Assembly (NCBI GenBank): GCA_905178155.1
Contig: CAJINV010000001.1
Coordinates: 1,166,606-1,230,605 of the forward strand
Direction: 5' to 3'
Length of the DNA: 64,000 nt
Origin: Amoebophrya sp. A120
Lineage: Eukaryota; Protista; Dinoflagellata
In this document: positions 1 to 64,000 of the stretch, piece by piece
How positions within the stretch are numbered: position 1 is the stretch's first letter
Layout of the letters: the number at the start of each line of letters is the position of its first letter
Position numbers and translations under genes: made by a program
The notes under the pieces: generated by a model
Databases searched by the model: none
Told to the model about the DNA's origin: nothing
What the model saw: only the letters and a program-made list of their open reading frames with translations

Positions 1-64
1 TCTTCGTCCTGCATCGAGTTCGAGATGAATCCTCACACAACGCACGAAAGAACTGAAATTCTAG

Positions 65-1667
65 GGCGCGGCGCAGCAGCCCGGCGGCAAGGCAGCAGAC
101 GCGTTTGGCGCGAAGCGGCCCGCTGGTCCGCAACAGGACACAGCCGCGAATGCGGCGAAGCGGGCGAAGCTGGACAACCGCGTCTTCAACATGGACTGGT
201 GCGCACGGTTTCTCGAGAAGCTGCCGGGCCACAAGAAAACCTGGCACGCACAGGGGGTGGGGCGGCAGATCCTGGGCTCCACGCAGGACCAGTATCTTGG
301 AGTGGATGAACTCCACCCCAACGAAGTGCAATTAATTCTCCAGTTTATCTTTCAGGTATAAAGAGTACTATAAAGTAGTAGTAGCACCCCGTTGCGACTG
401 CGAGGAGTGCGTCTGCTTCATCTAGTGTTGTGATGTTTATTTTTCATGCTGATACTATTTCAGAGGACAACTTCTAGCTACTAGTAGCCAACACTTCTTC
501 TCGTCCCACTACTCCAAAGTCACGGCAACAGAAGCAAGTCAGCGTTTACCTGCCAGGAATACGTGGAGGTCCGTGCGGACTCCTGAGAATGCAACCTGAA
601 AATCTTCACGAACCTTATTGAACAGGTGGAGGAACACATCCGTGCAAGCGAGGAAGCGGCCTTGGAGAGCTCCGCCATCCCGCTCCACTTCAACACGGTG
701 CGGCACGTGAAGGCGGAGCGGTTGCTGGAAAAGTACTACGAGGATTTCCCGTTTCAGTGCATGACGTCCGGTCGCCGGTTCCAGACCCGGGCGACGCTGG
801 CGCTTTTTCTGGACCAGCACTACAAGAACAATCTGAAACGACGGAAAATGATGCAGCGAGATCCGACAAAGATCACCGAGGAAAAGACCTACCGAGGTAT
901 AGGGGATGAAGCGGTTTTGATTAAGATTTCTCGACGTGAGAAGAAGTGTCTGATATGTAGATGCATCAAATGTTGTAAATGTAAAAAAACGTCGACCTGC
1001 ACCTGGTTACGCTACATGTACAGTCCTTTTCATGTTGGCGAAATTCGGAGGCAAGCGCAAGAACTGAATGCGATGTAGATGTACTAAATGACTTTAATAC
1101 AACTCCGCAGGCTGGGAGAATACAGTGCAGGACATTATGGGTGTGCGAGACCTGAAACTAGGCTCGCTGTGGCAGCAGGACAAAAAGGTAGAGGAGCACC
1201 GGGAAGAGCAGGAGGCCGAGGAAGAGCAAAGCAACGCGGACGACACCGCTATGGAAAATATTGCGCCCTACTCGGAAGGCCAACCCTGTTGCCCGGTCTG
1301 CGGCGAGCTCTTCAGCAAGGTTCGACGCTTGTAGACGATTTTTTTGCATTATACACAGATACTGCTTGTTTTTATGCGAGAAATGGACTTTTTATTACGT
1401 GTGTCTGTTTGTACGGGGGGGGACAAGTTTATTTTCATTTGGATAGTTGTAGTTCTTGCGACCATTTGTCTATCACTATCACAATGGAACAAACTTTTCA
1501 ACTACCAGGTGTTCTTCAACGGTGACTGGTGGGTAACCGGGGTAACAGTAATGGACGTGATAAACATGGCCCCCCTTCGGTACGATACCTCCTCCAGTGG
1601 CCGCCGGCTTCACGAGAACGCGCTGATTTACCACAAAGGGTGCCTGCCGGATTCCATTCAGATGTGA
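65..1667 (+). CDS. PCF11-like mRNA 3'-end processing factor, 3' part (exons ~65-355, 626-896, 1111-1319, 1509-1667; 5' end probably upstream of window)
   Basis: GT-AG introns join YYEDFPFQCMTSGRRF...LDQHYKNN...RGW and CPVCGELF...W...HKGC, resembling the two C-terminal zinc-binding regions of Pcf11. Confidence 0.7.
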
Positions 1668-2849
1668 TGACGGGCGAAGGCCGGATGCGAGGACATGGGG
1701 GGAAAGAGGGAGCAGCAGACCAAAGTGTCAGCAATTTCTGCTCCACTTTACTTCCCAGAAATGTCAGGCCGGCCGCACTTGTGTTGAGTGGAACAGGAGT
1801 AACAAGAAGATCCCAGCGACAAAAGTCACACTTGTGAATCAACAAAGTAACGACGACGACAATAAGGTAAAGCGACTAGTAAAAGTGAGTACAATAATCA
1901 CAAAAGCGGACGACGATGTCCTTTATCGGGAGGAATCTACCCACGACGTCGGATAGAAGTTGTGAATCTGCTGTTCACAACAAGACTTGGACGAAATTAC
2001 AATCTACGGATGTGCATTCTTGACCGATGGTTCTGGAAGATTGATAGTTTCTTGACAGCGGCGCGCGCCGCAGCATCGATCTTGCAACCGCACACTTACA
2101 GTGTAATTCTTGTGTGTGCTGTACACGACTTACAGTGTGATTCTTGTGTATGACGTCCAAGAGATCTAGATTCTAATTGCAGGGCGAAAGCATAAGCAAG
2201 GATCAAACAGCTCGATAGATTCATTGGTCTTGAGATGATCAGCCACCTCTTTGACTTTTCTTTCGTGGATGATTGGCTCCATTTTACCGATCCTTATCTT
2301 TTGCTTTTCGGATTTGCTTTCACACAGGGATGATTTTGAGGAAATTCTTTCCGATCTCTTTTGTTTTAATTATCATTTTTTTGAACCGCAATAGACGATT
2401 GCAAGGTTTGTCTTTCCTGCATGTTCTTAACTTCTTGTTTGATGCCATATTTCTTCATCGGCTACAACTCTTCGGAATGTCAACATACCTAACGAAACGA
2501 GCGCATCGACTAAGTACGTGCCGTGCAGCTTTTGCGCCTTATGCATCTTACTGATCTCTATTACGCTCGTCTATACCATTGCAACATAAAAATGAATAAG
2601 TATTCTGCTGAGGGGGCTACAACTGAGCATAAGGTGATTTTTTGACGACACTCCGGCGTTGATTCACTCGCGCAAATCAGACCTCCGCCTTTCAGAGTGC
2701 ATCTCTTGGAACACGGTCCACACAAAGACACCCACCGGGACCACGGGACATTTTTTGAAAATTAGGTGCTTTTTTCGTGCGTGTGCACCAGAAGGTTTTA
2801 TTGCCTGTCGGCAGCTCCGTACCCCTACAACGTCACCAGCGGACGAAGG

Positions 2850-5800
2850 ATGATGCGCCAGCGAGGAATCGGGGCGGGCAACGCGACGACCGGCGAAGTA
2901 GAGCACGTAAGGCTCCCACACGTGACGAAGCGCAATGCGGTCCTTTCTCGTTTCCCGGTGAAAAAGGTCGTAACTACATTATGCTTTGGCATTGCGGCAT
3001 GTCGTGCCAGTAGCGTGTGGCAGCCGGCGGGGCTCGCGCCGACCGCTACCCAGGGATTGTTACGAACCGTGAGCTCCGCAAGGTTTTTCGGGGCATTTCC
3101 CAAAAGTACTAGAGCGCGAAGTAGAGCAGCAGAACCTTCTTCACGACCGGCCGGCAACGTGTCGGTCGCATCTGGTTTGGAAAGAGGAAGCACCGGAGCA
3201 GCGCGCGGCTCTACTTCCGCTGCGGAGAGCTTCCGAAATTTTGCGCACGAGGGAAGATTCCAGAACGAAGAGGACGCTGACACTGTCGCGTATCAACACA
3301 AAGAAGATCACATCCCTCCTCCGATGCCTCCTGCAGAAGTGCAGCACACGGCCGCATGGCCGACTGACGCCGGCGGGCTCGCCAAACCTAGTGGACCACC
3401 TGGAGGTGGAGGACACCTCCAGGGGACGCCGTCCTCGCGCAACATAATATTGAACGGTGTCGGAGCAAAGAAAAACACACAGGTGCCGCGCGAGCGTGTC
3501 TGCGAGCGGCAATGGTTTTTGCAGGCAGAGAACGAGGAATGGTCGCCCATCCACGTGTACGCTGCCTTGGGCAGTACACAGGTGCTGCTGGTCCTGTTGG
3601 AGCAGCTTGGATTTTCGCGCGACTGGTTATCGGCCGATGAGGAACTACGAGACCACCTCCACATAAAAGCGACCCTTCCTGCTGGTGACCACGACGAGGC
3701 AAGAACATCATTTTGGTCCTCGCGTAGAAAAGCAGAAACGGCGAAAATTGACGTAAACCTGCCGCAGCGCCTAGTCGACGCCGTCAACGCGCCCACGCGG
3801 TTTGGGGGCCGTCCGACGCCGCTTGTGCTCGCGGCGGAGCAGGGACACGCCGCGGTGGTGCGGCTTCTCCTCGCGGCCGGCGCCGACCCCGGACTCACCG
3901 TGTGGGCCGCGGTGGAGCGGGCGCGCGAATCGGACAATAAATCTTCCGCATATTCGCTTCTGCGAAACCTGCACGCAACCTGGCGGGGGAGCGGGGCGGA
4001 AAAGGAAGCTCCTGGGCGGGCCTCGTTTGCAGAGGAGGACGTGAGAAGGACACAGCCGTCATGCGTTATCTCTTCAAGTCGCACCTTCAGCGCGACCGAC
4101 GGGGCGGCTGGGGGAGGGCAGGCTGCCGCTTCAAGGGACTACTACACCGGGCCTACTTTCGCGAAGCCAGACTTTTGTAGCGCAGGTCCTGCCGCAGGAC
4201 CTCCGACTAGAAGTCATCATCTTCGGCCGCTTTACAAGACGAGTGCTAGAAGAAGTAGAGGGAAGCAGCAGGCCACAAGAACTCCCTCCAGGATGGTGCC
4301 ACAAAATTCGTCTTCCGCACAACTAAAGATCAGTGGAGATGGAAAGGAAATCCATGCAAAAGCCGTTCCTGGCGCCGAACCAGACGACGGTGCTAAGCCA
4401 CTCTTCAAAACTGCTGGTGTATCAATATCCGCACCGGTTGGAGGGACAACTCCGGAGCACCAGGTGGGGTCGCCCGCAACCACGGCCTCGACGTGCTTCC
4501 CCTCGCCCATCGGCTATGCATTGCAAAAGTATCGTACTCGTATAAACGCATTGCAAATTTCCTCAGCATGAGAAATAAAATTTGTCATGCGGCTTTACCT
4601 TACGAAAATTTTTTTTTTTTTGTAATGCATGACTGCAATCACTACGAGTGCGATACTTTTGCACAGGATATCGGCGGGTCGCCGGCAACTAGTCCGTCTA
4701 CCGCGTTGCCTTCGCCCTGTTGCTCCCCCTCAACGGTTGCGCGCGGAACACCCGGTGCAGCAGCAGTAGATCTTCACGAAGGCCTGGACGCGTTGCACCT
4801 GCCGGCGGCCGCAAACGACTTTTCCGACGACGCTCCGTTCTCGTTCTCCCAAGGCGAGGGTAATATCGAAGATGATCCGTCAAATAATACCGACGTCACC
4901 TTCGGGTTGCGCCTGTCTTCGGAGCCACCGCACGTGTTTCTCCCCTCGCACCACCGGCGCGCCGCCCAGGAGCGAGCGGCCGCTCTGGCCGCGGCGACGA
5001 GGCACGAGGGGAAGAACCCAGCACCAGCACGGGCCGCGACGGCGCAGAGTGTGTTTGAGTCTTGTGCAGGGACCTCCTACGATTCGGCCGACAGTGGGGC
5101 TTCTGGAAGCTGTAGAATAAGCACCAGTGCAGCCGCAGCAGTCCTCCCCGACGTCTTGCCGACTACATCATGTGCGCAGCCTCCATGCCGCGACGTAGTC
5201 ACCAGTGCCAGCGGCCTCGCGACCTCCGTGCAAAAGAAATCCGACGAGGATCGGGGTAGTACAACTTGTAAGACCCATCAGGAACCACAACAACAAACTC
5301 CTAGCGGCGGGGATCATGATCTTCCTGCGGGATTGATGTCCCTGCGTCTGAGCGAGGACTCCTGCTCTCAAGAAGGCTGTGAGGTGCACGTGGATTGGGT
5401 AAGCGAGGCGGAGTACTACTGCGGCCCGTGGCGGAATGTGGTCGTTGTGGATGAGAAAAGAAACGAGTCGGTGCTGGAGGTGGGCGGCTGCATTGAGGAC
5501 ATGGTGGAGGTTTTTACTCCTCCGCCAGGCCCAAGACCTGCACAGTCGACAGCAAATCTCAAATCCGCAAAGAACTACACGCAGTCTATAACAACCGCGG
5601 ATCATGTCGGGTGCGACAACCACGTGCCTAACCGGTGGTTTCGACGCCAGACCTTGTGCCCTGTTCCGCGCGTCACGCCGCTCTATGTGGCGGTCGAGGG
5701 CGGCCACTTGGAGGTCGTAAAAGTGCTCCTTGACGCGCATGTAAAACATAAGAACGAACAAGCAGAGAGGCAAGAAGACACTGGAGATATGATCATGTTG

Positions 5801-6238
5801 GAAAATCAAGACGACTGGGAGGAGGAGAGCTTTCTGGAGGTTACTGATTCATTCGGGCGCACTGCGCTGTACCGTGCCGCGGAACAGAATTCCGCGGAGC
5901 TGGTGCGACTGCTGATAGCCGCCGGTGCGGACCCGGACCACCCGAACCACGAGCTCCAGAGCGCACTGGAGGTTGCGGGAGAGGCCGGCAACGTGGAGGT
6001 GGTGCGCTTGCTGGTGCACGAGGGGGAGACGTTTCAGTGCACGCTCGAGTTCGCGGACCAGTCCCTCCACCTGTTCTCGCAGACAGAACACAAGTTTCGC
6101 GTGCTTGTGAGTGAGCAGCCCGCGGACGCCGAGCTGCTGGATGCCACAATCGATTTCTGTTACGTGTGCCAGAAAGAGATGCCCGAGTGCGCGCGCTTCC
6201 TGCAGGAGGAACGCTGGCCGTTAGTAGATGTGCTCTAG
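2850..6238 (+). CDS. Ankyrin-repeat protein with long low-complexity linkers; one introner
   Basis: Ankyrin motifs SPIHVYAALG, TPLVLAAEQGHAAVVRLLLAAGAD, TPLYVAVEGGHLEVVKVLL, GRTALYRAAEQN; ORFs 2766-4571 and 4493-6238 join in frame after removing 161 nt (element + one DR copy). Confidence 0.85.
4515..4670. mobile_element. Introner, family D (TIR TATGCATTGCAAAAGTATCGTACTCGTA)
   Basis: TAT...ATA; DR TCGGC/TCGGC; restores SPIG-GSPA. Confidence 0.9.
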
Positions 6239-7426
6239 AAACAAACTTCAAGTCGTAAACTTAAAAACATATTAGCGGGCTTGTTCGAGCGGGTGGTGCA
6301 AGTTTTAGTGAGCTTTCGCTTTTTCGCTGAAGATAACTTTCTCAAATGCGCCGGCTGCTGACAGTTCGCTACAGGGTCCGCGACTCGCAGCTACGAGGCG
6401 CACGACGTTTTTTTGGCGCACAATGTTTGTTCGGCGACGTTTTTTTGGTGCGTTCTTCCTTGCATCGGTTCAGCACCATCTTGTGCATTTCAATCACTTC
6501 AACACGACTTCCGTGCATTTCCAGAGATGAAACAGAACCTCCCTTAGGCAAAAATCAAATGGACATTTGATGACCGATGAGCCATGTCTACGCAAATAAA
6601 ACCTAAAGAATCAGACTCACAGTATCCTTTCATGTAAAAAAAATTCCGATGCTTGCACAAACTATCTAATGAAGCCAATCTATTTGCTTGAAGGCTCCTT
6701 GCACTTGCAGGAGCCTCGTGCTGGCAAATTTAGTTCGTTGCCCCGTTTGGGCTCCAAGTATGTAAGAGGCCTTCGCACCTGTCTCAGCGAGTTTTTCTGC
6801 AACAAACTTTTGAAAACAAGCATCCACCTTTGTTTCATGACCCACCTTAAGCTATTCATACACTGCACATCACGTGTCTGCCGTGAGGGAGGGTCATGGT
6901 CATCTAGGGTTTGGATCATCGCCGGAAAAAGAAAACGAAACGAGCACGCCGCGTATGCGGCTAGTATCATTTCTTGCAAAATTTATAAGATGTGCATGAT
7001 CAAACATACATTACCGAGGTGTGAAATAATGTACAACCATTGGACTCGTCTTCTCTTACCCCTCGGCCGGGCATATTTTCGGCTGAAGAGCTGCTCGCTT
7101 TTAGTTCAATTAGGTGTTCTTCCATGGTGTTTTTACGCCGTTGCTATGTGTTGAAAAATTATCTGTGCGCTTGCTTATGGATTCGCACTACGACGAATGC
7201 TTTCGAGCGTGTGGCTAGTGCTGTCAGCATCAAGATGCTTCTCTTCCAGCCATGGATTCCGTTGCAGCTTCATCGTGTTTTATTGGACACCGGAAGTAAA
7301 CGTCTTATTTCTATTTGAAAAAGTATCTGTATCACTAGAAGTCGGTGATTATGCAATGTACAGAAATAAATAGAAAGCACCAGTACAACCGCCCGATTTG
7401 TTCTGCCCTGAGGTAATTCCAAGAAG

Positions 7427-9663
7427 ATGGCTGCTGCCCTTGCGGGCGCCCTTGATTACGGCCGCTTAACTCCACCGCCGGGCTGTCGCGTGGTGCTGGC
7501 GTTGTGCGTGGCGTTTTTTATCCTGCCCACTGGAGAAATCCTGGCCTGCTCACCCGCAAATGTTTTCGACCGGTGGTGGCTCTGGACCCTTTGCACCACC
7601 ACCTACGTGCACCACGTACGATAGTGTTTTTTTGTCTGGAGGAGGTTATTGTAGAGCTAGACAGAAACGAGCCATCTCACCTTGTGTGAACATGGTTTGT
7701 TGGGGAATGGGCATTGATAGTGATCATGCTCAATCCATAAACAGAGTTACACCAATCGTCTTGCACATGCGTTACTTTATCTAGTTTGATTTTTGAAAAT
7801 CCAATCCCCCCACAGGAGTTGTTTTCGCTGGCGGGGGGCTTGCTGCTTGGCTGGCGGCGGTTTGTGCGCGCGGAAAACGAGCATGGGACTGTCGGGTTTC
7901 TGCTCTGGCTCCTCTTCGTCTCCGCCGTAATCCACGTCGTGTACGTGATTGCCTGCCACTTGGTGTTCGAGTATTTCGACCCACGACTTGCCGGGGAACC
8001 CGTGCTATGTATTGCAAAAGTATCGTTATCGTAGTACTGGCAGAAATTTTTGTCGCAATACAATTTGATGAGACCAGGAGGAAAATTACAAGTGCAATTT
8101 GTAATGCTGCTTCAGCAAAAAAAGAAGATTTGTCGCGCAGATTGCAACTAGTGCGAGTAGGAATACGATACTTGTTTTGCAATGCATACGTGCACGGGTT
8201 GTGGCCGCTCGTGTGTCTGCTCTTCACCTACGATGCGAAGCTTGACCCGTTCGGCGAGGTATCATGTATGAAATTTTTGCGCACCAGGCAGCTACATCTT
8301 CAAAAGTTGCACCACGTGTAGCATATTTCTTCAAGAACTTCTTTGCTCTGATGAAGCAAAGGCGGGCCGCACAGTGCAACGACTGCGCCAGCTGGGAGGT
8401 AGGGAGATATGTCGATGCTGTGTAGTACTATCATCTGTGCAGGAACTTATTCATCTCGGCAACAAGAAATGCCAGTGCCAGCGATCGAAACGACAACGCT
8501 TCATACCTCAGGTCCTGCTCTGGCCGCTCCCTCTCACGGTGTACACGCGCACAGTGCCGCTACTGGCGTTGTTTGGTGCGTGGCTGGTGCACTTCGACGC
8601 CCACCTGGATTCCATCGTGGCCATGTTGGTGGCGCTGGCGCTTCCGTTCGAACTGCAGCTGTCGGACGCCGCGCACGATGCCATTGAAGCGGTTCTGGAG
8701 CGCCACGAAAGTGTCCGCGCGGTGCAGTACCTGAAGGGTATGGAGGGGTTTTGCACCCGCAACGCGGGCTTCAAGGCGCTCGGCACCAGCGGCGCCCCCG
8801 TATCCAGTGCAAATATGTCTGGGTGGTCTAGAAGGTTGATGCAACTTGTGATGCTGTGTTTGGATTCTAAAAAAATCTGTACTGCATGACCAGCAAGAGG
8901 TGCGCAGTTTGTGCTACGCGCAGAGGGCATTTCTGATGCGGAATAGGCAACAGGAAGCCGTCTAAAAGGCTGTCATGCTAGGTCATGCATTACAGGCATC
9001 ATGGCTCGTGCGAAATATGCATGATAAACCTGGAAATCTTCCAGACCCAGACATATTTGCAATGCATATCCCGCCACCCAGGCCAACGAGTTTGACTTTG
9101 CCGGCAGCGGCGAACTGGATTTGGAAGCCGGCGCGGGTTTCGACGTGAGTAACGTGCTTGCGGGGGCGGGGAGCAGCAGCAGTAGTAGCTCTAGCACCGG
9201 GGGTCATCTTTTCGGGAACCCAGCCACGCTGTCCTCACCTGGGAAAAGCGCGAGCGGCGTAGTTGCTTCTACGGCCGGAGGAGGTCCTGCTCTAGTAGCG
9301 GGAGCAAGACCAGACGCAGTTGGCGGCAGCATGCTTTATCCCCAGCAAATAGGAGCCGCCTCATCTTCCGGTATTGCAGCTACCAGTTCTACTGCTGCGC
9401 TTTACGCAGTAGACCCGCGGCAGCAGGCGCCAGTCGCCGCGCCGCTCCCGCCGCCGCCCGGGGGCTTCGCGAGCGCGGACTTTCTCGAGAGCGACAGCAC
9501 GACGGCACAGGTGCTGAATACCGACTTTCTCGCTCCCGGGCCAGCGGCGCCGCCACCGAACGTGGACCCATTCCTCGCACAGCACCCAGTGTTCGACGAG
9601 AACATAAACACAAAGGACATATTCGGTGACCTAAGCACCACGGACGATCCGTTTGAATTGTGA
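7427..9663 (+). CDS. Rhomboid-like / TMEM115-type multi-pass membrane protein with low-complexity acidic tail
   Basis: Several hydrophobic segments, WWLWTLCTTTYVH motif; GT-AG introns 7616-7815 and 8259-8511 plus two introners; ends DDPFEL*. Confidence 0.6.
8006..8188. mobile_element. Introner, family D
   Basis: TATGTATTGCAAAAGTATCGT...TTTTGCAATGCATA; DR CGTGC/CGTGC; restores GEPV-HGLW. Confidence 0.85.
8801..9068. mobile_element. Introner, family A (TIR TAT-N4-TGCAAATATGTCTGGGTCTGGAA)
   Basis: DR CCCCG/TCCCG; frame restored (GAP-ATQ). Confidence 0.85.
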
Positions 9664-10156
9664 AGATGATGAAGCTGTGCTGTTGTTGTGGTACTGACTG
9701 TGGCGCTGGAACAACAGACCGCAGTCAAGCGCAGCGTTGCTATTCGAAGAATGGAAGTTGACCAGAACACGCACGTATCGCGAATGAAAAAAAAAAGATA
9801 GACCACAAATCAACTCATGACTCACTAGCCACTGCAGTTTGCTGCAGTTGAGCCATCTGCCCGTGTTTAGGCGTTTTGCGTCTCGGGCCGCACTGAGCTA
9901 CTTACACAAAGCAGGGCATAATTTTTTTGTGCCACCGCTGTTCGAGGAAGACTTTTGACCTGGCTCTCGTTCACCTCTATTTCTCTTTCGTTCAACGTGC
10001 CGTCGGTTCTGTGGTCTGGTTTGGTCCTTTCGCTTCTTCTTTTGGGCGACGACATGAATGCGCAATTCCGCTTCATAATTTTGATACTTTTTGCATCACT
10101 TTTCCAACGTTGCAGTCTCGAGTCACAGGCAACCGGCTACACGACCCGCAAACGCG

Positions 10157-12838
10157 ATGGCGCCGCCCGTTCCCCGCCGCTCCCACAGGACGCGCAAGAA
10201 GGGAGCTCTCGTTTGGCTCTCTGCGGCTTGGACTGCTTCGGTGAACCACCAGACGAGCTCTACTGGCGTCGTCGATGCGGCGAAAGTGGGTGCGGGGACA
10301 ATAAAAGCCGGTTCGCAACACCGGCTTTTCTTCGAGGCGTCCACCAATGCCAAGGTGCAGTCCTGGTCCACCCTCGGGGTGATTCACAAAACCGAGTACT
10401 GGGGCACGATCAACGTGGGCACGCCCCCCCAGGAGTTTCAGGTCATTTTCGACACGGGCAGCGGGAACCTGATCCTGCCGGGCTCCAAGTGCGACTCCGC
10501 CCCCTGCGTCCAGCACAAGCGCTACGAACCCAGCCAGTCCAGCTCGGGCGTCGCCGTCGGCAAGGACGGTGTGTCGCTCGCCACCGACCCGTCGCAGTAT
10601 CGAAAGGAGGAAAAATTTAGGTTTACACACGAGATTTACTACTTAGAGCTACAACTGTCAGCACACTGTCGAGACATCGTTCTTTTATGAAAAAGATGCA
10701 GTGGACCGCGCCGTGTACTTGCTCCTGCTCGGGTGGAAGTACTTACGCAGCAAGGGTGGAGCCACGTAGCGATGTAGATATTTAGAAAAGTAGTGCGAGC
10801 AGTGGCCAAAGAACGCACTCTCTGTTGAGACGATCGTATCTATCAATCACAAGCCTCGTTTATTGATGACCGAATCTCGGAACTTCTCTATGATTTCTCC
10901 TCTGCATATTGCAACTGCGGAGTCCACGATTCGGTTTGGAACTGGGGAAATTCATGGGTCTTTCGTCAAGGACCAGATCTGTTTGGGTACATATAGACGT
11001 CGATTTCATATTTCATTTTCAACAGATAAGATATCACGCACGAAGTACTTGATCACGTCGCGCGAGTCTAATTTAGTATGCAGGTTGTGGTGCGAAAGGA
11101 AAAGTAGATATCGAACCATACTTTTTTCAGGTTCGTCCTCCAACGTTTGCACGACTTCAAGCTTCATTTCAACGACCAGCGAAACGGACGAACCCTTCAC
11201 CCAGTGCAGCTTCGACGGCATTATGGGGCTGGGGTTCGCGGACCTCAGCATGGGTGACAGTTTCAACATGATGGATGATTTTGTGCACTCCCGGACGCTG
11301 CCGCGCAACCAGTTCTCCGTCTATTTGTCCGACACCAGCGGGAGGTCGGAAATCTCCTTCGGTGGCTACAAGCCGGAGCAGATGCTGGGCAGCGAAATGT
11401 TCTGGGTGCCCGTCACGCACCAGAGCTACTGGGAAGTTGCCAGTACGGAAATAAAGCCGACTGCTGTTGTTCGGAAGGAGTTTGTATACTTCTAAGGGGC
11501 TACTTCATATGATGCTGACGAAGGACGACGAAAATCTGTACTTGCAAGTGACAAGAATCGATCAGTGGGTACTTCTATATCAAAACTGCTGGAGCAGATA
11601 CAGAAAATGCATGTGGTCCAGGCCTCTATATAGAATCTTGTACCCGAGCGGCTGCAAGTTTTTGTTTTTCCTCCTCCACACTTGTTGACGACATCGCCTT
11701 CAACAATGAGCCGAAGAACCTGTGCGAAAATTGCAAAGTGGCGGTGGACACGGGGACTAGCATGCTGGCGGGGCCGAGCGACGTGATTGCGAGCTTGACG
11801 GAGAAGCTTGGCCTGAAGTCGGACTGCAGCATATTGCAAGGAAAAATCCCCGCTCCCCATACTGAAAAGGTATGTTTCTAAAAATTTGTGATGCTGATTT
11901 GTGGCCACAAATCCTGTCTCTCTTGCAAGAGGGCAAACTCATAGAGACCCCGGCACGATATGCAGGCGATTTGTCATGCTGCAATGCCTAGAGGGCTGAC
12001 GTCTGTCATGCTGGGCCCCTACACCAAAAGGCCCCCCCTTAGGCTTACGATCTGCGCGCAGTGCTTTACTGCAAGACAAATGTGATTTGTGTACTTAAAT
12101 ACAGCAACACATATTTCGTTTTCGTGCTTAAATACAGCGACGCCGGACAATGGCAATGTCGGCGCGGTTGTTTTAGCAACACATATTTCGTTTTCGATAT
12201 GGGGAGGGGGGATTTTTCCTCTCAATACAGCAACCTGAGTGACATGCCCCTGCTGGGCTTCCAGATCGGGGACCGCGTGCTCAACCTCAAGCCCGAAGAC
12301 TACATATCACACGACAAAGTGTTAACGTTGACGGAATTTGTGACGCAATAACGCATCACAAAACGTGCCCAGATTTGTCATGCATAGCATGGACGCTAGG
12401 CAAAATTTGTCATGTATATTTTCAATATATGAAAACCGTTAACGTTAGCACTTTTTGGCTTCATACTACATCGACCAGGGTGACGCGAGCTGCGAGCTTT
12501 CCCTGATGGAGCTCGACGTCCCCCCGCCGAAGGGACCGATTTTTGTGTTCGGCGACCCCTTTTTGCGCCGGTTTCTCACCGTCTACGACAAGGACGGGCC
12601 GCGCGTCGGCTTCGCCGTGGCGCGGCAGGAAGGCGAAAGCTACGCGGACGGGGCCGATCTGATGGGCCGGGTGCGCGGGTGCGCGGGGCCAAGTGGAGCG
12701 GAAAGAATCGTAGCGCCCCGCGGGGAGGTGGAAGTGTTGTTGCAGGAGGAAAATCTGCTGAAGAGGAAGTCCGCGGGCGCCTCGAGCTTGATCTCTGTCT
12801 CGCTGCAGCGCACAAAGCGGAGCAAAAAGGGGCAGTAA
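10157..12838 (+). CDS. Pepsin-family (A1) aspartic protease
   Basis: [35 protein letters not shown], second catalytic VAVDTGTS, C-terminal [17 protein letters not shown]. Confidence 0.95.
10598..10908. mobile_element. Degenerate introner (C-like ends, 311 bp)
   Basis: TATCGAAAGGAGGAAA...TTTCTCCTCTGCATA; DR decayed (CGCAG/TTGCA) but removing element+5 nt restores frame. Confidence 0.55.
11832..12227. mobile_element. Introner, family C (TIR TAT-N4-AGGAAAAATCCCCCCTCCCCATA), with internal duplication
   Basis: DR CAGCA/CAGCA; restores SDCS-NLSD. Confidence 0.9.
12305..12465. mobile_element. Introner, singleton family (AAAGTGTTAACGTT inverted repeat)
   Basis: DR CTACA/CTACA; restores EDYI-DQG. 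Confidence 0.85.
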
Positions 12839-13908
12839 ATTTAAAGTGCTTGTGCTGTAGTGAAAACAGGAGCGCGAGAAGATATTTGTTGTTTTCCGTC
12901 TTGACCGAAGTTTCGTCTTTTCTTCTTTTCCCAGGCCAGTGAAAGCAAAGTTTTATACATAGGCTGAGTCGTAGCAGCTTGCGTGCGCAAGTGCGCAACA
13001 ACTGTGGTTGAACGACCATGAAATGCGGTTTTCATGCGTGTTCTGAGTAATCCCGGTTCGTAGAATGCAAGCGAGTGATCAAACATGATAATATACTTAC
13101 ACTTAGCGAATACTCTCCACATACATCAAATCCTTTTGATTTTTTGCTCGAAAAACAAAGCGTTTGACGTTTTTGAAATTGTCGGCCGTTTTCTGAATCT
13201 GAAACTTTTGAATTCTAAGTTCTTTGGAATCGGATCGTTTTTTGATCCGAAATTTTTCTATACGAAAAGAAGACTGAAGCGTAGAAAAGAGCTACTTTTT
13301 TCAGATCGTGTCAGTGCTTCAGTCGTGATCTCGAAGAAATGCGTGCTGAAGTATTGAAGAGACATGGGGCACCACTGCTGCCAAGATTTTTCGGCTCATT
13401 TTGGCTGCGTTGCACATTGGGGGGGATGAAAATATATTAGAATAGCAGCAGGGTAAAAAGCAAAATTAATAACTGAGAGTTAAGTTGTACCGCCACCACG
13501 GTAAAGGTAATGGGGTTCTTTATTTAGCCAATGAGATTAAGTCATAAGAGATAACATATCAAAGAGATAAATTATCAGACTGGTGCCTACTGCTTTCTTA
13601 TTCTTTGTTTTCATCGTGCCATCTTCTTCTGTATTTCAAACAATAAAGTGCGACCTACGTCGTGGTTGCCGTTCAGGTGTTTTTGAAAACGGTAACGGCG
13701 ACTCCGTGTTTGTCCTCACGCCCTCAATACATCATGATGATTGAATTCCTTGACCTGTGCGGCTTCATCCTTCCCCGCGGCAAGACAGTTGTAATTTGAA
13801 AGCCGCGCGTTGAGCGACGAGCTGGCGTGTGAGTTCGCAACATCGACCCGCGAGCAAGAATCCACTTTTTCCGACACGATACGAGACAGTTGCTAGTGCC
13901 TTACCAAC

Positions 13909-16900
13909 ATGCCCGAGCAGAACGACTTCAGCGGGCTGAAGCGGTCCGCCGCCGCGGCGGACAACGTGACCACAGAAGCGTCGGGCAGCGCGGCGGCCGC
14001 GGATGCGAAGAAGCGGCGGCTGAGCGCGGCCGCGTCTCCAGGCCTTGTTCCCGAGCCCCCGCGATTCTACCACGGAAAGGGGAGCCGGCAGGCGAAGGTA
14101 ACGGACGAAAAAACGGGGAAGCAGAACCTGGTCAAGACCGAGGGGCAGATCGCCGCGTTGCTGCAGGGCGACCGGCTCGTGCTAACGGGGTGGTTTGGAA
14201 ACGAACAGGGGCTGCCGGAAAAACGGTTCGCGGTGCATGCGAGGAAGGACCCGGCTTGTGTGAATGAGTACAAGGTCGAAGACATGGGCGATCTCACGAG
14301 CTTTTTCGAACAGAGAGCCGGTGCAGAACCGCGCCGTTTCAAGATCGTCGAGAAACACGGCCTGCAGATAAATGGCAAGGGTACGCTGCCGGCGCCGCTC
14401 GGGGACGTGCAGTTTCGGCTGCAGGCCCGGTTGAAGACGACGAAGCACGATCCAAATGCGAGTGCCCGCCGTGAGTACGCCGCGCGGGGCGAGCGGTTGC
14501 GGGCGTTCGTGAGCAAGGAAATATTGACGGCTGGCGACAGGAGCGCGGCGACCGGGAAAGCGGCGCGCGCCTTGCTGAACGTCGCGAATCAGGTGCGCAC
14601 GATCTTACCGAGGGAGAGCTCGGCTTCGGGGATGGTCCCGCATACAGCCACATTCCCGGCGCAAGCAGGGGCTGTGCCGACCACGAACAGCAGCAGCAGC
14701 TCCTCGTCTTCATCGAGTTCGTCTAGTAACAGCGCAAACCACGCCGCAGGAGGAGTACTTCGAGCGGCACAGCCCAAGAGCAGCAGTTGTGTCGCCCCAC
14801 CTGCAACTCCACTTCTACCCGAACAAGCCGTAGAGGCAGAGCGACGGATTTGCGTCATCGGAGCGACGGGAACAGGCAAGTCGAGTTTAGTCAACGCACT
14901 CCTGTGCGAGCAGCTAGCAGTGAGCGCCGGCACAGGCGCGGCCGTGACATCCGTGCCTACCGAGTTTTTCTACAAGGCACGCAACGCGAACAAGGCACTC
15001 AACCAGCGGGAGTTCAACGGCGGGCGTGACGTGCTCGGCGCACTAATTTACGAGCGGGGCGCCCTGCCGGTAGACGAGCGCCCGGCACCTTGCTTCGAGG
15101 TGAGCCTGAAGTTCTTAGATTTCCGGCAGACTGCGGCACTCGTGGAGAACGCGATCGACGAGCTTTTTGAGTGGAACGTGACCAAAACGGAGAAAGACCG
15201 CGAACACATGCCGGTGATGCGTCTGCTTTTTGGGCCGAGATTTAAGGACCAGTGCGAGTGGGCACGGAACGTCGACGAAAGCAGCAGAGACGATGCCGTA
15301 GAACGGCGACGACGGGCTCTGCAAGACTTGGCGAAACAGGAATTGATGAGGTGCGTAGCGGAAACACGCGCTCAACAGCGGCGTGAGGAGCAGCAGCGGA
15401 TGCAGTTGCAGGGACGCAGCGGCGTCCTCCCACCCCCACCATCCAATTTTGGACCTCTTGCTACAGTACTGCAACTTGCCAAGAGCCCGCCACCAGCTGC
15501 AGCATCCCTCATCGGCACGGTGCTCACCAGCAGTGTCTACTGCCTCGACACGCTGCGGCGTCTGCAGGACAAGTACTGGCGCATTTTGGAGAATGTTGCC
15601 ATCGGGGGGGAGTTTCCGCTGCTGGACCTGCCGGGCTGCAAGCTCCGGCTTGTGGACGTCCCAGGGTTCGGAGACGAGAACGGGCTACGCGAGCGGATTG
15701 CGGAGAAATACCTTCACAAAGCGGACAAGATCATCATCTGCGCCGGGTCGGCGCGCGCGGGGAGCGACAGGCAAACGAAGGAATATCTCCAGAAGGTACT
15801 TTTGTAAAGGCAAAGCTGTATTCTGAGAGGCCGTTTTCTTCCTTGTGAACGGCGAAGATAGCCTGCCAGTGCTCTATAGATGAGGGGCTAGGTGTCGTGT
15901 TTGCGCTGGCGCTCGAAGCCGATCGGGTCATTTGTTTATACGTTTTTCATGATTCTGTGATCAAAGTTTCACTGTGCATGTGCAAGACATTGGCACAGAA
16001 GGATTCGATGATGATTTGCGCCATTTTCGCAGCGTCGATTTATGTTTTGCTCCAAGTCCAAATCCACTTACCATTAAAACAACCACCAGGACGCCGTGCA
16101 GCACCTGCAGATGAAGAACGTGGGGCGCAGCACGACGATTTTCGTGGCCACCAAGAGCGACCAGGTTCCCGAGAACGAGCTTCAGGAGTTGGACGACCTT
16201 GAGGACGACGTGAGCCTCCTGCGGGGCCTTTACCGCGACAGCGTTGCGAAGAACGTGCGCCGCATATCAAAAGGAAAAATCCCCCCTCCCCATATCAAAA
16301 CGGAAATCTGTGATGCAGATTTGTTGTCACAAATCAGCTTTGTCATGCTACACGGGAAAAGATGCGGACTGTAGTGCTGGGTGGCGTGGGGAAGCCTTGC
16401 ATCTTCAGCATGATAGGAGGCATCTGAGAGTGGGAAACAGCATGATAAATTGCCTGTAAACGAGGCCACGGCTGCGGCTCTTGGCCTTCTAGCATGACAA
16501 GTCGATTTGTGACCTCAAATACAGCATCACAAATTTCGTTTTCGATATGGGGAGGGGGGATTTTTCCTTTCGATACCGCATGCTGACGGACTTCAAATAC
16601 GGAACGGACATTATCAAATGTAAAAATGTCTGGGTCTGGAAGAATGCAACTTGTAATGCGTATTTCAGAACACAGAAAAGTCTCTCATGCATACGTAGCA
16701 AAAGCTCCCACTTTTTGTCAGCGAAATAGGGGACTTGTCATGCGGATTCGGCATTGCGGAAGGTTCTCGAAACCTGTGATGCTAGAGCTTCCATGCCAGA
16801 CCTTCTGTGTCATGCAAAAACAGCATGACTCTTCCAGACCCAGACATTTTTACAATCCATAGACATCCCCGTCCACGTGATAAGTTCCGAAAAGTACGCC

Positions 16901-18727
16901 GCTTTGGCGGACCTGTCCACCAACAGCAAGGAGGGCTTCACCTTCGCCGACACGGGGGTCCCGACGTTGTCGACCTCGGTGTTCAACGAGCTCTGGCAGG
17001 ACGTCAACACGCCGACGCACCAGCGGCTGCGCGAGCTCTTCCTCTACTGCCAGGAGCGGATTGTCGCACTGGAGAAGGGGGGGCCGAGCAGCGACGGCGA
17101 CGCGGTGTCGGATGCGAGCGACTTGGCGGATGCCGTGCGGCAGGTGTACGAGGACGTAGCGGCGAAGATCCGGAAGAACGACCTGCGGCTGATGGACGTG
17201 CTGAAGGATCTGGAAAGGGAAATCCTCGGGCTGCAGGAGTGGATGAAGAAAGCCGCCGCCGCGGCGGACCGCGCGGCGCCGGGGTGCGTCGCGGAGTGGG
17301 GGCGGCTGCACTGGGGCACCTACGCCGCCACCCTGCGGAAGGGCGGGGAACACAGCGGCAAGACCACGTGCGACTTCCACTCGGACTTGTTTCGCCAGTT
17401 CCGGGACACGCTGCAAGACGAAGGGTGGTCGGAGTTCTTCGGGAAGTGGCAGGCACAGTATGAGAGTGCACAACTCCCCCTCGTGGTTCCCCTCATTTGT
17501 AATGCAAAAATGCCAAAATAACCTGCCTGAGCCTTTTGGCTGTACTTGCATGACAAGTTCTGGAAGTAGCGCAAACTGCACTGTACTCCGTGCGTGGATT
17601 TGTGATGCAGAGACTGCATTTTTGTTGAGGAGGTTTCTGTTGCTAGAAATGCACTCCAAATGAGGGGGAGGGGGAGTTGTGCACTCTCATACGCAGCTGC
17701 AGAAGTTTGACCAGATCTGCAAGGAGATTTGGGACGTGATAACGGAAGAGATCATCAAGCACGTGCGGGCTGAGGAGAGCCCGGTTTCCTCGCTAACTAC
17801 AGAGGAGCAGCGGACCAGCATTGCCGCGGAGATCGGGAAGCGGGGGCGGGCCGTGGATGTGCGCACGGTGCTGACGCCGATGCTGGATCCGCTGCGGCGG
17901 AAGATCGAGGCCGTGCAGGACGAGCTAGACGGGCCGAAGGAGAACCTGAAGGACCGTTATTCCAGCGAGTACAGCACGATCGGACACGGCGAGTCCGGCA
18001 CCGGCAGCCACGCCCGGCGGAAAAATCGGGTGGGGACGCTCCTTAACAACGGCTGTCAAATGGAGGAAAACATTCGGGACCTGCTGCGGAGCGCGGGCAA
18101 GGCGCAGGACGACTGCGCGCGGCTGTCACCACAGGTCACGGACGTGTTGTGGGCGCAGGCGAAAAAATACCTCAGTCGGGGATCGTGGGGAGGTACTTTT
18201 TTAAGTAGGGTTAATATTTGCGGTGATTTCTATTTATGCATTTTAGATCGTCGCTGCAGGTGCGTGCTTCCGCGCGTGCCGCGTTTTGTGTTTTGCGTCA
18301 GGTTTATTTTCTTGTACGCTTCAGCAGGGTCGTCTCTGCTAAAGCATGACGAAACGATGACGATCGGACGATTCGGAACTCATTTTTACACAAAACAAAA
18401 ACTTGACTTTCAGTTGACCTGAGCCACTGCGCGATTTGCTTGGAGGGCGGGGACCGTAAGCCGTTTTCCTTGATTTTCCACTGTCAGCACGCGTTCCACA
18501 CCGAGTGCCTGAGGGAGCACATGCAGCGGAACGGCAAGACCTGTCCGACTTGTCGCGGGCCGGTGGAGGAGAACCTACTGGAAGTGGTTGCGGTGAAAGA
18601 GACGGAGGAAGATCCGGAGGTGGCAAAGCGGGCACTGCAGTTGATCCGGCAGGTTGCCGAGCAAGCGCGGAGCCTGTTAGAACAGCGCGGAATCAAGGTA
18701 ACGGATGAAGCTGCCGCATTGTCGTGA
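13909..18727 (+). CDS. Dynamin-superfamily (SLIP-GC-like) P-loop GTPase with C-terminal RING-H2 finger
   Basis: G1 GATGTGKSS, G2 region AVTSVPTE, G3 LVDVPGFGD, G4 VATKSD; RING CAIC...CQHAFHTEC...CPTCR; GT-AG introns 15796-16089 and 18193-18413 plus three introners. Confidence 0.8.
16265..16575. mobile_element. Introner, family C
   Basis: DR CCGCA/CCGCA. Confidence 0.92.
16612..16861. mobile_element. Introner, family A
   Basis: DR GACAT/GACAT. Confidence 0.92.
17459..17691. mobile_element. Introner, family G (TIR TATGAGAGTGCACAACTCCCC)
   Basis: Near-perfect TIR of >20 bp; DR CACAG/CGCAG. Confidence 0.9.
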
Positions 18728-19282
18728 GCGTGACGGTGACGGATGCAGAAGGCCTTTAGCGGCAGTAGACTAAAGCGTTCTTGGGTGATTGAGTGATAGT
18801 CGAGCACGAGTATCTACGTATTCGGCTCTCGCAGAAAGGGACAGCAAGAAACATGATTGAGTGTAGGCTTGGCCGCCAGTTCCCCTGCGCTTTTGGCTTT
18901 GCAGTCGGGAAAGATGTCCGCGCAGGCTTATTTTTCGTGTTGAGATAATTGAAGCCATCAGCTGCGGATTGGGGTGTTCAGATATGTAAATCGGTCCGTC
19001 ATAGACAGTGCCGCAAATAGTACGGCGCATTTCATTACCGCCCTGAGTGAGCAGTTGTGCTCGTGTTTTATAGTAGTCGAGGATCGAAAAACTTTCCGGC
19101 ATTCTCAGGACGCCGAGTCTCGTTCAGTTTGCTTTTGACGAGGGAGTGCACAAAGAAACCAAGCCAAGCTTCTCTTGCGTGTCGCGTCATGTGAAATGCT
19201 CATGTGTCAAATAAAATTCAGAAGGAAATCGAAATAGTTTCGCCGGCAGGAGGCGAGTATACCCTACATACTGCATTACAAG

Positions 19283-20204
19283 ATGCCGCGTTGGATGGCA
19301 CATTCCCGGCGTTGTGTTTTTCTTTTCGGCGTCCTCGTCTTTGGCGGCGTGGCACGCGCAGCGGACAGCGCAACTGCAGAGCCGTCGGCTAGTTCCGCGA
19401 TGGAACAAATGTTCACGAAAATTAAACAAAGCACAGGTATCGACTATCAGTCGAACATGGAAAAGAATTTTCTCATACAGTACGACATCAAGAAGAAGGA
19501 GGCGGAAGGGGAGGTAGTTATAAATTTTGCATAGTTTAGTTTTTTGTCCCAGTCCAGTGAAGCTAAGCGTAGTGCATACCAGTGGAGCAAAATGCAGCGA
19601 AGAAGACGCTGGCGGGTTGACTGTGCTTCTGAGCGGATTGGCGCTGTACACCGGCTCGGGGAAACGCGGCAGGAGACGGATAGCACCGGGCACGGTGGCG
19701 GAGCGAACGCGCCGAAGCTGAGACTGACTGTGGCGCGCAGGCGGCGCTACGGGTGGTGGGGACGCAGGAGGAGCGGGCAAGCGGTGGCGTTGCTGTGTTT
19801 GGTCACGTCTGCGCGGTCAGAAAAAACGTCTGTTGAAGACGGTCCCGCAGGTCCGCGCCCGGTTTCCAGATCCCTGCGGGTCACCCAGCGCCATGGGAGC
19901 AGACGAGCAGACCCGAGGAGACGGGCTGCAGTACCAGGCGGCGAAGATGTTGCTCATCGTCCGCGACTATACCCGCGCGGCTCCGGAGGCGAAAATCCTC
20001 TCGCCCGCGCAGGGCAAAATCCGCAACACCAAGGAGATGAAGTGGAAGCGGGCTCCGATGCTTGGAAAGAACGCGGCAGGCGAAGCGCGAAGTACTACCG
20101 CGCCATGTGGGGGCGGACTCGCGAGCCCCGCCGCAAACTACGGCTCCCGGGGCCTCGCCACGCCAAGGAGCCTCTCGGGCGCGGGAAGCAACCCAATGAA
20201 TTAG
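19283..20204 (+). CDS. Hypothetical protein with signal-peptide-like N terminus (exons 19283-19513, 19851-20204)
   Basis: CVFLFGVLVFGGVARA hydrophobic leader; phase-compatible GT-AG intron 19514-19850. Confidence 0.5.
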
Positions 20205-21706
20205 CGTCGCCGCGATGCGGGAGGCGGCCAAGGTCTGCGACCACCCCGACAGGCACCTGGCTGAGCATTTCCTGCGTGGCATGAAGGCAGCTGGGAATCT
20301 CGGCCGCGAATGGGTGTGGCAAGTGAATCCGGTGATGGCCGAAATAGGTTGCCAGGGAGTTCAGGACCTCTGCAGACGCGGCTGACGTCACCGAGCGCGC
20401 GGAGCCGACCGGGCGGGGCCCGAAGCTTTTGTGAGGGTCGCTCGGTTGTATGGGTGACATTCATGAGCACCAAATGGCCCTACAAGACAGTGGGGCGCAG
20501 GAACTTGGTCCCGCAATCCAGCCCGTCTTCCCCGAAATAGGGAACCAGCAAAACCAGGCCGGCAGTAGATTATCGTGCGCGACATAGACAGGGCTGCGAA
20601 AGCACCGCGGAGCTGCTCGCGCTAAGTAATCGAAATGACCCCCTGGCAGGGGGCCACCTGCAACGCCGCCTGCCGGGCGGCGCAGCGGTCCAAGGAATTG
20701 GAGGCGTGCTTTTGGTACGTATAGATACTGCGGTACGCCCGCCTGCCCGGCGGATGATATTCCGCGAAAGAACCTCCTTCCCCGTCTCCTACAGTCCTGG
20801 CGCCCAGCATAGCACCAGGAGCACCACGCGGGCCCCTCGGTCCACAAATTTGTCAAGCGGCAGCTGCTCACTACGCTGCTGCCGGAGGACGTGGCACTGG
20901 ACCCCACACACACGTCGATCAGGACAAATGTGGGGAGCGCGCGCGCTTTTGGGGTTTTCGGCGAGGCCGGACCGTAGCAGGCGGGCGGCAGCGCGGCAAA
21001 GTTTGTCTTTTCCTGCATGTGAGCGTAGCCCTACTGGGCGCCTCGCCAGTGATGAAAGTAGTCTCGTGCGAATCGATTGCGAACGAGAAACGAAAGGACC
21101 CGCAAGACAGCCTGCGCGCTAGTACTTGTTTGGTTGTTCGCGCGGATTCCTGCTCTCGTTTTTGTCGCGGTGGCAAGATCTCATGATGAGAACAGACACA
21201 GATCAGCATTATTGCCCAAATTTAATCCCACATCAATAGTTGGTCGAGGACAATGTGAAGGCGGTGGCGGGGCTACTGGTAAATGGGCCAGTAAAACCAG
21301 AAGACATTGCGGCGGCGACGAAATACATGCACGCGTACTTGTTGGCTGCGACGGAAGCGGAAGAAGAAACCGACTTACCATTGGCGAGACTGAATATCCA
21401 GCGCAATTATGCCTAGGGGCTAGGGCAAAGTGCCGCGGCTGGAGCAATATCTGGCTGCCAACTGATGCAAAAGTAAGAGCTTGCGTGACCCAGCATGTTG
21501 CAATTTTTCATGAAAATAAAGTTGCGACGCATTGCGTTCTTCATGCAAACTCGCACTCGCAGGCACAGTCTTACTTAGGGCTGATCAATATGACTGCCGC
21601 AAAGAAGCTGGCGTAGAACCTGGCGAAGAAGCTGGCGTGGAAGCTGTTGGCGAGTATGTATCTGAGATTTGTTTGAGGTCCTAACGCCATAGGTATATTT
21701 GCGCAG

Positions 21707-23502
21707 GATACTGCATGCACTGCTCAAGGCAAAGGGGCCGGAGGAACGTCAAGGGGGCTCCGACAAGTGGGACGTGCCCGACAGCAAGGGAAATCCCGGC
21801 CGCGATGCGCTGATCTGCTTCGTCGATTGGGTGTTCGACGAGGTGAAGGCTACGGAGGCTACGGAATTCGGCGTGGATAGGGAGATTCTCAAGGAAAATG
21901 CGGAGAAAATAGCAGGAGAGGCAAAAACAGTGTTCCGTACGGGTGAGACACGGTACAACTTCGGCAACATGGTGACTCAAACATGGGCGCTCGGATATGG
22001 CTCGTCGATAAACGACGAGCTCGCTGATGCAAGGAAGTTGGTTGACAAGGTGAAATCTCAACTATTCAAAAAAAGTTCAACGCTTAGAAAAATAATTATA
22101 TCAACTATTGAAAATGAAAATAAAAACTACTTCCATCTACTAGTGAAATTCATTCAGTGGGTTTCTAGAGGAATCTGGAAGCAAGTATCAACGCCAGGTC
22201 GCTGCTTGCATGTGCTTCGGTCGCAGCATTCTTGCAGTGCAGACAGCGCATCCACATCCCCGGCTTTCATGCCATCAAAAATCGCACGGATTTTGTCATC
22301 CGGGATCGCAAAGATGATCCCGAACATTGAATGTTGGAAATCGTTGAGGTCCAAACGTTGGCTTTGAAACGTTGAGACTTTACCTTGACAACCTAGGCCG
22401 TCCCTCCGTGCCTCTGATCCTGATTCTGATTCTGATTCTGATTCTGATTCTTCTGCTCTCCAAGTCGCAATCGACGAGGGGTCAAGCACGTTGCAGCTGC
22501 CCGGCCGAGCTGCCGACTCAATATTCGCACAGCCACCCACCTCTTCCCGTGATCAAGCTTCACACGACGATACCACAGCCGCGACTCCTTTGACTACGCC
22601 GCATGCGACATCGACGTTGAGCGAAAATTCTCGTGGACTGCAAGGGGATGGCAGGGGCACCGTATCGGCGCAAACTGCCGATGTTTCGGCGACTCTCTGG
22701 GAAGTCGAAGTGAGTTCCGGGAAAGGTGATCAACCAGCGAAAGTGAGATCCGGTACTGTGCCGGCAAAGTCGACCGGGGAGTCCAGCGTGCTCTCATCTG
22801 CAGAACACGGCCAACCGTCAATATCGGCCACGACCTTGCATGCAGCCTCAGGGGAGAAAGCTGCGGTGCCGACTGAACAAGGGACTGCTGATGTGGCTCA
22901 GCTGCAGGTGCAGCGAGCGCAAGAAACGAGCAACGGGCAACCAGTTCATGCTCCCCAGGAAGAAAATGCTGCGTCAGGAGAAACACATGCCCGTGAATGA
23001 CATTGCCAACACAGGCAGCGGTCCGTGGCCGACTATGACGACACACGTTTTCGCACATGTCACTTCCGTGACGTCTTCGTTGGTTGACACCTACCCATTC
23101 GTTTCCGTTTTGATACTCGGCGTGTTCTGTGGATCGATGCTCTTTCTCGTTCAGTGGATTTGCTGCAACCGCGTGCAAGGCCTGGCTGCTGGTGCTGAGG
23201 CGCCTTTCTCCACGTCCGCAGCGCGTACCGGCATTTTCGAGTCGGCGAGCTGGTTCTCGTTTTGGTGGTGTCGTTGCTGCGGCCGCAAAACGACCAAGGG
23301 CGAGAAGATCACGTGTGGCGGGAAGAAGGATCGGCGGTCAGCTGCAGCCGGTGGGGACGACGATGCTGTTGCCGGAAATGACATCGAGCGCGGGCAGCGG
23401 ACCAAGTTGCGCTGCTCTGGCGAAGAAGGGCAGGCGTGGAGTGGTTACGGAACCATCGAGAACGCGGACGCGAACTGCACCACGGGCGGAGCGAAGGTCT
23501 AG
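21707..23502 (+). CDS. Hypothetical protein(s); exon structure unresolved; Ser/Thr-rich region then a TM segment
   Basis: Coding-like exon 21707-22049, SD-repeat/mucin-like ORF to 23000, TM-like FVSVLILGVFCGSMLFLVQWICC in ORF 22840-23502. Confidence 0.4.
22412..22451 (+). repeat. (TCTGAT)n hexamer microsatellite, would encode (SD)n
   Basis: About six tandem TCTGAT-type units, in frame with ORF 22491-23000. Confidence 0.85.
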
Positions 23503-24381
23503 TTGAGAGAAGCACTGCCTGTGCCTTCTCTGGTTCAGCTCACCGAGAGGTCAGCAGTTTCGACGGAATTATTATTTTGATGATCGCTACATCAGATTCA
23601 GACAAGTTGAATTTCAATTCGAATTGAAATCCTTTTACGATGACCCATTAAACCTAGATTGTTAAGAAGCGTTTACTAAGAATACTGTCTCCTATAATAG
23701 ATTTTTTTCATCAGTTTGTTTGCAAATCGTATCAATTGGTTTCTTAAAGAACAAGTTCAAACGCCCATCGACAGTTCGTCATGACATGCCTGGCAGAGAG
23801 TTCCAAGAACTCGTTGTAGTAAGTACTTACAATCAGGACCAGGCGTCCTCTCACTGCTAGAGGAATGTTTCCGCCAATGAATTGCACATCATATAACATG
23901 CGAAAATGCCCCTGTATACATCGAGGAAAAAACCATAATCGAAACAAGAGCATGCTTGCTGTCCTAGTCTCCTCTACGGGTACCTCTGCGCTGTTTTAGT
24001 CTGAGTGTTTGTGTTTCCGCTTTTGCACCGGAGGAGTTCGTGCACATGCCAGTCGGGGACTTCGCTAACACCATTTTTGGTACTTTTGCCTAGCACCTGA
24101 GTGAACAATAAAACGAGGGAGTCATTCGTGCGAACAGGCAGAGACCTTTGTAAAGGATCTTGATCATGCGAACGTATGTTTTCTGTATGGCACCACTGGG
24201 CGTAATCGATGAACAACACACCTGTGCTTTCTCAGGTCTCCCCTTACGTTTTCCTTTTCGATTTTCTCTCGTGGCAGAAAACACGTCTGCGCAATAGTTC
24301 TTTTGTGTACGACCTTTTCGGTAATTACTTAATTTATTTGATACGCATTATGTTGCATCAACATCTTCCAGCATAGGCACC

Positions 24382-27168
24382 ATGGCGTTCGTCCGTCGCG
24401 CGTCGCGGCACCGGGCGAGTTTAGGAGACGCCGAGTTCCCCTACGAGGCCGGGCGGTATGTGCTCTACGTCTCCTACGCCTGCCCGTGGGCGAATCGGGC
24501 CGCGCTGGTGGCGAAACTGAAAGGTTTGGACGAGAAAGTTCTTCCAGTCGTGTCCGTGCACCCGATACGCATTGCACATGTATTTGGATCCTCTGATGGA
24601 ACAGGCCAACTTGTCATGCCAAATCTGAATCATGCAAAAATCTGTGTTGCATGATTACCAAAAGCTGTGCCTTTTTTACCGACTTGAGATGTGATTTCTC
24701 ATGCAGGAAATGCATCACAAAGATCCCACCGGATCTGTCATGCTAGGTCCTGGGGATTCCAGTCCTCATGGGTCACGTAAAACCTGCATGACAAGTTGAC
24801 ATATTACCAGAGCACCCGCACATACTTGCAATGCATACCCCACGTGGCAGCGTACGAAGCCGGGCGTGGACTCGCACTGCGGCTGGGTGTTCCGCGCGCC
24901 GGGGGAAGGGGTGGTCCCCCTCGCTCTCCTCGACAACGTCACCGCACAGGAGGGCAAGGTGGCTAAGGGTTCCGCACTGAACGAGGTCAGTGCGGCGGGC
25001 GAGGTGGGCAAGCAGACCGAAATCCGCACGGCGAACTGCGGGGTGGACAGCTATTCGGGCTGGAACTGCCGCACGCTGCGCGAACTCTACGAGAAGTGCG
25101 GGGATTCGCTCGAGACCGGGGGAAAATTCACCACGCCGCTGTTGTTCGACCGGAAACAGTATGAATTACAAATATGTCTGGGTCTGGAAGAGTGCAGACA
25201 TCTGTGATGCAGTTTTTCCGCAGCCCAGATCGTCTGGCATGCAAGCCCTAGCATCACAGATTCCGAGTAGGTATCCCGATGCCTAAACCGCATGACAAAT
25301 GCCCCCTTTCTGTAACAGGGAATGGGGCCTTTTGCTGACTATGCATGGCAGATTTTGTCATGATGTAGAATTTGCATCACAAATTCGAATCCATCCAGAC
25401 CCAGACGTATTTGCAGGGGATAGACAGCGCAAAATCGTGAATAACGAGTCCTCGGAAATCATTCTATCAAGAAGAAACATCCCCCCTCCCCATATCAAAT
25501 CGGAAATCTGTGATGCAGATTTGTGGCCACAAATCAGCTCATTCATGCTAGAAGGGAAAAGATGTGGACTGTAGTGCTGGATGGCGTAGGAAAGCATTGC
25601 ATCTTCAGCATGACAGGACGCAGCTGGAAGTGGGAAGCAGCATGACAAATTGCCTGCAAACGAGGCCACAACTGCGGCCCTTGGCCTTCTAGCATTACAA
25701 GTCGATTTGTGTACTCAAATACAGCATCACAAGTTTCGCTTTCGATATGGGGTGGGGAGATTTTTCCTTTTGATAAATTCTGCAGCTGAACAACTGGCCG
25801 GCCGACGCGAGCAACGGTGCGACCACCGGAAGTGTGGACTTGTGTATGATCGGAAATAGAGAAGGCGTCGCTTTGCATTTTTGTAGACTGGAGGTAAAGC
25901 AGCTCCTGGTTTCGTTGCTGAGGACGAGAATTTTTTTATGCGCAATATACCGATTCACTTTCAACACAGTCCGAATTTCCGGTCGGAGTAGAGGATCAAG
26001 ATTACCGTAGCAAAAATCTGCACTATCGCACATAGAAAGTTGAGAAGCAATCCTTTATTTTCCCGATCCATACACGACCCTCTTCATTTGAAGAAGGATA
26101 TCGACGAGTGGAACGAGTTCACCTACGACCGCATCAACGACGGCGTGTACCAGTGCGGGTTATCCTGTGTGAAAACGTCTCCACCCCATACTCAAGATGG
26201 TAGATCTGCTACACAAATCAAGGAACTTTGTGCGGTTCGCATGACAAATTTTTATAGACACCTAGTGCAGCAGTGTTTGGCTATATTAAGTACAACAATA
26301 CGCATCACACGTTGACCGTCTGATGCTGATTAGAGCATGACAAATTCGTCCGAAACCGCACTAGAAAATGCATCTCATCGGGCTGCGCATGCGAAAGGTT
26401 TTCCGCATGCACTTTCTGCATGACGGGGACGTTTTTACCCAGCATACTGCTTTGCGCGCACCCAGGTCGCGTACGACCGGGCGGTGGATAAACTTGCGAC
26501 CAGCATGCAGAAGCTCGAGGACCGGTTTGCGGAGGAACCAAGCCGCGCGTTTCTGGTCGGCGACCAGCTCACGATCGCCGACGTCCGGCTGTTCCAAACT
26601 TTAGTATTAAAATGAAAAATGCCCCCTCCACCCCAGAACTTGGCAGCATTTGTATTGCAAACCTTTCCAATACTAGAAACACTCCCTTTCCTGCATATAC
26701 CAGCATCGCAAATTTTCCATGCTGACTAGCCCAAAATCTGTATTGCAAAGAGCCCAGCACCCGCCGAATCTGTTATGCAGAAGATACCTTGCGCACCTAG
26801 AAGATTCTGCATCAGAACCACTCGTAGTCCTTTCATGCAAGACAAAGAGTTTTCATTTGGAAACTTTGCATCAGAAACTTTTGCAAATTATGGGGTGGGG
26901 GCGCTTTTCATTGTAATACTTGGTTCGCATGGACGAGTGCTACGTGATCTATTTCAAGTGCTACGCCGCGAGTCTGCGAAATTTCCCACTCCTCTTGCGG
27001 TACACCGCGCGGATCTACCAGATGCCCGAGGTCCAGGCGTGCACCTTTGTCCGGGACTGCAAAATCCACTATTTCACCTCGCACCCGCACCTGAATGCGT
27101 TCGCCGTGGTCCCGCGGGATTCACAGGTCGTCGAATTGCTGGAGCAACCACCCGACACGCTGATCTAA
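24382..27168 (+). CDS. Glutathionyl-hydroquinone reductase / Xi-class glutathione transferase (ECM4/YqjG family)
   Basis: GRYVLYVSYACPWANR, FTTPLLFD, IVNNESSEII, DLYP...IDEWN, INDGVYQCGFARTQ, LTIADVRLFQTLVRMD, IHYFTSHPHLN; six introners. Confidence 0.93.
24566..24837. mobile_element. Introner, diverged family A (starts TAC)
   Basis: DR CCCGA/CCCCA; restores VHP-TWQR. Confidence 0.8.
25160..25422. mobile_element. Introner, family A
   Basis: DR AACAG/GACAG. Confidence 0.88.
25465..25775. mobile_element. Introner, family C
   Basis: DR CATTC/AATTC. Confidence 0.9.
25845..26072. mobile_element. Old introner (TATGATCGGAAATA...TATTTTCCCGATCCATA), DR decayed
   Basis: Residual TIR; removal of 25844-26076 gives conserved DLYP. 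Confidence 0.75.
26161..26446. mobile_element. Introner, family B (TIR TATCCTGTGTAAAAACGTCCCCACCCC type)
   Basis: DR CGGGT/CTGCT; restores YQCG-FARTQ. Confidence 0.85.
26605..26918. mobile_element. Introner, family E (TIR TATTA(A/C)AATGAAAA..GCCCCC)
   Basis: DR TTTAG/CTTGG; restores FQTL-VRMD. Confidence 0.85.
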
Positions 27169-28825
27169 TATCCACGGTACAGAGGACGGTTGGACTTGGA
27201 GGGAAGAAGGGCAAGGTTTGTCATGCGGTGAAAGGTTGATGAGGTTCTTTCGCTCAAGGAGAGACAGTTACAGCAAGTGTCTCTGATTCGTTAGAACGCA
27301 TGCATGAGTCGGGCATTGGAATCTCATTTTGCATCTTCCTTTTAGTTTTATCGCATGATAAACTTCATGCCTTTATTCCGCCCCAGCACGTCGGCCTTTT
27401 CCGGACGATACAGGCTCCAAGAGTGGCGCGTCGAAGGGTCTACTCGGCTTTTTGCGAGATTTTTTCACAAAGCGAATATGTTGAGGGCGCAGTTCTTCCG
27501 CGGGAGTTGTGGCCGAAAGTGTTTCAGTTAATTTCGAGATAAACTACCAGTTTAAGAACCAACTCTGTCACGTGGCAATGCTACCACCAGCACGGGCAAG
27601 AATGCGCAGGGCCTATTTTTCTTTTTGCGGTTGTGCTGGGGCTGCTAGTACAACTGCTGTGATGGAACAACGAACAGGCATGGCACAGGATGACGCGGAA
27701 CAAGCGCATGGATAGAATTTACACGACTTTTTGAAGGATAAGAAAAGTACAGACGGCGCGGTGATACCGCTAGAGTTGTTCTTGATACCAGTGGACGAAA
27801 GTGGTGAAGTTGTTGTAGCTACTTTGACCACTAGAATAAGGAATCAGAATCCAACTACACGCTAGCCATTGCTCGTACCACCCTCGCTGGAATTCTTACG
27901 CTCATCCAGCGCATTTCGATCTGATGCTGGTCGGAAAATGTCCATGAAAAGCGTTTCATGCAGCAATACCGCGGTTTGGTGAAGGAAAGCCCTGCACTTC
28001 CAGTGGGTCCGGCTGTAGCAGTTTCAGAATAGCGTTCAGAACGAGCGGATGGCACTGTCGTTGAAAAATTTTCTTTGCGGAGATGTTTCGTGTCCAGATT
28101 CCAGAACCACACGGCAGGGAAACGATGCGGATCAAAGGTTTCGCTCACATCGGAAAAGTAGCACGAGCGTGTTCAGAAGATTTTCTAGCAGATCGTCTTA
28201 TGCACTCACTGTTCGTTGTTGCTTCGGTACCACGAATTTCCCGATCTCCCTTCATGTTGGTCATCTACTTCTCTGATCTTGTTTTTTCTGCTAAAAGGAG
28301 TCGATGAGCCCGGATCATTTTTCAGGCAGGGCAGACGTCAAGGCTGGTTCTCCTCTGATCTCTGATCCCATATCTTGCAGCTCACGTTGAGCGTGCCATA
28401 CGAGCACTTTGTTTTTGTTGATCGTGTGGTCGATCTTGGACTTTCTCTTTTTCGCTTGCTTTTGGTTCCACCTTCTGTGTTTTTGTGCAAGTTCGTTTGG
28501 ATCTTCCTTGTTCCGTGTCGATTTCATAGGAGGGTTTCGGAATGGTCTTGTGGAATCGGTGAACTACTACATGGCTACCAACGAACGCGTCGTGGTGTCA
28601 GATTTTTTTGCTGCTTTGAAGCAAACGTTTAGTTGTAGTGTTAGTTGATAGACAACAGTATAGGCGAGACTAACTTCACATCTCCATTTTCATCACACAA
28701 ACATTTGGAGAAATAATTTCTCAGGTCCTGCTTCACACCCGATGAGGGAAATTTCCGAAAAGAGCCCCTCGTGCTAGCGGAGTTGCCAGCGAAGAATATT
28801 ATCGCGCGTACGAGGACCAGCAGCT

Positions 28826-31800
28826 ATGGGGTCGTCGTGGCGGCAGCGCCTCTGGTCCTCCAGGAGTGCGCTGCACAACGTCGTACTGTTTTCCGCGTGT
28901 CTCGTGACTAACTGGTTGGTTTCGTGGGACAGCAGCTTCGACGATGCGGATGTGGAAGACGATTTCCGTTTCCACCTCTCAAGAACAGGAGCTGCGCCGT
29001 TTGTCTCCTTCATACAACAAAATGATGAAAACAACTCCAACTCGCGTCGGACTTTCAGCGCCAGAGACGCCAGCGAAAATCTCGAGCGGCTGTCGTCACG
29101 TGCGCGTGAGCTGCTGACCGAGCTGGCTGCAGTAAGGGAGCAGCAGGGACGGGTGTCGGCTAAGGTTGATAGCGGGAAAGGAACTTCTCTGGCTCGGGGA
29201 GGCGAGTGCAAGTTTGAGGAGTCAGGGGAACTGTTTCGCGGGCAAGCATCTTCAGTGCAAAGTGCGAACGTCACATGTACGAATGAGAAGGAAGTGGCAG
29301 ATTTCGCCGAGACAAGAATAGGACGGGAGAGCCAGAACGCATCGCAGGACCGCTGCACAGGGGCGCCTCGTGGTATGCCGGGGACGACTCCAGAGAATCA
29401 CATTTCTACGACGGTACGCCATATTCAGGACAGGATTGCGGGACTGCTAGCGAAGCTAGGTAGCCGGGAGCAATCACCTCAGGGCGATTTTTTGCAATCT
29501 GAGGATACACACCATGACTGCACAAAGGATGTTCCTGAAACATCTGGTGAACAGGAGTGTAATACTGCTGCTGCTGCTGCACAAGGGAATAACATTCCTT
29601 CTTCCCACACACAATGTCGATTTCCTACGAAAAGAACAATAGCCACACCAGGAAGTAGCATAGCGGCGTTTCCTCTCGGAGAAGACAGGTCGGGTGCAGC
29701 ACTCGTAACCGCTGACGCTGACCCGTGTCGGCCCACGGGAACTAGATCCTCAACACCTGCCGCACCGCAAAGCAGGGCCGAGCATTCATCAAAAAGGAAG
29801 ACCACTAGTACACGACCGTCTTTGGTGTTTGCCACTGCCTACGCGTATTTCCCGCGGCTTCCGTGCAAGCGGTACGAGAGTGAGATGTTCAACGTGCACA
29901 CGGAATTTGAGGATTTGCTGAAGGACTTCCTGAAGATGTACGACAGTTATGCGGACCCCGTTGTGGAAGTCATGGACGCCGTGGTCCTGCACCAGATCAC
30001 GTCGATCAGCGAATCCTTTCTGAAAATCATCGAGAGCTACCGCCTCATCCTCTGCACCACGTTGTGTGCCGAGAGCTGCCACTTCGGCGGGCCCGATGGC
30101 TACGGGGTACGGCGTGGTGGTTTGGTGCGTCGGATCTCTGCTCGTCGTGATAGTGTTATAATGCAGTGGGTGCTGCTGGACGAGCGATAGCTTTTTCATG
30201 AGAGGAAACTGCTCTTGCGTCATAGCTTGAAGCAATTGCAAAATGAGCTGCAGCATGTGAATCAATAAAGTTGATGATAATGTGCAAAAACGACCACACC
30301 CAGTTGTTTCACAGAGTGCCACGACGACGAGAGTTTCTGATCTTTTTCGATTCGATACACGACCTACTGGATTGACCACTGGATCACGGAGTTGCACCGA
30401 AATGTGGAGGTGATCAGTGACAAAGACCACTGGAAGGAGCAGGTGAAGCTCTTCATGTTCGAGACCTGGACGGGCATCCGCGAGTGGCTGGAGCGCGTGG
30501 TGTCCACGGGCCGCATCCAGGAGGACGACTTTGAGCAGGTGGTTGGCGGCGCGCGGGAGATCTACACGGGCATGATCCGCCCGGCTTTCTCCATTCTGGT
30601 CACGCAGAACTCGCACAATATGAGCCACATCCTGACCATCGGCAAAGACGCGCGCACCACGACCGGCTGGCTCCAGGGCGTATCAAATGCAAAAGTGTCT
30701 GGGTCTGGAAGAATGCAAGATTTGTCATGCATATTTCTCATGACCCATGATGCCTGTAATGCATGACCTAGCATCGCAGTCTTTTAGAGGGCTTCCTGAT
30801 GCACCTTCCGCATGAGAAATGCCCTGTTCTTGTAGCACACATTGTATCCCTCTTGCTGGTCATGCGATACAAATTTTTTTGGAATCCAAAAACAGCATGA
30901 CAAGTTGCAATCTTCCAGACCCAGACATTTTTGCATTTGATAGGGCGACATGCCGCACCACAACGTGTTTACCTTGATGGAGCAGCCGCGGAAGGCGTTG
31001 CTGTCCCCGAACTTGTATCAAATGTAAAAATGTCTGGGTCTGGAAGAGTCATCCTGTTTTTGCATGACACAGAAGGTCTGGCTTGGAAGCTCTAGCATCA
31101 CAGGCTTCGAGAAGCTTCCGCAATGCCGATTCCGCATGACAGACCCCCCATTTTGGTGACAGAAAGCGGGCACCTTTTGCTACCTATGCATGAGAGATTT
31201 TTCTGTGTTCTGAAATGCGCAGCACAAGTTACATCCTTCCAGACCCAGACACTTTTACACTTGATAACTTGCTGCTGAAGTCGGACGTGTGTCAGCTGGC
31301 GGAGCGCAACGGCGAGAGCACGCGGGACATGCTGCACTCCGGCGCGCTGGAACAGGACCCGGACATCATCCGGATCCTGAAGCAGATCGGCGCGCACGTG
31401 CCCCTCAGCCACGCGTTCGTCGGCTGGCGGCTCGGTGACATGGACGCCGATCTGACGGATTGCAAAGGGTATTTTTAGAATATACTACGAACAAACATCA
31501 AATAGCGCTCCTCTGGACCATTGCGCATGTTATTCGCATCAGTGAAGCGGCTCTAGCAGCGGAAAACATTTATTTGCCGTATAGGTGCTGGATGCAGAAC
31601 GTAAATCGGGACAATACTTCCGTTCTTTGTGTTGCGAAATCCATGAGTTTTTCTTCTTGAGAAAACGAGCCTTATCTAATATAATTAGGTCCGGCATTTT
31701 CTACGACCCGATCAATTGTCTGGAGGCGGAGGGTTGGGGCGGGTACATCTTCCGGGTGACCATCCGCACCGAGAAGGCGGAAGTGATAAAAGTGCCCAAG

Positions 31801-34800
31801 AGCCAGCGGTCCTCGGCGCTGATCCACCCGCTGGGGAAGCCGGACTTGTATAACGTGCTGCCGTCCATTGATTTGGTGTGGACACAGATGGTGGAGTTTT
31901 CGCCGGATTTGTTCTTTATTCACCCGGGGTGCGAGAACTGCCGCGCCCTGCAGGAACTGTTCATGACCGGGCCCATCAATCCGAAGGTGGTAATTATCCC
32001 CTTCAACCCGCTGCTGCCCCCGCCGTTCGAGGTCATCCCGCTCTGGCCTGAGTTCTGGCTGAAAAACAAGGATTTACTGCCCAAGTCCCGCATGTTCAAC
32101 ACCACACTGCCGAAGGACTACGTGCTATTCAAATGGAAAATGATGCGCACTCATGCCGAGAGCCTGGATATGTCTGTCATGCAGCTCTCGAGATTGCAGT
32201 CACGCTTGCAGCTTTGCTTCGTGCGTGCACTCGCGGCACGTCAGTGGTTTCAGTGCAGTCGAAATTTCTTTTGTGTCGAATGAGTAAAAACGCACTGACT
32301 TCTTTACATGATCTTTGTCGCGCTTTGCTTTCCTATCCATACGCCACGCCCGACGACCTGGATAGTTACATCGCGTCCCTGTTTTTCAAGACGCAGTGCT
32401 CGCTGGCCGGCGTGCAGCGGTTCTTCGAGACGAAGCTGTACGAACGGCGGCGGAAATTCATTCTCCACAGCATTGACGGGGGCTACCTGACCTACATCCG
32501 CGCGGATTTGCGGCAGTACGTGGATGACTTCGCGGTCCAAACCGTGGTGATCGACAACCGCGACGACGTGATGTGGCGCATGTGGCTGGACGGGTGGTAC
32601 TGCAATCCGTACGCGCGCTACTACGCCCGCCTGGAGATGACGGCGCTGGTGGACGTGCAGCGCCTGGCCGACCCGGAGGTGGACCTGCAGACGCGGACGG
32701 ACATTGTGTGCGACTACCTGAACTTCCACCGCATCCACATCGCCCGGAAAAAGTTTGACTGCTGGCGCACGCACATGCTCCCGAACGCCCGCGGGTGGGG
32801 CGGCGACGGCCAGGAGCGGTGGTTCGCCACCCCGGGGGCCTGCCAGCGCCACTGCAGCATGAGCGCCGGCTGCCGGTTCTGGACCTTCGACACGGTGGGG
32901 CACTACGGCAGCACGCTGTGCTGGGTGTGGATCAACAACGACCCAGACGAAATCAAGGACGAGCCCGGCTGGTGGTCGGGGAAGCACATCCGCGATTTGA
33001 CGCACCAGATCGACCACAGCGCGCTCCCCGGCGTGACGGACTCCATGCTGCGCAAGTGGGCCGTGAACGATTGGCCCATGGTCGGGGGACTCAAGTACCT
33101 GCTGGACCGCCAGAAGCGCGGCCGCTGCACCACGCAGGGCTTCTGCGAGTGCTTCCCGCCCTATCGAGGTATAAGCACTTGTATCATAGCTATTAGGGCG
33201 GTGGGCGTCGTTGTCGTCGTGTGTGGCGTGCTTTTCTGCGCTACTACGTGGAGGTTTTGGTGTGAATACCAAATTTTGTGCATGAAATGAAGCTATTGCT
33301 CCTGGCAAGGTCATCATCGTCGAGAAATCTACTTATAAAACTGGATAAAATCCAGGTCCCGCCTGTCAGCACGTGCATCCGGCGCGCCAGCCGGAGAAAC
33401 CGTTTCGTGCCATCTTGCACTACCTGGTGGACTATGGACTGCAAATATGTCTGGGTCTGGAAGATTGCGAGATTTGTCATGCTTAGTTGGCATGACTGAA
33501 GAATTTGAATTTGTGATGCGTGTCAAAGAAGAGACCCTTTTGCTTGTCAAGCAAAAGCGCAGTTTGTCATGTGGAAAGCGCAACACTAAGCTGCAGCGTA
33601 GACACGTCTCATGCTTAGCTGTGCATTACAGAGCATTCACTATTCCCAATGTAGCATTACGAGTTTCCAGACCCAGACATATTTGCATTTGATATGGACG
33701 ACGTGGAGGCGGACGTGACTGATTTGACGTATTCCCTTCCGCGACTGTTATCAACTGCAAATATGTCTGGGTCTGGAAAAGTGGAAGTTGTAATGCGTGT
33801 CTTGTATTCCTAGAAAATCTGTGTTGCGTGAGCAGCAGCAGAGCCGTTTCCTTTGTCATGTAAAGTCGCAGTGTGTAATGCGTGCTAGACATCAGAAAGC
33901 GTCTCAAAAACTTGTCATGCTTGGCTGCCATTGCAATCGTTGCGTTCAGCTGCAAATCAGCATCACAGGTTTCCAGACCCAACCTTATTTGCATTTGATA
34001 ACTGTGGGAACGGTACAACAAGCACCACGACTACGAAGTGGTGCTGTTCCACGACGGCATGAGCATGGCCAGCCGGTCGCGCATCGTGGAGAGCAGTCAG
34101 AACCGGGTCTGGTTTGCCTTCTATCAACTGTAAAAATGTCTGGGTCTGGAAGAATGCAACTTGTCATGCTAAATCTGCAGCATGCAAAAATCTGTGTTGC
34201 ATGATTACCAAAAGTCGTCCAGTTTTGACCAAGTCGGGGGGTAGTTTCTCATGCAGGATAGGCATTAGAAAGGTCTCGCAGAATCTGTCATGCTAGGTCC
34301 TGCATTCCAGACCTCATGGGTCATGGAAAAGCAGCATGACAAATCGCGCATTCTTCCAGACCCAGACATTTTTACATTTGATACCTTCGTGGAAGATTTC
34401 AAAAAGGTCGACGAGTCCGTGCTGATGAAGAAGAAACAGAAGGCCCGGCTGAAGGAGGTAGAGTTGTTGGACCTGTGTTTATTTTCAACAAACCCAGATG
34501 ATCATGATTCTTCACTGCAATATAGAGCTGTGCTGACTTGATGCATGAGAAAAGATAAAGATTTGTTGTGCGTTTCGAGGCGTCAAATGTATCAGAAGCG
34601 CACGCTGTAGTTTTTTAACTTAAACAAGCTGATGCTCCTCTGCGAATCAGGTCAAATGGTCGATTGGATACCGAGGGATGTGCAAGTTCCGTTCGGGCAC
34701 CATGTTTCTGCAGCCGGTACGGTATTGAGAAAAAGACTTCCTGCGTCCTGCTCTCTAGTAGGTCGTCAAGGGGATGAAAAAAAGATACTAATGCTTTTGT

Positions 34801-37800
34801 CGGTCGTGTTACTTATGCGCGTAACTGTACTGAAAGTGCTGTAGCACGTGCGGTCTGAGAAAGCAAAGAGCGGCGCTGCAGCATGACAGTAAGTGAAACC
34901 ATTGTCATTTTTCCGCGCCACAGTAGAGCAGAAGTGTGGGAAGAAAAAATTTTCGTTTTCCATAGTTTGTGATGGATTTTTACGAGTACGCGATGACGCT
35001 GGATACCGACGGCTACTTCCCGCAACCACTGGACAACGACCCCATTGTATTGAGAGGAAAAAACCCCCCTCCCCATATCGAAAAGGTGTGTTTGTCTTGC
35101 TGATTTGAGACCACAAATCACGTCTGTCTTGCAAGAAGACAATTCCACAGGCTCTGCCGCATTATGCAGGCGGTTTGTGATGCTGTTGGGCCTACAGCGT
35201 AGACGTTTCTCATGCTAAGCGCCTAGGCCAAAACTTCTCTACTCAGGCTTGGCAGGAGCCTGCAGCCCTCTACTGCAAGACAAACGTGATTCGCGTACGC
35301 AAATCCACCATCAGAAACTTCCGCTTGATATGGGGAGGGGGGATTTTTCCTTGTGATACATTGAGCGGATGTGGCGCGGAAATTACACCTACACCTGGTC
35401 CCACTTGCTGCCGGACTATCAAATGTAAAAATGTCTGGGTCTGGAAAAGTGTAGACTTGTCATGCAGATTTTCCATGACCCATGAGGCCTGGAATGCGGG
35501 ACTTAGCATGACAGACTCTGCGAGGTCTCTGCCATGCCTATCCTGCATGAGAAACTCCCTTCCAACTTGGTCAAAAGTGTACAGCTTTTGGCACCCATGC
35601 ACCACAGACTTTTGCATGCTTCAGATTTACCATGACAAGTTTCGATCTTCCAGACCCAGACATTTTTGCAATTCATACGGACCAGCCCGGCGCGGTGCGA
35701 CACTTCTGGAGCTGGAGTCTCATGTATTCAGTCGGTTAGCAAACGTACTTCGTATAGATACAAACTTTTGCGTTTTTCGACTTTTCATTTTGTTTTCAAA
35801 TCTCGATGGGAATCGATGCATGGTACATGTGGGGCTGCAGAAACAGAATGAACGCGATTTTCTAAATCGCCCTTCAGGTTTTTCCAAATGAAGGACATTG
35901 ACTGGCGCACGCGGCCGCTGCTGCAGGATTTCATCCGTTATGCATTGCAAAAGTATCGTACTCGTATAAATGCATTACAAATTTCCTCAGCATGAGAAAT
36001 GAAATTTGTAATGCGGATTTGCCTCAAGAAAAGGATTTGCAAGACTTGCATTTATACGAGTACGATACTTTTGCACAGGATATCCGTCCGGAGGATTTGG
36101 AGTGGAACTACAATTTGTACATGAACGACATCTATCAAATGCAAATATGTGTGGGTCTGGAAACTTGTGATGCTGGCTTGGGAATGGTGGACACACTAAA
36201 CTACGCAGCCGAGCATGACAAGTTCTTGAGCTGCTATGCGTTGCGAGTTCTGCATGGCAAGCTGCGCTTTTGCATGACAGGCAAGCGACTCTCCTTTTGC
36301 TCATGCATCACAGAGTTAGGAGTCATGAGAGAAAAGCATGACAAACTTCCATTCTTCCACACCCAGGCATATTTGCATTGCATAACATCGAAATCAACAA
36401 GATCTCGTTTTTCCGGTCCGACAAGTACCAGGAGTACTACGAGTACCTGAACAGCTTCAACGGGTTCTTCCTCTACCGGTGGGGCGACCACGCGCTGTAT
36501 TACAATGAAAAATGCCCCCACGCCCACCCCATATCAAAACGCAAATTTGTGATGCAGATTTGTGGTCACAAATCAGCTTTGTCATGCTACAAGGGAAAAG
36601 ATGCGGACTGTAGTACTGGGTTGCGTGGGGAAGCTTTGCATCTTCAGCATGAGAGGAGGGAGCTGGAAGTGAAAAACAGCATGACAAATCGCCTGCAAAC
36701 GAGGCCACAACTGCGGCCCTTGGCCTTCTAGCATTACAAGTCGATTTGTGTACTCAAATACAGCATCACAGATTTTTTCGTTTTCGATATGGGGAGGGGG
36801 GATTTTTCCTTTTGATACGCTGCGCACCATCGCGGTGGGCATGTACCTGGAACCGGAGGACGTGATGCAGATGCGCATCCCGTACGGCCACCAGGGCTAC
36901 TGCCAGTGCTTGTCCACAGATTACCGGTGCTACACCGAGGAGCGGTACTACTCCGAGATGGGAAACCTGACCACCCTATCCTGTGTAAAAACGTCCCCAC
37001 CCCAGAGTTGTCATGCAGATCTGCAAACACAAGAGCACTTGTAATGCGCATCCCCATAATAGGAATTTCCGATCGTGTTTTGGAACTTGTAATGCTGTGA
37101 ACAGGATGAGCAGAGGGATTTGTAATGCGACTTCCCTTGCTAAACTGCACTACAATACAGCCTGCAATTTGTCATGCGTGACTCCCAAAACTTCGAGGTT
37201 TGTGTTGCAAAATCCCCATCTTGACTCTGGGGTGGGGACGTTTTTACCCAGGATACACCCAGCCGGACTTCTTCCGCAAGGAGTGGCGGGTGTGCGCTAT
37301 CGCAAGGGAAAATCTCTCCTCCCCATACTGAAAAGGTATATTTTTGGAAATTTGTGATGCTGATTTGTGGCCACAAGTCGTGTCTGTCTTTACAAGCAGG
37401 CAAACTCAGAAGGCTCCCCGCATTAGGGCGGCAGTTTGTCATGGTGTTGGGCCTGCAGCATAGACCTTGGTCATGCTGCGCGCCTCGGCCAAAACCTCTC
37501 CAATCAGGCTTGATAAGGGCCTGTGATCCTCTACTGCAAGACAAGGCTGATTTGTGTAGGCAAATCCAGCACCAGAAATTTCGTTATCGATGTGGGGAGG
37601 GGGGATTTTTCCTTTTGATATGCGCGGATCCCATCCCCAGCCCCAGCGAGCGGCTGATCAACCAGATGGCGGAAACGGAAGAGGAAACGAAGGAGTTGAC
37701 CTTCGTCGCCGGCGAGAACCCGATTTTAGATGAGGCGGAGAAAACCCGGCAAAGACAGGAGGAACCGGATGAGCGGGAGTGTGCAAAGTTGGAGAAGACA

Positions 37801-38064
37801 GCGGAAGATGAGGACGGTACAACAACTTCTACTTCAAGTACTGGCATTTCATCTGAGTTTGCGAAAAAGTGTGCGAAGAGAAAAGCAAAGAAAGCGGCCG
37901 CGGCGAAGGATACGGAGGAGAAAGAGGTAGATGACACAGGAGATGATACTCAAACCAGTAGCAGTACGACATCAACAACGACATCAACCGCAGCCAGTGT
38001 CAACAAGAGCGCTGTCAAGAAAACTCAGCGGGCCACAAAGAGGAAACGAAGAAGAAAGAACTGA
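28826..38064 (+). CDS. Large multidomain membrane protein ending in a GT15 (KRE2/MNT1-like) alpha-mannosyltransferase domain; also PAN/apple-like and EGF-like modules
   Basis: Spliced exons give GYRGMCKFRSG, YAMTLDTDG, YMNDIEINKISFFRSDKYQEYYEYLNSFNGFFLYRWGDHALRT (GT15 motifs); CQRHCSMSAGCRFWTF; RGRCTTQGFCECFPPYRGPAC; N-terminal hydrophobic anchor; 13 introners plus other introns. Confidence 0.8.
30681..30942. mobile_element. Introner, family A
   Basis: DR GGGCG/GGGCG. Confidence 0.92.
31016..31266. mobile_element. Introner, family A (opposite orientation to 16612-16861)
   Basis: DR ACTTG/ACTTG. Confidence 0.92.
32126..32341. mobile_element. Degenerate introner
   Basis: TATTCAAATGGAAAA...TTTCCTATCCATA; DR CGTGC/CGCCA decayed; element+5 nt joins ORFs 31585 and 32133 in frame. 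Confidence 0.6.
33433..33694. mobile_element. Introner, family A
   Basis: DR TGGAC/TGGAC. Confidence 0.92.
33749..34000. mobile_element. Introner, family A
   Basis: DR ACTGT/ACTGT. Confidence 0.92.
34122..34383. mobile_element. Introner, family A
   Basis: DR CCTTC/CCTTC; close relative of 53261-53522. Confidence 0.92.
35048..35358. mobile_element. Introner, family C
   Basis: DR CATTG/CATTG. Confidence 0.92.
35417..35677. mobile_element. Introner, family A (opposite orientation to 34122-34383)
   Basis: DR CGGAC/CGGAC. Confidence 0.92.
35939..36082. mobile_element. Introner, family D
   Basis: DR TCCGT/TCCGT; close relative of 4515-4670. Confidence 0.92.
36133..36384. mobile_element. Introner, family A
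   Basis: DR ACATC/ACATC; restores MNDI-EINK. Confidence 0.92.
36498..36817. mobile_element. Introner, family C body with E-type left end
   Basis: DR CGCTG/CGCTG; restores DHAL-RTIA. Confidence 0.92.
36977..37255. mobile_element. Introner, family B
   Basis: DR CACCC/CACCC. Confidence 0.92.
37298..37620. mobile_element. Introner, family C
   Basis: DR TGCGC/TGCGC. Confidence 0.92.
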
Positions 38065-39927
38065 GTAGTGCGAGGGTGTAGGTTGTAGACAGGGTTTTTT
38101 TTCTCGGTTGAGATTGAGATCGAGATGAAAGAGATCAATTTATTGAATCACCATGCCGTTCTTGTTGTGCAGCTGATTGCTGGCCAAGAGTGCAGGAAAA
38201 TGTGTACTGAATTGTTCTTACGGAAGATGCGGACCGACTGGTCGCATGCGAAGTAGGCGTGCATGAATCGCAACGCCGTGATTTATCGCATAGTTTTTTA
38301 CATCACTTAGCATTAAAAGTGAATTGGATATCGGAAAAAAAATACAGCACGTCGTGAGCGCAATACCACCGCAGCTTTTGATGTTCCTCCAAACGGTGGA
38401 CATTGGTAGACTGTGTTCATCTTTCTCGATGATTTTGGAAGATCATCAAAGTACCTACTAGACTCGGCTCGCTGTCGTGAGCCCCACAGCATGGAGCGAT
38501 TGCACTCGGTGCGATTCGGTGAGGAAAGAAGTATCATCGTCAGTCCAAGAGATCCTGAGGAAATTGTTGTACTCACATAGGACGAGGAGATTAACATCTC
38601 TTGAGAGACGAGAAAAGAGCACCGTAATCGTCGCACTCTGCAGGACCTTTACCTCGGCATTTTTTTCGAGATGTGTCGCTTTATTTTCACTGTTTACTTT
38701 TATTTTGAGAATCAATAATGATAATCGTTGCTCAACATTCCTTTGATCGACTTGGATCATCGCGTACGTATTATACTATGGAGGTGATCATGACGCTGCA
38801 CCTGGTGGTGCTAATGAGCGGTCTGATCACTTTCGCATACGTTGATACCTGTATCCTAGAAAACCCATTCAAACCCTTCAGCCCCCACCGAGTTCGCCCG
38901 GCTGGGAGCAATGCGGGGTTTTGGGTGTAAGTAGAGGTATGAGATGAATTAATTCTACTGTCAAAAGTCTCAATCTACGATGTTGTCATTCGATCCATCG
39001 CACAAGCGCGGAGGGACAACGAGAGTGAGTCGATAGATTTTTTCGTTACTCGATTAATCTTTACTTCTTCACCAGAGTGACACCGATGTTGCCCACAAGC
39101 TCGTCTTTATGTTCAGGAGTAGAAAGTAGATTTGATACAACACCCTGTGCTCGTTTTCGTTGAAAAGGCGCACCAAAAATAGTCCTCGTGCCCTCAGTCG
39201 GCCGCCGGGGGCTGGCTACTTGTGCCTCCAGGGCCACACGCTTCTGCAGCCAACCTTGGTCCCGTGCCGTGTCGCGAGACCGTACTTACGCAAGAAAAAG
39301 ATAGTGAATCTACATTGCTTGCCATTTCCCGGTGCCAGTAGCAGATCACGCCTCGCAGACACAACGGAAAGCAGTAGTACTAGGTAGCAGAAGTGTCGCG
39401 AGTAGAAGAGTCAGGGAGAAACGCACGAAGATCTTCGCAGGAACGCTAGTGGTGTAAAGAGTGACCATCTACGGAACGAGTAAAGTTTCTCGCAGTTTCC
39501 GTTCTACTTCTGCGGCTACAATAACGTCACTGCTTCGTGTTTGCTTGCAAGGCGAGTCGACACGGCAACAGCAGCCTAAGCAGCTAGAAGGTTTCATCCG
39601 ACTGCGTAATGGACAACAGCAAAGCGGACAATGCGAATAGTGACATCGACAGTAGTTCTAGTACTTCTTCCGATGAGCCAGAAAGTGAGGCGGCAGTAGA
39701 CGAAGTTTTTTTAGAGGCAAGAACAGCAACGGGCTCCGAGCTTTGGAGTTTGCACTACCACTGCTCCGACCAGCAAATAAAGCTGGGCCCGGGCGAAACA
39801 AGAAGGGGGTCCGGGTCGAGGCGGAAAGAGAACTTCGCTGTCCAGAACGCGGACAAGAAAAGGGAGCACAGAAGTACAAAGCTAGAGATCTTCGCATCAT
39901 CATCCACTACATCCGAAGACAAGCTTT

Positions 39928-41575
39928 ATGCCAGCGGCTGTGGGCAGCTGCCAGTCGCACAGGAGGCCGTCGGTGGATGCTATGAGCAGTACTGGTGCTA
40001 GTTCGTCCTTTATCGCAAGACAAAAGTGTCACAGTTACACACATAGTCTATGCAGGCCAAGCAAGACAGACAAGCTCTGTCATGCCAGATATGCATAGGA
40101 GACTCGTTTTATAGGTGTTTTCCCGTAGGAATAGGATTTCTGCATTGCGAGTTTTCTCTCTCATGCAGAGAAATTTGTGTTGCTGAATTCACTACAAATG
40201 TGTAACTGTAACACTTTTTTCGTGGGATATCCTTCCAAGGCAAGCCTCCCTACCAGACCATACACGACCCGTTTGGCGGACCGAAAAGTTCCCCGTATCA
40301 AGTGCAAGAGTGTCTGGGTCTGGAAGAATGCATGTTTGTCATGCTTGTCTGGTATGACTCTTAAATCTGTCATGCACGTTTCCCATGAGCCCCATTTTGC
40401 TGTCATGCAAAAACGCAGTTTGTCATGCAGAATACGCAAAACCTAGAAGCTCAAAAGCTTGTCATGCTGAGCCAGCATTTGTGGCCTCTTCGTGATACGC
40501 CACCCAGCATCACAAGTTTCCAGACCCAGACATTTTTACAATCCATACCCCGCTCGGCGTCACAAATGCCTCTGCCAGGTCGTCCTTCGGCAGCGCAAGG
40601 AGCTCCGGGAGCAGGACTGGTACGACAAGGTTTTCTTGTTCGCTTATTTTGTGTACGACGTCTCCGAATTATGGAGTAGATATACTGTACTTGTAAAAAA
40701 GCAAGTGCAGACGATTTTTTCTTTTTGTTCGCTTCGCCATGCCCTTGACTTGTTCAACATGAAGATCCAAAAATATTTTGTTAAACCTTAACGTTACCTC
40801 AGCCGGGGACTCGGCGCGGTCAAATCCGGATAGCTGGATAACCCCACCGGAGAGCTCGAGAAGCTCGCGCAGCACCTTTTCTGGCACCAGTCCACACAGC
40901 AGGCTCAGCTCAATACCAGGTACTTATTGTTGAACGAGAATCTTCTACTTTTATCAAGCATGCCATTGCAGCTCGTGTGATGCAGCAAGCCTGAACAGCA
41001 CCACAGATTATCTCACGACAAGAACGTGCTTATACATAGATACATTGACATTATCAGATGGCGAGTCGGAGCGTATTTTTCTGGACGTGAAGTCCGTATT
41101 TTCCTACGCACGGCATGGCCACGCGAAAGTCGTCGAGCGCTGTCTGGTAAACGGGTTCGACCCCAACGCGAGGGATGCTTACGGAAACACCTTGTTTCAC
41201 ATCGCGTCGCAGAACGGAAACAAGAAGATAGCAAAGCTCGCTATCAAATTTGGAGGTACTTGCTTTATTATGTGATTCATCATGGACCTTTTTGTTTCTA
41301 CTTGCTCGGAAACCCTGATAAAAGCCGCCTGTCTAGTACGGTTGTAGTACTTCTTGCTCTAATCATGCGAATGGTGCCTTCATCATCAATCTACAAAACT
41401 GACTCACACTCTACCAGGTGACATGGACTCCCAGAATATGCGCGGCAACACGGGCTTGCATTTCCTCTTCGCCTATGGCTACGGGGACGTTGGCGAGTAT
41501 TTCATCACTAAAGGCGCGAATCCGCAACTGAAAAACATCTACCAGCTCTCGTGCCGCCAAGGACTGAAAACATGA
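39928..41575 (+). CDS. Small ankyrin-repeat protein with Ser-rich N terminus (start uncertain)
   Basis: VFSYARHGH...GFDPNARDAYGNTLFHIASQNGNKKIAK...QNMRGNTGLHFLFAYGY; two introners and three GT-AG introns. Confidence 0.8.
40011..40229. mobile_element. Introner, singleton family (AAAAGTGTCACAGTTACACA inverted repeat)
   Basis: DR TCCTT/TCCTT. Confidence 0.88.
40296..40547. mobile_element. Introner, family A
   Basis: DR CCCCG/CCCCG. Confidence 0.92.
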
Positions 41576-42991
41576 CGCGGAACAATAATTCCCTTCGCGT
41601 TCTTCCTGCTTCACGTCGTGTGCTGTAGTTCTCTCTTGCTTCCCAGTCGTTCCTAAGTCGAGGACCGGTCTTCACCCTGATGGGCTGCTGAGCTAGATGA
41701 TCGCCATACATCAATTTGTAGTGACTTTACCAGCTGCTGACCAGTATCAATCCTCATGGTGGGCAAGGCGTCGTCTTTAGCCTGAGGTGGTCGTGCTGCC
41801 TCCCGTCCCTCCAAGTAACTTACATACAGTCACAAGAAAAGAATACCTACATCACCTCCAGTTATCTCCGCTTTATTAAGTATGTGTTTACCCCCACTAC
41901 CCGTACCCCGCGAAGAACTGCCCTTCCCCTTGCAAATTACGCTAAACAGTTGTTGCGAAGACGCGCTTCTTCTGCACCCCGTAACCCACCGCACTCTGAG
42001 GAGCTTCGTTAGTGTTTGCACTGATTACTGTTACCATTCCCTATCTGACACTGGCGCTGGCATGGAACTCGCCTGGCCTCGCTGAGCTTCAACTCTTTAC
42101 TTCCATGTGTTTTCCCTCCCCGGCTGAGCTTACTTTCCCAATAAAAAAACTCCGCGAACTTGAAAATCAAAATACAATGACTTGATTAGATTTTTCATCA
42201 GATTCAGGTACTTATCAGCGAACTGACAAAGAACTGAAGAACCCCAGCTGCGCGACGCCAGAAAGGGGAGAAAGAAACCATCAGGAATAAATGGGTACTG
42301 GACAGCTTTCTTCTGGAAAGTCGTAAGTAGCTGTGGGGTCAGATGATGGTACTTCAAGAAACGAAATCGAGAAAGTGTTTATTGCAAAAATAGTTCTTGT
42401 CCACTTGCAGATCCAGTGCCTTTCTTCGAGCTCAAAGTAGAACTTGGTAGCTACCTCATTTTCTGCTTATGCGGAAATAAAAAATCTAAATCGCGCGCAC
42501 TTTTTTACACCTGTTTTTCATTTTGAGGAATGAAAGAAAGATCGGAAGAACAAGAGTCAGGCACAGGCTACAGTTACAGTACGAAGAAATAATAAAGACA
42601 AACCAAAAGCTGCAACGCAAAATTTCGGGAATAAAGATGACCGTGACGATGTTGATAATTGGCAAAACGCGCTGTAGCGTTCCTTTTCTGTTCCGAAGGT
42701 AAGTAAAGGATCCTGTTTCTGTCTGAAGAGTCGTGTTCCGCTGGAATAAGAAAAGAAAATTGGCCTGCTCTACTATTGGGACGACTCGCCGATCTGTTTT
42801 CCGTTGCCGCGGATCTCGATTTTGTTGTAGCAGACGCTACGGTACTAGCGTAAAATCGTCGTTGGTCGTGATGTGAACCAATCAGGTTGAGCCGTGAAAC
42901 GTCACAAAGAAGATCTGGTTGAGCCATAGTAAATTCGTGCTTCTAAGAACATAGTGCCTAGGAGAAAAAATGCAGATAAAAATACTTAATT

Positions 42992-43108
42992 CTATGAGTT
43001 TGATTTTTTGCCTAGAGGCGAACAAACTATGAGTTTCTCGCCCACCTAGAGGCGAACACACATGTTGATTTTTTGCCTAGATCCACCACGTGCCTAGATC
43101 CAACACAG
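42992..43108. repeat. Mosaic of short direct repeats built around CCTAGA
   Basis: CTATGAGTTT x2, TTGATTTTTTGCCTAGA x2, CCTAGAGGCGAACA x2, GCCTAGATCCA x2. Confidence 0.7.
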
Positions 43109-43488
43109 ATTCTGGAGTAAAATTTTTCGAGTTTTTTGCTGGTTTTGTTATCGTATGTTGGTTCCCTCATCAACGCAGAGCCTTTTTCAACCAAACCGCA
43201 GCGAATCCCTGACTGTATTTTCCTATTCTCTTTATTTCCTTTTCGATTTTTTCCCCTCCCACAAAAAACAAAAAGATACCCTTTCAACCCTTTTTTCAAT
43301 TTGTTTCACGACAAAAAAGAACCTTGACTCGTCGAATGATATCTGAGCCCCTTTAAGATTCCTCTCAAGGAACCGCACAGCAAAATATCAGAACCGCAAA
43401 TGGGCATCGATGCTCCAGACAACTGGAACTTGATTTAGACACCGCGAGACCGACAAGCGAAATTCGACGACCTGCAAACAAGAGCAGA

Positions 43489-46400
43489 ATGTCGGGCGAC
43501 GATGGCGGCGACGTTGAAATGGGCGACGCGGAGGAGGTCGTCATGCCGTTCCGCATGTCTTCACGCCTGGATGCGGCCGGTGGTAATCAGATAGCAGATA
43601 GCACTTCCGCAACTGGGGCAGTACAGGAGCAAGGTGCTGTGTCATCAACAGCAGCTGTAGCGCCAGCAACCACGGCCGCCGCCGCACCGCCGCAGGATAA
43701 AAATACTAGTGCAGTGGCTGCGAATAATACAATTTCTAACGGCAACGACAGTGCGGGACAACTGCAGCCGGTGCAAGAAGCTCCTTCTATCGCAGTAGAA
43801 ATAAACGGAGCAGCAACTACGGCAGCGCAGAAAGAAGACGGTGCTGGGGAAGTTGTAGAACATCAAGCAGTCGTGGTGGAGGAGGAAAACAACCAAAACC
43901 AAAACGAAAATGGCGAAACAAACGTCCGCGGTGCGGCACCCAACATCGTCCTGGTGCCAAACCAAAAGTTTCTGGAACAATGGAAGCTAAAGGAGGGGGA
44001 ATTAGACAGTGTTATCATTCTCGCCGGGCTGGACCAGTGCCAGATGGGGCAGATCTGGGCGCTGTTCAACGGCAAAGTGCCGCAGGGCACGGTTACCAAC
44101 ATACACTGGATCTCCGACCATCTGCTGCGCTGCGAGTGCGCATCGGCGGAGGCCTGTACTGACTACATAGTCTTTTTTAGCGTAGATGTTTGCTTGTATC
44201 TGATCGACAAATGCTTGTTTTAGTGCGGCGCATCGGGGGCCACGGCTCGTGCATTTTTCGTGACATTTTTATACAAGAATGCCGCTTAATAGTATGTTCA
44301 TTTCTGCATCTTCATCATACAACAGGTAACACGATCATCGAGCTCCTTACCGTGAAGTACCCCACCCCCGATCTGCTTCCCCAAGAAGAGCGGGAGGGGC
44401 CTGGCATCTGGAGATGCCGCAATCGATTCGTCGAGGTGCGCCGGGCGCTGCCGACGGACGTGAAGCCTGAGGGCTTCAAGCGAAAACAGCGGGGCGGAAA
44501 GACCGTGAAGGAATACCGAGGCGACGTCAAGTGGTGCGCGGAGCAAGGTATAATTAGGAAAAACTACTCAATAATTGAGTTGTTTCGAACTACAGAATTC
44601 CATGCAAAAATGTCGTCGTGAGAATATTTTTAAAGCAAGGTAGATGGAGGTGTCGGGAATCAATCTTGTAGTTGAAGGAAAAAGAAAAGCAAAAAATTCT
44701 TTCTCGCCCGCACATAAATCCCTGAAATTATATCAGGCCACGACACCAACTTCGCGACAAAGCTGGCGCTGAAGGCCAAAGCGATGGAGCAGTGGACGGA
44801 ACTCGTCGAGGACGACGTGCAGCAGAGCGTGAACCTGGAAACGGACGTGATATCAACGACGCATCTCCTCGACATGATGTCAAAAAAGGACGAGAAAGCC
44901 TACACCGCACAAGAGGTGAAAGGCGTGCCCCCGGCACAGAAAGGTACTTTAAATAGCTTTTACCAGAGTTTGATGTTTTTCCTCCTTTGCTTTTTTGAGG
45001 TTGGAGATGGAGATGGATTCGTCCTCGTCGGCGGAGCTTGAATAGAATTACTTTATCTCCTGCACATGAGCATGACGTTTTGACGCAGGGTTGTTGTACT
45101 ACTATATCCAAACGGGAAAAAATCGTTCCAACAGGCGCCCGCACCATCATGGGTCCACCCATGGGACCCCCCGGGGCCTTCCGCGGGAAAGGCGGGAACG
45201 AAGTGCCGGTGTTCAATCCGCTCGGGGACGGCGGCAGCTCGTGGGGCGGCAACCACGGCCGCGGGGACTGGGCACCGCTGGCGGACCACGAGAATAACCG
45301 CGACATGGAGGGTTTTCTGGACTATTTGCAGGAATCCGACCTGCAGAGTAGCTGGGACGCCACCTCGGTATACGGGACCGGAAGCGGAAACACGTCGTCG
45401 GTATACGGTGGCGGCTCGTCGAGAAGGTAAGTTGAAGCAAAGGAAAGAAGTTTTGACGACGTCATTTCAATCGTGCCGCATAATTCGAAATCGTCCTAGA
45501 GTAAGAGTGCTATCTGCTCTGTGGGCATTTTTGATGCTTTATCTTCGTGGTCAAGGACTACTGGCTTTATGAGATGAACACGAACCTTCTTGCATGGATA
45601 CATAACAACGCCACGACGATGCTGAAATGAATACAAACTAAGTACTGCATAATCTTCACAAAACGACGTATGATCCCATTTTGACATGTTCTATCAGGGA
45701 TCCCTACGGCACTCCGCAACAGTATGGATGTGTCAGAGTTGAAATCGACAAAGTTGAAATAATTTGTCATGCATAAAAGGGACGCCAGTTGGAACCCAGT
45801 TTCTAAGTGGTGCATGACAAATTTTGGTGGTCCCTAAATCCAGTTTGTCATGCTGTTTAGGCAAAGAAGAGTGATTTTCTCATGCTACTTTAGCAGCTCG
45901 AGCTGTAGCCCCCAACAGGCTTACAATTGGCCTCACTTGCCTGCTCTGCAACACACGTGCCTCGGGTCATGCATTTTATGCATTACAAATTATTTCAACT
46001 TTGACGATTTCAAACCTGACGCTTCCATAAACAGCGAATGCAAGAGTTCGACCGGTACAGCAGTAGCAACAGCCGGCGGCCCCGCTACGAGACGGACAGC
46101 AACATCGACTCCAGTTGTATCCTATGTAAAAACGTCCCCACCCCATAGTTGTCATGCAGAGCTGCGTAGTAAAAATGTTTATCATGCAGAGCCCCATGTT
46201 GAGAAGCATTTTCTAGTCCGGTTTTGGAATTTGTGATGCTCGGATCCGCATGATGTGCTAGATCTGTGATGCTTCTGGAGGTAGCTAAACAGGATTACAT
46301 TACGAGGCCAAACTTGTCATGCGCAGCAACGAAAGCTAATTGATTTGTCTAGCACATTTCCCAACATCTTGACTATGGGGTGGGGACGTTTTTACATAGG

Positions 46401-46676
46401 ATAAGTTACGGCCAAGGCGGCCACGAGGTGCTCACCAACGAGCGGCGCCGGTTCGACGAGCCGCAGCGTGGGCGGGAGCGGTCCCCGCGGCGAAACGACG
46501 ACCGGGGCGGGCCATACAGCCGGGGCGGCGGCCAACAGTCCTATGGCAACGACGATAGGTCCTACCAAGACCGAGATCGAAGCGACCGCGGCTACAACAA
46601 CGACCGGAGTGGCGGGAATCGCCGCGGTAGGGACGACTATGATGACGACTACGACCGAAAACGCAGGAGACGGTGA
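43489..46676 (+). CDS. NCBP3 (DUF2414)-like RNA-binding protein with RG/RD-rich tail
   Basis: IILAGLD...IWALF...IHWISD and VEVRRALPTDVK resemble the NCBP3 RRM-like domain; SR-like C terminus RGRERSPRR; several GT-AG introns and two introners. Confidence 0.55.
45723..46029. mobile_element. Introner, singleton family with long (~55 bp) TIR
   Basis: TATGGATGTGTCAGAGTTGAAATCGACAAAGTTGAAATAATTTGTCATGCATAAAA mirrored at the right end; DR AACAG/AACAG. Confidence 0.9.
46118..46403. mobile_element. Introner, family B
   Basis: DR AGTTG/AGTTA. Confidence 0.9.
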
Positions 46677-47837
46677 AGTTAGCAGAGTGAGAAGTAACCT
46701 CATCTTGTTGTTCCCTACATATGGCAGCTTTTTTGTCCTGTCGTCCTGGTTTCACCGAGTCACCGAGTGAGTCACAGCGCTAGTAGATAATTGGTGGCAA
46801 CTACTAGCTACTTTCTTATTCGTGCGAAAAAGATGAACACCAAGACAGGATAAGGAGCGACGGAAAGTTTGTTTTGCCGTATTCAAAAAGAAAATCAAAG
46901 GACACAAGCGAAAAGAAAAGAAACAATGCTTGCCGTACTGGAGCGGTGCGATGCAGCACTTTCAGGATGGTTGTGATCCTGAAGCACAAGAAATGTGTTC
47001 GACTACAGGCGCTTTCGCTTTTCGTAGCACTGCTCGCTAGTATGCAAAAAACAGTCTGTGTTGCAGTATATTGCTGCAGCAAAATCCGTTTTATCTTTTC
47101 GAGTGGAGCTCTTGCAACCCGTTGGCATCATGATGATCCGACGGAACTGATGTGAAGAAGGCTACGGTTTTTGTTTCAACTTCATTTTTTTGCAGGAACT
47201 CAACAACCCATCAAACGACCCACTTCCCCTTTTTCGTTTTTTTCTTGATCTCGACTACGTGGAAAAAGAAGGCAAAGTAGATCTGATGATGAGAAACAGA
47301 AAGGCTTCTGTATCTTTTTTCTGGCTATTGAGTCCGTTCGTGAACTGATCTGGTCAGTTCGTAAACTGATCTGGCATGATGAGTTTCTTCATCGTGTAAG
47401 TAATATGAATCATGTGAAAGTTCTCATTTCGAACACTTTTCGTTTTCGACCACACGACCGGCATTCGATTGTGATCCCGCATTAGGTCGGATGTTGATCA
47501 AGTCGTGCATTGATTGAGTCAAAGCTCCCTTGTCAATTCAAATTTTGTTTTTTTGTCGTTGATTGTTGTGGAAGAAGATTTGCAAAAATTTTTCCAATAG
47601 ATCGAATCAGACTTCGTATCTGCTGTCTACCGCCGGCTTGTGGAATTCCCGAAATAAATTGTGGAAATCGGAGGTTCCCCGGCCGTCCAGAAGAGAAAAT
47701 GGTTGCCGAGTACTGCTCCGCTGCGTTGTACTAGCACACAGAAAAAAGAAAGAATCTTAGAGGTCGTCCATCGCGTTTTTCGGGCTAGGTAGCCCCCTAC
47801 GATCAGGAAGCGGGTACTGCAGTACGGCGACGCAACC

Positions 47838-50800
47838 ATGGAAAGCAGAAGCACCGTCCCCGGTCGCCCGGTGAACAGAATACGTGCAGCGGGCTCACGA
47901 CAAAGAAATTCGGGATGGCCGTACGACGGCTGGATGAAGACGGCACGAGGTCGTGTAGTCGCAACTGCCTTGCTTGCGGTGCAACTAGCGACGGCACCCA
48001 TTCCCGCGGACGCACAGATACGGCTCCATTCGCCGCAAGCTCTGGTAAACGAGGTCTTTAGCCGGCAGTCGAAGCCGGGCTACATACAGGGAAGCACCGC
48101 CACCTTCGGCGCGCCTTACTACGGCATGAGGCTCATGGGTACGATACTTATTTGTATTATACGATTCGGATTCTAGTCGCTTTTTGGTCTTGCGATCATA
48201 TCAGGTCGATGTGATACCGTCGTCTTTCCACTGGGTGCTGTAGTCACCTCCAACTTGCGATGATTTTTACACGGGTATCTATACAGCTACCTGTGTGGAA
48301 TATCAAAAAGATCACGCTGCCTCCAGGTCGCATTCTGTATGCGGAGAGCAAGGGACAAGACTACTGCACCGAAGAGGATTATGAGCTGCCGTCAACGCCC
48401 GTATCCCACAAAAAAACTGTTTCACGGTGATGATTTTGCAGGAACTGCATCACAAGCGTCTTACACATGACACTGAAAATTTGTCATGCGCACTTCCCAA
48501 GGGAAAACACGCTGGAAAATCCAATGCCTTGTATGTGTAACAAGACAGATAGTTTTGTGTTCCATTTTCCGCATCACAAGTTCACAGTGAAACAGTTTTT
48601 TCTTGCGATAGCCCGCGCCGCCAGAGCAATCGGAGGAAAACGACCGGCGCCAGATCAACATCGTGATGGTCAAGCGGGGGCTGAGTAGGTGCCGGTTCAC
48701 TACCAAGGTGCGGATCGCGGAGAAATACAAGAACGCCCACGCGGTAATCATCGTGGATCGAGAGGCAAACCAGGCGCGGGACGTCACGAAGTTGATCATG
48801 TCCGACGAAAACAACTTCGGGAACAGCATCAAGATACCCTTATCAAATGTAAAAATGTCTGGGTCTGGAAGACTGCAACTTGTCATGCTGTTTTTGGACT
48901 CCAAAAGGATTTGTATTGCATGACCAGCAAGAGGCGTACAGTTTGTGCTACGCGGGGAGGGCATTTCTCATGCGGAAGGTGTATTAGGAAGCCCTCTAAA
49001 AGTCTGTGATGCTAGGTCATGCATTACAGGCATCATGGGCCCTGAGAAATCTGCGTGACAAATCTTGCATTCTTCAGACCCAGACACTTTTGCATTTGAT
49101 AACCCTCGATTCTGATCAACTGGAAGGACGGACAGAAGCTGATAGAACAGGCGACAGGAAGTATAGACCTCTCGTCGTGGCTCTTAGTGCTGTTTCTGCA
49201 ATAATTGAAATGGTTAGAAAATCATGATGGGCATTTTCATCGATACGGAAACGGACTGAAGTGTTCCGCTGATAAGTCTGTGTTGGGTCACATTTGCTGT
49301 CGCACATGCGACGTGCTGTCCCGCACTTCTAGAAAATTCAACAGGTTCGCCAGTCATAGTGGAGCTCGTGTGGGATATTCCGGTAAATAACATCGTCACC
49401 ATGGACATCTGGATGTCGGCGAACTCAAGAGAAGCAACGGAATTTTTGAAGGTAAGGCGTCTTCACTGGCAGCCCGCTTGTTTGCGGTGAGACTTGTTCT
49501 ATCACTCGCCGATGGAGGATAGTGTGCCTGTTGAAGTTGTCTATGCCTTGATCCCGACAGCGACTCAACACACTCTAGAAAACTAAGCAAATTCGAAACT
49601 CAATTGATTTCACCCATTAAATTCCAGGGCTTCAAACCGGCAGGGGAGCAACTCGCGTACAATCTGAAAGTAGTCCCGCACTACCACATCTTCGCGCTGC
49701 CCTCCGGCCAAGACTTTGAGAAAATGTGCACGAGTCAGGACGCAAAGTATCTTAATGATAGAATGTTTGTTTTGGCTTTTGTTGTTCATTGCAGTAAGTA
49801 GAAAGGCATAAGGAATAAAGATCGTCGTGACGGCATGATTAACTTTCACGAAGTATATCTTCACAAACCAGATACTGTGCGGAGGACCCCGACGGGGGTG
49901 GCTTGGTTACGGGCCGGGACGTTGCACTTGAGTCCGTCCGGCAGCTTTGTATTTGGGAGGAGACTGCGGTGCGGGACCCGGAGCATCCGCAGAGTGGGGA
50001 GCGCCGAAGAAGTTGGAAGTACTGGGAGTATGTGACCAGCTACCTCGATTCCTGCCCGGTTCACACGGACGACCCGGGAAAGCGGTTCGGCACGGAACAG
50101 TGCTCCACGGCGTTGATGCAAGAAAAGGGCATCGATCCGGATATCCTGAGTAAAAACGTACCCACACCAGAGTCAGGATGAGGATTTTGCAACACAAACC
50201 TAGGAGCTTTGTGAGCCACGCATGAAAAGTTGCACTATGCAGTGTAGTGCAGGTTAGCAAGTGCAGCCGCATCACAGATTCATCTGCCCATCCTGTTCAC
50301 AGCATCACAAATTCCAAAACACGATTGAAAATGGCTCTCATGGGGATGCGCATTACGAGTCTTCCTGTCTTTGCAAATCTGCATTACAACTCTGGTGTGG
50401 GTACGTTTTTACTCAGGATACCGGAGGCGGTGAAGCAGTGCATGATTGATAGCATGGACGACAAACTGCGTTATCAAATGCAAAAATGTCTGGGTCTGGA
50501 AACTTGTGATGCTGGGTGGCGTCTCATGATGAGGCCACAAATGCTGGCTCAGCATGCCAAGTTTCTGAGCTTCTAGGTATTGCCTATTCTGCATGACAAA
50601 CTGCGTCTCTGCATCACAGAAAAATGGAGCTGTTGGGTAACGTGCATGACAGATTTAAGAGTCATGCCAGACAAGCATGACAAACGTGCATTTTTCCAGA
50701 CCCAGACATTTTTACATTTGATATGCGTGCGCAGAAAAACAACGTCGCGTGGAGCAAGTACGCGGTGCGCATCAACGGGTGGCGGTTCGCCGGGGCCATT

Positions 50801-51358
50801 GAGCCCGACGGCATCACCCGGGCCATATGTTCCGCTTACGTAACCCCGGTGCCCGAGTGCGACAGCCTGCTCAAACCGCACTCCAAGTTCGACTTGCTTG
50901 CAGGCGGCAGGTACTGCACTGGTTTGTTGTACAAAAATGTTTGTTCTTTCGTGCAGCTTGTGCAGGAACGTGGCTGGTGTCGCGCATGCCGGAGGTGTGT
51001 TTCGAAAGATGATAGATTTTACCGGTAATTCTTATCGCTGAGAAGTACCACGTAGTTTTTTAAAACATTCGTGCGCCAGCTCGAAGCGAAAGCCAAAAAT
51101 CACTGCAGTTCTGACGCACGCGGCGTGTCGACGGGCACCATGGTGCTGTTGCTTTTCCTCGTGGTGCTCACTTTGACGCTGGGGCTCGTCATATACAAAA
51201 AGTTTTTCTTCGCGACCTACATCCAGAAAGCGCTTCGCGAGGAGGTCATGCTGGAAGTGCAGTCGCAGCTTGCAGATTACGTACAGCTCGAAGAGAACGG
51301 ACGCGCCGCACCGGGTGGTCCGCTCATACCCGGGGGGTCGCAGGCAAGGGAATTCTAG
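47838..51358 (+). CDS. Vacuolar sorting receptor (VSR/BP-80)-like PA-domain type I membrane protein
   Basis: STATFGAPYYG, VMVKRG..CRFTTKV, IKIPSILI, CAEDPDGGG...GRDVALESVRQLCIW, AVRINGWRFAG, AICSAY, TM segment, EVQSQLADYVQLE tail. Confidence 0.85.
48402..48610. mobile_element. Introner, singleton family (AAAAAACTGTTTCAC inverted repeat)
   Basis: DR GCCCG/GCCCG. Confidence 0.88.
48841..49101. mobile_element. Introner, family A (opposite orientation to 30681-30942)
   Basis: DR ACCCT/ACCCT; restores KIPS-ILIN. Confidence 0.92.
50142..50420. mobile_element. Introner, family B, perfect ~32-bp TIR
   Basis: TATCCTGAGTAAAAACGTACCCACACCAGAGT; DR CCGGA/CCGGA. Confidence 0.95.
50472..50723. mobile_element. 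Introner, family A (opposite orientation to 40296-40547)
   Basis: DR TGCGT/TGCGT. Confidence 0.92.
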
Positions 51359-52121
51359 CGTTTGGGGTTTGCTGGCGGCACAGAGATGGTCGGTGCTGCG
51401 GCTCGTTAAAGAGAGAAAGAAGTAAGTACCAAGTATACGATTGAATGCTGCAAGCAGTTTGTAGTGCGTGTGGTGAAAAAGAAAATCAACCAAAATATGT
51501 TATTGCACGGGATTCTGATCATCGTCCAGAGAATACAGCATAAAAAGTTGGTGGAAGATTGAACAACAATTCGCAAAAAGGTCCTCCACGCGGCTCCGCG
51601 GGTCGGCGTCGCAATGACGACGATCGTATCAAGCAGATGTGTTGGAGGGTTCTGCTCGCAAAAATGCACAAATGACACAATCAGTCTTTCGTTAAAGAAA
51701 ACCACGTGGTGCTTCTTCCGTTTGGGATAGGGGGAAAGAAGAAATTTTCGTGACAAGCAGTTCACTGCGTGGACATTCGGTCTGGTAGTTCCGGTCGTGG
51801 GGTAGTCGTAAAAATGAGGCAAAATTCACGTAATTAGGGTCTCTCAACGTGCGGAAAAGGTTATCGTATTCGCGTTTGGGTGGAAGTCTAGACGCGGCAA
51901 GATAGAAAAGTAGACTGATCTTCAAAAAGGCAAACCAGGCACTCAAGGTGGAGTAGCTGCGGCAAAATAGAATCAAGAAAAAATTACAAAACGGTGACGT
52001 TAAATAGAGGATGCGGTAAGAGACGAGTCAAAGTAAGAAGAACGTTCATCAACAGTTTTTCTTCGTGAAACTAGCTCTTTGCTTTCTTCATACTGTAGTT
52101 TTAACAAGCTCTTCCTTCACG

Positions 52122-55100
52122 ATGGGTTGCTGCCTTGCCGTCGCGGAGGTGGCGGAGGACGTCCGCCAAACGGTGTACGAAATTGCGGATGCCTTGGGGG
52201 TATCGAATGCAACAAATATGTCTGGGTCGGGGAGATTGCGAGATTTGTCGTGCTAGTCTGGCATGACTCTGCGCTCTGTATTGCGTGGCCGCAAAGAGCT
52301 CCGCTGGCCTGTCATGCAAAGACGCAGCTTCTCATGCGGAGTACGCAACTCAGAACCTCCACGGCAAACAAACTTGCCATGCTTGGCAGCGCATTGCAGT
52401 GTTTTCATTATTCCCTTTCTTGCATCACAAGTTTCCAGACCCCGACATATTTGCATTTGATAGGGGGACGCTATGGACGGAATGTGGAACGATATCTTCG
52501 TGGATGACGTGCCGAAGGAGGTCAACGAGACCACCAAAGAAGCGGACGGTATCCTGAGTAAAAACGTACCCACACCAGAGTTGTAATGCAGATTTGCAAA
52601 GACAGGAAGACTTGCAATGCGCATCCCCATGAGAGCCATTTCCAATCGTGTTTTGGAATTTGTGATGCTGTGAACAGGATGGGCAGATGAATCTGTGATG
52701 CGGCTGCACTTGCTAACCTGCACTACACTGCATAGTGCAACTTGTCATGCGTGGCTTACAAAACTCCTAGGCTTGTGTTCCAAAATCCTCATCCTGACTC
52801 TGGTGTGGGTACGTTTTTACTCAGGATAGACGGCTGGACGAAAATCCTGGGCGTCTACCTCGCCGGCTACCCCCTTTCGTGCGGGAAGAAGCAGTTTTCG
52901 TCGCTGGACGAAGCGAAGGCCGCCGCCCTGGAGTTGGAAGACTGCGGTGGGGTCACGCAGGTTGGTCGTGTAGTGTAGTCCGTTGGAATTAAGTAGAGCA
53001 AAACTGGGGTTAGGGTTGTACTCATATTTTGTATGTATCACGTGAGCGGGATTCATGTTCATCAGCGTCTTTTTGTCTGCTGATAAAGATGAAAATCTGA
53101 ACTGTTTTCTCCAAAGGTTGCGGAGGATGTTTTCGAGCTACGTGCGACGGGCCGGGTGATGCAGTCTCCCTCCAACGAAACCACGTGGCGCAAGCCCTAC
53201 ATGCTGGCGAGCGGGGACGGCGACAGCAGCGGCGAGAAGAGTCCGCGGACCGGCGGTCCATATCAAATGTAAAAATGTCTGGGTCTGGAAGAATGCAACT
53301 TGTCATGCTAAATCTGAAGCATGCAAAAATCTGTGTTGCATGATTACCAAAAGTCGCCCAGTTTTGACCAAGTCGGAAGGGAGTTTCTCATGCAGGAGAG
53401 GCATGAGAGAGATCGCGCAGAATCTGTCATGCTAGGTCCTGCATTCCAGGCCTCATGGGTCATGGAAAAGCTGCATAACAAATCGCGCACTCTTCCAGAC
53501 CCAGACATTTTTGCATTTGATACTCCGGGGGCGGTGACGAACGAGGACGAAATCAAGGTCGACGACGATGAGGAGGTGAAACAGCGGAAGCGCGACGAGC
53601 TGGCGGCCAAGCTGGCGGCGGCGAAACAAGCGGCGGAGGAGGCGAAAAAGCGCGAGGCGGAACGGCTCGCGGAGAAGGCGCGGAAGCGCAAGGAGGAGCT
53701 GAAGCGGCTCGCGGAGTCGCAGGCGCCCGAGAAGCTGCAGGTGATGTGCGACTACGGGAACTGCACGGGGGTGTTCGAAAAGGTGGGGGACTTGAACGAG
53801 AAAGCGCAGTACAAGCTAACCGAGAAGGAAGCAAACGTCTTCGTCTGCTACGACGGCGAGCGGTGGATCATGACCTTCGAGGAAAGTCCGGAGCAGGGCA
53901 GCGAGTTCAACCGCATCGCGCTGTCGGGGAAGACCGCGGTCATCAACGTGACCGCCCTCAAGTCGTGGGGCAACAAGGGCGTGCGGTGCTACGACTACGA
54001 GCGCTACCACGCGCCCAACGAGCCGGAGGAGGGAAAATTCACCGACGAGGACTTTCCGCCGGCCCTCGGCAGTCTGGCGAACGACACGAAGTGGGGCAGC
54101 GACGTGCAGTGGATCCGGGCCTGCAACCTGCACCCGTGTGAACAGATGGAGTTGTTCGACACGATCCAGCCCACGGACGTGCGGCAGGGTGCGGTCGGGG
54201 ACTGCTGGTTGATGGCGGCCTTTGCGTCGCTGGCGGAATTCCCGGGCTACCTGGAGGAGGTCACCTTCAAAGGCTTGAATGCCCTCTCCGCGGAGAGCAA
54301 ATACGTGGTATCAAATGCTGCAAAAATGTCTGGGTCTGGAAGAATGCAGGGTTTGTCATGCACAGCTAGCATGGCTCTCAAGTCTGTCATGCGCGCCACA
54401 CAAAAGCCACATTTCTCTGTCATGCAGAAACGCAGTTTGTCATGCAGATAGGCAACACTCTAGCAGCTCCACAACTTGTCATGCTTGGCTGTCAATGAAG
54501 GCGTCCACATGTTGATTCGCCGAACAGCATCACAAGTTTCCAGACCCAGACATATTTGCATTTGATACGTGGTGAAACTGTACAATCCGTACGAGAAGGA
54601 GTGGGAGGACATTGTGATCGACGACTTCATATGCACTGCAAATACAACGTCCGGGTCTGGAATGTTCGAACTTGCAATGCTGGTCTTACATGACTGTAAA
54701 ATCTGTATTGCAGCATGACCAACAAAAGTCGCAGCCTCTTCATGCAAAATGAACTCAGCTTCTCATGCAGGCAGCGCATGAGAAAGCGTTTTGGACAAAA
54801 TTGTCATGCTTGGCTGCCTTCGGAAGTGTTTCCATCATGTGCATTTTAGCATCACAAGTTTCCAGACCACCCAGATCGACAATATTTGCATTTGATACTT
54901 CATCCCCGTGGACGGCAACAAGGACGCGCTGTTCTGCAAGCCCGTGGGCCACGAGGTGTACATGTGTCTGCTCGAAAAGGTATCCTATGTAAAAACGTCC
55001 CCACACCAGAGTCAAGATGGGAATTCTGCTAGACAAATGCACCAGCTTTGGTTGCTGCGCATGACAAGTTTGGCCTCGCAGTATAGTCCTGTTCAGAAAG

Positions 55101-56528
55101 CCCCAGTAGCATCACAGATCTAGCGTAGCATGCTGATTCAAGCATCACAAATTTCAAAACACGACGAGAAGGCTCTTCTCATAGGGCTCCGCATGAGAAA
55201 CATTTTCACCATGCAGATTTGCATGACAACTATGGGGTGGGGACGTTTTTGCATAGGATAAAAGGCGTTTGCCAAGCGGTGGGGCGGCTACTTCAAGATG
55301 AGCGGGGGGAACGCCAGCAACGGGTACGTGTCCTTGCTGGGGGGCAGTTGCATCAAGTACAAAAAGCGGGACGACTACGAGGAAACGGGGAAGTGGCGGT
55401 CCATCTATCTCACCTTCGATCCGGAGAGCGAGCGGACGTTCGAAGGGGACTGGTGGTGTAACAACGACGACTGCGACGTGACGGACGAGGGACTCTGGGC
55501 TTTGCTGCGGCAGTGGGACGAGGCTAACTACGTCTTCAACTGCTCCATGCCGAACTCGAAAAAGGGTGAGGTCGAGGCCGAGCGGACGGACGGGTAGATA
55601 TAAGTAGAATGACCTGATTGAGACGCGAGATGCTGAGGCTGACTCACTTATTCTGTATGCTGATCTAAAAATTTCCTTCTCGCTCCTCAAGGTTACATGT
55701 AGCAGCACCAAACTTTTCTTTCTAAAAGCGCTTTCGAAAGAAAAAAACCCACGTGATTATCACATATCAGGTTGATCGAGGGCCACGCGTATTCGTTCCT
55801 CGGTGCCTACGAAGTTCCAGAGCTAAACTTGAAGCTGGTGTGCCTGCGCAACCCGTGGGGCCGCTGCGAGTGGTATGGATTGCAAAAATGTCTGGGTCTG
55901 GAAACTTGTAATGCTGCGTTGGGAATAATGAATGCTCTGTGATGCACAGCCAAGTACGAGAAATATCTGCGCTTCTTTGTGTTCCGTTTTTCGCATGACA
56001 AACTGCGTTTTTGCATGACAGGCAAAAGGGTCTCTTCTTGGACACGCATCACAAACTTTTTGGTCATGCTCATGCCAGACAAGCATAACAAATCTCGCAA
56101 TCTTCCAGACCCAGACATTTCTGCATTTGATAAGTGGAACGGGGACTGGTCGGATGCTTCCCCCATCTGGGACTCCGTCGACAGCGCGCAGCTGGAACAG
56201 GCCGGCGTGCGGCGCGTGAAGGCCGAGGACGGTGCCTTTTTCATGACGTTCGAAGACTGGAAAAACTGCTACACCTATGATCCCGGCAAAGATAGCCTCT
56301 CTCTTGCGTAGTACTAGCCTGCGTTGCATGAGAAATAAAAATCGGCCTGCCCTTAGTTACAAACCGTTATAGCTTTTGCTTGTTAAGGGTAACATTTTCG
56401 CATGCACAAGAAGTATGCTACGCTAGAGAGGACTTTTGTCTCGCGATAACACCCGGGTGGGGGTCTGCCAGTTGTCTGTGTCGCATGGGAAACGATCCGC
56501 TGCTGAGGGATTCACCAAGCGCGGGTGA
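52122..56528 (+). CDS. Calpain-family (C2) cysteine protease with N-terminal MGCC acylation motif
   Basis: [22 protein letters not shown] (Cys), [17 protein letters not shown] (His), [16 protein letters not shown] (Asn), [10 protein letters not shown]; eight introners. Confidence 0.93.
52201..52462. mobile_element. Introner, family A
   Basis: DR GGGGG/GGGGG. Confidence 0.9.
52550..52828. mobile_element. Introner, family B; near-identical inverted copy of 50142-50420
   Basis: DR GACGG/GACGG. Confidence 0.95.
53261..53522. mobile_element. Introner, family A
   Basis: DR GTCCA/CTCCG. Confidence 0.9.
54309..54567. mobile_element. Introner, family A
   Basis: DR CGTGG/CGTGG. Confidence 0.92.
54630..54897. 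mobile_element. Introner, family A (diverged)
   Basis: DR CTTCA/CTTCA; restores IDDF-IP. Confidence 0.9.
54981..55260. mobile_element. Introner, family B
   Basis: DR AAAGG/AAAGG; restores LLEK-AFAK. Confidence 0.92.
55874..56132. mobile_element. Introner, family A
   Basis: DR AGTGG/AGTGG; restores CEW-NGDW. Confidence 0.92.
56276..56448. mobile_element. Introner, singleton family
   Basis: Imperfect TIR (CCTCTCT..GCGTAG / CTACGC.AGAGAGG); DR ACACC/ACACC. Confidence 0.8.
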
Positions 56529-57386
56529 TTGAAGATGAGGGGAAAAGAAACTGCACTTGCTTCACTTAGTGGAGAGCTTTTTCAGAAAATCAGGAAGAGA
56601 AATACATACGTTTGTTGCTTTTTACTCAGCTGCAACTAATCCAGGTTTCCACCAGTACCTCTACCTACTGAAAGTCAATCAGCGAGAAAAGTGTCATGTG
56701 ATGCAGCACAGCCAGCAACGACTGCAGCCAGTCACACTGCGGCTGCACGTGTAGAATTTTTTGCCTTCTAATTAAAATTGACTTTTTAAGAAAAAGAACA
56801 AGAAGCAGCGCTAGTAGTACATTCTTTCAATGTCTTACATCAGATGCTACAACTTTATTATTCCCATGCTGCATTTATTAACACTGTACGAAAAAAGAAG
56901 ACCTTACGCTGACATTTAGATTTGGAAATGATGAAATTTGAAAATGGAGCAAAGAGCAAAGTTTCCAGTGTTTCCAGTGCCCGATGTTACTCGGGATCCA
57001 TCTAGTTTATCGTTGCCGTTCTACTCGGGGCGCATGCGGGTGCATTTTCGGATAAGTTCATTCTGAGCTGCGAGCTAGAACTAGGAGTTTCCCCACCATA
57101 TCTTATCCAGCAGAGGGCATAAAGGCTGACTTCTTTCCATCGAGGACGTTTTGTACGGAAAAAACATGCTGATGCTCGTGTTTCTATATCCAGTCTACTG
57201 ATGAACATGGGGCACATCTTCAAAAGGCAAATAATACACTGGGCGTAGATCATTTAGTTTTAGGATCATATCTCAACTTCAGCATACTTCCTGTTGCGTC
57301 CTCTAAGAAAATCTGCGTACCAACGCATATCTTTTTTCGCTATATATTTCGCAAAAAGTTTCATCCACAAGTTGTAGACCACAGCC

Positions 57387-59119
57387 ATGGCATCATCTGC
57401 CAGTACTGCTGCTGCTCTTCCGCCCACGACCTCCGACCAAAACGAAGGCGCTCCACCGGCAGCCGCGCCAGATTCATCTTCTGCTGTAGGAGGTGCGGGC
57501 ACGACTGAGGACAAGCCGAAAGCTATCCTGAGGAAAAACGTCCCCACCCCATAGTCAAGATGTGAAACTTGCTAGACAGATCAACAAGCCTTGGTTGTTG
57601 CGCATGACAAATTTGGGCGCGCAGTGCAGTCGTGTTTCACCACTGCAGCAGCATCACAGATCTTGCATATCGTGCTGATTCTTGCGTCACAAATCACAAA
57701 ACACCACTAGAGCGTGCTTCTCATGGGTCTCCGCATGAGAATCGCTTTGAGGATGCAGATTCGCATTACAGCTCTGGGGTGGGGACGTTTTTGCATAGGA
57801 TAACAGCCAAGGTTGTCGAGGTGGAAATCGCCACCACCAACCGGTTATGGATTGCAAATATGTGTGGGTCTGGAAAAATGCAAGGTTGTCATGCTAGGTC
57901 TGCGTGATACAAAAATCTGTATTGCGCGAACAGCAGAAGACGCTTACTTTGGGGCTCCTGAGCATGGCATTTCTCGTGCAGAATGGGCATTAGGAGCGGC
58001 TTCGTCAAAACTTGTGATGCTACAGTTCGCATTCCAGACCTTCTGGGCCATGCGAAACATGCATGACACATCCTGTATTCCTCCAGGCCCAGACATATTT
58101 GCATTTGATACCGATCCAGGTGCAAGTCCTGCGAGTGTCTGCAAGTGATTGAGAAGGGCACCGTGCGCGTGGGCGTGCCGATGTTTATGCAGGGCCGCAC
58201 GCTCACCGCCTGGTTCCATCCGCACTGCTTTTTCGACGGGCTTTCCGTGGAGGTGGTGCAGCGCAACGGGGCGGGGATGTGCAAGCACACCAGGAAAAAG
58301 TTCGAGAAGGGTGACTTCCGCGCAAAGGTCTGCTGTGGAAACGCGAAATTTGGGCTCAGTCTGCAGGTAGGATTACTGAAACCGCGGGTGGTGCTGGAAG
58401 ATTTTTTGTCTTGGTTTTCGAAAAGATAAAGAATAAGAATAAGAAAGTACACGGATGATCGTGCATTAGGTCGCTGTTGTTACTTTGTGGCACGAAGAAG
58501 AACATGCATCACAAGCTCAAGCATTCTAGAATTGATCGGATAAAATCAACATCTTCGCAGGCCGCCCGCGAGTTGTTCCAGCCGGTGTTGGAAAGCCTCA
58601 CGGAAAATATGAGAGAGCACATCAACTCCTCGTCCCCCTGATTTGTCATGCAAAATGCCGAATCCAGCTCTTGCCTTTAAGTACTCTGCGCATGACAAGT
58701 TTTGGACTCCCAAACATGACAACAATCCATGTCCGGATTTGTCATGCAAAAGCCACCGGGACGTCCAGCCCGTAGCTCTCCGATGTCATGCAAAGGCACC
58801 ATTTGTGGCATGGCTTCTGTTGCTGCTCATGCTTTAGGAAGGGGGGTTGTGCACTGTCATAGAAAACAAGAAGCGTTTCCGGGACATCGCCGGCGTAGAG
58901 ACGCTTCCTGCGGATTTGCAAGCGCAGTTTCTCGGCAGTGACGATGGAATTTTGGCGTCGAAGAAGAAAATAACCAGTGCCGCAGATGCGGAACAAATAA
59001 AAGGAGGGAAAACAAAGCCTGCTGCGAAAACGAAGAAGGCGGCAAAACCTCCAAAACAGGCTGCCGGCGGCAAGAAAATAAATGCACCTTTTGGAGAAGG
59101 GTCAAAGTCGAAAAAATGA
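57387..59119 (+). CDS. PARP-type zinc-finger protein with Lys-rich tail
   Basis: VEIATTNRSRCKSC...IEKGTVRVG...WFHPHCF followed by a second degenerate finger (MCKHTRKKFEKGDFR); three introners and one GT-AG intron. Confidence 0.8.
57524..57802. mobile_element. Introner, family B
   Basis: DR AAAGC/ACAGC. Confidence 0.9.
57846..58110. mobile_element. Introner, family A
   Basis: DR CCGGT/CCGAT; restores TNR-SRC. Confidence 0.9.
58608..58861. mobile_element. Introner, family G
   Basis: TATGAGAGAGCAC...GTGCACTGTCATA; DR GAAAA/GAAAA. Confidence 0.85.
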
Positions 59120-60462
59120 ACGAACTGCGTGCAGCAAAAAAGTTTTTGTAAACTCCCCCGGATTTTTTCATTTTCAGCTTTTGCTGTTTGTGACTCACCA
59201 TCAACAAACAGAGTGTAGAGCAACATAAGTATCAGCTTGTCCGTCATTTCTGAACAAGTACTTGATTGTTTGATGTGCAAGGAGTCGTGTGCAGATATCG
59301 ATGTATTACGGAGGTGCGCCTCCAAAAGGAAGGTCAATGTTGATAAAAGGAAGATGCTTCTCGCGGGTCTTGCTGTGTCGATATTCTATGAGTTCTGCTC
59401 GTCGTTCCGAAAATAAATCTCGAGGAAATATACCATGTCATCAATCATATTCCCTCAAAATAATCGTTGCGCAGGGATCAAGCTCGCTTATTCGCATCCG
59501 TTTTGCTAAGCACATTTTCTGCAGGTAGTTTCTTTCGAACTTTTATTTGTTGCGGAGGGACGTGAAGGACGCGCCCAACCGTGTCAAGACCATATCAGAT
59601 TTGCGGTCACAGCTGTTTTTCTTTGCGGTGTACCACTACAAAGCAGAGCGCAATCTGTTTTACAACCTGATATTGAAGTTTTTTGCTACTTCTAGCCACC
59701 AAGAAGACAGGATTTGAATCTGTCTCGAGTTTTCATTTGCGGCGGTTTCCGTTTTCCCGAAGAACCTTGTTGAGTGTCATTGCATGTTGGCGCCTGCGAG
59801 GTCCCAGGTTTAAGACTGCCTTCGGTTGTTGAAATGAACGATAAGTAAAGACTTCTCGGTCTCATCTCTGGTGAGCATGCTACGTCCTGGACCATCAAGA
59901 AAAGCAAGTCGGTAGTCGTCCTCTTCTGTTTTCAACTTCTGCGTAAATTGGATTCGGTTTCCGCTGCGCTCTCTGACCCGGTCGGTTTTCTCGTTGCCCG
60001 CTAGGAACTTACTTAGCAAATGTCGGTTGACAAATACTAGCGAACCTTTCTACGTCGGTTATTTTCAAAGGCGAGCGGCCTACTGATTTTACTTCTCGTC
60101 AGCGCGGCCCCGTTTGCGTGCTTGCACGGAGTGCTGTCATACTCGTGTGCACACGTGTCTCACTCCTCTTGATTGATTCGCCAGGAAGATCATCAATGTT
60201 TGAAGAACCCCACAAGGACATCGATTTTCTGTCGTGACACTGAGGATATGACAACCAAGAAGAAAAAACTACTTTTTTATACATTATTCCCCCAGACTTT
60301 ACATTTGATTTTTTCTCATCGCAAGCCCCCTAATGAATTAAGATTAACACGCGGATAAAGAGAAGCGTGAACAAAGCAACTCTTACTTTTCCTCGAGTTG
60401 CGTTTATTGAATCGTGCTTCTATCTAAGTAGTACTTAAAAACCTCGGCGAACTTCTTCTACC

Positions 60463-63400
60463 ATGAGAAGCGGAAGCAGTAGCGGATTACCCTTGCAGGC
60501 GGCGGCCCCCGGCGGCCCTCTCGGGACAACGACAACTCATCCGGGCGGGCGGAAATTATGCTTTTCGCGGTTTCTCGGCCGCACACTCACGATCCTGCTG
60601 ACCGCCGGAAATGCGGCAAACGACTTGGGTACTAGTACGAACATGGGTCTTCTACGCCCCGCCTTGGCGAAGGAACAACTGCAGGAGCCATCTTCGGGCG
60701 CGACCCCCCGCGGGAACAACTACAACCCGGCGGCCGCTCCACCGCGGACCCAGAAGGAACATCTTCAACAAGCGACTTTTCCGTTTCCCAAGCTGCCTCT
60801 GCCCGTGCTTTCCCAAACTGCGGTAGAGGACAGTGCGCTTCTCGCGGGTATTCGACGACATGAGGCGAAAATGCGCGAGTTGCTGCAGTACGGAAAAGTT
60901 GTGCACCCGGGCGGGGGGCAGACCAACCGGAAAGGACGCGGAATGGCCGCAATGGAGTCCCACGCGAGCCGGGAGAACGCAAATCACGACATGGCAGGAG
61001 CAAAGGAGATGAAGCGCCAGATGAAAACAAGAACGCTAAAGCACCACTGGAACAACAAGAACGCGACTGCTGTGGCAGACTCAGGGTCGCGGTCGCCGCG
61101 ACGCAGTTTGACCCACCACGACGACCTGAATCCGGACTATCCGGATATGAAATACGTGGAATTCCGCGGTGACCGGATTGACCGCAAAGACGAACGGCCA
61201 ACCAGTCTGTGCTTGTCGTTATTCGCCCCGGACCACGACCACTGCACCCGGAATCCGATCACCAACGGCCAGGCGCAAGTCACCCTCCCGCTGTTGCCGG
61301 CCGGGTGCAAAGACGACCCCGGGTGCAATAGTTGTGTCCAACTGATGATTGCCGGCGCAGTCTACTACGCGGGTGTGCACTGCGACACCCCGAACGCGTG
61401 TGCTACGGGACAAAGCGGCGTGTCGTGCCAACAGGCAGCCCATCTAGCCGTTTATTACTCAAACTACTACAAGGAGCTGCGCACCATAGGCCAGAACACG
61501 GGGCCAGAGTCCGTTTCTCCGCATTTTGTGACGGACACCCGCCACTGGCAACACTTTCTTCCGGTGGGTGTCTGTCGGGACAGTACGGGCGAGCTTCCGA
61601 AGCTGTCCGATGGGACAACTACGGCTGCGCTATGCAAGAAAAAAAGAACAAAAGCTGTGTAAGTAGTGTAGGTCTGCAATGCAAAATATGCAAAACAGTT
61701 TCAGTGACAGTTGTCATGCGGCTGGCCAGCCTTCGCGTCCTTTTTTCATACCTCGTGCTGTGTTCACAGTATACTAGCATGATTTCCTGCTGATGCGGAA
61801 CAAATTTGTCATGCTGTCAGCACACTAAAACACACCTACTCTCGTCACGCAGTTTTTTTCTTGGATATGGTTACGATGGCTCCTACCGGCGTTTTGAGGG
61901 CCGCAACACGGGGTCCTGCGGCGAGCCGGTGTCGGTTTTGCAACCTCCTTGCTCGTCCATTTACAGTTCGGGGTGCTCGGCGGCGCTAGACAGGACCTTC
62001 ACGTGGCCTGTTCACGGTGGGGATCAAAACCTGCAAGTCTCTCCGACCGGGGATCCATACGAAACCGCCGCACTCACCGCACAGCGGTACTGCGACGCCA
62101 ACCGGGGCACCTGCCAGGGATTCTATGTGTCGAAGATACCCCACCGCGGGTGGTGGGCTGCTTACGGACTTGGTGCGACTCACAGCTTTCGCTTCATTAG
62201 GCCGCTCAGTAGCACGGACAAAATTCAATCGAGCCCGGAGACCTACAAGCCGCAGGTCGGCATGTCGACCGTGTCTGCCGCGTCCTGCTCTACCGGCGGT
62301 GTGTATATCAGTGAGCACGGGGCTACTGTGGAATTTGACCTGTACGTGAGAGCGGTGGGTGCCTTGTCTTGCCCGGAGTGGGTTGAAGGCATCGAGAAGC
62401 TGGCGGGGGGCACGGACGAAAAACAGGGCTGCGTTATCCTAGGCAAAAACGTCCCCACCCCAAAATCAAGAGAAATCTGCTAGACAAATCAGCCAGCTTT
62501 GGTTGATGTCCTGCCTGACAATTTTGGCCTCGTAGCGTGTTCCTGTTTAGCTTCTTCAGCAGCATCACAGATCTAGCCTATCACCCTGATTGGAGCGCGA
62601 CAAATTGCGAATCACGGCTAGAAGCATATAAATCGAATGCTTGCTTATGCTTCTCATGGGGCTCCACACGAGAAATATTTTTAGCATGCGCCTCTGCGTT
62701 GCAGCTATAGGGTGGGGACGTTTTTGCATAGGATATGCGGACCTGCGTACCAGAACCGCGTGTGCAGCAACAAGGAGAATGGCTACTGCAACGAGGCGAC
62801 GGGGCGGTGCGAGGCGACGCCCCCCACTGCGGACGCGGTCGGCCGTGCGTTCGCGGGCACGTACACGCGAACCGAACTGTGGGACTTTTATTCCTACCCT
62901 GGCTGCACGGACACCTCTACGGGCTCGTTCACTCACGACGGTCAGGTGTTTGGGAACAAGTGGTTCACGGAGGCCTTTTACAACACGGGTCAGATGGTCC
63001 TGCAGACGGCCGAGGTCCTCAGTTGGGGGGTGTGCGACATCAACACGGACGATATCACAAGGAAAAGTCCCCCCTCTCCATATCAAAAGGAAGTTTCTGT
63101 TGCTGGACTTGCGGATACAAATCAGGTTTGTCTTGCAGTAGAGGACTGCAGGCTCCTGCCAAGCCTGAGTAGAGAGCTTTTGGCCTAGGCGCTTAGCATG
63201 AGAAACGACTATGCTGTAGGCCCAACAGCATCACAAACCGCCTGCATAATGCGGCAAAGCCTGTGGAGTTGTCTTCTTGCAAGACAGACGTGATTTGTGG
63301 TCTCAAAGCAGCAAGACAAATGTCCGGAAACATACTTTTTCGATATGGGGAGGGGGGATTTTTCCTCTCAATAGACGAGCGCGACGAAGTGGAGCGGCGG

Positions 63401-64000
63401 GTGGAGGTGCCCTTCGCGGCCGGCCTGCAGTCCATATGGATTGCAAATATGTCTGGGTCTGGAAGAGTACAAACTTGTGATGCGCATTTCAGAACACAGA
63501 AAAATCTCTGATGCATAGATAGCAAAAGCTGCCCACTTTCTGTCACCAAATGGGGCGACATTTGTCATGCGGATTCGGCATTGCGAACGCTTCTCGAAAC
63601 CTGTGTGATGCTAGAGCTTCCATGCCAAACCTTCTACGTCATGCAAAAACAGCATGAGTCCAGACCCAGACACTTTTACATTTGATAGTCCACCTGCGAG
63701 GGCGATTTCCCGGCGTGCTCCAACACCTGTCCCACCGCCTTCAATGGGGTCTGCGAGGATGGAGGCGCGGACGCGGAAGTTGCGGCGAACGCAGCCTTTG
63801 TCGGCGTGGACCCGCCCCGGTCAAAGGGCGGGAACCAGGTCGGCGCGGTATTACAATGAAAAATGCCCCCTCCCCATATCAAAACGGAAATCTGTGATGC
63901 AGATTTGGGGTCACAAATCAGCTTTGTGATGCTAGAAGGCAAAAGATGCGGACTGTAGTGCTGTCTAGCGTGGGAAAGCCTTGCAGCTCCAGGATGACAG
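60463..64000 (+). CDS. Large Cys-rich, probably secreted or surface protein; runs off the window
   Basis: Long GC3-rich exons joined in frame across five introners; hydrophobic TLTILLTA segment; many Cys clusters (YCDANRGTCQGF, VCSNKENGYCNEATGRCE, CSNTCPTAFNGVCEDGG). Confidence 0.65.
61631..61867. mobile_element. Introner, singleton family, DR decayed
   Basis: TATGCAAGAAAAAAA...TTTTTTTCTTGGATA; DR TGCGC/TGGTT; element+5 nt restores frame. Confidence 0.75.
62435..62735. mobile_element. Introner, family B
   Basis: DR TGCGT/TGCGG. Confidence 0.9.
63053..63373. mobile_element. Introner, family C (opposite orientation to 35048-35358)
   Basis: DR GACGA/GACGA. Confidence 0.92.
63435..63687. mobile_element. 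Introner, family A
   Basis: DR GTCCA/GTCCA. Confidence 0.92.
63849..64000. mobile_element. Introner, family C body with E-type left end; truncated by window edge
   Basis: TATTACAATGAAAAATGCCCCCTCCCCATATC followed by a body like 16265-16575. Confidence 0.85.

Follow-up and report, generated by a model that had tools for sequence, protein, structure and literature searches.

Transposon-derived introners of Amoebophrya sp. A120 are missing from RNA contigs and may be spliced at one fixed register of a 5-bp duplication

The introners described in Amoebophrya sp. A120 begin with TAT followed by a run of A, carry inverted and direct repeats, measure ∼240–260 nt, lack GT-AG ends and have no transposase, as far as the accessible part of that report goes (Farhat et al., 2021, PMC7789003). 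The same part gives repeats of 3–5 nt and variable or unknown borders. In the accessible portion of a later survey, A120 has 58 families (Gozashti et al., 2025, PMC12130899): most of the 21 listed are terminal inverted repeat (TIR) DNA elements of ∼150–320 bp, inverted repeats and integrase-like ORFs occur together in family 38, and the automated calls give duplications of 2–5 bp or none and mixed splice-site models. In SOS splicing of worms and human cells, DNA transposons leave the mRNA without GT-AG ends and their inverted repeats pair, but the process is imprecise and uses many sites (PMC12779559). Euglenid nonconventional and Fritillaria non-canonical introns are likewise transposon-derived, with inverted repeats, junction duplications and non-canonical ends (review PMC11282704; PMC13326754). 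Fritillaria favours AG-AC/AG-AT at TAC sites and has an adapted U2 spliceosome, whereas euglenid introns favour junctions between Y and R and exit as circles (PMC11282704; PMC13326754).

We analyzed a 64,000-nt stretch of A120 DNA (the window). Relaxed scans over its whole length revealed 49 complete elements of the form TA(T/C)...ATA with TIRs of ∼30 bp, and a family-B copy at 63849, cut by the window end, brings the total to 50 (Table 1). A sequence-only reading had claimed ∼52 such elements, 35 of them with perfect 5-bp repeats; the observation was confirmed and the pattern holds, with the counts revised to 50 and to 34/49. Two degenerate non-canonical introns (11443–11684 and 22041–22394) may account for the difference. 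As that reading stated, starts are TAT or TAC (48 and 1) and ends are ATA (49/49). The complete elements are 144–396 bp long (median 262, GC 0.45), and 20.6% of the window is covered by elements. Flanking repeats of 6, 7 or 8 bp were found in 0/49. An unbiased scan for inverted repeats flanked by any direct repeat of 5 bp yielded 68 pairs, 34 of which were TAT...ATA; three block-shuffled copies of the window yielded 29 pairs and 0 TAT...ATA.

By BLAST, the elements form families A (21), B (7, plus the cut copy) and C (8) and the pairs 4515/35939 and 17459/58608, the remainder being single. The family sizes proposed earlier therefore stood for A, C and the G pair (17459/58608), and for B (8) if the cut copy is included, but D reduced to the pair 4515/35939 and a D-like single. 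An AAA run is present in 43/49 left ends and TTT in 45/49 right ends, and a subterminal motif is common to the families. Insertions are clustered and occur equally often in both orientations, and the target bases are unbiased, in agreement with the proposed independence from the host target sequence.

Table 1. Elements and related introns in the 64,000-nt window (a dot, strand not assigned; repeats are given as left/right copy when they differ).
Feature	Position	Strand	Flanking repeat and remarks
Element, family D	4515..4670	.	TCGGC perfect; within ankyrin-repeat gene
Element, D-like single	8006..8188	.	CGTGC perfect
Element, family A	8801..9068	.	CCCCG/TCCCG; repeat base 1 in RNA = left copy
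Degenerate element, aspartyl protease gene	10598..10908	.	CGCAG/TTGCA; RNA joins 10596 to 10913, between bases 4 and 5
Non-canonical intron GTAC...CTTG, lacking clear repeats; may be a decayed element	11443..11684	+	unique junction in P0002
Element, family B	11832..12227	.	CAGCA perfect; absent from P0002
Element, single	12305..12465	.	CTACA perfect; RNA piece begins at 12465; absent from P0002
Element, family B	16265..16575	.	CCGCA perfect
Element, family A	16612..16861	.	GACAT perfect
Element, family G	17459..17691	.	CACAG/CGCAG; base 2 in RNA = left copy
Element, single	21395..21710	.	CTGAA/CTGCA; base 4 in gene model P0047 = left copy
Non-canonical intron GTTG...ACCT, own inverted repeat (TTG...CAA), non-TAT type	22041..22394	+	
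Element, family A, TAC start, GST gene	24566..24837	.	CCCGA/CCCCA; empty site in second gene copy (DNA run X5)
Element, family A	25160..25422	.	AACAG/GACAG; orientation opposite to 8801
Element, family B	25465..25775	.	CATTC/AATTC
Element, family C	26161..26446	.	CGGGT/CTGCT
Element, B-like single	26605..26918	.	TTTAG/CTTGG
Element, family A	30681..30942	.	GGGCG perfect
Element, family A	31016..31266	.	ACTTG perfect
Element, family A	33433..33694	.	TGGAC perfect
Element, family A	33749..34000	.	ACTGT perfect
Element, family A	34122..34383	.	CCTTC perfect
Element, family B	35048..35358	.	CATTG perfect
Element, family A	35417..35677	.	CGGAC perfect
Element, family D, GT15 gene	35939..36082	.	TCCGT perfect
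Element, family A	36133..36384	.	ACATC perfect
Element, family B	36498..36817	.	CGCTG perfect
Element, family C	36977..37255	.	CACCC perfect
Element, family B	37298..37620	.	TGCGC perfect
Element, single in window; 9 relatives in second assembly	40011..40229	.	TCCTT perfect
Element, family A	40296..40547	.	CCCCG perfect
Element, single in window; 14 relatives in second assembly	45723..46029	.	AACAG perfect
Element, family C	46118..46403	.	AGTTG/AGTTA
Element, single in window; 15 relatives in second assembly	48402..48610	.	GCCCG perfect
Element, family A	48841..49101	.	ACCCT perfect
Element, family C	50142..50420	.	CCGGA perfect; 97% identity to 52550, opposite orientation
Element, family A	50472..50723	.	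TGCGT perfect
Element, family A	52201..52462	.	GGGGG perfect
Element, family C	52550..52828	.	GACGG perfect
Element, family A, calpain gene	53261..53522	.	GTCCA/CTCCG; long terminal stem on folding, z -9.1
Element, family A	54309..54567	.	CGTGG perfect
Element, family A	54630..54897	.	CTTCA perfect
Element, family C	54981..55260	.	AAAGG perfect
Element, family A	55874..56132	.	AGTGG perfect
Element, family C	57524..57802	.	AAAGC/ACAGC
Element, family A	57846..58110	.	CCGGT/CCGAT
Element, family G	58608..58861	.	GAAAA perfect
Element, single	61631..61867	.	TGCGC/TGGTT; gene model P0001: base 3 = left, base 5 = right
Element, family C	62435..62735	.	TGCGT/TGCGG; P0001: base 5 = right
Element, family B	63053..63373	.	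GACGA perfect; orientation opposite to 11832; absent from P0001
Element, family A	63435..63687	.	GTCCA perfect; absent from P0001
Family B element, incomplete at window end	63849..64000	.	

Three window proteins (P0001, P0002 and P0047) matched A120 gene models at 100%, so the elements are the introners of Farhat et al. (2021) and the phenomenon is already published; the link to that work is closer than had been claimed, being to the same genome. Consistently, they lie in A120 genes, have an A run ∼7 nt after TAT and a border repeat within 3–5 nt, leave the RNA and are non-GT-AG. Set against the accessible part of the 2021 report, the repeat here is strictly 5 bp, an empty site exists and one junction register fits; a fixed register is also absent from the rows listed by Gozashti et al. 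(PMC12130899).

The host genes named earlier (calpain, GST, GT15, pepsin type) were recovered by Pfam matches on single exons: PF00648, GST N and C, PF01793 and the aspartyl protease PF00026. Frame calls made independently to the left and right of each element required loss of the element plus 2 mod 3 nt in 43 of the 44 callable cases (5/49 were not callable, 40296 was discordant, and the codon model was trained on the same window), as expected if removal of the element plus 5 nt restores the frame. A GT-AG reading of 22050–22396 was rejected, as P0047 joins 22040 to 22395.

In DNA run X5, contigs continued from the flanks into the elements at a depth of 38–48. In RNA run X1 (the run listing records none of the RNA runs as RNA), pieces ended or began at element borders and a GT-AG intron was skipped too; at the 25160 element RNA depth was none inside and 43 on each flank. 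This evidence consists of listed piece ends from the contigs of one run, and contigs drop minor forms. Matches in RNA raw-read runs X8 and X9 were to element fragments only, none to exons. X5 also contained an empty site (24560-T-24839), at which a single 5-bp copy remained. The elements are thus present in DNA and missing from RNA contigs, and their 5-bp duplication has an empty counterpart, which bears out the claim of removal from RNA, not DNA. IES-like loss of the elements from the DNA of the transcribing stage, or pseudogene status of the genes, is very improbable. Other copies swamped the DNA joint table and could hide rare empty DNA forms, and X5 may stem from any life stage. However, the X5 contigs connect elements with both flanks at single-copy depth, the sole empty site in that run carries linked substitutions and therefore belongs to a second gene copy, and X1 contains element sequence alongside spliced forms. 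The proteins, too, are intact and conserved across the junctions in relatives.

Perfect repeats leave the junction unplaceable by any aligner, which explains the published spread of borders. Among the 15 mismatched repeats, 6 could be read, and all six are compatible with a single junction, one that separates base 4 of the repeat from base 5. At 10598, a degenerate element, this position was exact in run X1 and in gene model P0002 alike. Three cases come from listed piece ends of RNA contigs (10598, 8801 and 17459) and three from gene models (61631, 62435 and 21395), where bias of the aligner or predictor could have shaped the junctions. If junctions were random, the chance of the five others fitting the register set by 10598 would be ∼0.05. 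A mutation-direction test in the second assembly gave no trend, being underpowered with just 8–14 mismatches per position. On the six readable cases the intron is likely N+TAT...ATA+NNNN, cut one base before the element and four after it, so that the message keeps exactly one copy of the repeat, whichever bases it contains. We did not find this register in print in the accessible parts of the literature, unlike the elements themselves, although the figures of Farhat et al. may show a preferred offset. A junction that floats within the repeat, with the apparent register a small-sample or annotation effect, seems unlikely to us: the accessible part of Farhat et al. (PMC7789003) does describe splice sites whose position varies with respect to the hairpin, with repeats 1–5 nt away, and only six cases are informative, but all six agree and three are from RNA.

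The claimed lack of GT-AG ends was substantiated. Sliding inside the repeat reached GT-AG, in any register, in 1/49 window elements and in 15/243. G at +1 (67/200) and AG at the 3′ end (18/200) were both close to background, and no G excess at +1 appeared even in older copies (15/43). Terminal TAT is equally conserved at the 5′ and 3′ ends; together with the missing G excess, this means that spliceosomal selection is not directly shown. A branch point search found none, a T-n-A-C-like motif occurring ≤90 nt from the 3′ end in just 25/49. All three degenerate introns in the window start with GT and none ends with AG; the two canonical donors seen both read GTAC. These introns and donors point towards a spliceosome, and so do the 83/89 spliceosomal proteins and the U2, U4, U5 and U6 found in A120 according to the accessible part of Farhat et al. 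(PMC7789003). A published table points the same way: the top A120 non-canonical pairs (9/9) begin NT and the top A25 pairs TT. With A25 elements starting TTA+RR, both strains would have T at +2 and A at +3. The NT excess would also be expected from aligner sliding towards GT.

Given these ends, the same transposons, possibly with the same register, might leave without a spliceosome, the stem being recognised, the RNA cut at set distances and the exons ligated as in SOS splicing or euglenids; we regard this as the main rival, possible but on the unlikely side. Folding of one element (53261) gave a strong terminal stem of pairing inverted repeats (z -9.1), which would bury +2 to +6. Both orientations are equally frequent, neither G nor AG is needed, and U1 was not detected in A120, as far as the accessible part of Farhat et al. 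(PMC7789003) goes. In animals, the pairing of inverted repeats sets off an excision that requires RTCB (PMC12779559), and the euglenid introns that exit as circles have terminal repeats (PMC11282704; PMC13326754). In contrast, SOS splicing acts at many sites and leaves indels, whereas here the frame is kept in 43/44 cases across dozens of exons per 64 kb, the dominant spliced forms being frame-exact in contigs that drop minor forms. Although its stem is weak, the degenerate 10598 has the identical register, and the T that both strains would have at +2 is suggestive of a spliceosome. Compared with Fritillaria and euglenids, A120 elements show a base preference at neither end except their own TA. 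Rfam returned 0 matches at gathering score within the 64 kb (self-splicing or other RNA).

The elements are likely non-autonomous DNA transposons, as proposed. They are short, multi-copy and without coding capacity, with TIRs, an empty site and a fixed-length duplication, as in MITEs and other non-autonomous TIR elements. In the second assembly, where elements were chosen by inverted repeat alone, the 5-bp repeat was perfect in 301/423. The suggested IS3EU affinity is only partly sustained: IS3EU/GingerRoot elements (PMC10045372, PMC6839031), which are characterised by an integrase-related DDE transposase, share TA...TA termini (49/49 here) and little target preference, but their duplication is 6 bp (0/49 and 0/423 here) and GingerRoot inverted repeats measure 100–150 bp rather than ∼30 bp. 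No autonomous partner with a transposase and the same ends was found in 134 loci (620 kb) of the second assembly, and according to the accessible part of their report Farhat et al. (PMC7789003) found no transposase in A120 either. A genuine 2.46-kb family-A copy in that assembly (L067:476-2934) contains a 415-aa ORF, which had no usable match in Pfam, PDB sequences or the ESM atlas and whose single-sequence structure model was unusable (pLDDT 39). A further 37 ORFs (of 49 listed) from longer copies had no Pfam match. Candidate autonomous copies of 6.2 kb (L040), 4.2 kb (L048) and 1.0 kb (L038) were rejected as chance pairings of separate elements, and family-A ends were not found in viral contigs.

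We put at about even the chance that these non-autonomous DNA transposons in A120 exons are removed by a relaxed spliceosome at one fixed register. A candidate DDE transposase would make a 5-bp staggered cut and bind the shared subterminal motif. In the RNA, the terminal stem would draw the element ends together, the TA of the element would serve as +2/+3 of the 5′ splice site with G unnecessary, and the 3′ site would be set by distance to the element end, not by AG. Since the ends are symmetric, removal would work in either orientation. More tentatively, at somewhat less than even chance, a U1-less spliceosome reads the transposon end, taking xTA for the 5′ site and measuring off the 3′ site with a 4-nt ruler that starts at the paired terminus; this 1+4 geometry would equal the 5-bp transposase stagger, so that the mRNA is restored base for base at any exonic site in either orientation, the splicing code being dictated by the parasite element with no G or AG from the host.

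The elements themselves have been published; a fixed register would bear on their splicing. If true, a fixed junction (i) would reduce what looks like chaos among the border dinucleotides to one rule; (ii) would explain the harmlessness of such insertions and the tolerance of tens of thousands of them in exons; and (iii) would give tests with lariats, snRNAs and reporters a precisely defined substrate. The strict 5-bp duplication, the TA ends and the shared motif reduce the field in which the missing transposase must be sought, and the A120 elements would set a precise process beside the SOS splicing of animals, which is imprecise.

The window was scanned with the sole assumption of a 5-bp direct repeat flanking an inverted repeat. 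This unbiased scan returned 68 pairs, 34 of them of the form TAT...ATA, and three shuffled controls returned 29 pairs, none of that form. Relaxed scans combined with family BLAST identified 50 elements, 49 of them complete and one truncated at the window end; elements occupy 20.6% of the window. The complete elements start with TAT (48) or TAC (1) and all end with ATA; a perfect 5-bp repeat flanks 34 of the 49, and a longer one none. Coding-like sequence (∼71% of the spliced window) holds 48 of the 50 sites. The sequence-only reading had described such elements in coding exons, and they are real; its ∼52 elements and 35 perfect repeats were right in order, with exact counts of 50 (including the cut one) and 34. 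Sliding the junction within the repeat reached GT-AG in only 1 of 49 elements, and an Rfam search of the window gave no match. All window genes examined lie on the + strand, as a co-oriented cluster.

Flank frames, called independently with a model trained on the same window, required loss of the element plus 2 mod 3 in 43 of 44 callable cases (5 were uncallable), in agreement with the earlier claim that deletion of the element plus 5 nt restores the frame. Pfam supported the exons assigned to calpain, GST, GT15 and aspartyl protease, and also identified ankyrin, dynamin-like GTPase, PA/VSR and PARP-finger genes.

Four runs were compared against window positions 7400–27200. In X5 (DNA), contigs passed from the flanks into the elements at a depth of 38–48 in the eight pieces listed; summed depth within elements, which does not equal copy number, was thousands to hundreds of thousands. 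The contigs of X1, presumed to be RNA, omitted the GT-AG intron 18193–18413, differed 100-fold in depth among genes, and started or stopped at element borders (9070, 10596, 12465 and 17694). At element 25160 (elements are named by start coordinate), X1 depth was zero at four listed interior places vs. 43 on either flank. The RNA raw-read runs X8 and X9 matched element fragments only. The X5 joint 24560-T-24839, accompanied by linked substitutions, comes from another copy of the GST gene, in which the 5-bp target is present once and the element is absent; this defines the insertion as element plus 5 bp. We are nearly certain that the elements are transposon-derived and removed from RNA together with 5 nt, as had been proposed for mRNA.

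Perfect repeats leave the junction unplaceable, but mismatched repeats allow its placement, and it was readable at 6 of 15 mismatched repeats, three of the six from gene models and the X1 cases from the listed ends of contig pieces. At 10598 (CGCAG/TTGCA), X1 ends at 10596 and gene model P0002 permits only 10596/10913 or 10597/10914, so that the joint lies between repeat bases 4 and 5. In X1, base 1 comes from the left copy at 8801, and base 2 at 17459. Gene model P0001 has AAYDG at 61631, with base 3 from the left copy and base 5 from the right, and GCGP at 62435, where base 5 is again from the right; in P0047, RLNAL at 21395 assigns base 4 to the left copy. All six cases are compatible with a single register, intron = N + TAT...ATA + NNNN; the chance of the five other cases fitting under random junctions is ∼5%. 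We consider a fixed register likely. The nine top A120 non-canonical pairs in Table S4 of Farhat et al. (2021, PMC7789003) all begin NT, which matches the prediction of this register, although an aligner sliding towards GT would give the same. In strain A25, top pairs begin TT and elements TTA+RR (PMC7789003), so T+2 and A+3 of the intron would occur in both strains. A fixed 4/5 register was not found stated in the literature searched, although Farhat figures S20–S23 may show part of it.

Metagenome contigs searched for the exact family-A end gave at least 136 stretches, and 134 loci of this second assembly (L001–L134; 620 kb) were analyzed. Families A, B, C, D and G and four window singletons are common to window and loci (identity up to 98%); no exons are shared. 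Among 423 elements picked by inverted repeat alone, the 5-bp repeat was perfect in 301 and had one mismatch in 59; a 6-bp repeat was found in none. Element lengths in these loci peak at 149, 209, 252, 262, 279 and 321 bp. Gene strand was callable for 243 of 360 elements, and tight subfamilies occurred in both orientations (8:8, 7:7, 4:6 and 5:7). In the window, both orientations are removed (8801 and 25160 in X1; 11832 and 63053 in gene models). In the second assembly, repeat base 5 is G in 67 of 200, compared with 32% in coding DNA, and bases 3–4 are AG in 18 of 200, compared with 12–19 at other positions; both values are near background. Given this and both orientations, host sequence supplies no splice signal, and removal is independent of the target, as the sequence-only reading held.

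In the element folded (53261), the ends pair as a stem of ∼30 bp or more. A relaxed U2-type spliceosome would excise the elements; we favor it given an exact, asymmetric cut, the recurrence of T+2/A+3, and degenerate introns (10597, 11443 and 22041) that start with GT in three of three cases (ends GC, TG and CT). In tunicates, the spliceosome is described as able to adapt (PMC13326754). Against it, the elements show no evident branch point, conservation of TAT does not differ between the two element ends, and older copies show no G+1 enrichment. The main rival route, SOS splicing, is imprecise in animals (PMC12779559). Given a fixed register, we lean towards spliceosomal removal.

Coordinates of second-copy, degenerate and longer-copy features
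Feature	Location	Observation	Reading
Second GST gene copy	window 24426–26496	in X5, slightly divergent, without the 24566 element; one variant also in X1	
RNA of another genotype, same species label (X8, X9)	window 16612–16861, 24608–24659	family-A-like ends 90–95% identical; no exons of this window	
Non-canonical GT...CT intron	window 22041–22394	inverted repeat TTG...CAA, ∼21 bp; no 5-bp repeat; X5 contig breaks suggest multi-copy or palindromic interior	may be an older element class
GT...TG intron, aspartyl protease gene	window 11443–11684	unique junction in gene model	possibly a decayed introner
2.46-kb family-A element	L067:476–2934	perfect 5-bp repeat; 415-aa ORF of no known family	possible captured fragment or parent-element remnant
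972-bp family-A element	L042:6001–6972	∼710-bp insert, A-rich tail, ∼19-bp flanking repeats	insert like a retroposed insertion within an introner
Longer family-A copies	L004:9473–10725; L027:3862–4492	∼240 bp of interior in common at 70%	hint that they arose by deletion from a longer parent

A DDE cut-and-paste system would move the elements, as argued by the fixed 5-bp duplication, the empty site, the occurrence of either orientation and the presence of near-identical copies (97%). A subterminal motif, GCAT[GCT]ACA or its complement, is common to all families (148 occurrences inside elements vs. 7 outside) and is most simply read as a transposase site. Inter-element gaps of ≤100 nt numbered 16 of 49 in the window vs. 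5.4 expected, a count that none of 5000 random draws reached. In the second assembly, 91 of 253 gaps were <100 nt (peak 40–70). This clustering suggests that elements insert beside existing copies. Elements 30–90 nt apart, in the window and the loci, leave many tiny exons, the shortest 31 nt with one repeat copy removed. The earlier lead to IS3EU held for the TA..TA ends, but, as described in PMC10045372 and PMC6839031, IS3EU/GingerRoot duplications are 6 bp rather than 5 bp, and IS481EU has TNT..AYA ends and duplications of about 4, 15 or 25 bp; with these mismatches the superfamily is not assignable. The long same-TIR copies with a transposase that had been proposed as a check were sought, and no autonomous copy was found among longer element copies in the second-assembly loci.

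Gene models named Amoebophrya sp. A120 match three of the window's proteins at 100% identity. For this strain, Farhat et al. (2021, PMC7789003) describe 29,850 repeated introns, inverted repeats starting TAT, with direct repeats of 3–5 nt and borders called variable and unknown; they report U1 as undetected and a transposase as not found. Among 21 of the 58 A120 rows of Gozashti et al. (2025, PMC12130899), most introner families are classed TIR DNA; the paper also describes integrase-like ORFs in one family. The elements are therefore an already known system. Such introns are restricted to part of the genus, according to a 2025 genome paper (PMC12005148), and a 2024 review (PMC11282704) still considers their mechanism open. 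A fixed 1+4 register, if genome-wide, would render this open splicing question directly testable.

Follow-up and report, generated by a model that had tools for sequence, protein, structure and literature searches.

Transcript joints point to a single splice register in the TAT...ATA introners of Amoebophrya sp. A120

In two strains of Amoebophrya more than 60% of the introns are reported to be without a splice signature or a defined border, and U1 was not found (PMC7789003). Farhat 2021 (PMC7789003) describes the introners of strain A120 as having no clear terminal signature and variable splice sites, and leaves their border undefined. A 2024 review (PMC11282704) repeats this account of the sites and the border, and the available text of PMC12130899 treats the introner families of the strain and states no register. 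The question raised by the locus described below is where exactly such an element is cut out of the message when it is bordered on both sides by a short repeat. The window, i.e. the whole stretch of 64,000 nucleotides that was analysed, is eukaryotic DNA with a GC content of 52%.

We catalogued 52 elements of 144-396 nt in the window; their ends are TAT...ATA inverted repeats, and a direct repeat of 5 nt flanks them. The genes of the window are on the + strand, and a coding model called + at 50 of the 52 elements. In the window elements TAT is followed by seven variable bases and then by AAA; among 162 elements, A stands at element positions 11, 12 and 13 in 142, 148 and 153 cases, respectively. 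The arms of the 162 oriented elements show no orientation bias. Family relatives among the elements reach 96-98% identity, and the elements at 50142 and 52550 are near-identical copies (96%) that lie in opposite orientation, both inside + strand genes. Rfam gave no match in the window.

A metagenome scan with a 25-nt arm added 132 loci (L001-L132), all of one assembly and with the same element families. These extra loci hold 276 elements, and a perfect duplication of the target is 5 nt long in 216 of them, 4 nt in one and 6 nt in none; several of the 60 mismatched-duplication calls are inner sub-repeats, and pairs with 4-5 mismatches were excluded from the counts. The elements of the extra loci sit at other genes and are up to 98% identical to the window families across whole elements. 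In this set, more mismatch in the target duplication goes with lower arm identity (rho -0.22, p 3e-4). The elements thus have the features of MITEs, i.e. terminal inverted repeats, a target duplication of fixed length, short size and empty sites (an element-free copy in DNA run X5). They likewise have those of A120-type introners: TAT with seven variable bases and at least three A, a border repeat within 3-5 nt, repeated families, and removal from the mRNA.

Within the window, the 5-nt target-site duplication is perfect in 34/52 elements. The preliminary description of this DNA had spoken of 16 mismatched elements; our count is 18/52, with 59296 doubtful. The mismatched duplications are unevenly distributed, as they are found in 9/9 elements of the segment 17459-27410 and in 9/43 elsewhere (p 1e-5, a post hoc comparison), and the insertions of this segment form an older block. 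Among the extra loci, six old introns had no relatives. Some further observations concern the remainder of the window. Two genes are intron-dense: a putative glycosyltransferase-like gene at 35852-38061, where a single frame has five elements, and one for a calpain-like protease at 53093-56308, with at least five. Both identities were judged by eye from the translations. Another element, at 63849-64000, extends past the end of the window and has a 99% identical copy in one of the extra loci (L078).

The gene in which the register was first considered encodes a glutathionyl-hydroquinone reductase, i.e. a Xi-class glutathione transferase (GST; Table 1). Pfam GST_C_2 was detected on one exon (E 3e-9), and the GST homologue P0001 matches GHR/Xi GST structures of the PDB. 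The preliminary description had argued from mismatched repeat pairs, and the pairs it listed are all present: TTGTG/CACGA at 25845, CGGGT/CTGCT at 26161, AGTTG/AGTTA at 46118 and CGCAG/TTGCA at 10598. In what follows, k is the count of left-repeat bases that are retained in the message. At 25845, values of k from 0 to 5 give DHDP, DYDP, DFDP, DLDP, DLYP and DLCP, so that the DLYP motif arises from k=4 alone, as had been claimed. At this site four homologues, taken from 24 candidates and not including the window's own protein, read DLNP, DLFP, DLFP and DLYP, and DLYP stands in the three PDB alignments listed. Since homologues vary here, the protein argument is suggestive and is no proof; it is the transcript contigs that decide. 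A similar argument had been made from the Gly of YxCGFA at 26161. It does need the left copy at repeat position 2, but it demands merely k>=2.

Public sequencing runs were aligned to positions 8001-28700, with contigs of X1-X3 (one sample) serving as RNA and X5 as the DNA control. The RNA status of X1-X3 is a guess which is supported by the fact that X1 skips GT-AG introns. The DNA control covers the joints in 24250-28700, and the joints outside this segment are those of X1 without a DNA control. All genes tested with transcripts lie on one strand (+). Beyond the GST gene, the X1 joints are drawn from 15 of 32 listed, which comprise two repeat artefacts, three canonical introns, eight TAT elements and two others. 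The raw-read runs X8-X10 were set aside, as they are of another genotype and cover 4, 1 and 3 of 30 bins, all by repeat matches.

Table 1. Coordinates of the GST gene and of the introns that bear on the splice register (k, left-repeat bases retained)
Feature	Coordinates	Strand	Details
Glutathionyl-hydroquinone reductase / Xi-class GST (ECM4/YqjG type)	24382..27484	+	383 aa, 8 exons, open frame once 7 introns are removed
Exons of the GST gene	24382-24564, 24842-25158, 25427-25463, 25780-25843, 26077-26159, 26451-26603, 26923-27167, 27415-27484	+	all 7 joints in RNA contigs
Intron AT...CC	24565..24841	+	element 24566-24837 (TAC...ATA); joint 24564/24842 in RNA only, k 4-5
Intron GT...CA under the rule	25159..25426	+	element 25160-25422; joint 25155/25424, k 1-5
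Intron CT...TT under the rule	25464..25779	+	element 25465-25775; joint 25460/25777, k 1-6
Focal intron GT...CG	25844..26076	+	base 5 of the left repeat, then element 25845-26072, then bases 1-4 of the right repeat
Focal intron TT...GC under the rule	26160..26450	+	element 26161-26446; joint 26159/26451, slide 2, k 4-6
Intron GT...TG	26604..26922	+	element 26605-26918; joint 26603/26923, k 4-6
Intron AT...GG	27168..27414	+	decayed element 27169-27410; RNA-only joint 27167/27415, zero slide
Intron under the rule	8800..9072	+	element 8801-9068; joint 8796/9070, k 1-5, X1
Intron GT...GC, aspartic-protease gene (Pfam Asp)	10597..10912	+	element 10598-10908; joint 10596/10913, zero slide, X1, no DNA control
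Intron AT...GC under the rule	21394..21714	+	element 21395-21710; joint 21393/21715, k 4-6, X1, no DNA control
Intron GT...CT, other inverted-repeat family (TTG...CAA)	22041..22394	+	joint 22040/22395, zero slide
Intron GT...TG, G|TAC...ACA-NNNN	11443..11684	+	joint 11442/11685, zero slide; outside the 11 informative elements
Canonical intron	18190/18412 (joint)	+	read from piece ends

The intron GT...CG that had been predicted at 25844-26076 is seen in the transcripts: its joint 25843/26077 has zero slide in X1, X2 and X3 and is absent from X5. Each skip of a TAT element equals the element length plus 5. Eleven elements are informative on the register; all 11 are compatible with k=4, as against 8 with k=5, 4 with k=3 and none with k=0. 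The element at 17459 gives a one-sided bound, k>=2, read from piece ends, and two more X1 elements have identical repeat pairs and are uninformative. At three elements (10598, 25845 and 27169) the register is fixed exactly, at k=4. Under a uniform distribution of k from 0 to 5, the chance that 11 of 11 elements fit k=4 would be 2.2e-5; for the three DNA-controlled, RNA-only joints alone it would be 0.009. The majority message therefore retains the first four bases of the left copy and the fifth of the right one, with the cuts 1 nt before TAT and 4 nt after ATA, a register of which we are highly confident. This is the register that had been proposed. As the preliminary description had foreseen, the 5' cut precedes TAT by one nucleotide, T is always at +2 and +1 is free, and the 3' cut is measured from ATA whatever the sequence. 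Retention of one whole copy, which had been named as the outcome against it, fits 0/11 elements for the right copy and 8/11 for the left.

A coding-model test that is independent of RNA was run on 22 mismatched elements (110 confidently oriented of 256 scored); the left base was the better one at 9/23 positions (p=0.40), a test with no power. Among mismatched pairs, left GC with right AT was found 14 times and the reverse 6 times (p=0.12).

The joints could in principle be those of transcripts from element-free gene copies, with no splicing involved. DNA run X5 does contain a second GST copy, different at 13/1149 coding bases (10 of them synonymous), that is without the five elements 24566, 25160, 25465, 26161 and 26605 and retains the most decayed two, 25845 and 27169; four of the RNA joints, namely those of the 25160, 25465, 26161 and 26605 elements, also stand in the DNA of this copy. 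However, joints 24564, 25843 and 27167 are present in RNA and absent from X5. Element 25845 is present in the second copy, which has no joint at 27169, and the RNA joint at 24564 consists of the window copy's own letters, unlike the joint of the empty copy. The explanation by element-free copies is largely refuted at these three sites, and we regard it as very improbable for the set as a whole. Where the RNA resolves both copies, that of the window predominates (24.3 vs 14.3 in X1), and its spliced product is therefore probably what the contig path represents. As to the history of the second copy, 6 changes are counted at 20 intronic positions in the right repeats of the five missing introns (P 5e-5 with a divergence of 3.5%). 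That is too many for the insertions to have followed the recent split of the copies, and points to either a precise loss of the introns or a homogenisation of the exons. Another explanation, improbable but less so, is a cut whose place varies inside the target duplication, with k=4 as just the commonest product. Contigs give the majority path and collapse small bubbles, so that minor registers would stay unseen, and in Farhat's description (PMC7789003) the position of the splice sites with respect to the hairpin varies. On the other hand, the majority products agree in 11/11 cases, and at 27169 the k=5 product, in which left base 5 is kept, carries a stop codon. The published variability would be expected from BLAT placement of junctions that can slide.

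With the register in hand, the letters at the intron ends can be sorted into constant and free ones. Under k=4, position +1 of 53 window elements is A in 13, C in 11, G in 20 and T in 9 cases, and position -1 is A in 8, C in 16, G in 20 and T in 9. In other words, the elements follow neither rule of canonical U2 introns. The GT/GC rule at the 5' end fails with G at +1 in 20/53, and the exact joint at 27167 leads to an AT start. As to the 3' end, AG is found in 3/53, and the exact joints end in GC, CG and GG. The first base of the next exon is A in 14, C in 11, G in 18 and T in 10 cases, with C at the exact joint 27415, i.e. there is no purine requirement. T at +2, A at +3, A at -7 and A at -5 are invariant, with A-Y-A at -7 to -5, a constancy that is partly set by the search definition and of which the needs of a transposase may be a source. 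YTRAY at -10 to -6 occurs in 60/162 elements at the 3' arm and in 60/162 when the elements are flipped, so there is no branch-site consensus at this place; among the RNA-tested elements it is found at the 3' arm in 1/10.

The preliminary description had also called the arrangement a mimic of GT-AT. This is a misnomer, as the intron ends in four free bases and not in AT. The drift of ageing elements towards canonical letters that it had anticipated is not seen: G is at +1 in 7/16 pairs with a changed fifth base as against 37/122 identical pairs (p=0.39, window and extra loci), and AG at right positions 3-4 occurs in 2/19 vs 1/34 window pairs and in 1/22 vs 9/88 pairs of the extra loci. Pairing of +1 with -4 after divergence was 5/12 vs 7/34, which are small numbers. 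Variant ends that bear on the constraint at A-7 as opposed to T+4 amount to 8 cases with mostly unreliable strands. Position +2 is predicted to pair with -5 in the nine TAT/TAC...ATA introns that were folded (P 0.33-1.0).

Three further introns bear on how the 3' distance may be measured. The intron at 22041-22394 belongs to another family, and its hairpin pairs +2 with -4 (a 1+3 geometry) and leaves a 3-nt tail, but it still has T at +2 and ACA at -7 to -5. Its A at -7 is the first stem mismatch counted from the ends. The intron at 11443-11684 has an arm identity of 7/25 and no predicted end hairpin, and is possibly a fully decayed element or a near-canonical intron. On the basis of these two cases, the ruler may count from the A-Y-A motif and not from the hairpin end. 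The intron at 8259-8511 begins as G|TAT...ATA, ends 6 nt later at AG and folds without an end hairpin; it may be an exception to the ruler, or an ordinary intron with a chance likeness. Canonical GT-AG introns coexist with the elements as a separate class. Four were found, all starting with GTA. A canonical GT-AG intron at 19514-21239 is 1726 nt long and has several open frames of 140-250 codons inside.

As to the mechanism, we lean towards a reading in which these are transposon-derived introns with a fixed register, removed by a major spliceosome that is without U1 and that, instead of GT and AG, would rely on the pairing of the arms together with a ruler over a short distance. Given the register, a spliceosomal mechanism as such seems slightly the better supposition. 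A more specific version, to which we would give somewhat less than an even chance, is that this spliceosome works without terminal dinucleotides, the terminal repeat being both donor core and branch site and the 3' cut being set by distance alone. The predicted hairpin would join the ends of the intron and mark it. T-A-T at +2 to +4 would be the donor core for U6 and Prp8, like a GUAU donor minus its G. The branch nucleotide would be an A of ATA, probably the one at -7, and the 3' cut would then fall at a fixed distance from it. In spliceosomal splicing U6 recognises U+2, and the G at +1 forms a pair with the final G of the intron. Owing to the symmetry of the arms, and since the two spacers (1+4) add up to the length of the duplication, an insertion would not alter the message, whichever way round it lies. 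T at +2, which is also found in the other family (22041) and in the four canonical GT-AG introns, speaks for the spliceosome. In Table S4 of PMC7789003, 18/18 of the top non-canonical classes start with NT in both strains; in the same paper snRNP27, like U1, was not found, whereas U2, U4 and U6 were. Loss of snRNP27 accompanies +4 U donors in fungi (PMC10581693), and there is a precedent for a U1-less spliceosome in Cyanidioschyzon. Branch points anchored at about -6 to -8, positions that we computed from the stated distances, are known from Yarrowia, Trichomonas and Giardia (PMC2483917). What counts against a spliceosomal branch is that the predicted pairing would hide ATA from U2.

The same register could also be produced by a separate, non-spliceosomal machinery, i.e. 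a hairpin-guided nuclease and a ligase, which would act as has been proposed for Euglena and release full-length circles. We hold this to be unlikely, though several points favour it: the terminal dinucleotides are free at both ends, a branch consensus is absent, the predicted end hairpins are strong, and the canonical GT-AG introns form a separate class beside the elements. In Euglena a paired motif is combined with two spacers of random sequence but constant length (3 and 5-6 nt), and the authors of that study have suggested that distinct proteins act there (PMC12501133). Against it, T at +2 is kept across repeat families and in both strains, which a spliceosome explains directly. Moreover, a universal ruler based on the end of the stem is contradicted by the hairpin tail, which has 3 nt at 22041 as against 4 nt elsewhere, and the intron at 11443 is cut with the same spacing and has no predicted hairpin.

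A comparison with known systems places the elements, and to some extent the rule. They are like the A120 introners of PMC7789003 in having TAT with seven variable bases and AAA, junction repeats of 3-5 nt, many families, a hairpin and co-oriented genes. They depart from that account in that one register is resolved here, although its Table S4 and its remark on the position of the direct repeats hint at it. With the nonconventional introns of Euglena (PMC12501133, 2025) they share a likely MITE origin, a paired terminal motif and random spacers of fixed length, and in that study, too, junctions hidden by repeats were settled by cases that cannot slide. The Euglena signature itself is absent, since the motif there is CD'G/CH'G with spacers of 3 and 5-6, as against TAT/ATA with 1 and 4 here. 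In addition, Euglena is an unrelated lineage in which the next exon needs a purine and the pattern is proven by mutagenesis, whereas here there is no such need and the register comes from transcripts alone (PMC12501133). The rule works like the spacer code of Euglena, yet the introns are no members of that class, and the canonical U2 signatures fail as well.

The introns of Fritillaria borealis are also transposon-derived, with inverted repeats and target duplications, and a modified U2 spliceosome removes them; there the preferred ends are AG-AC and AG-AT and U1 is kept, whereas both ends are free here (PMC11282704; bioRxiv 2025.08.15.670264). The introners of Symbiodinium, Polarella and Aureococcus have splice sites that are fixed relative to the element and its duplication, and some are bidirectional, but there G(T/C/A) and AG are either recruited or brought along, which constrains the target, while here the target is free (bioRxiv 2020.10.14.339549). 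The introns with anchored branch points of Yarrowia, Trichomonas and Giardia resemble ours in the 3' cut a few fixed bases past a conserved A; they retain ACTAAC and a terminal AG, neither of which is found here (PMC2483917). Diplonemid introns (PMC12621601) are a further source of comparison. We found no statement of this register in a literature search that lay outside most subscription journals, and Figures 3, S19 and S23 of Farhat may show part of it. The elements are thus known, and the register rule is apparently unpublished.

A single register turns these introns into a testable code, with a candidate branch A (-7 or -5), an invariant T at +2 and defined spacer lengths, and it permits the correct re-annotation of introner junctions. 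That the 1+4 cut equals the 5-nt duplication explains how such a family can spread. If the spliceosomal reading is true, the TAT...ATA family inserts anywhere, in either orientation and without a scar, and one rule would hold for the "signature-less" introns of Amoebophrya, which number tens of thousands. In that case the catalytic core would function without G+1 or a terminal AG; if removal is not spliceosomal, a code like that of Euglena would have arisen a second time, independently.
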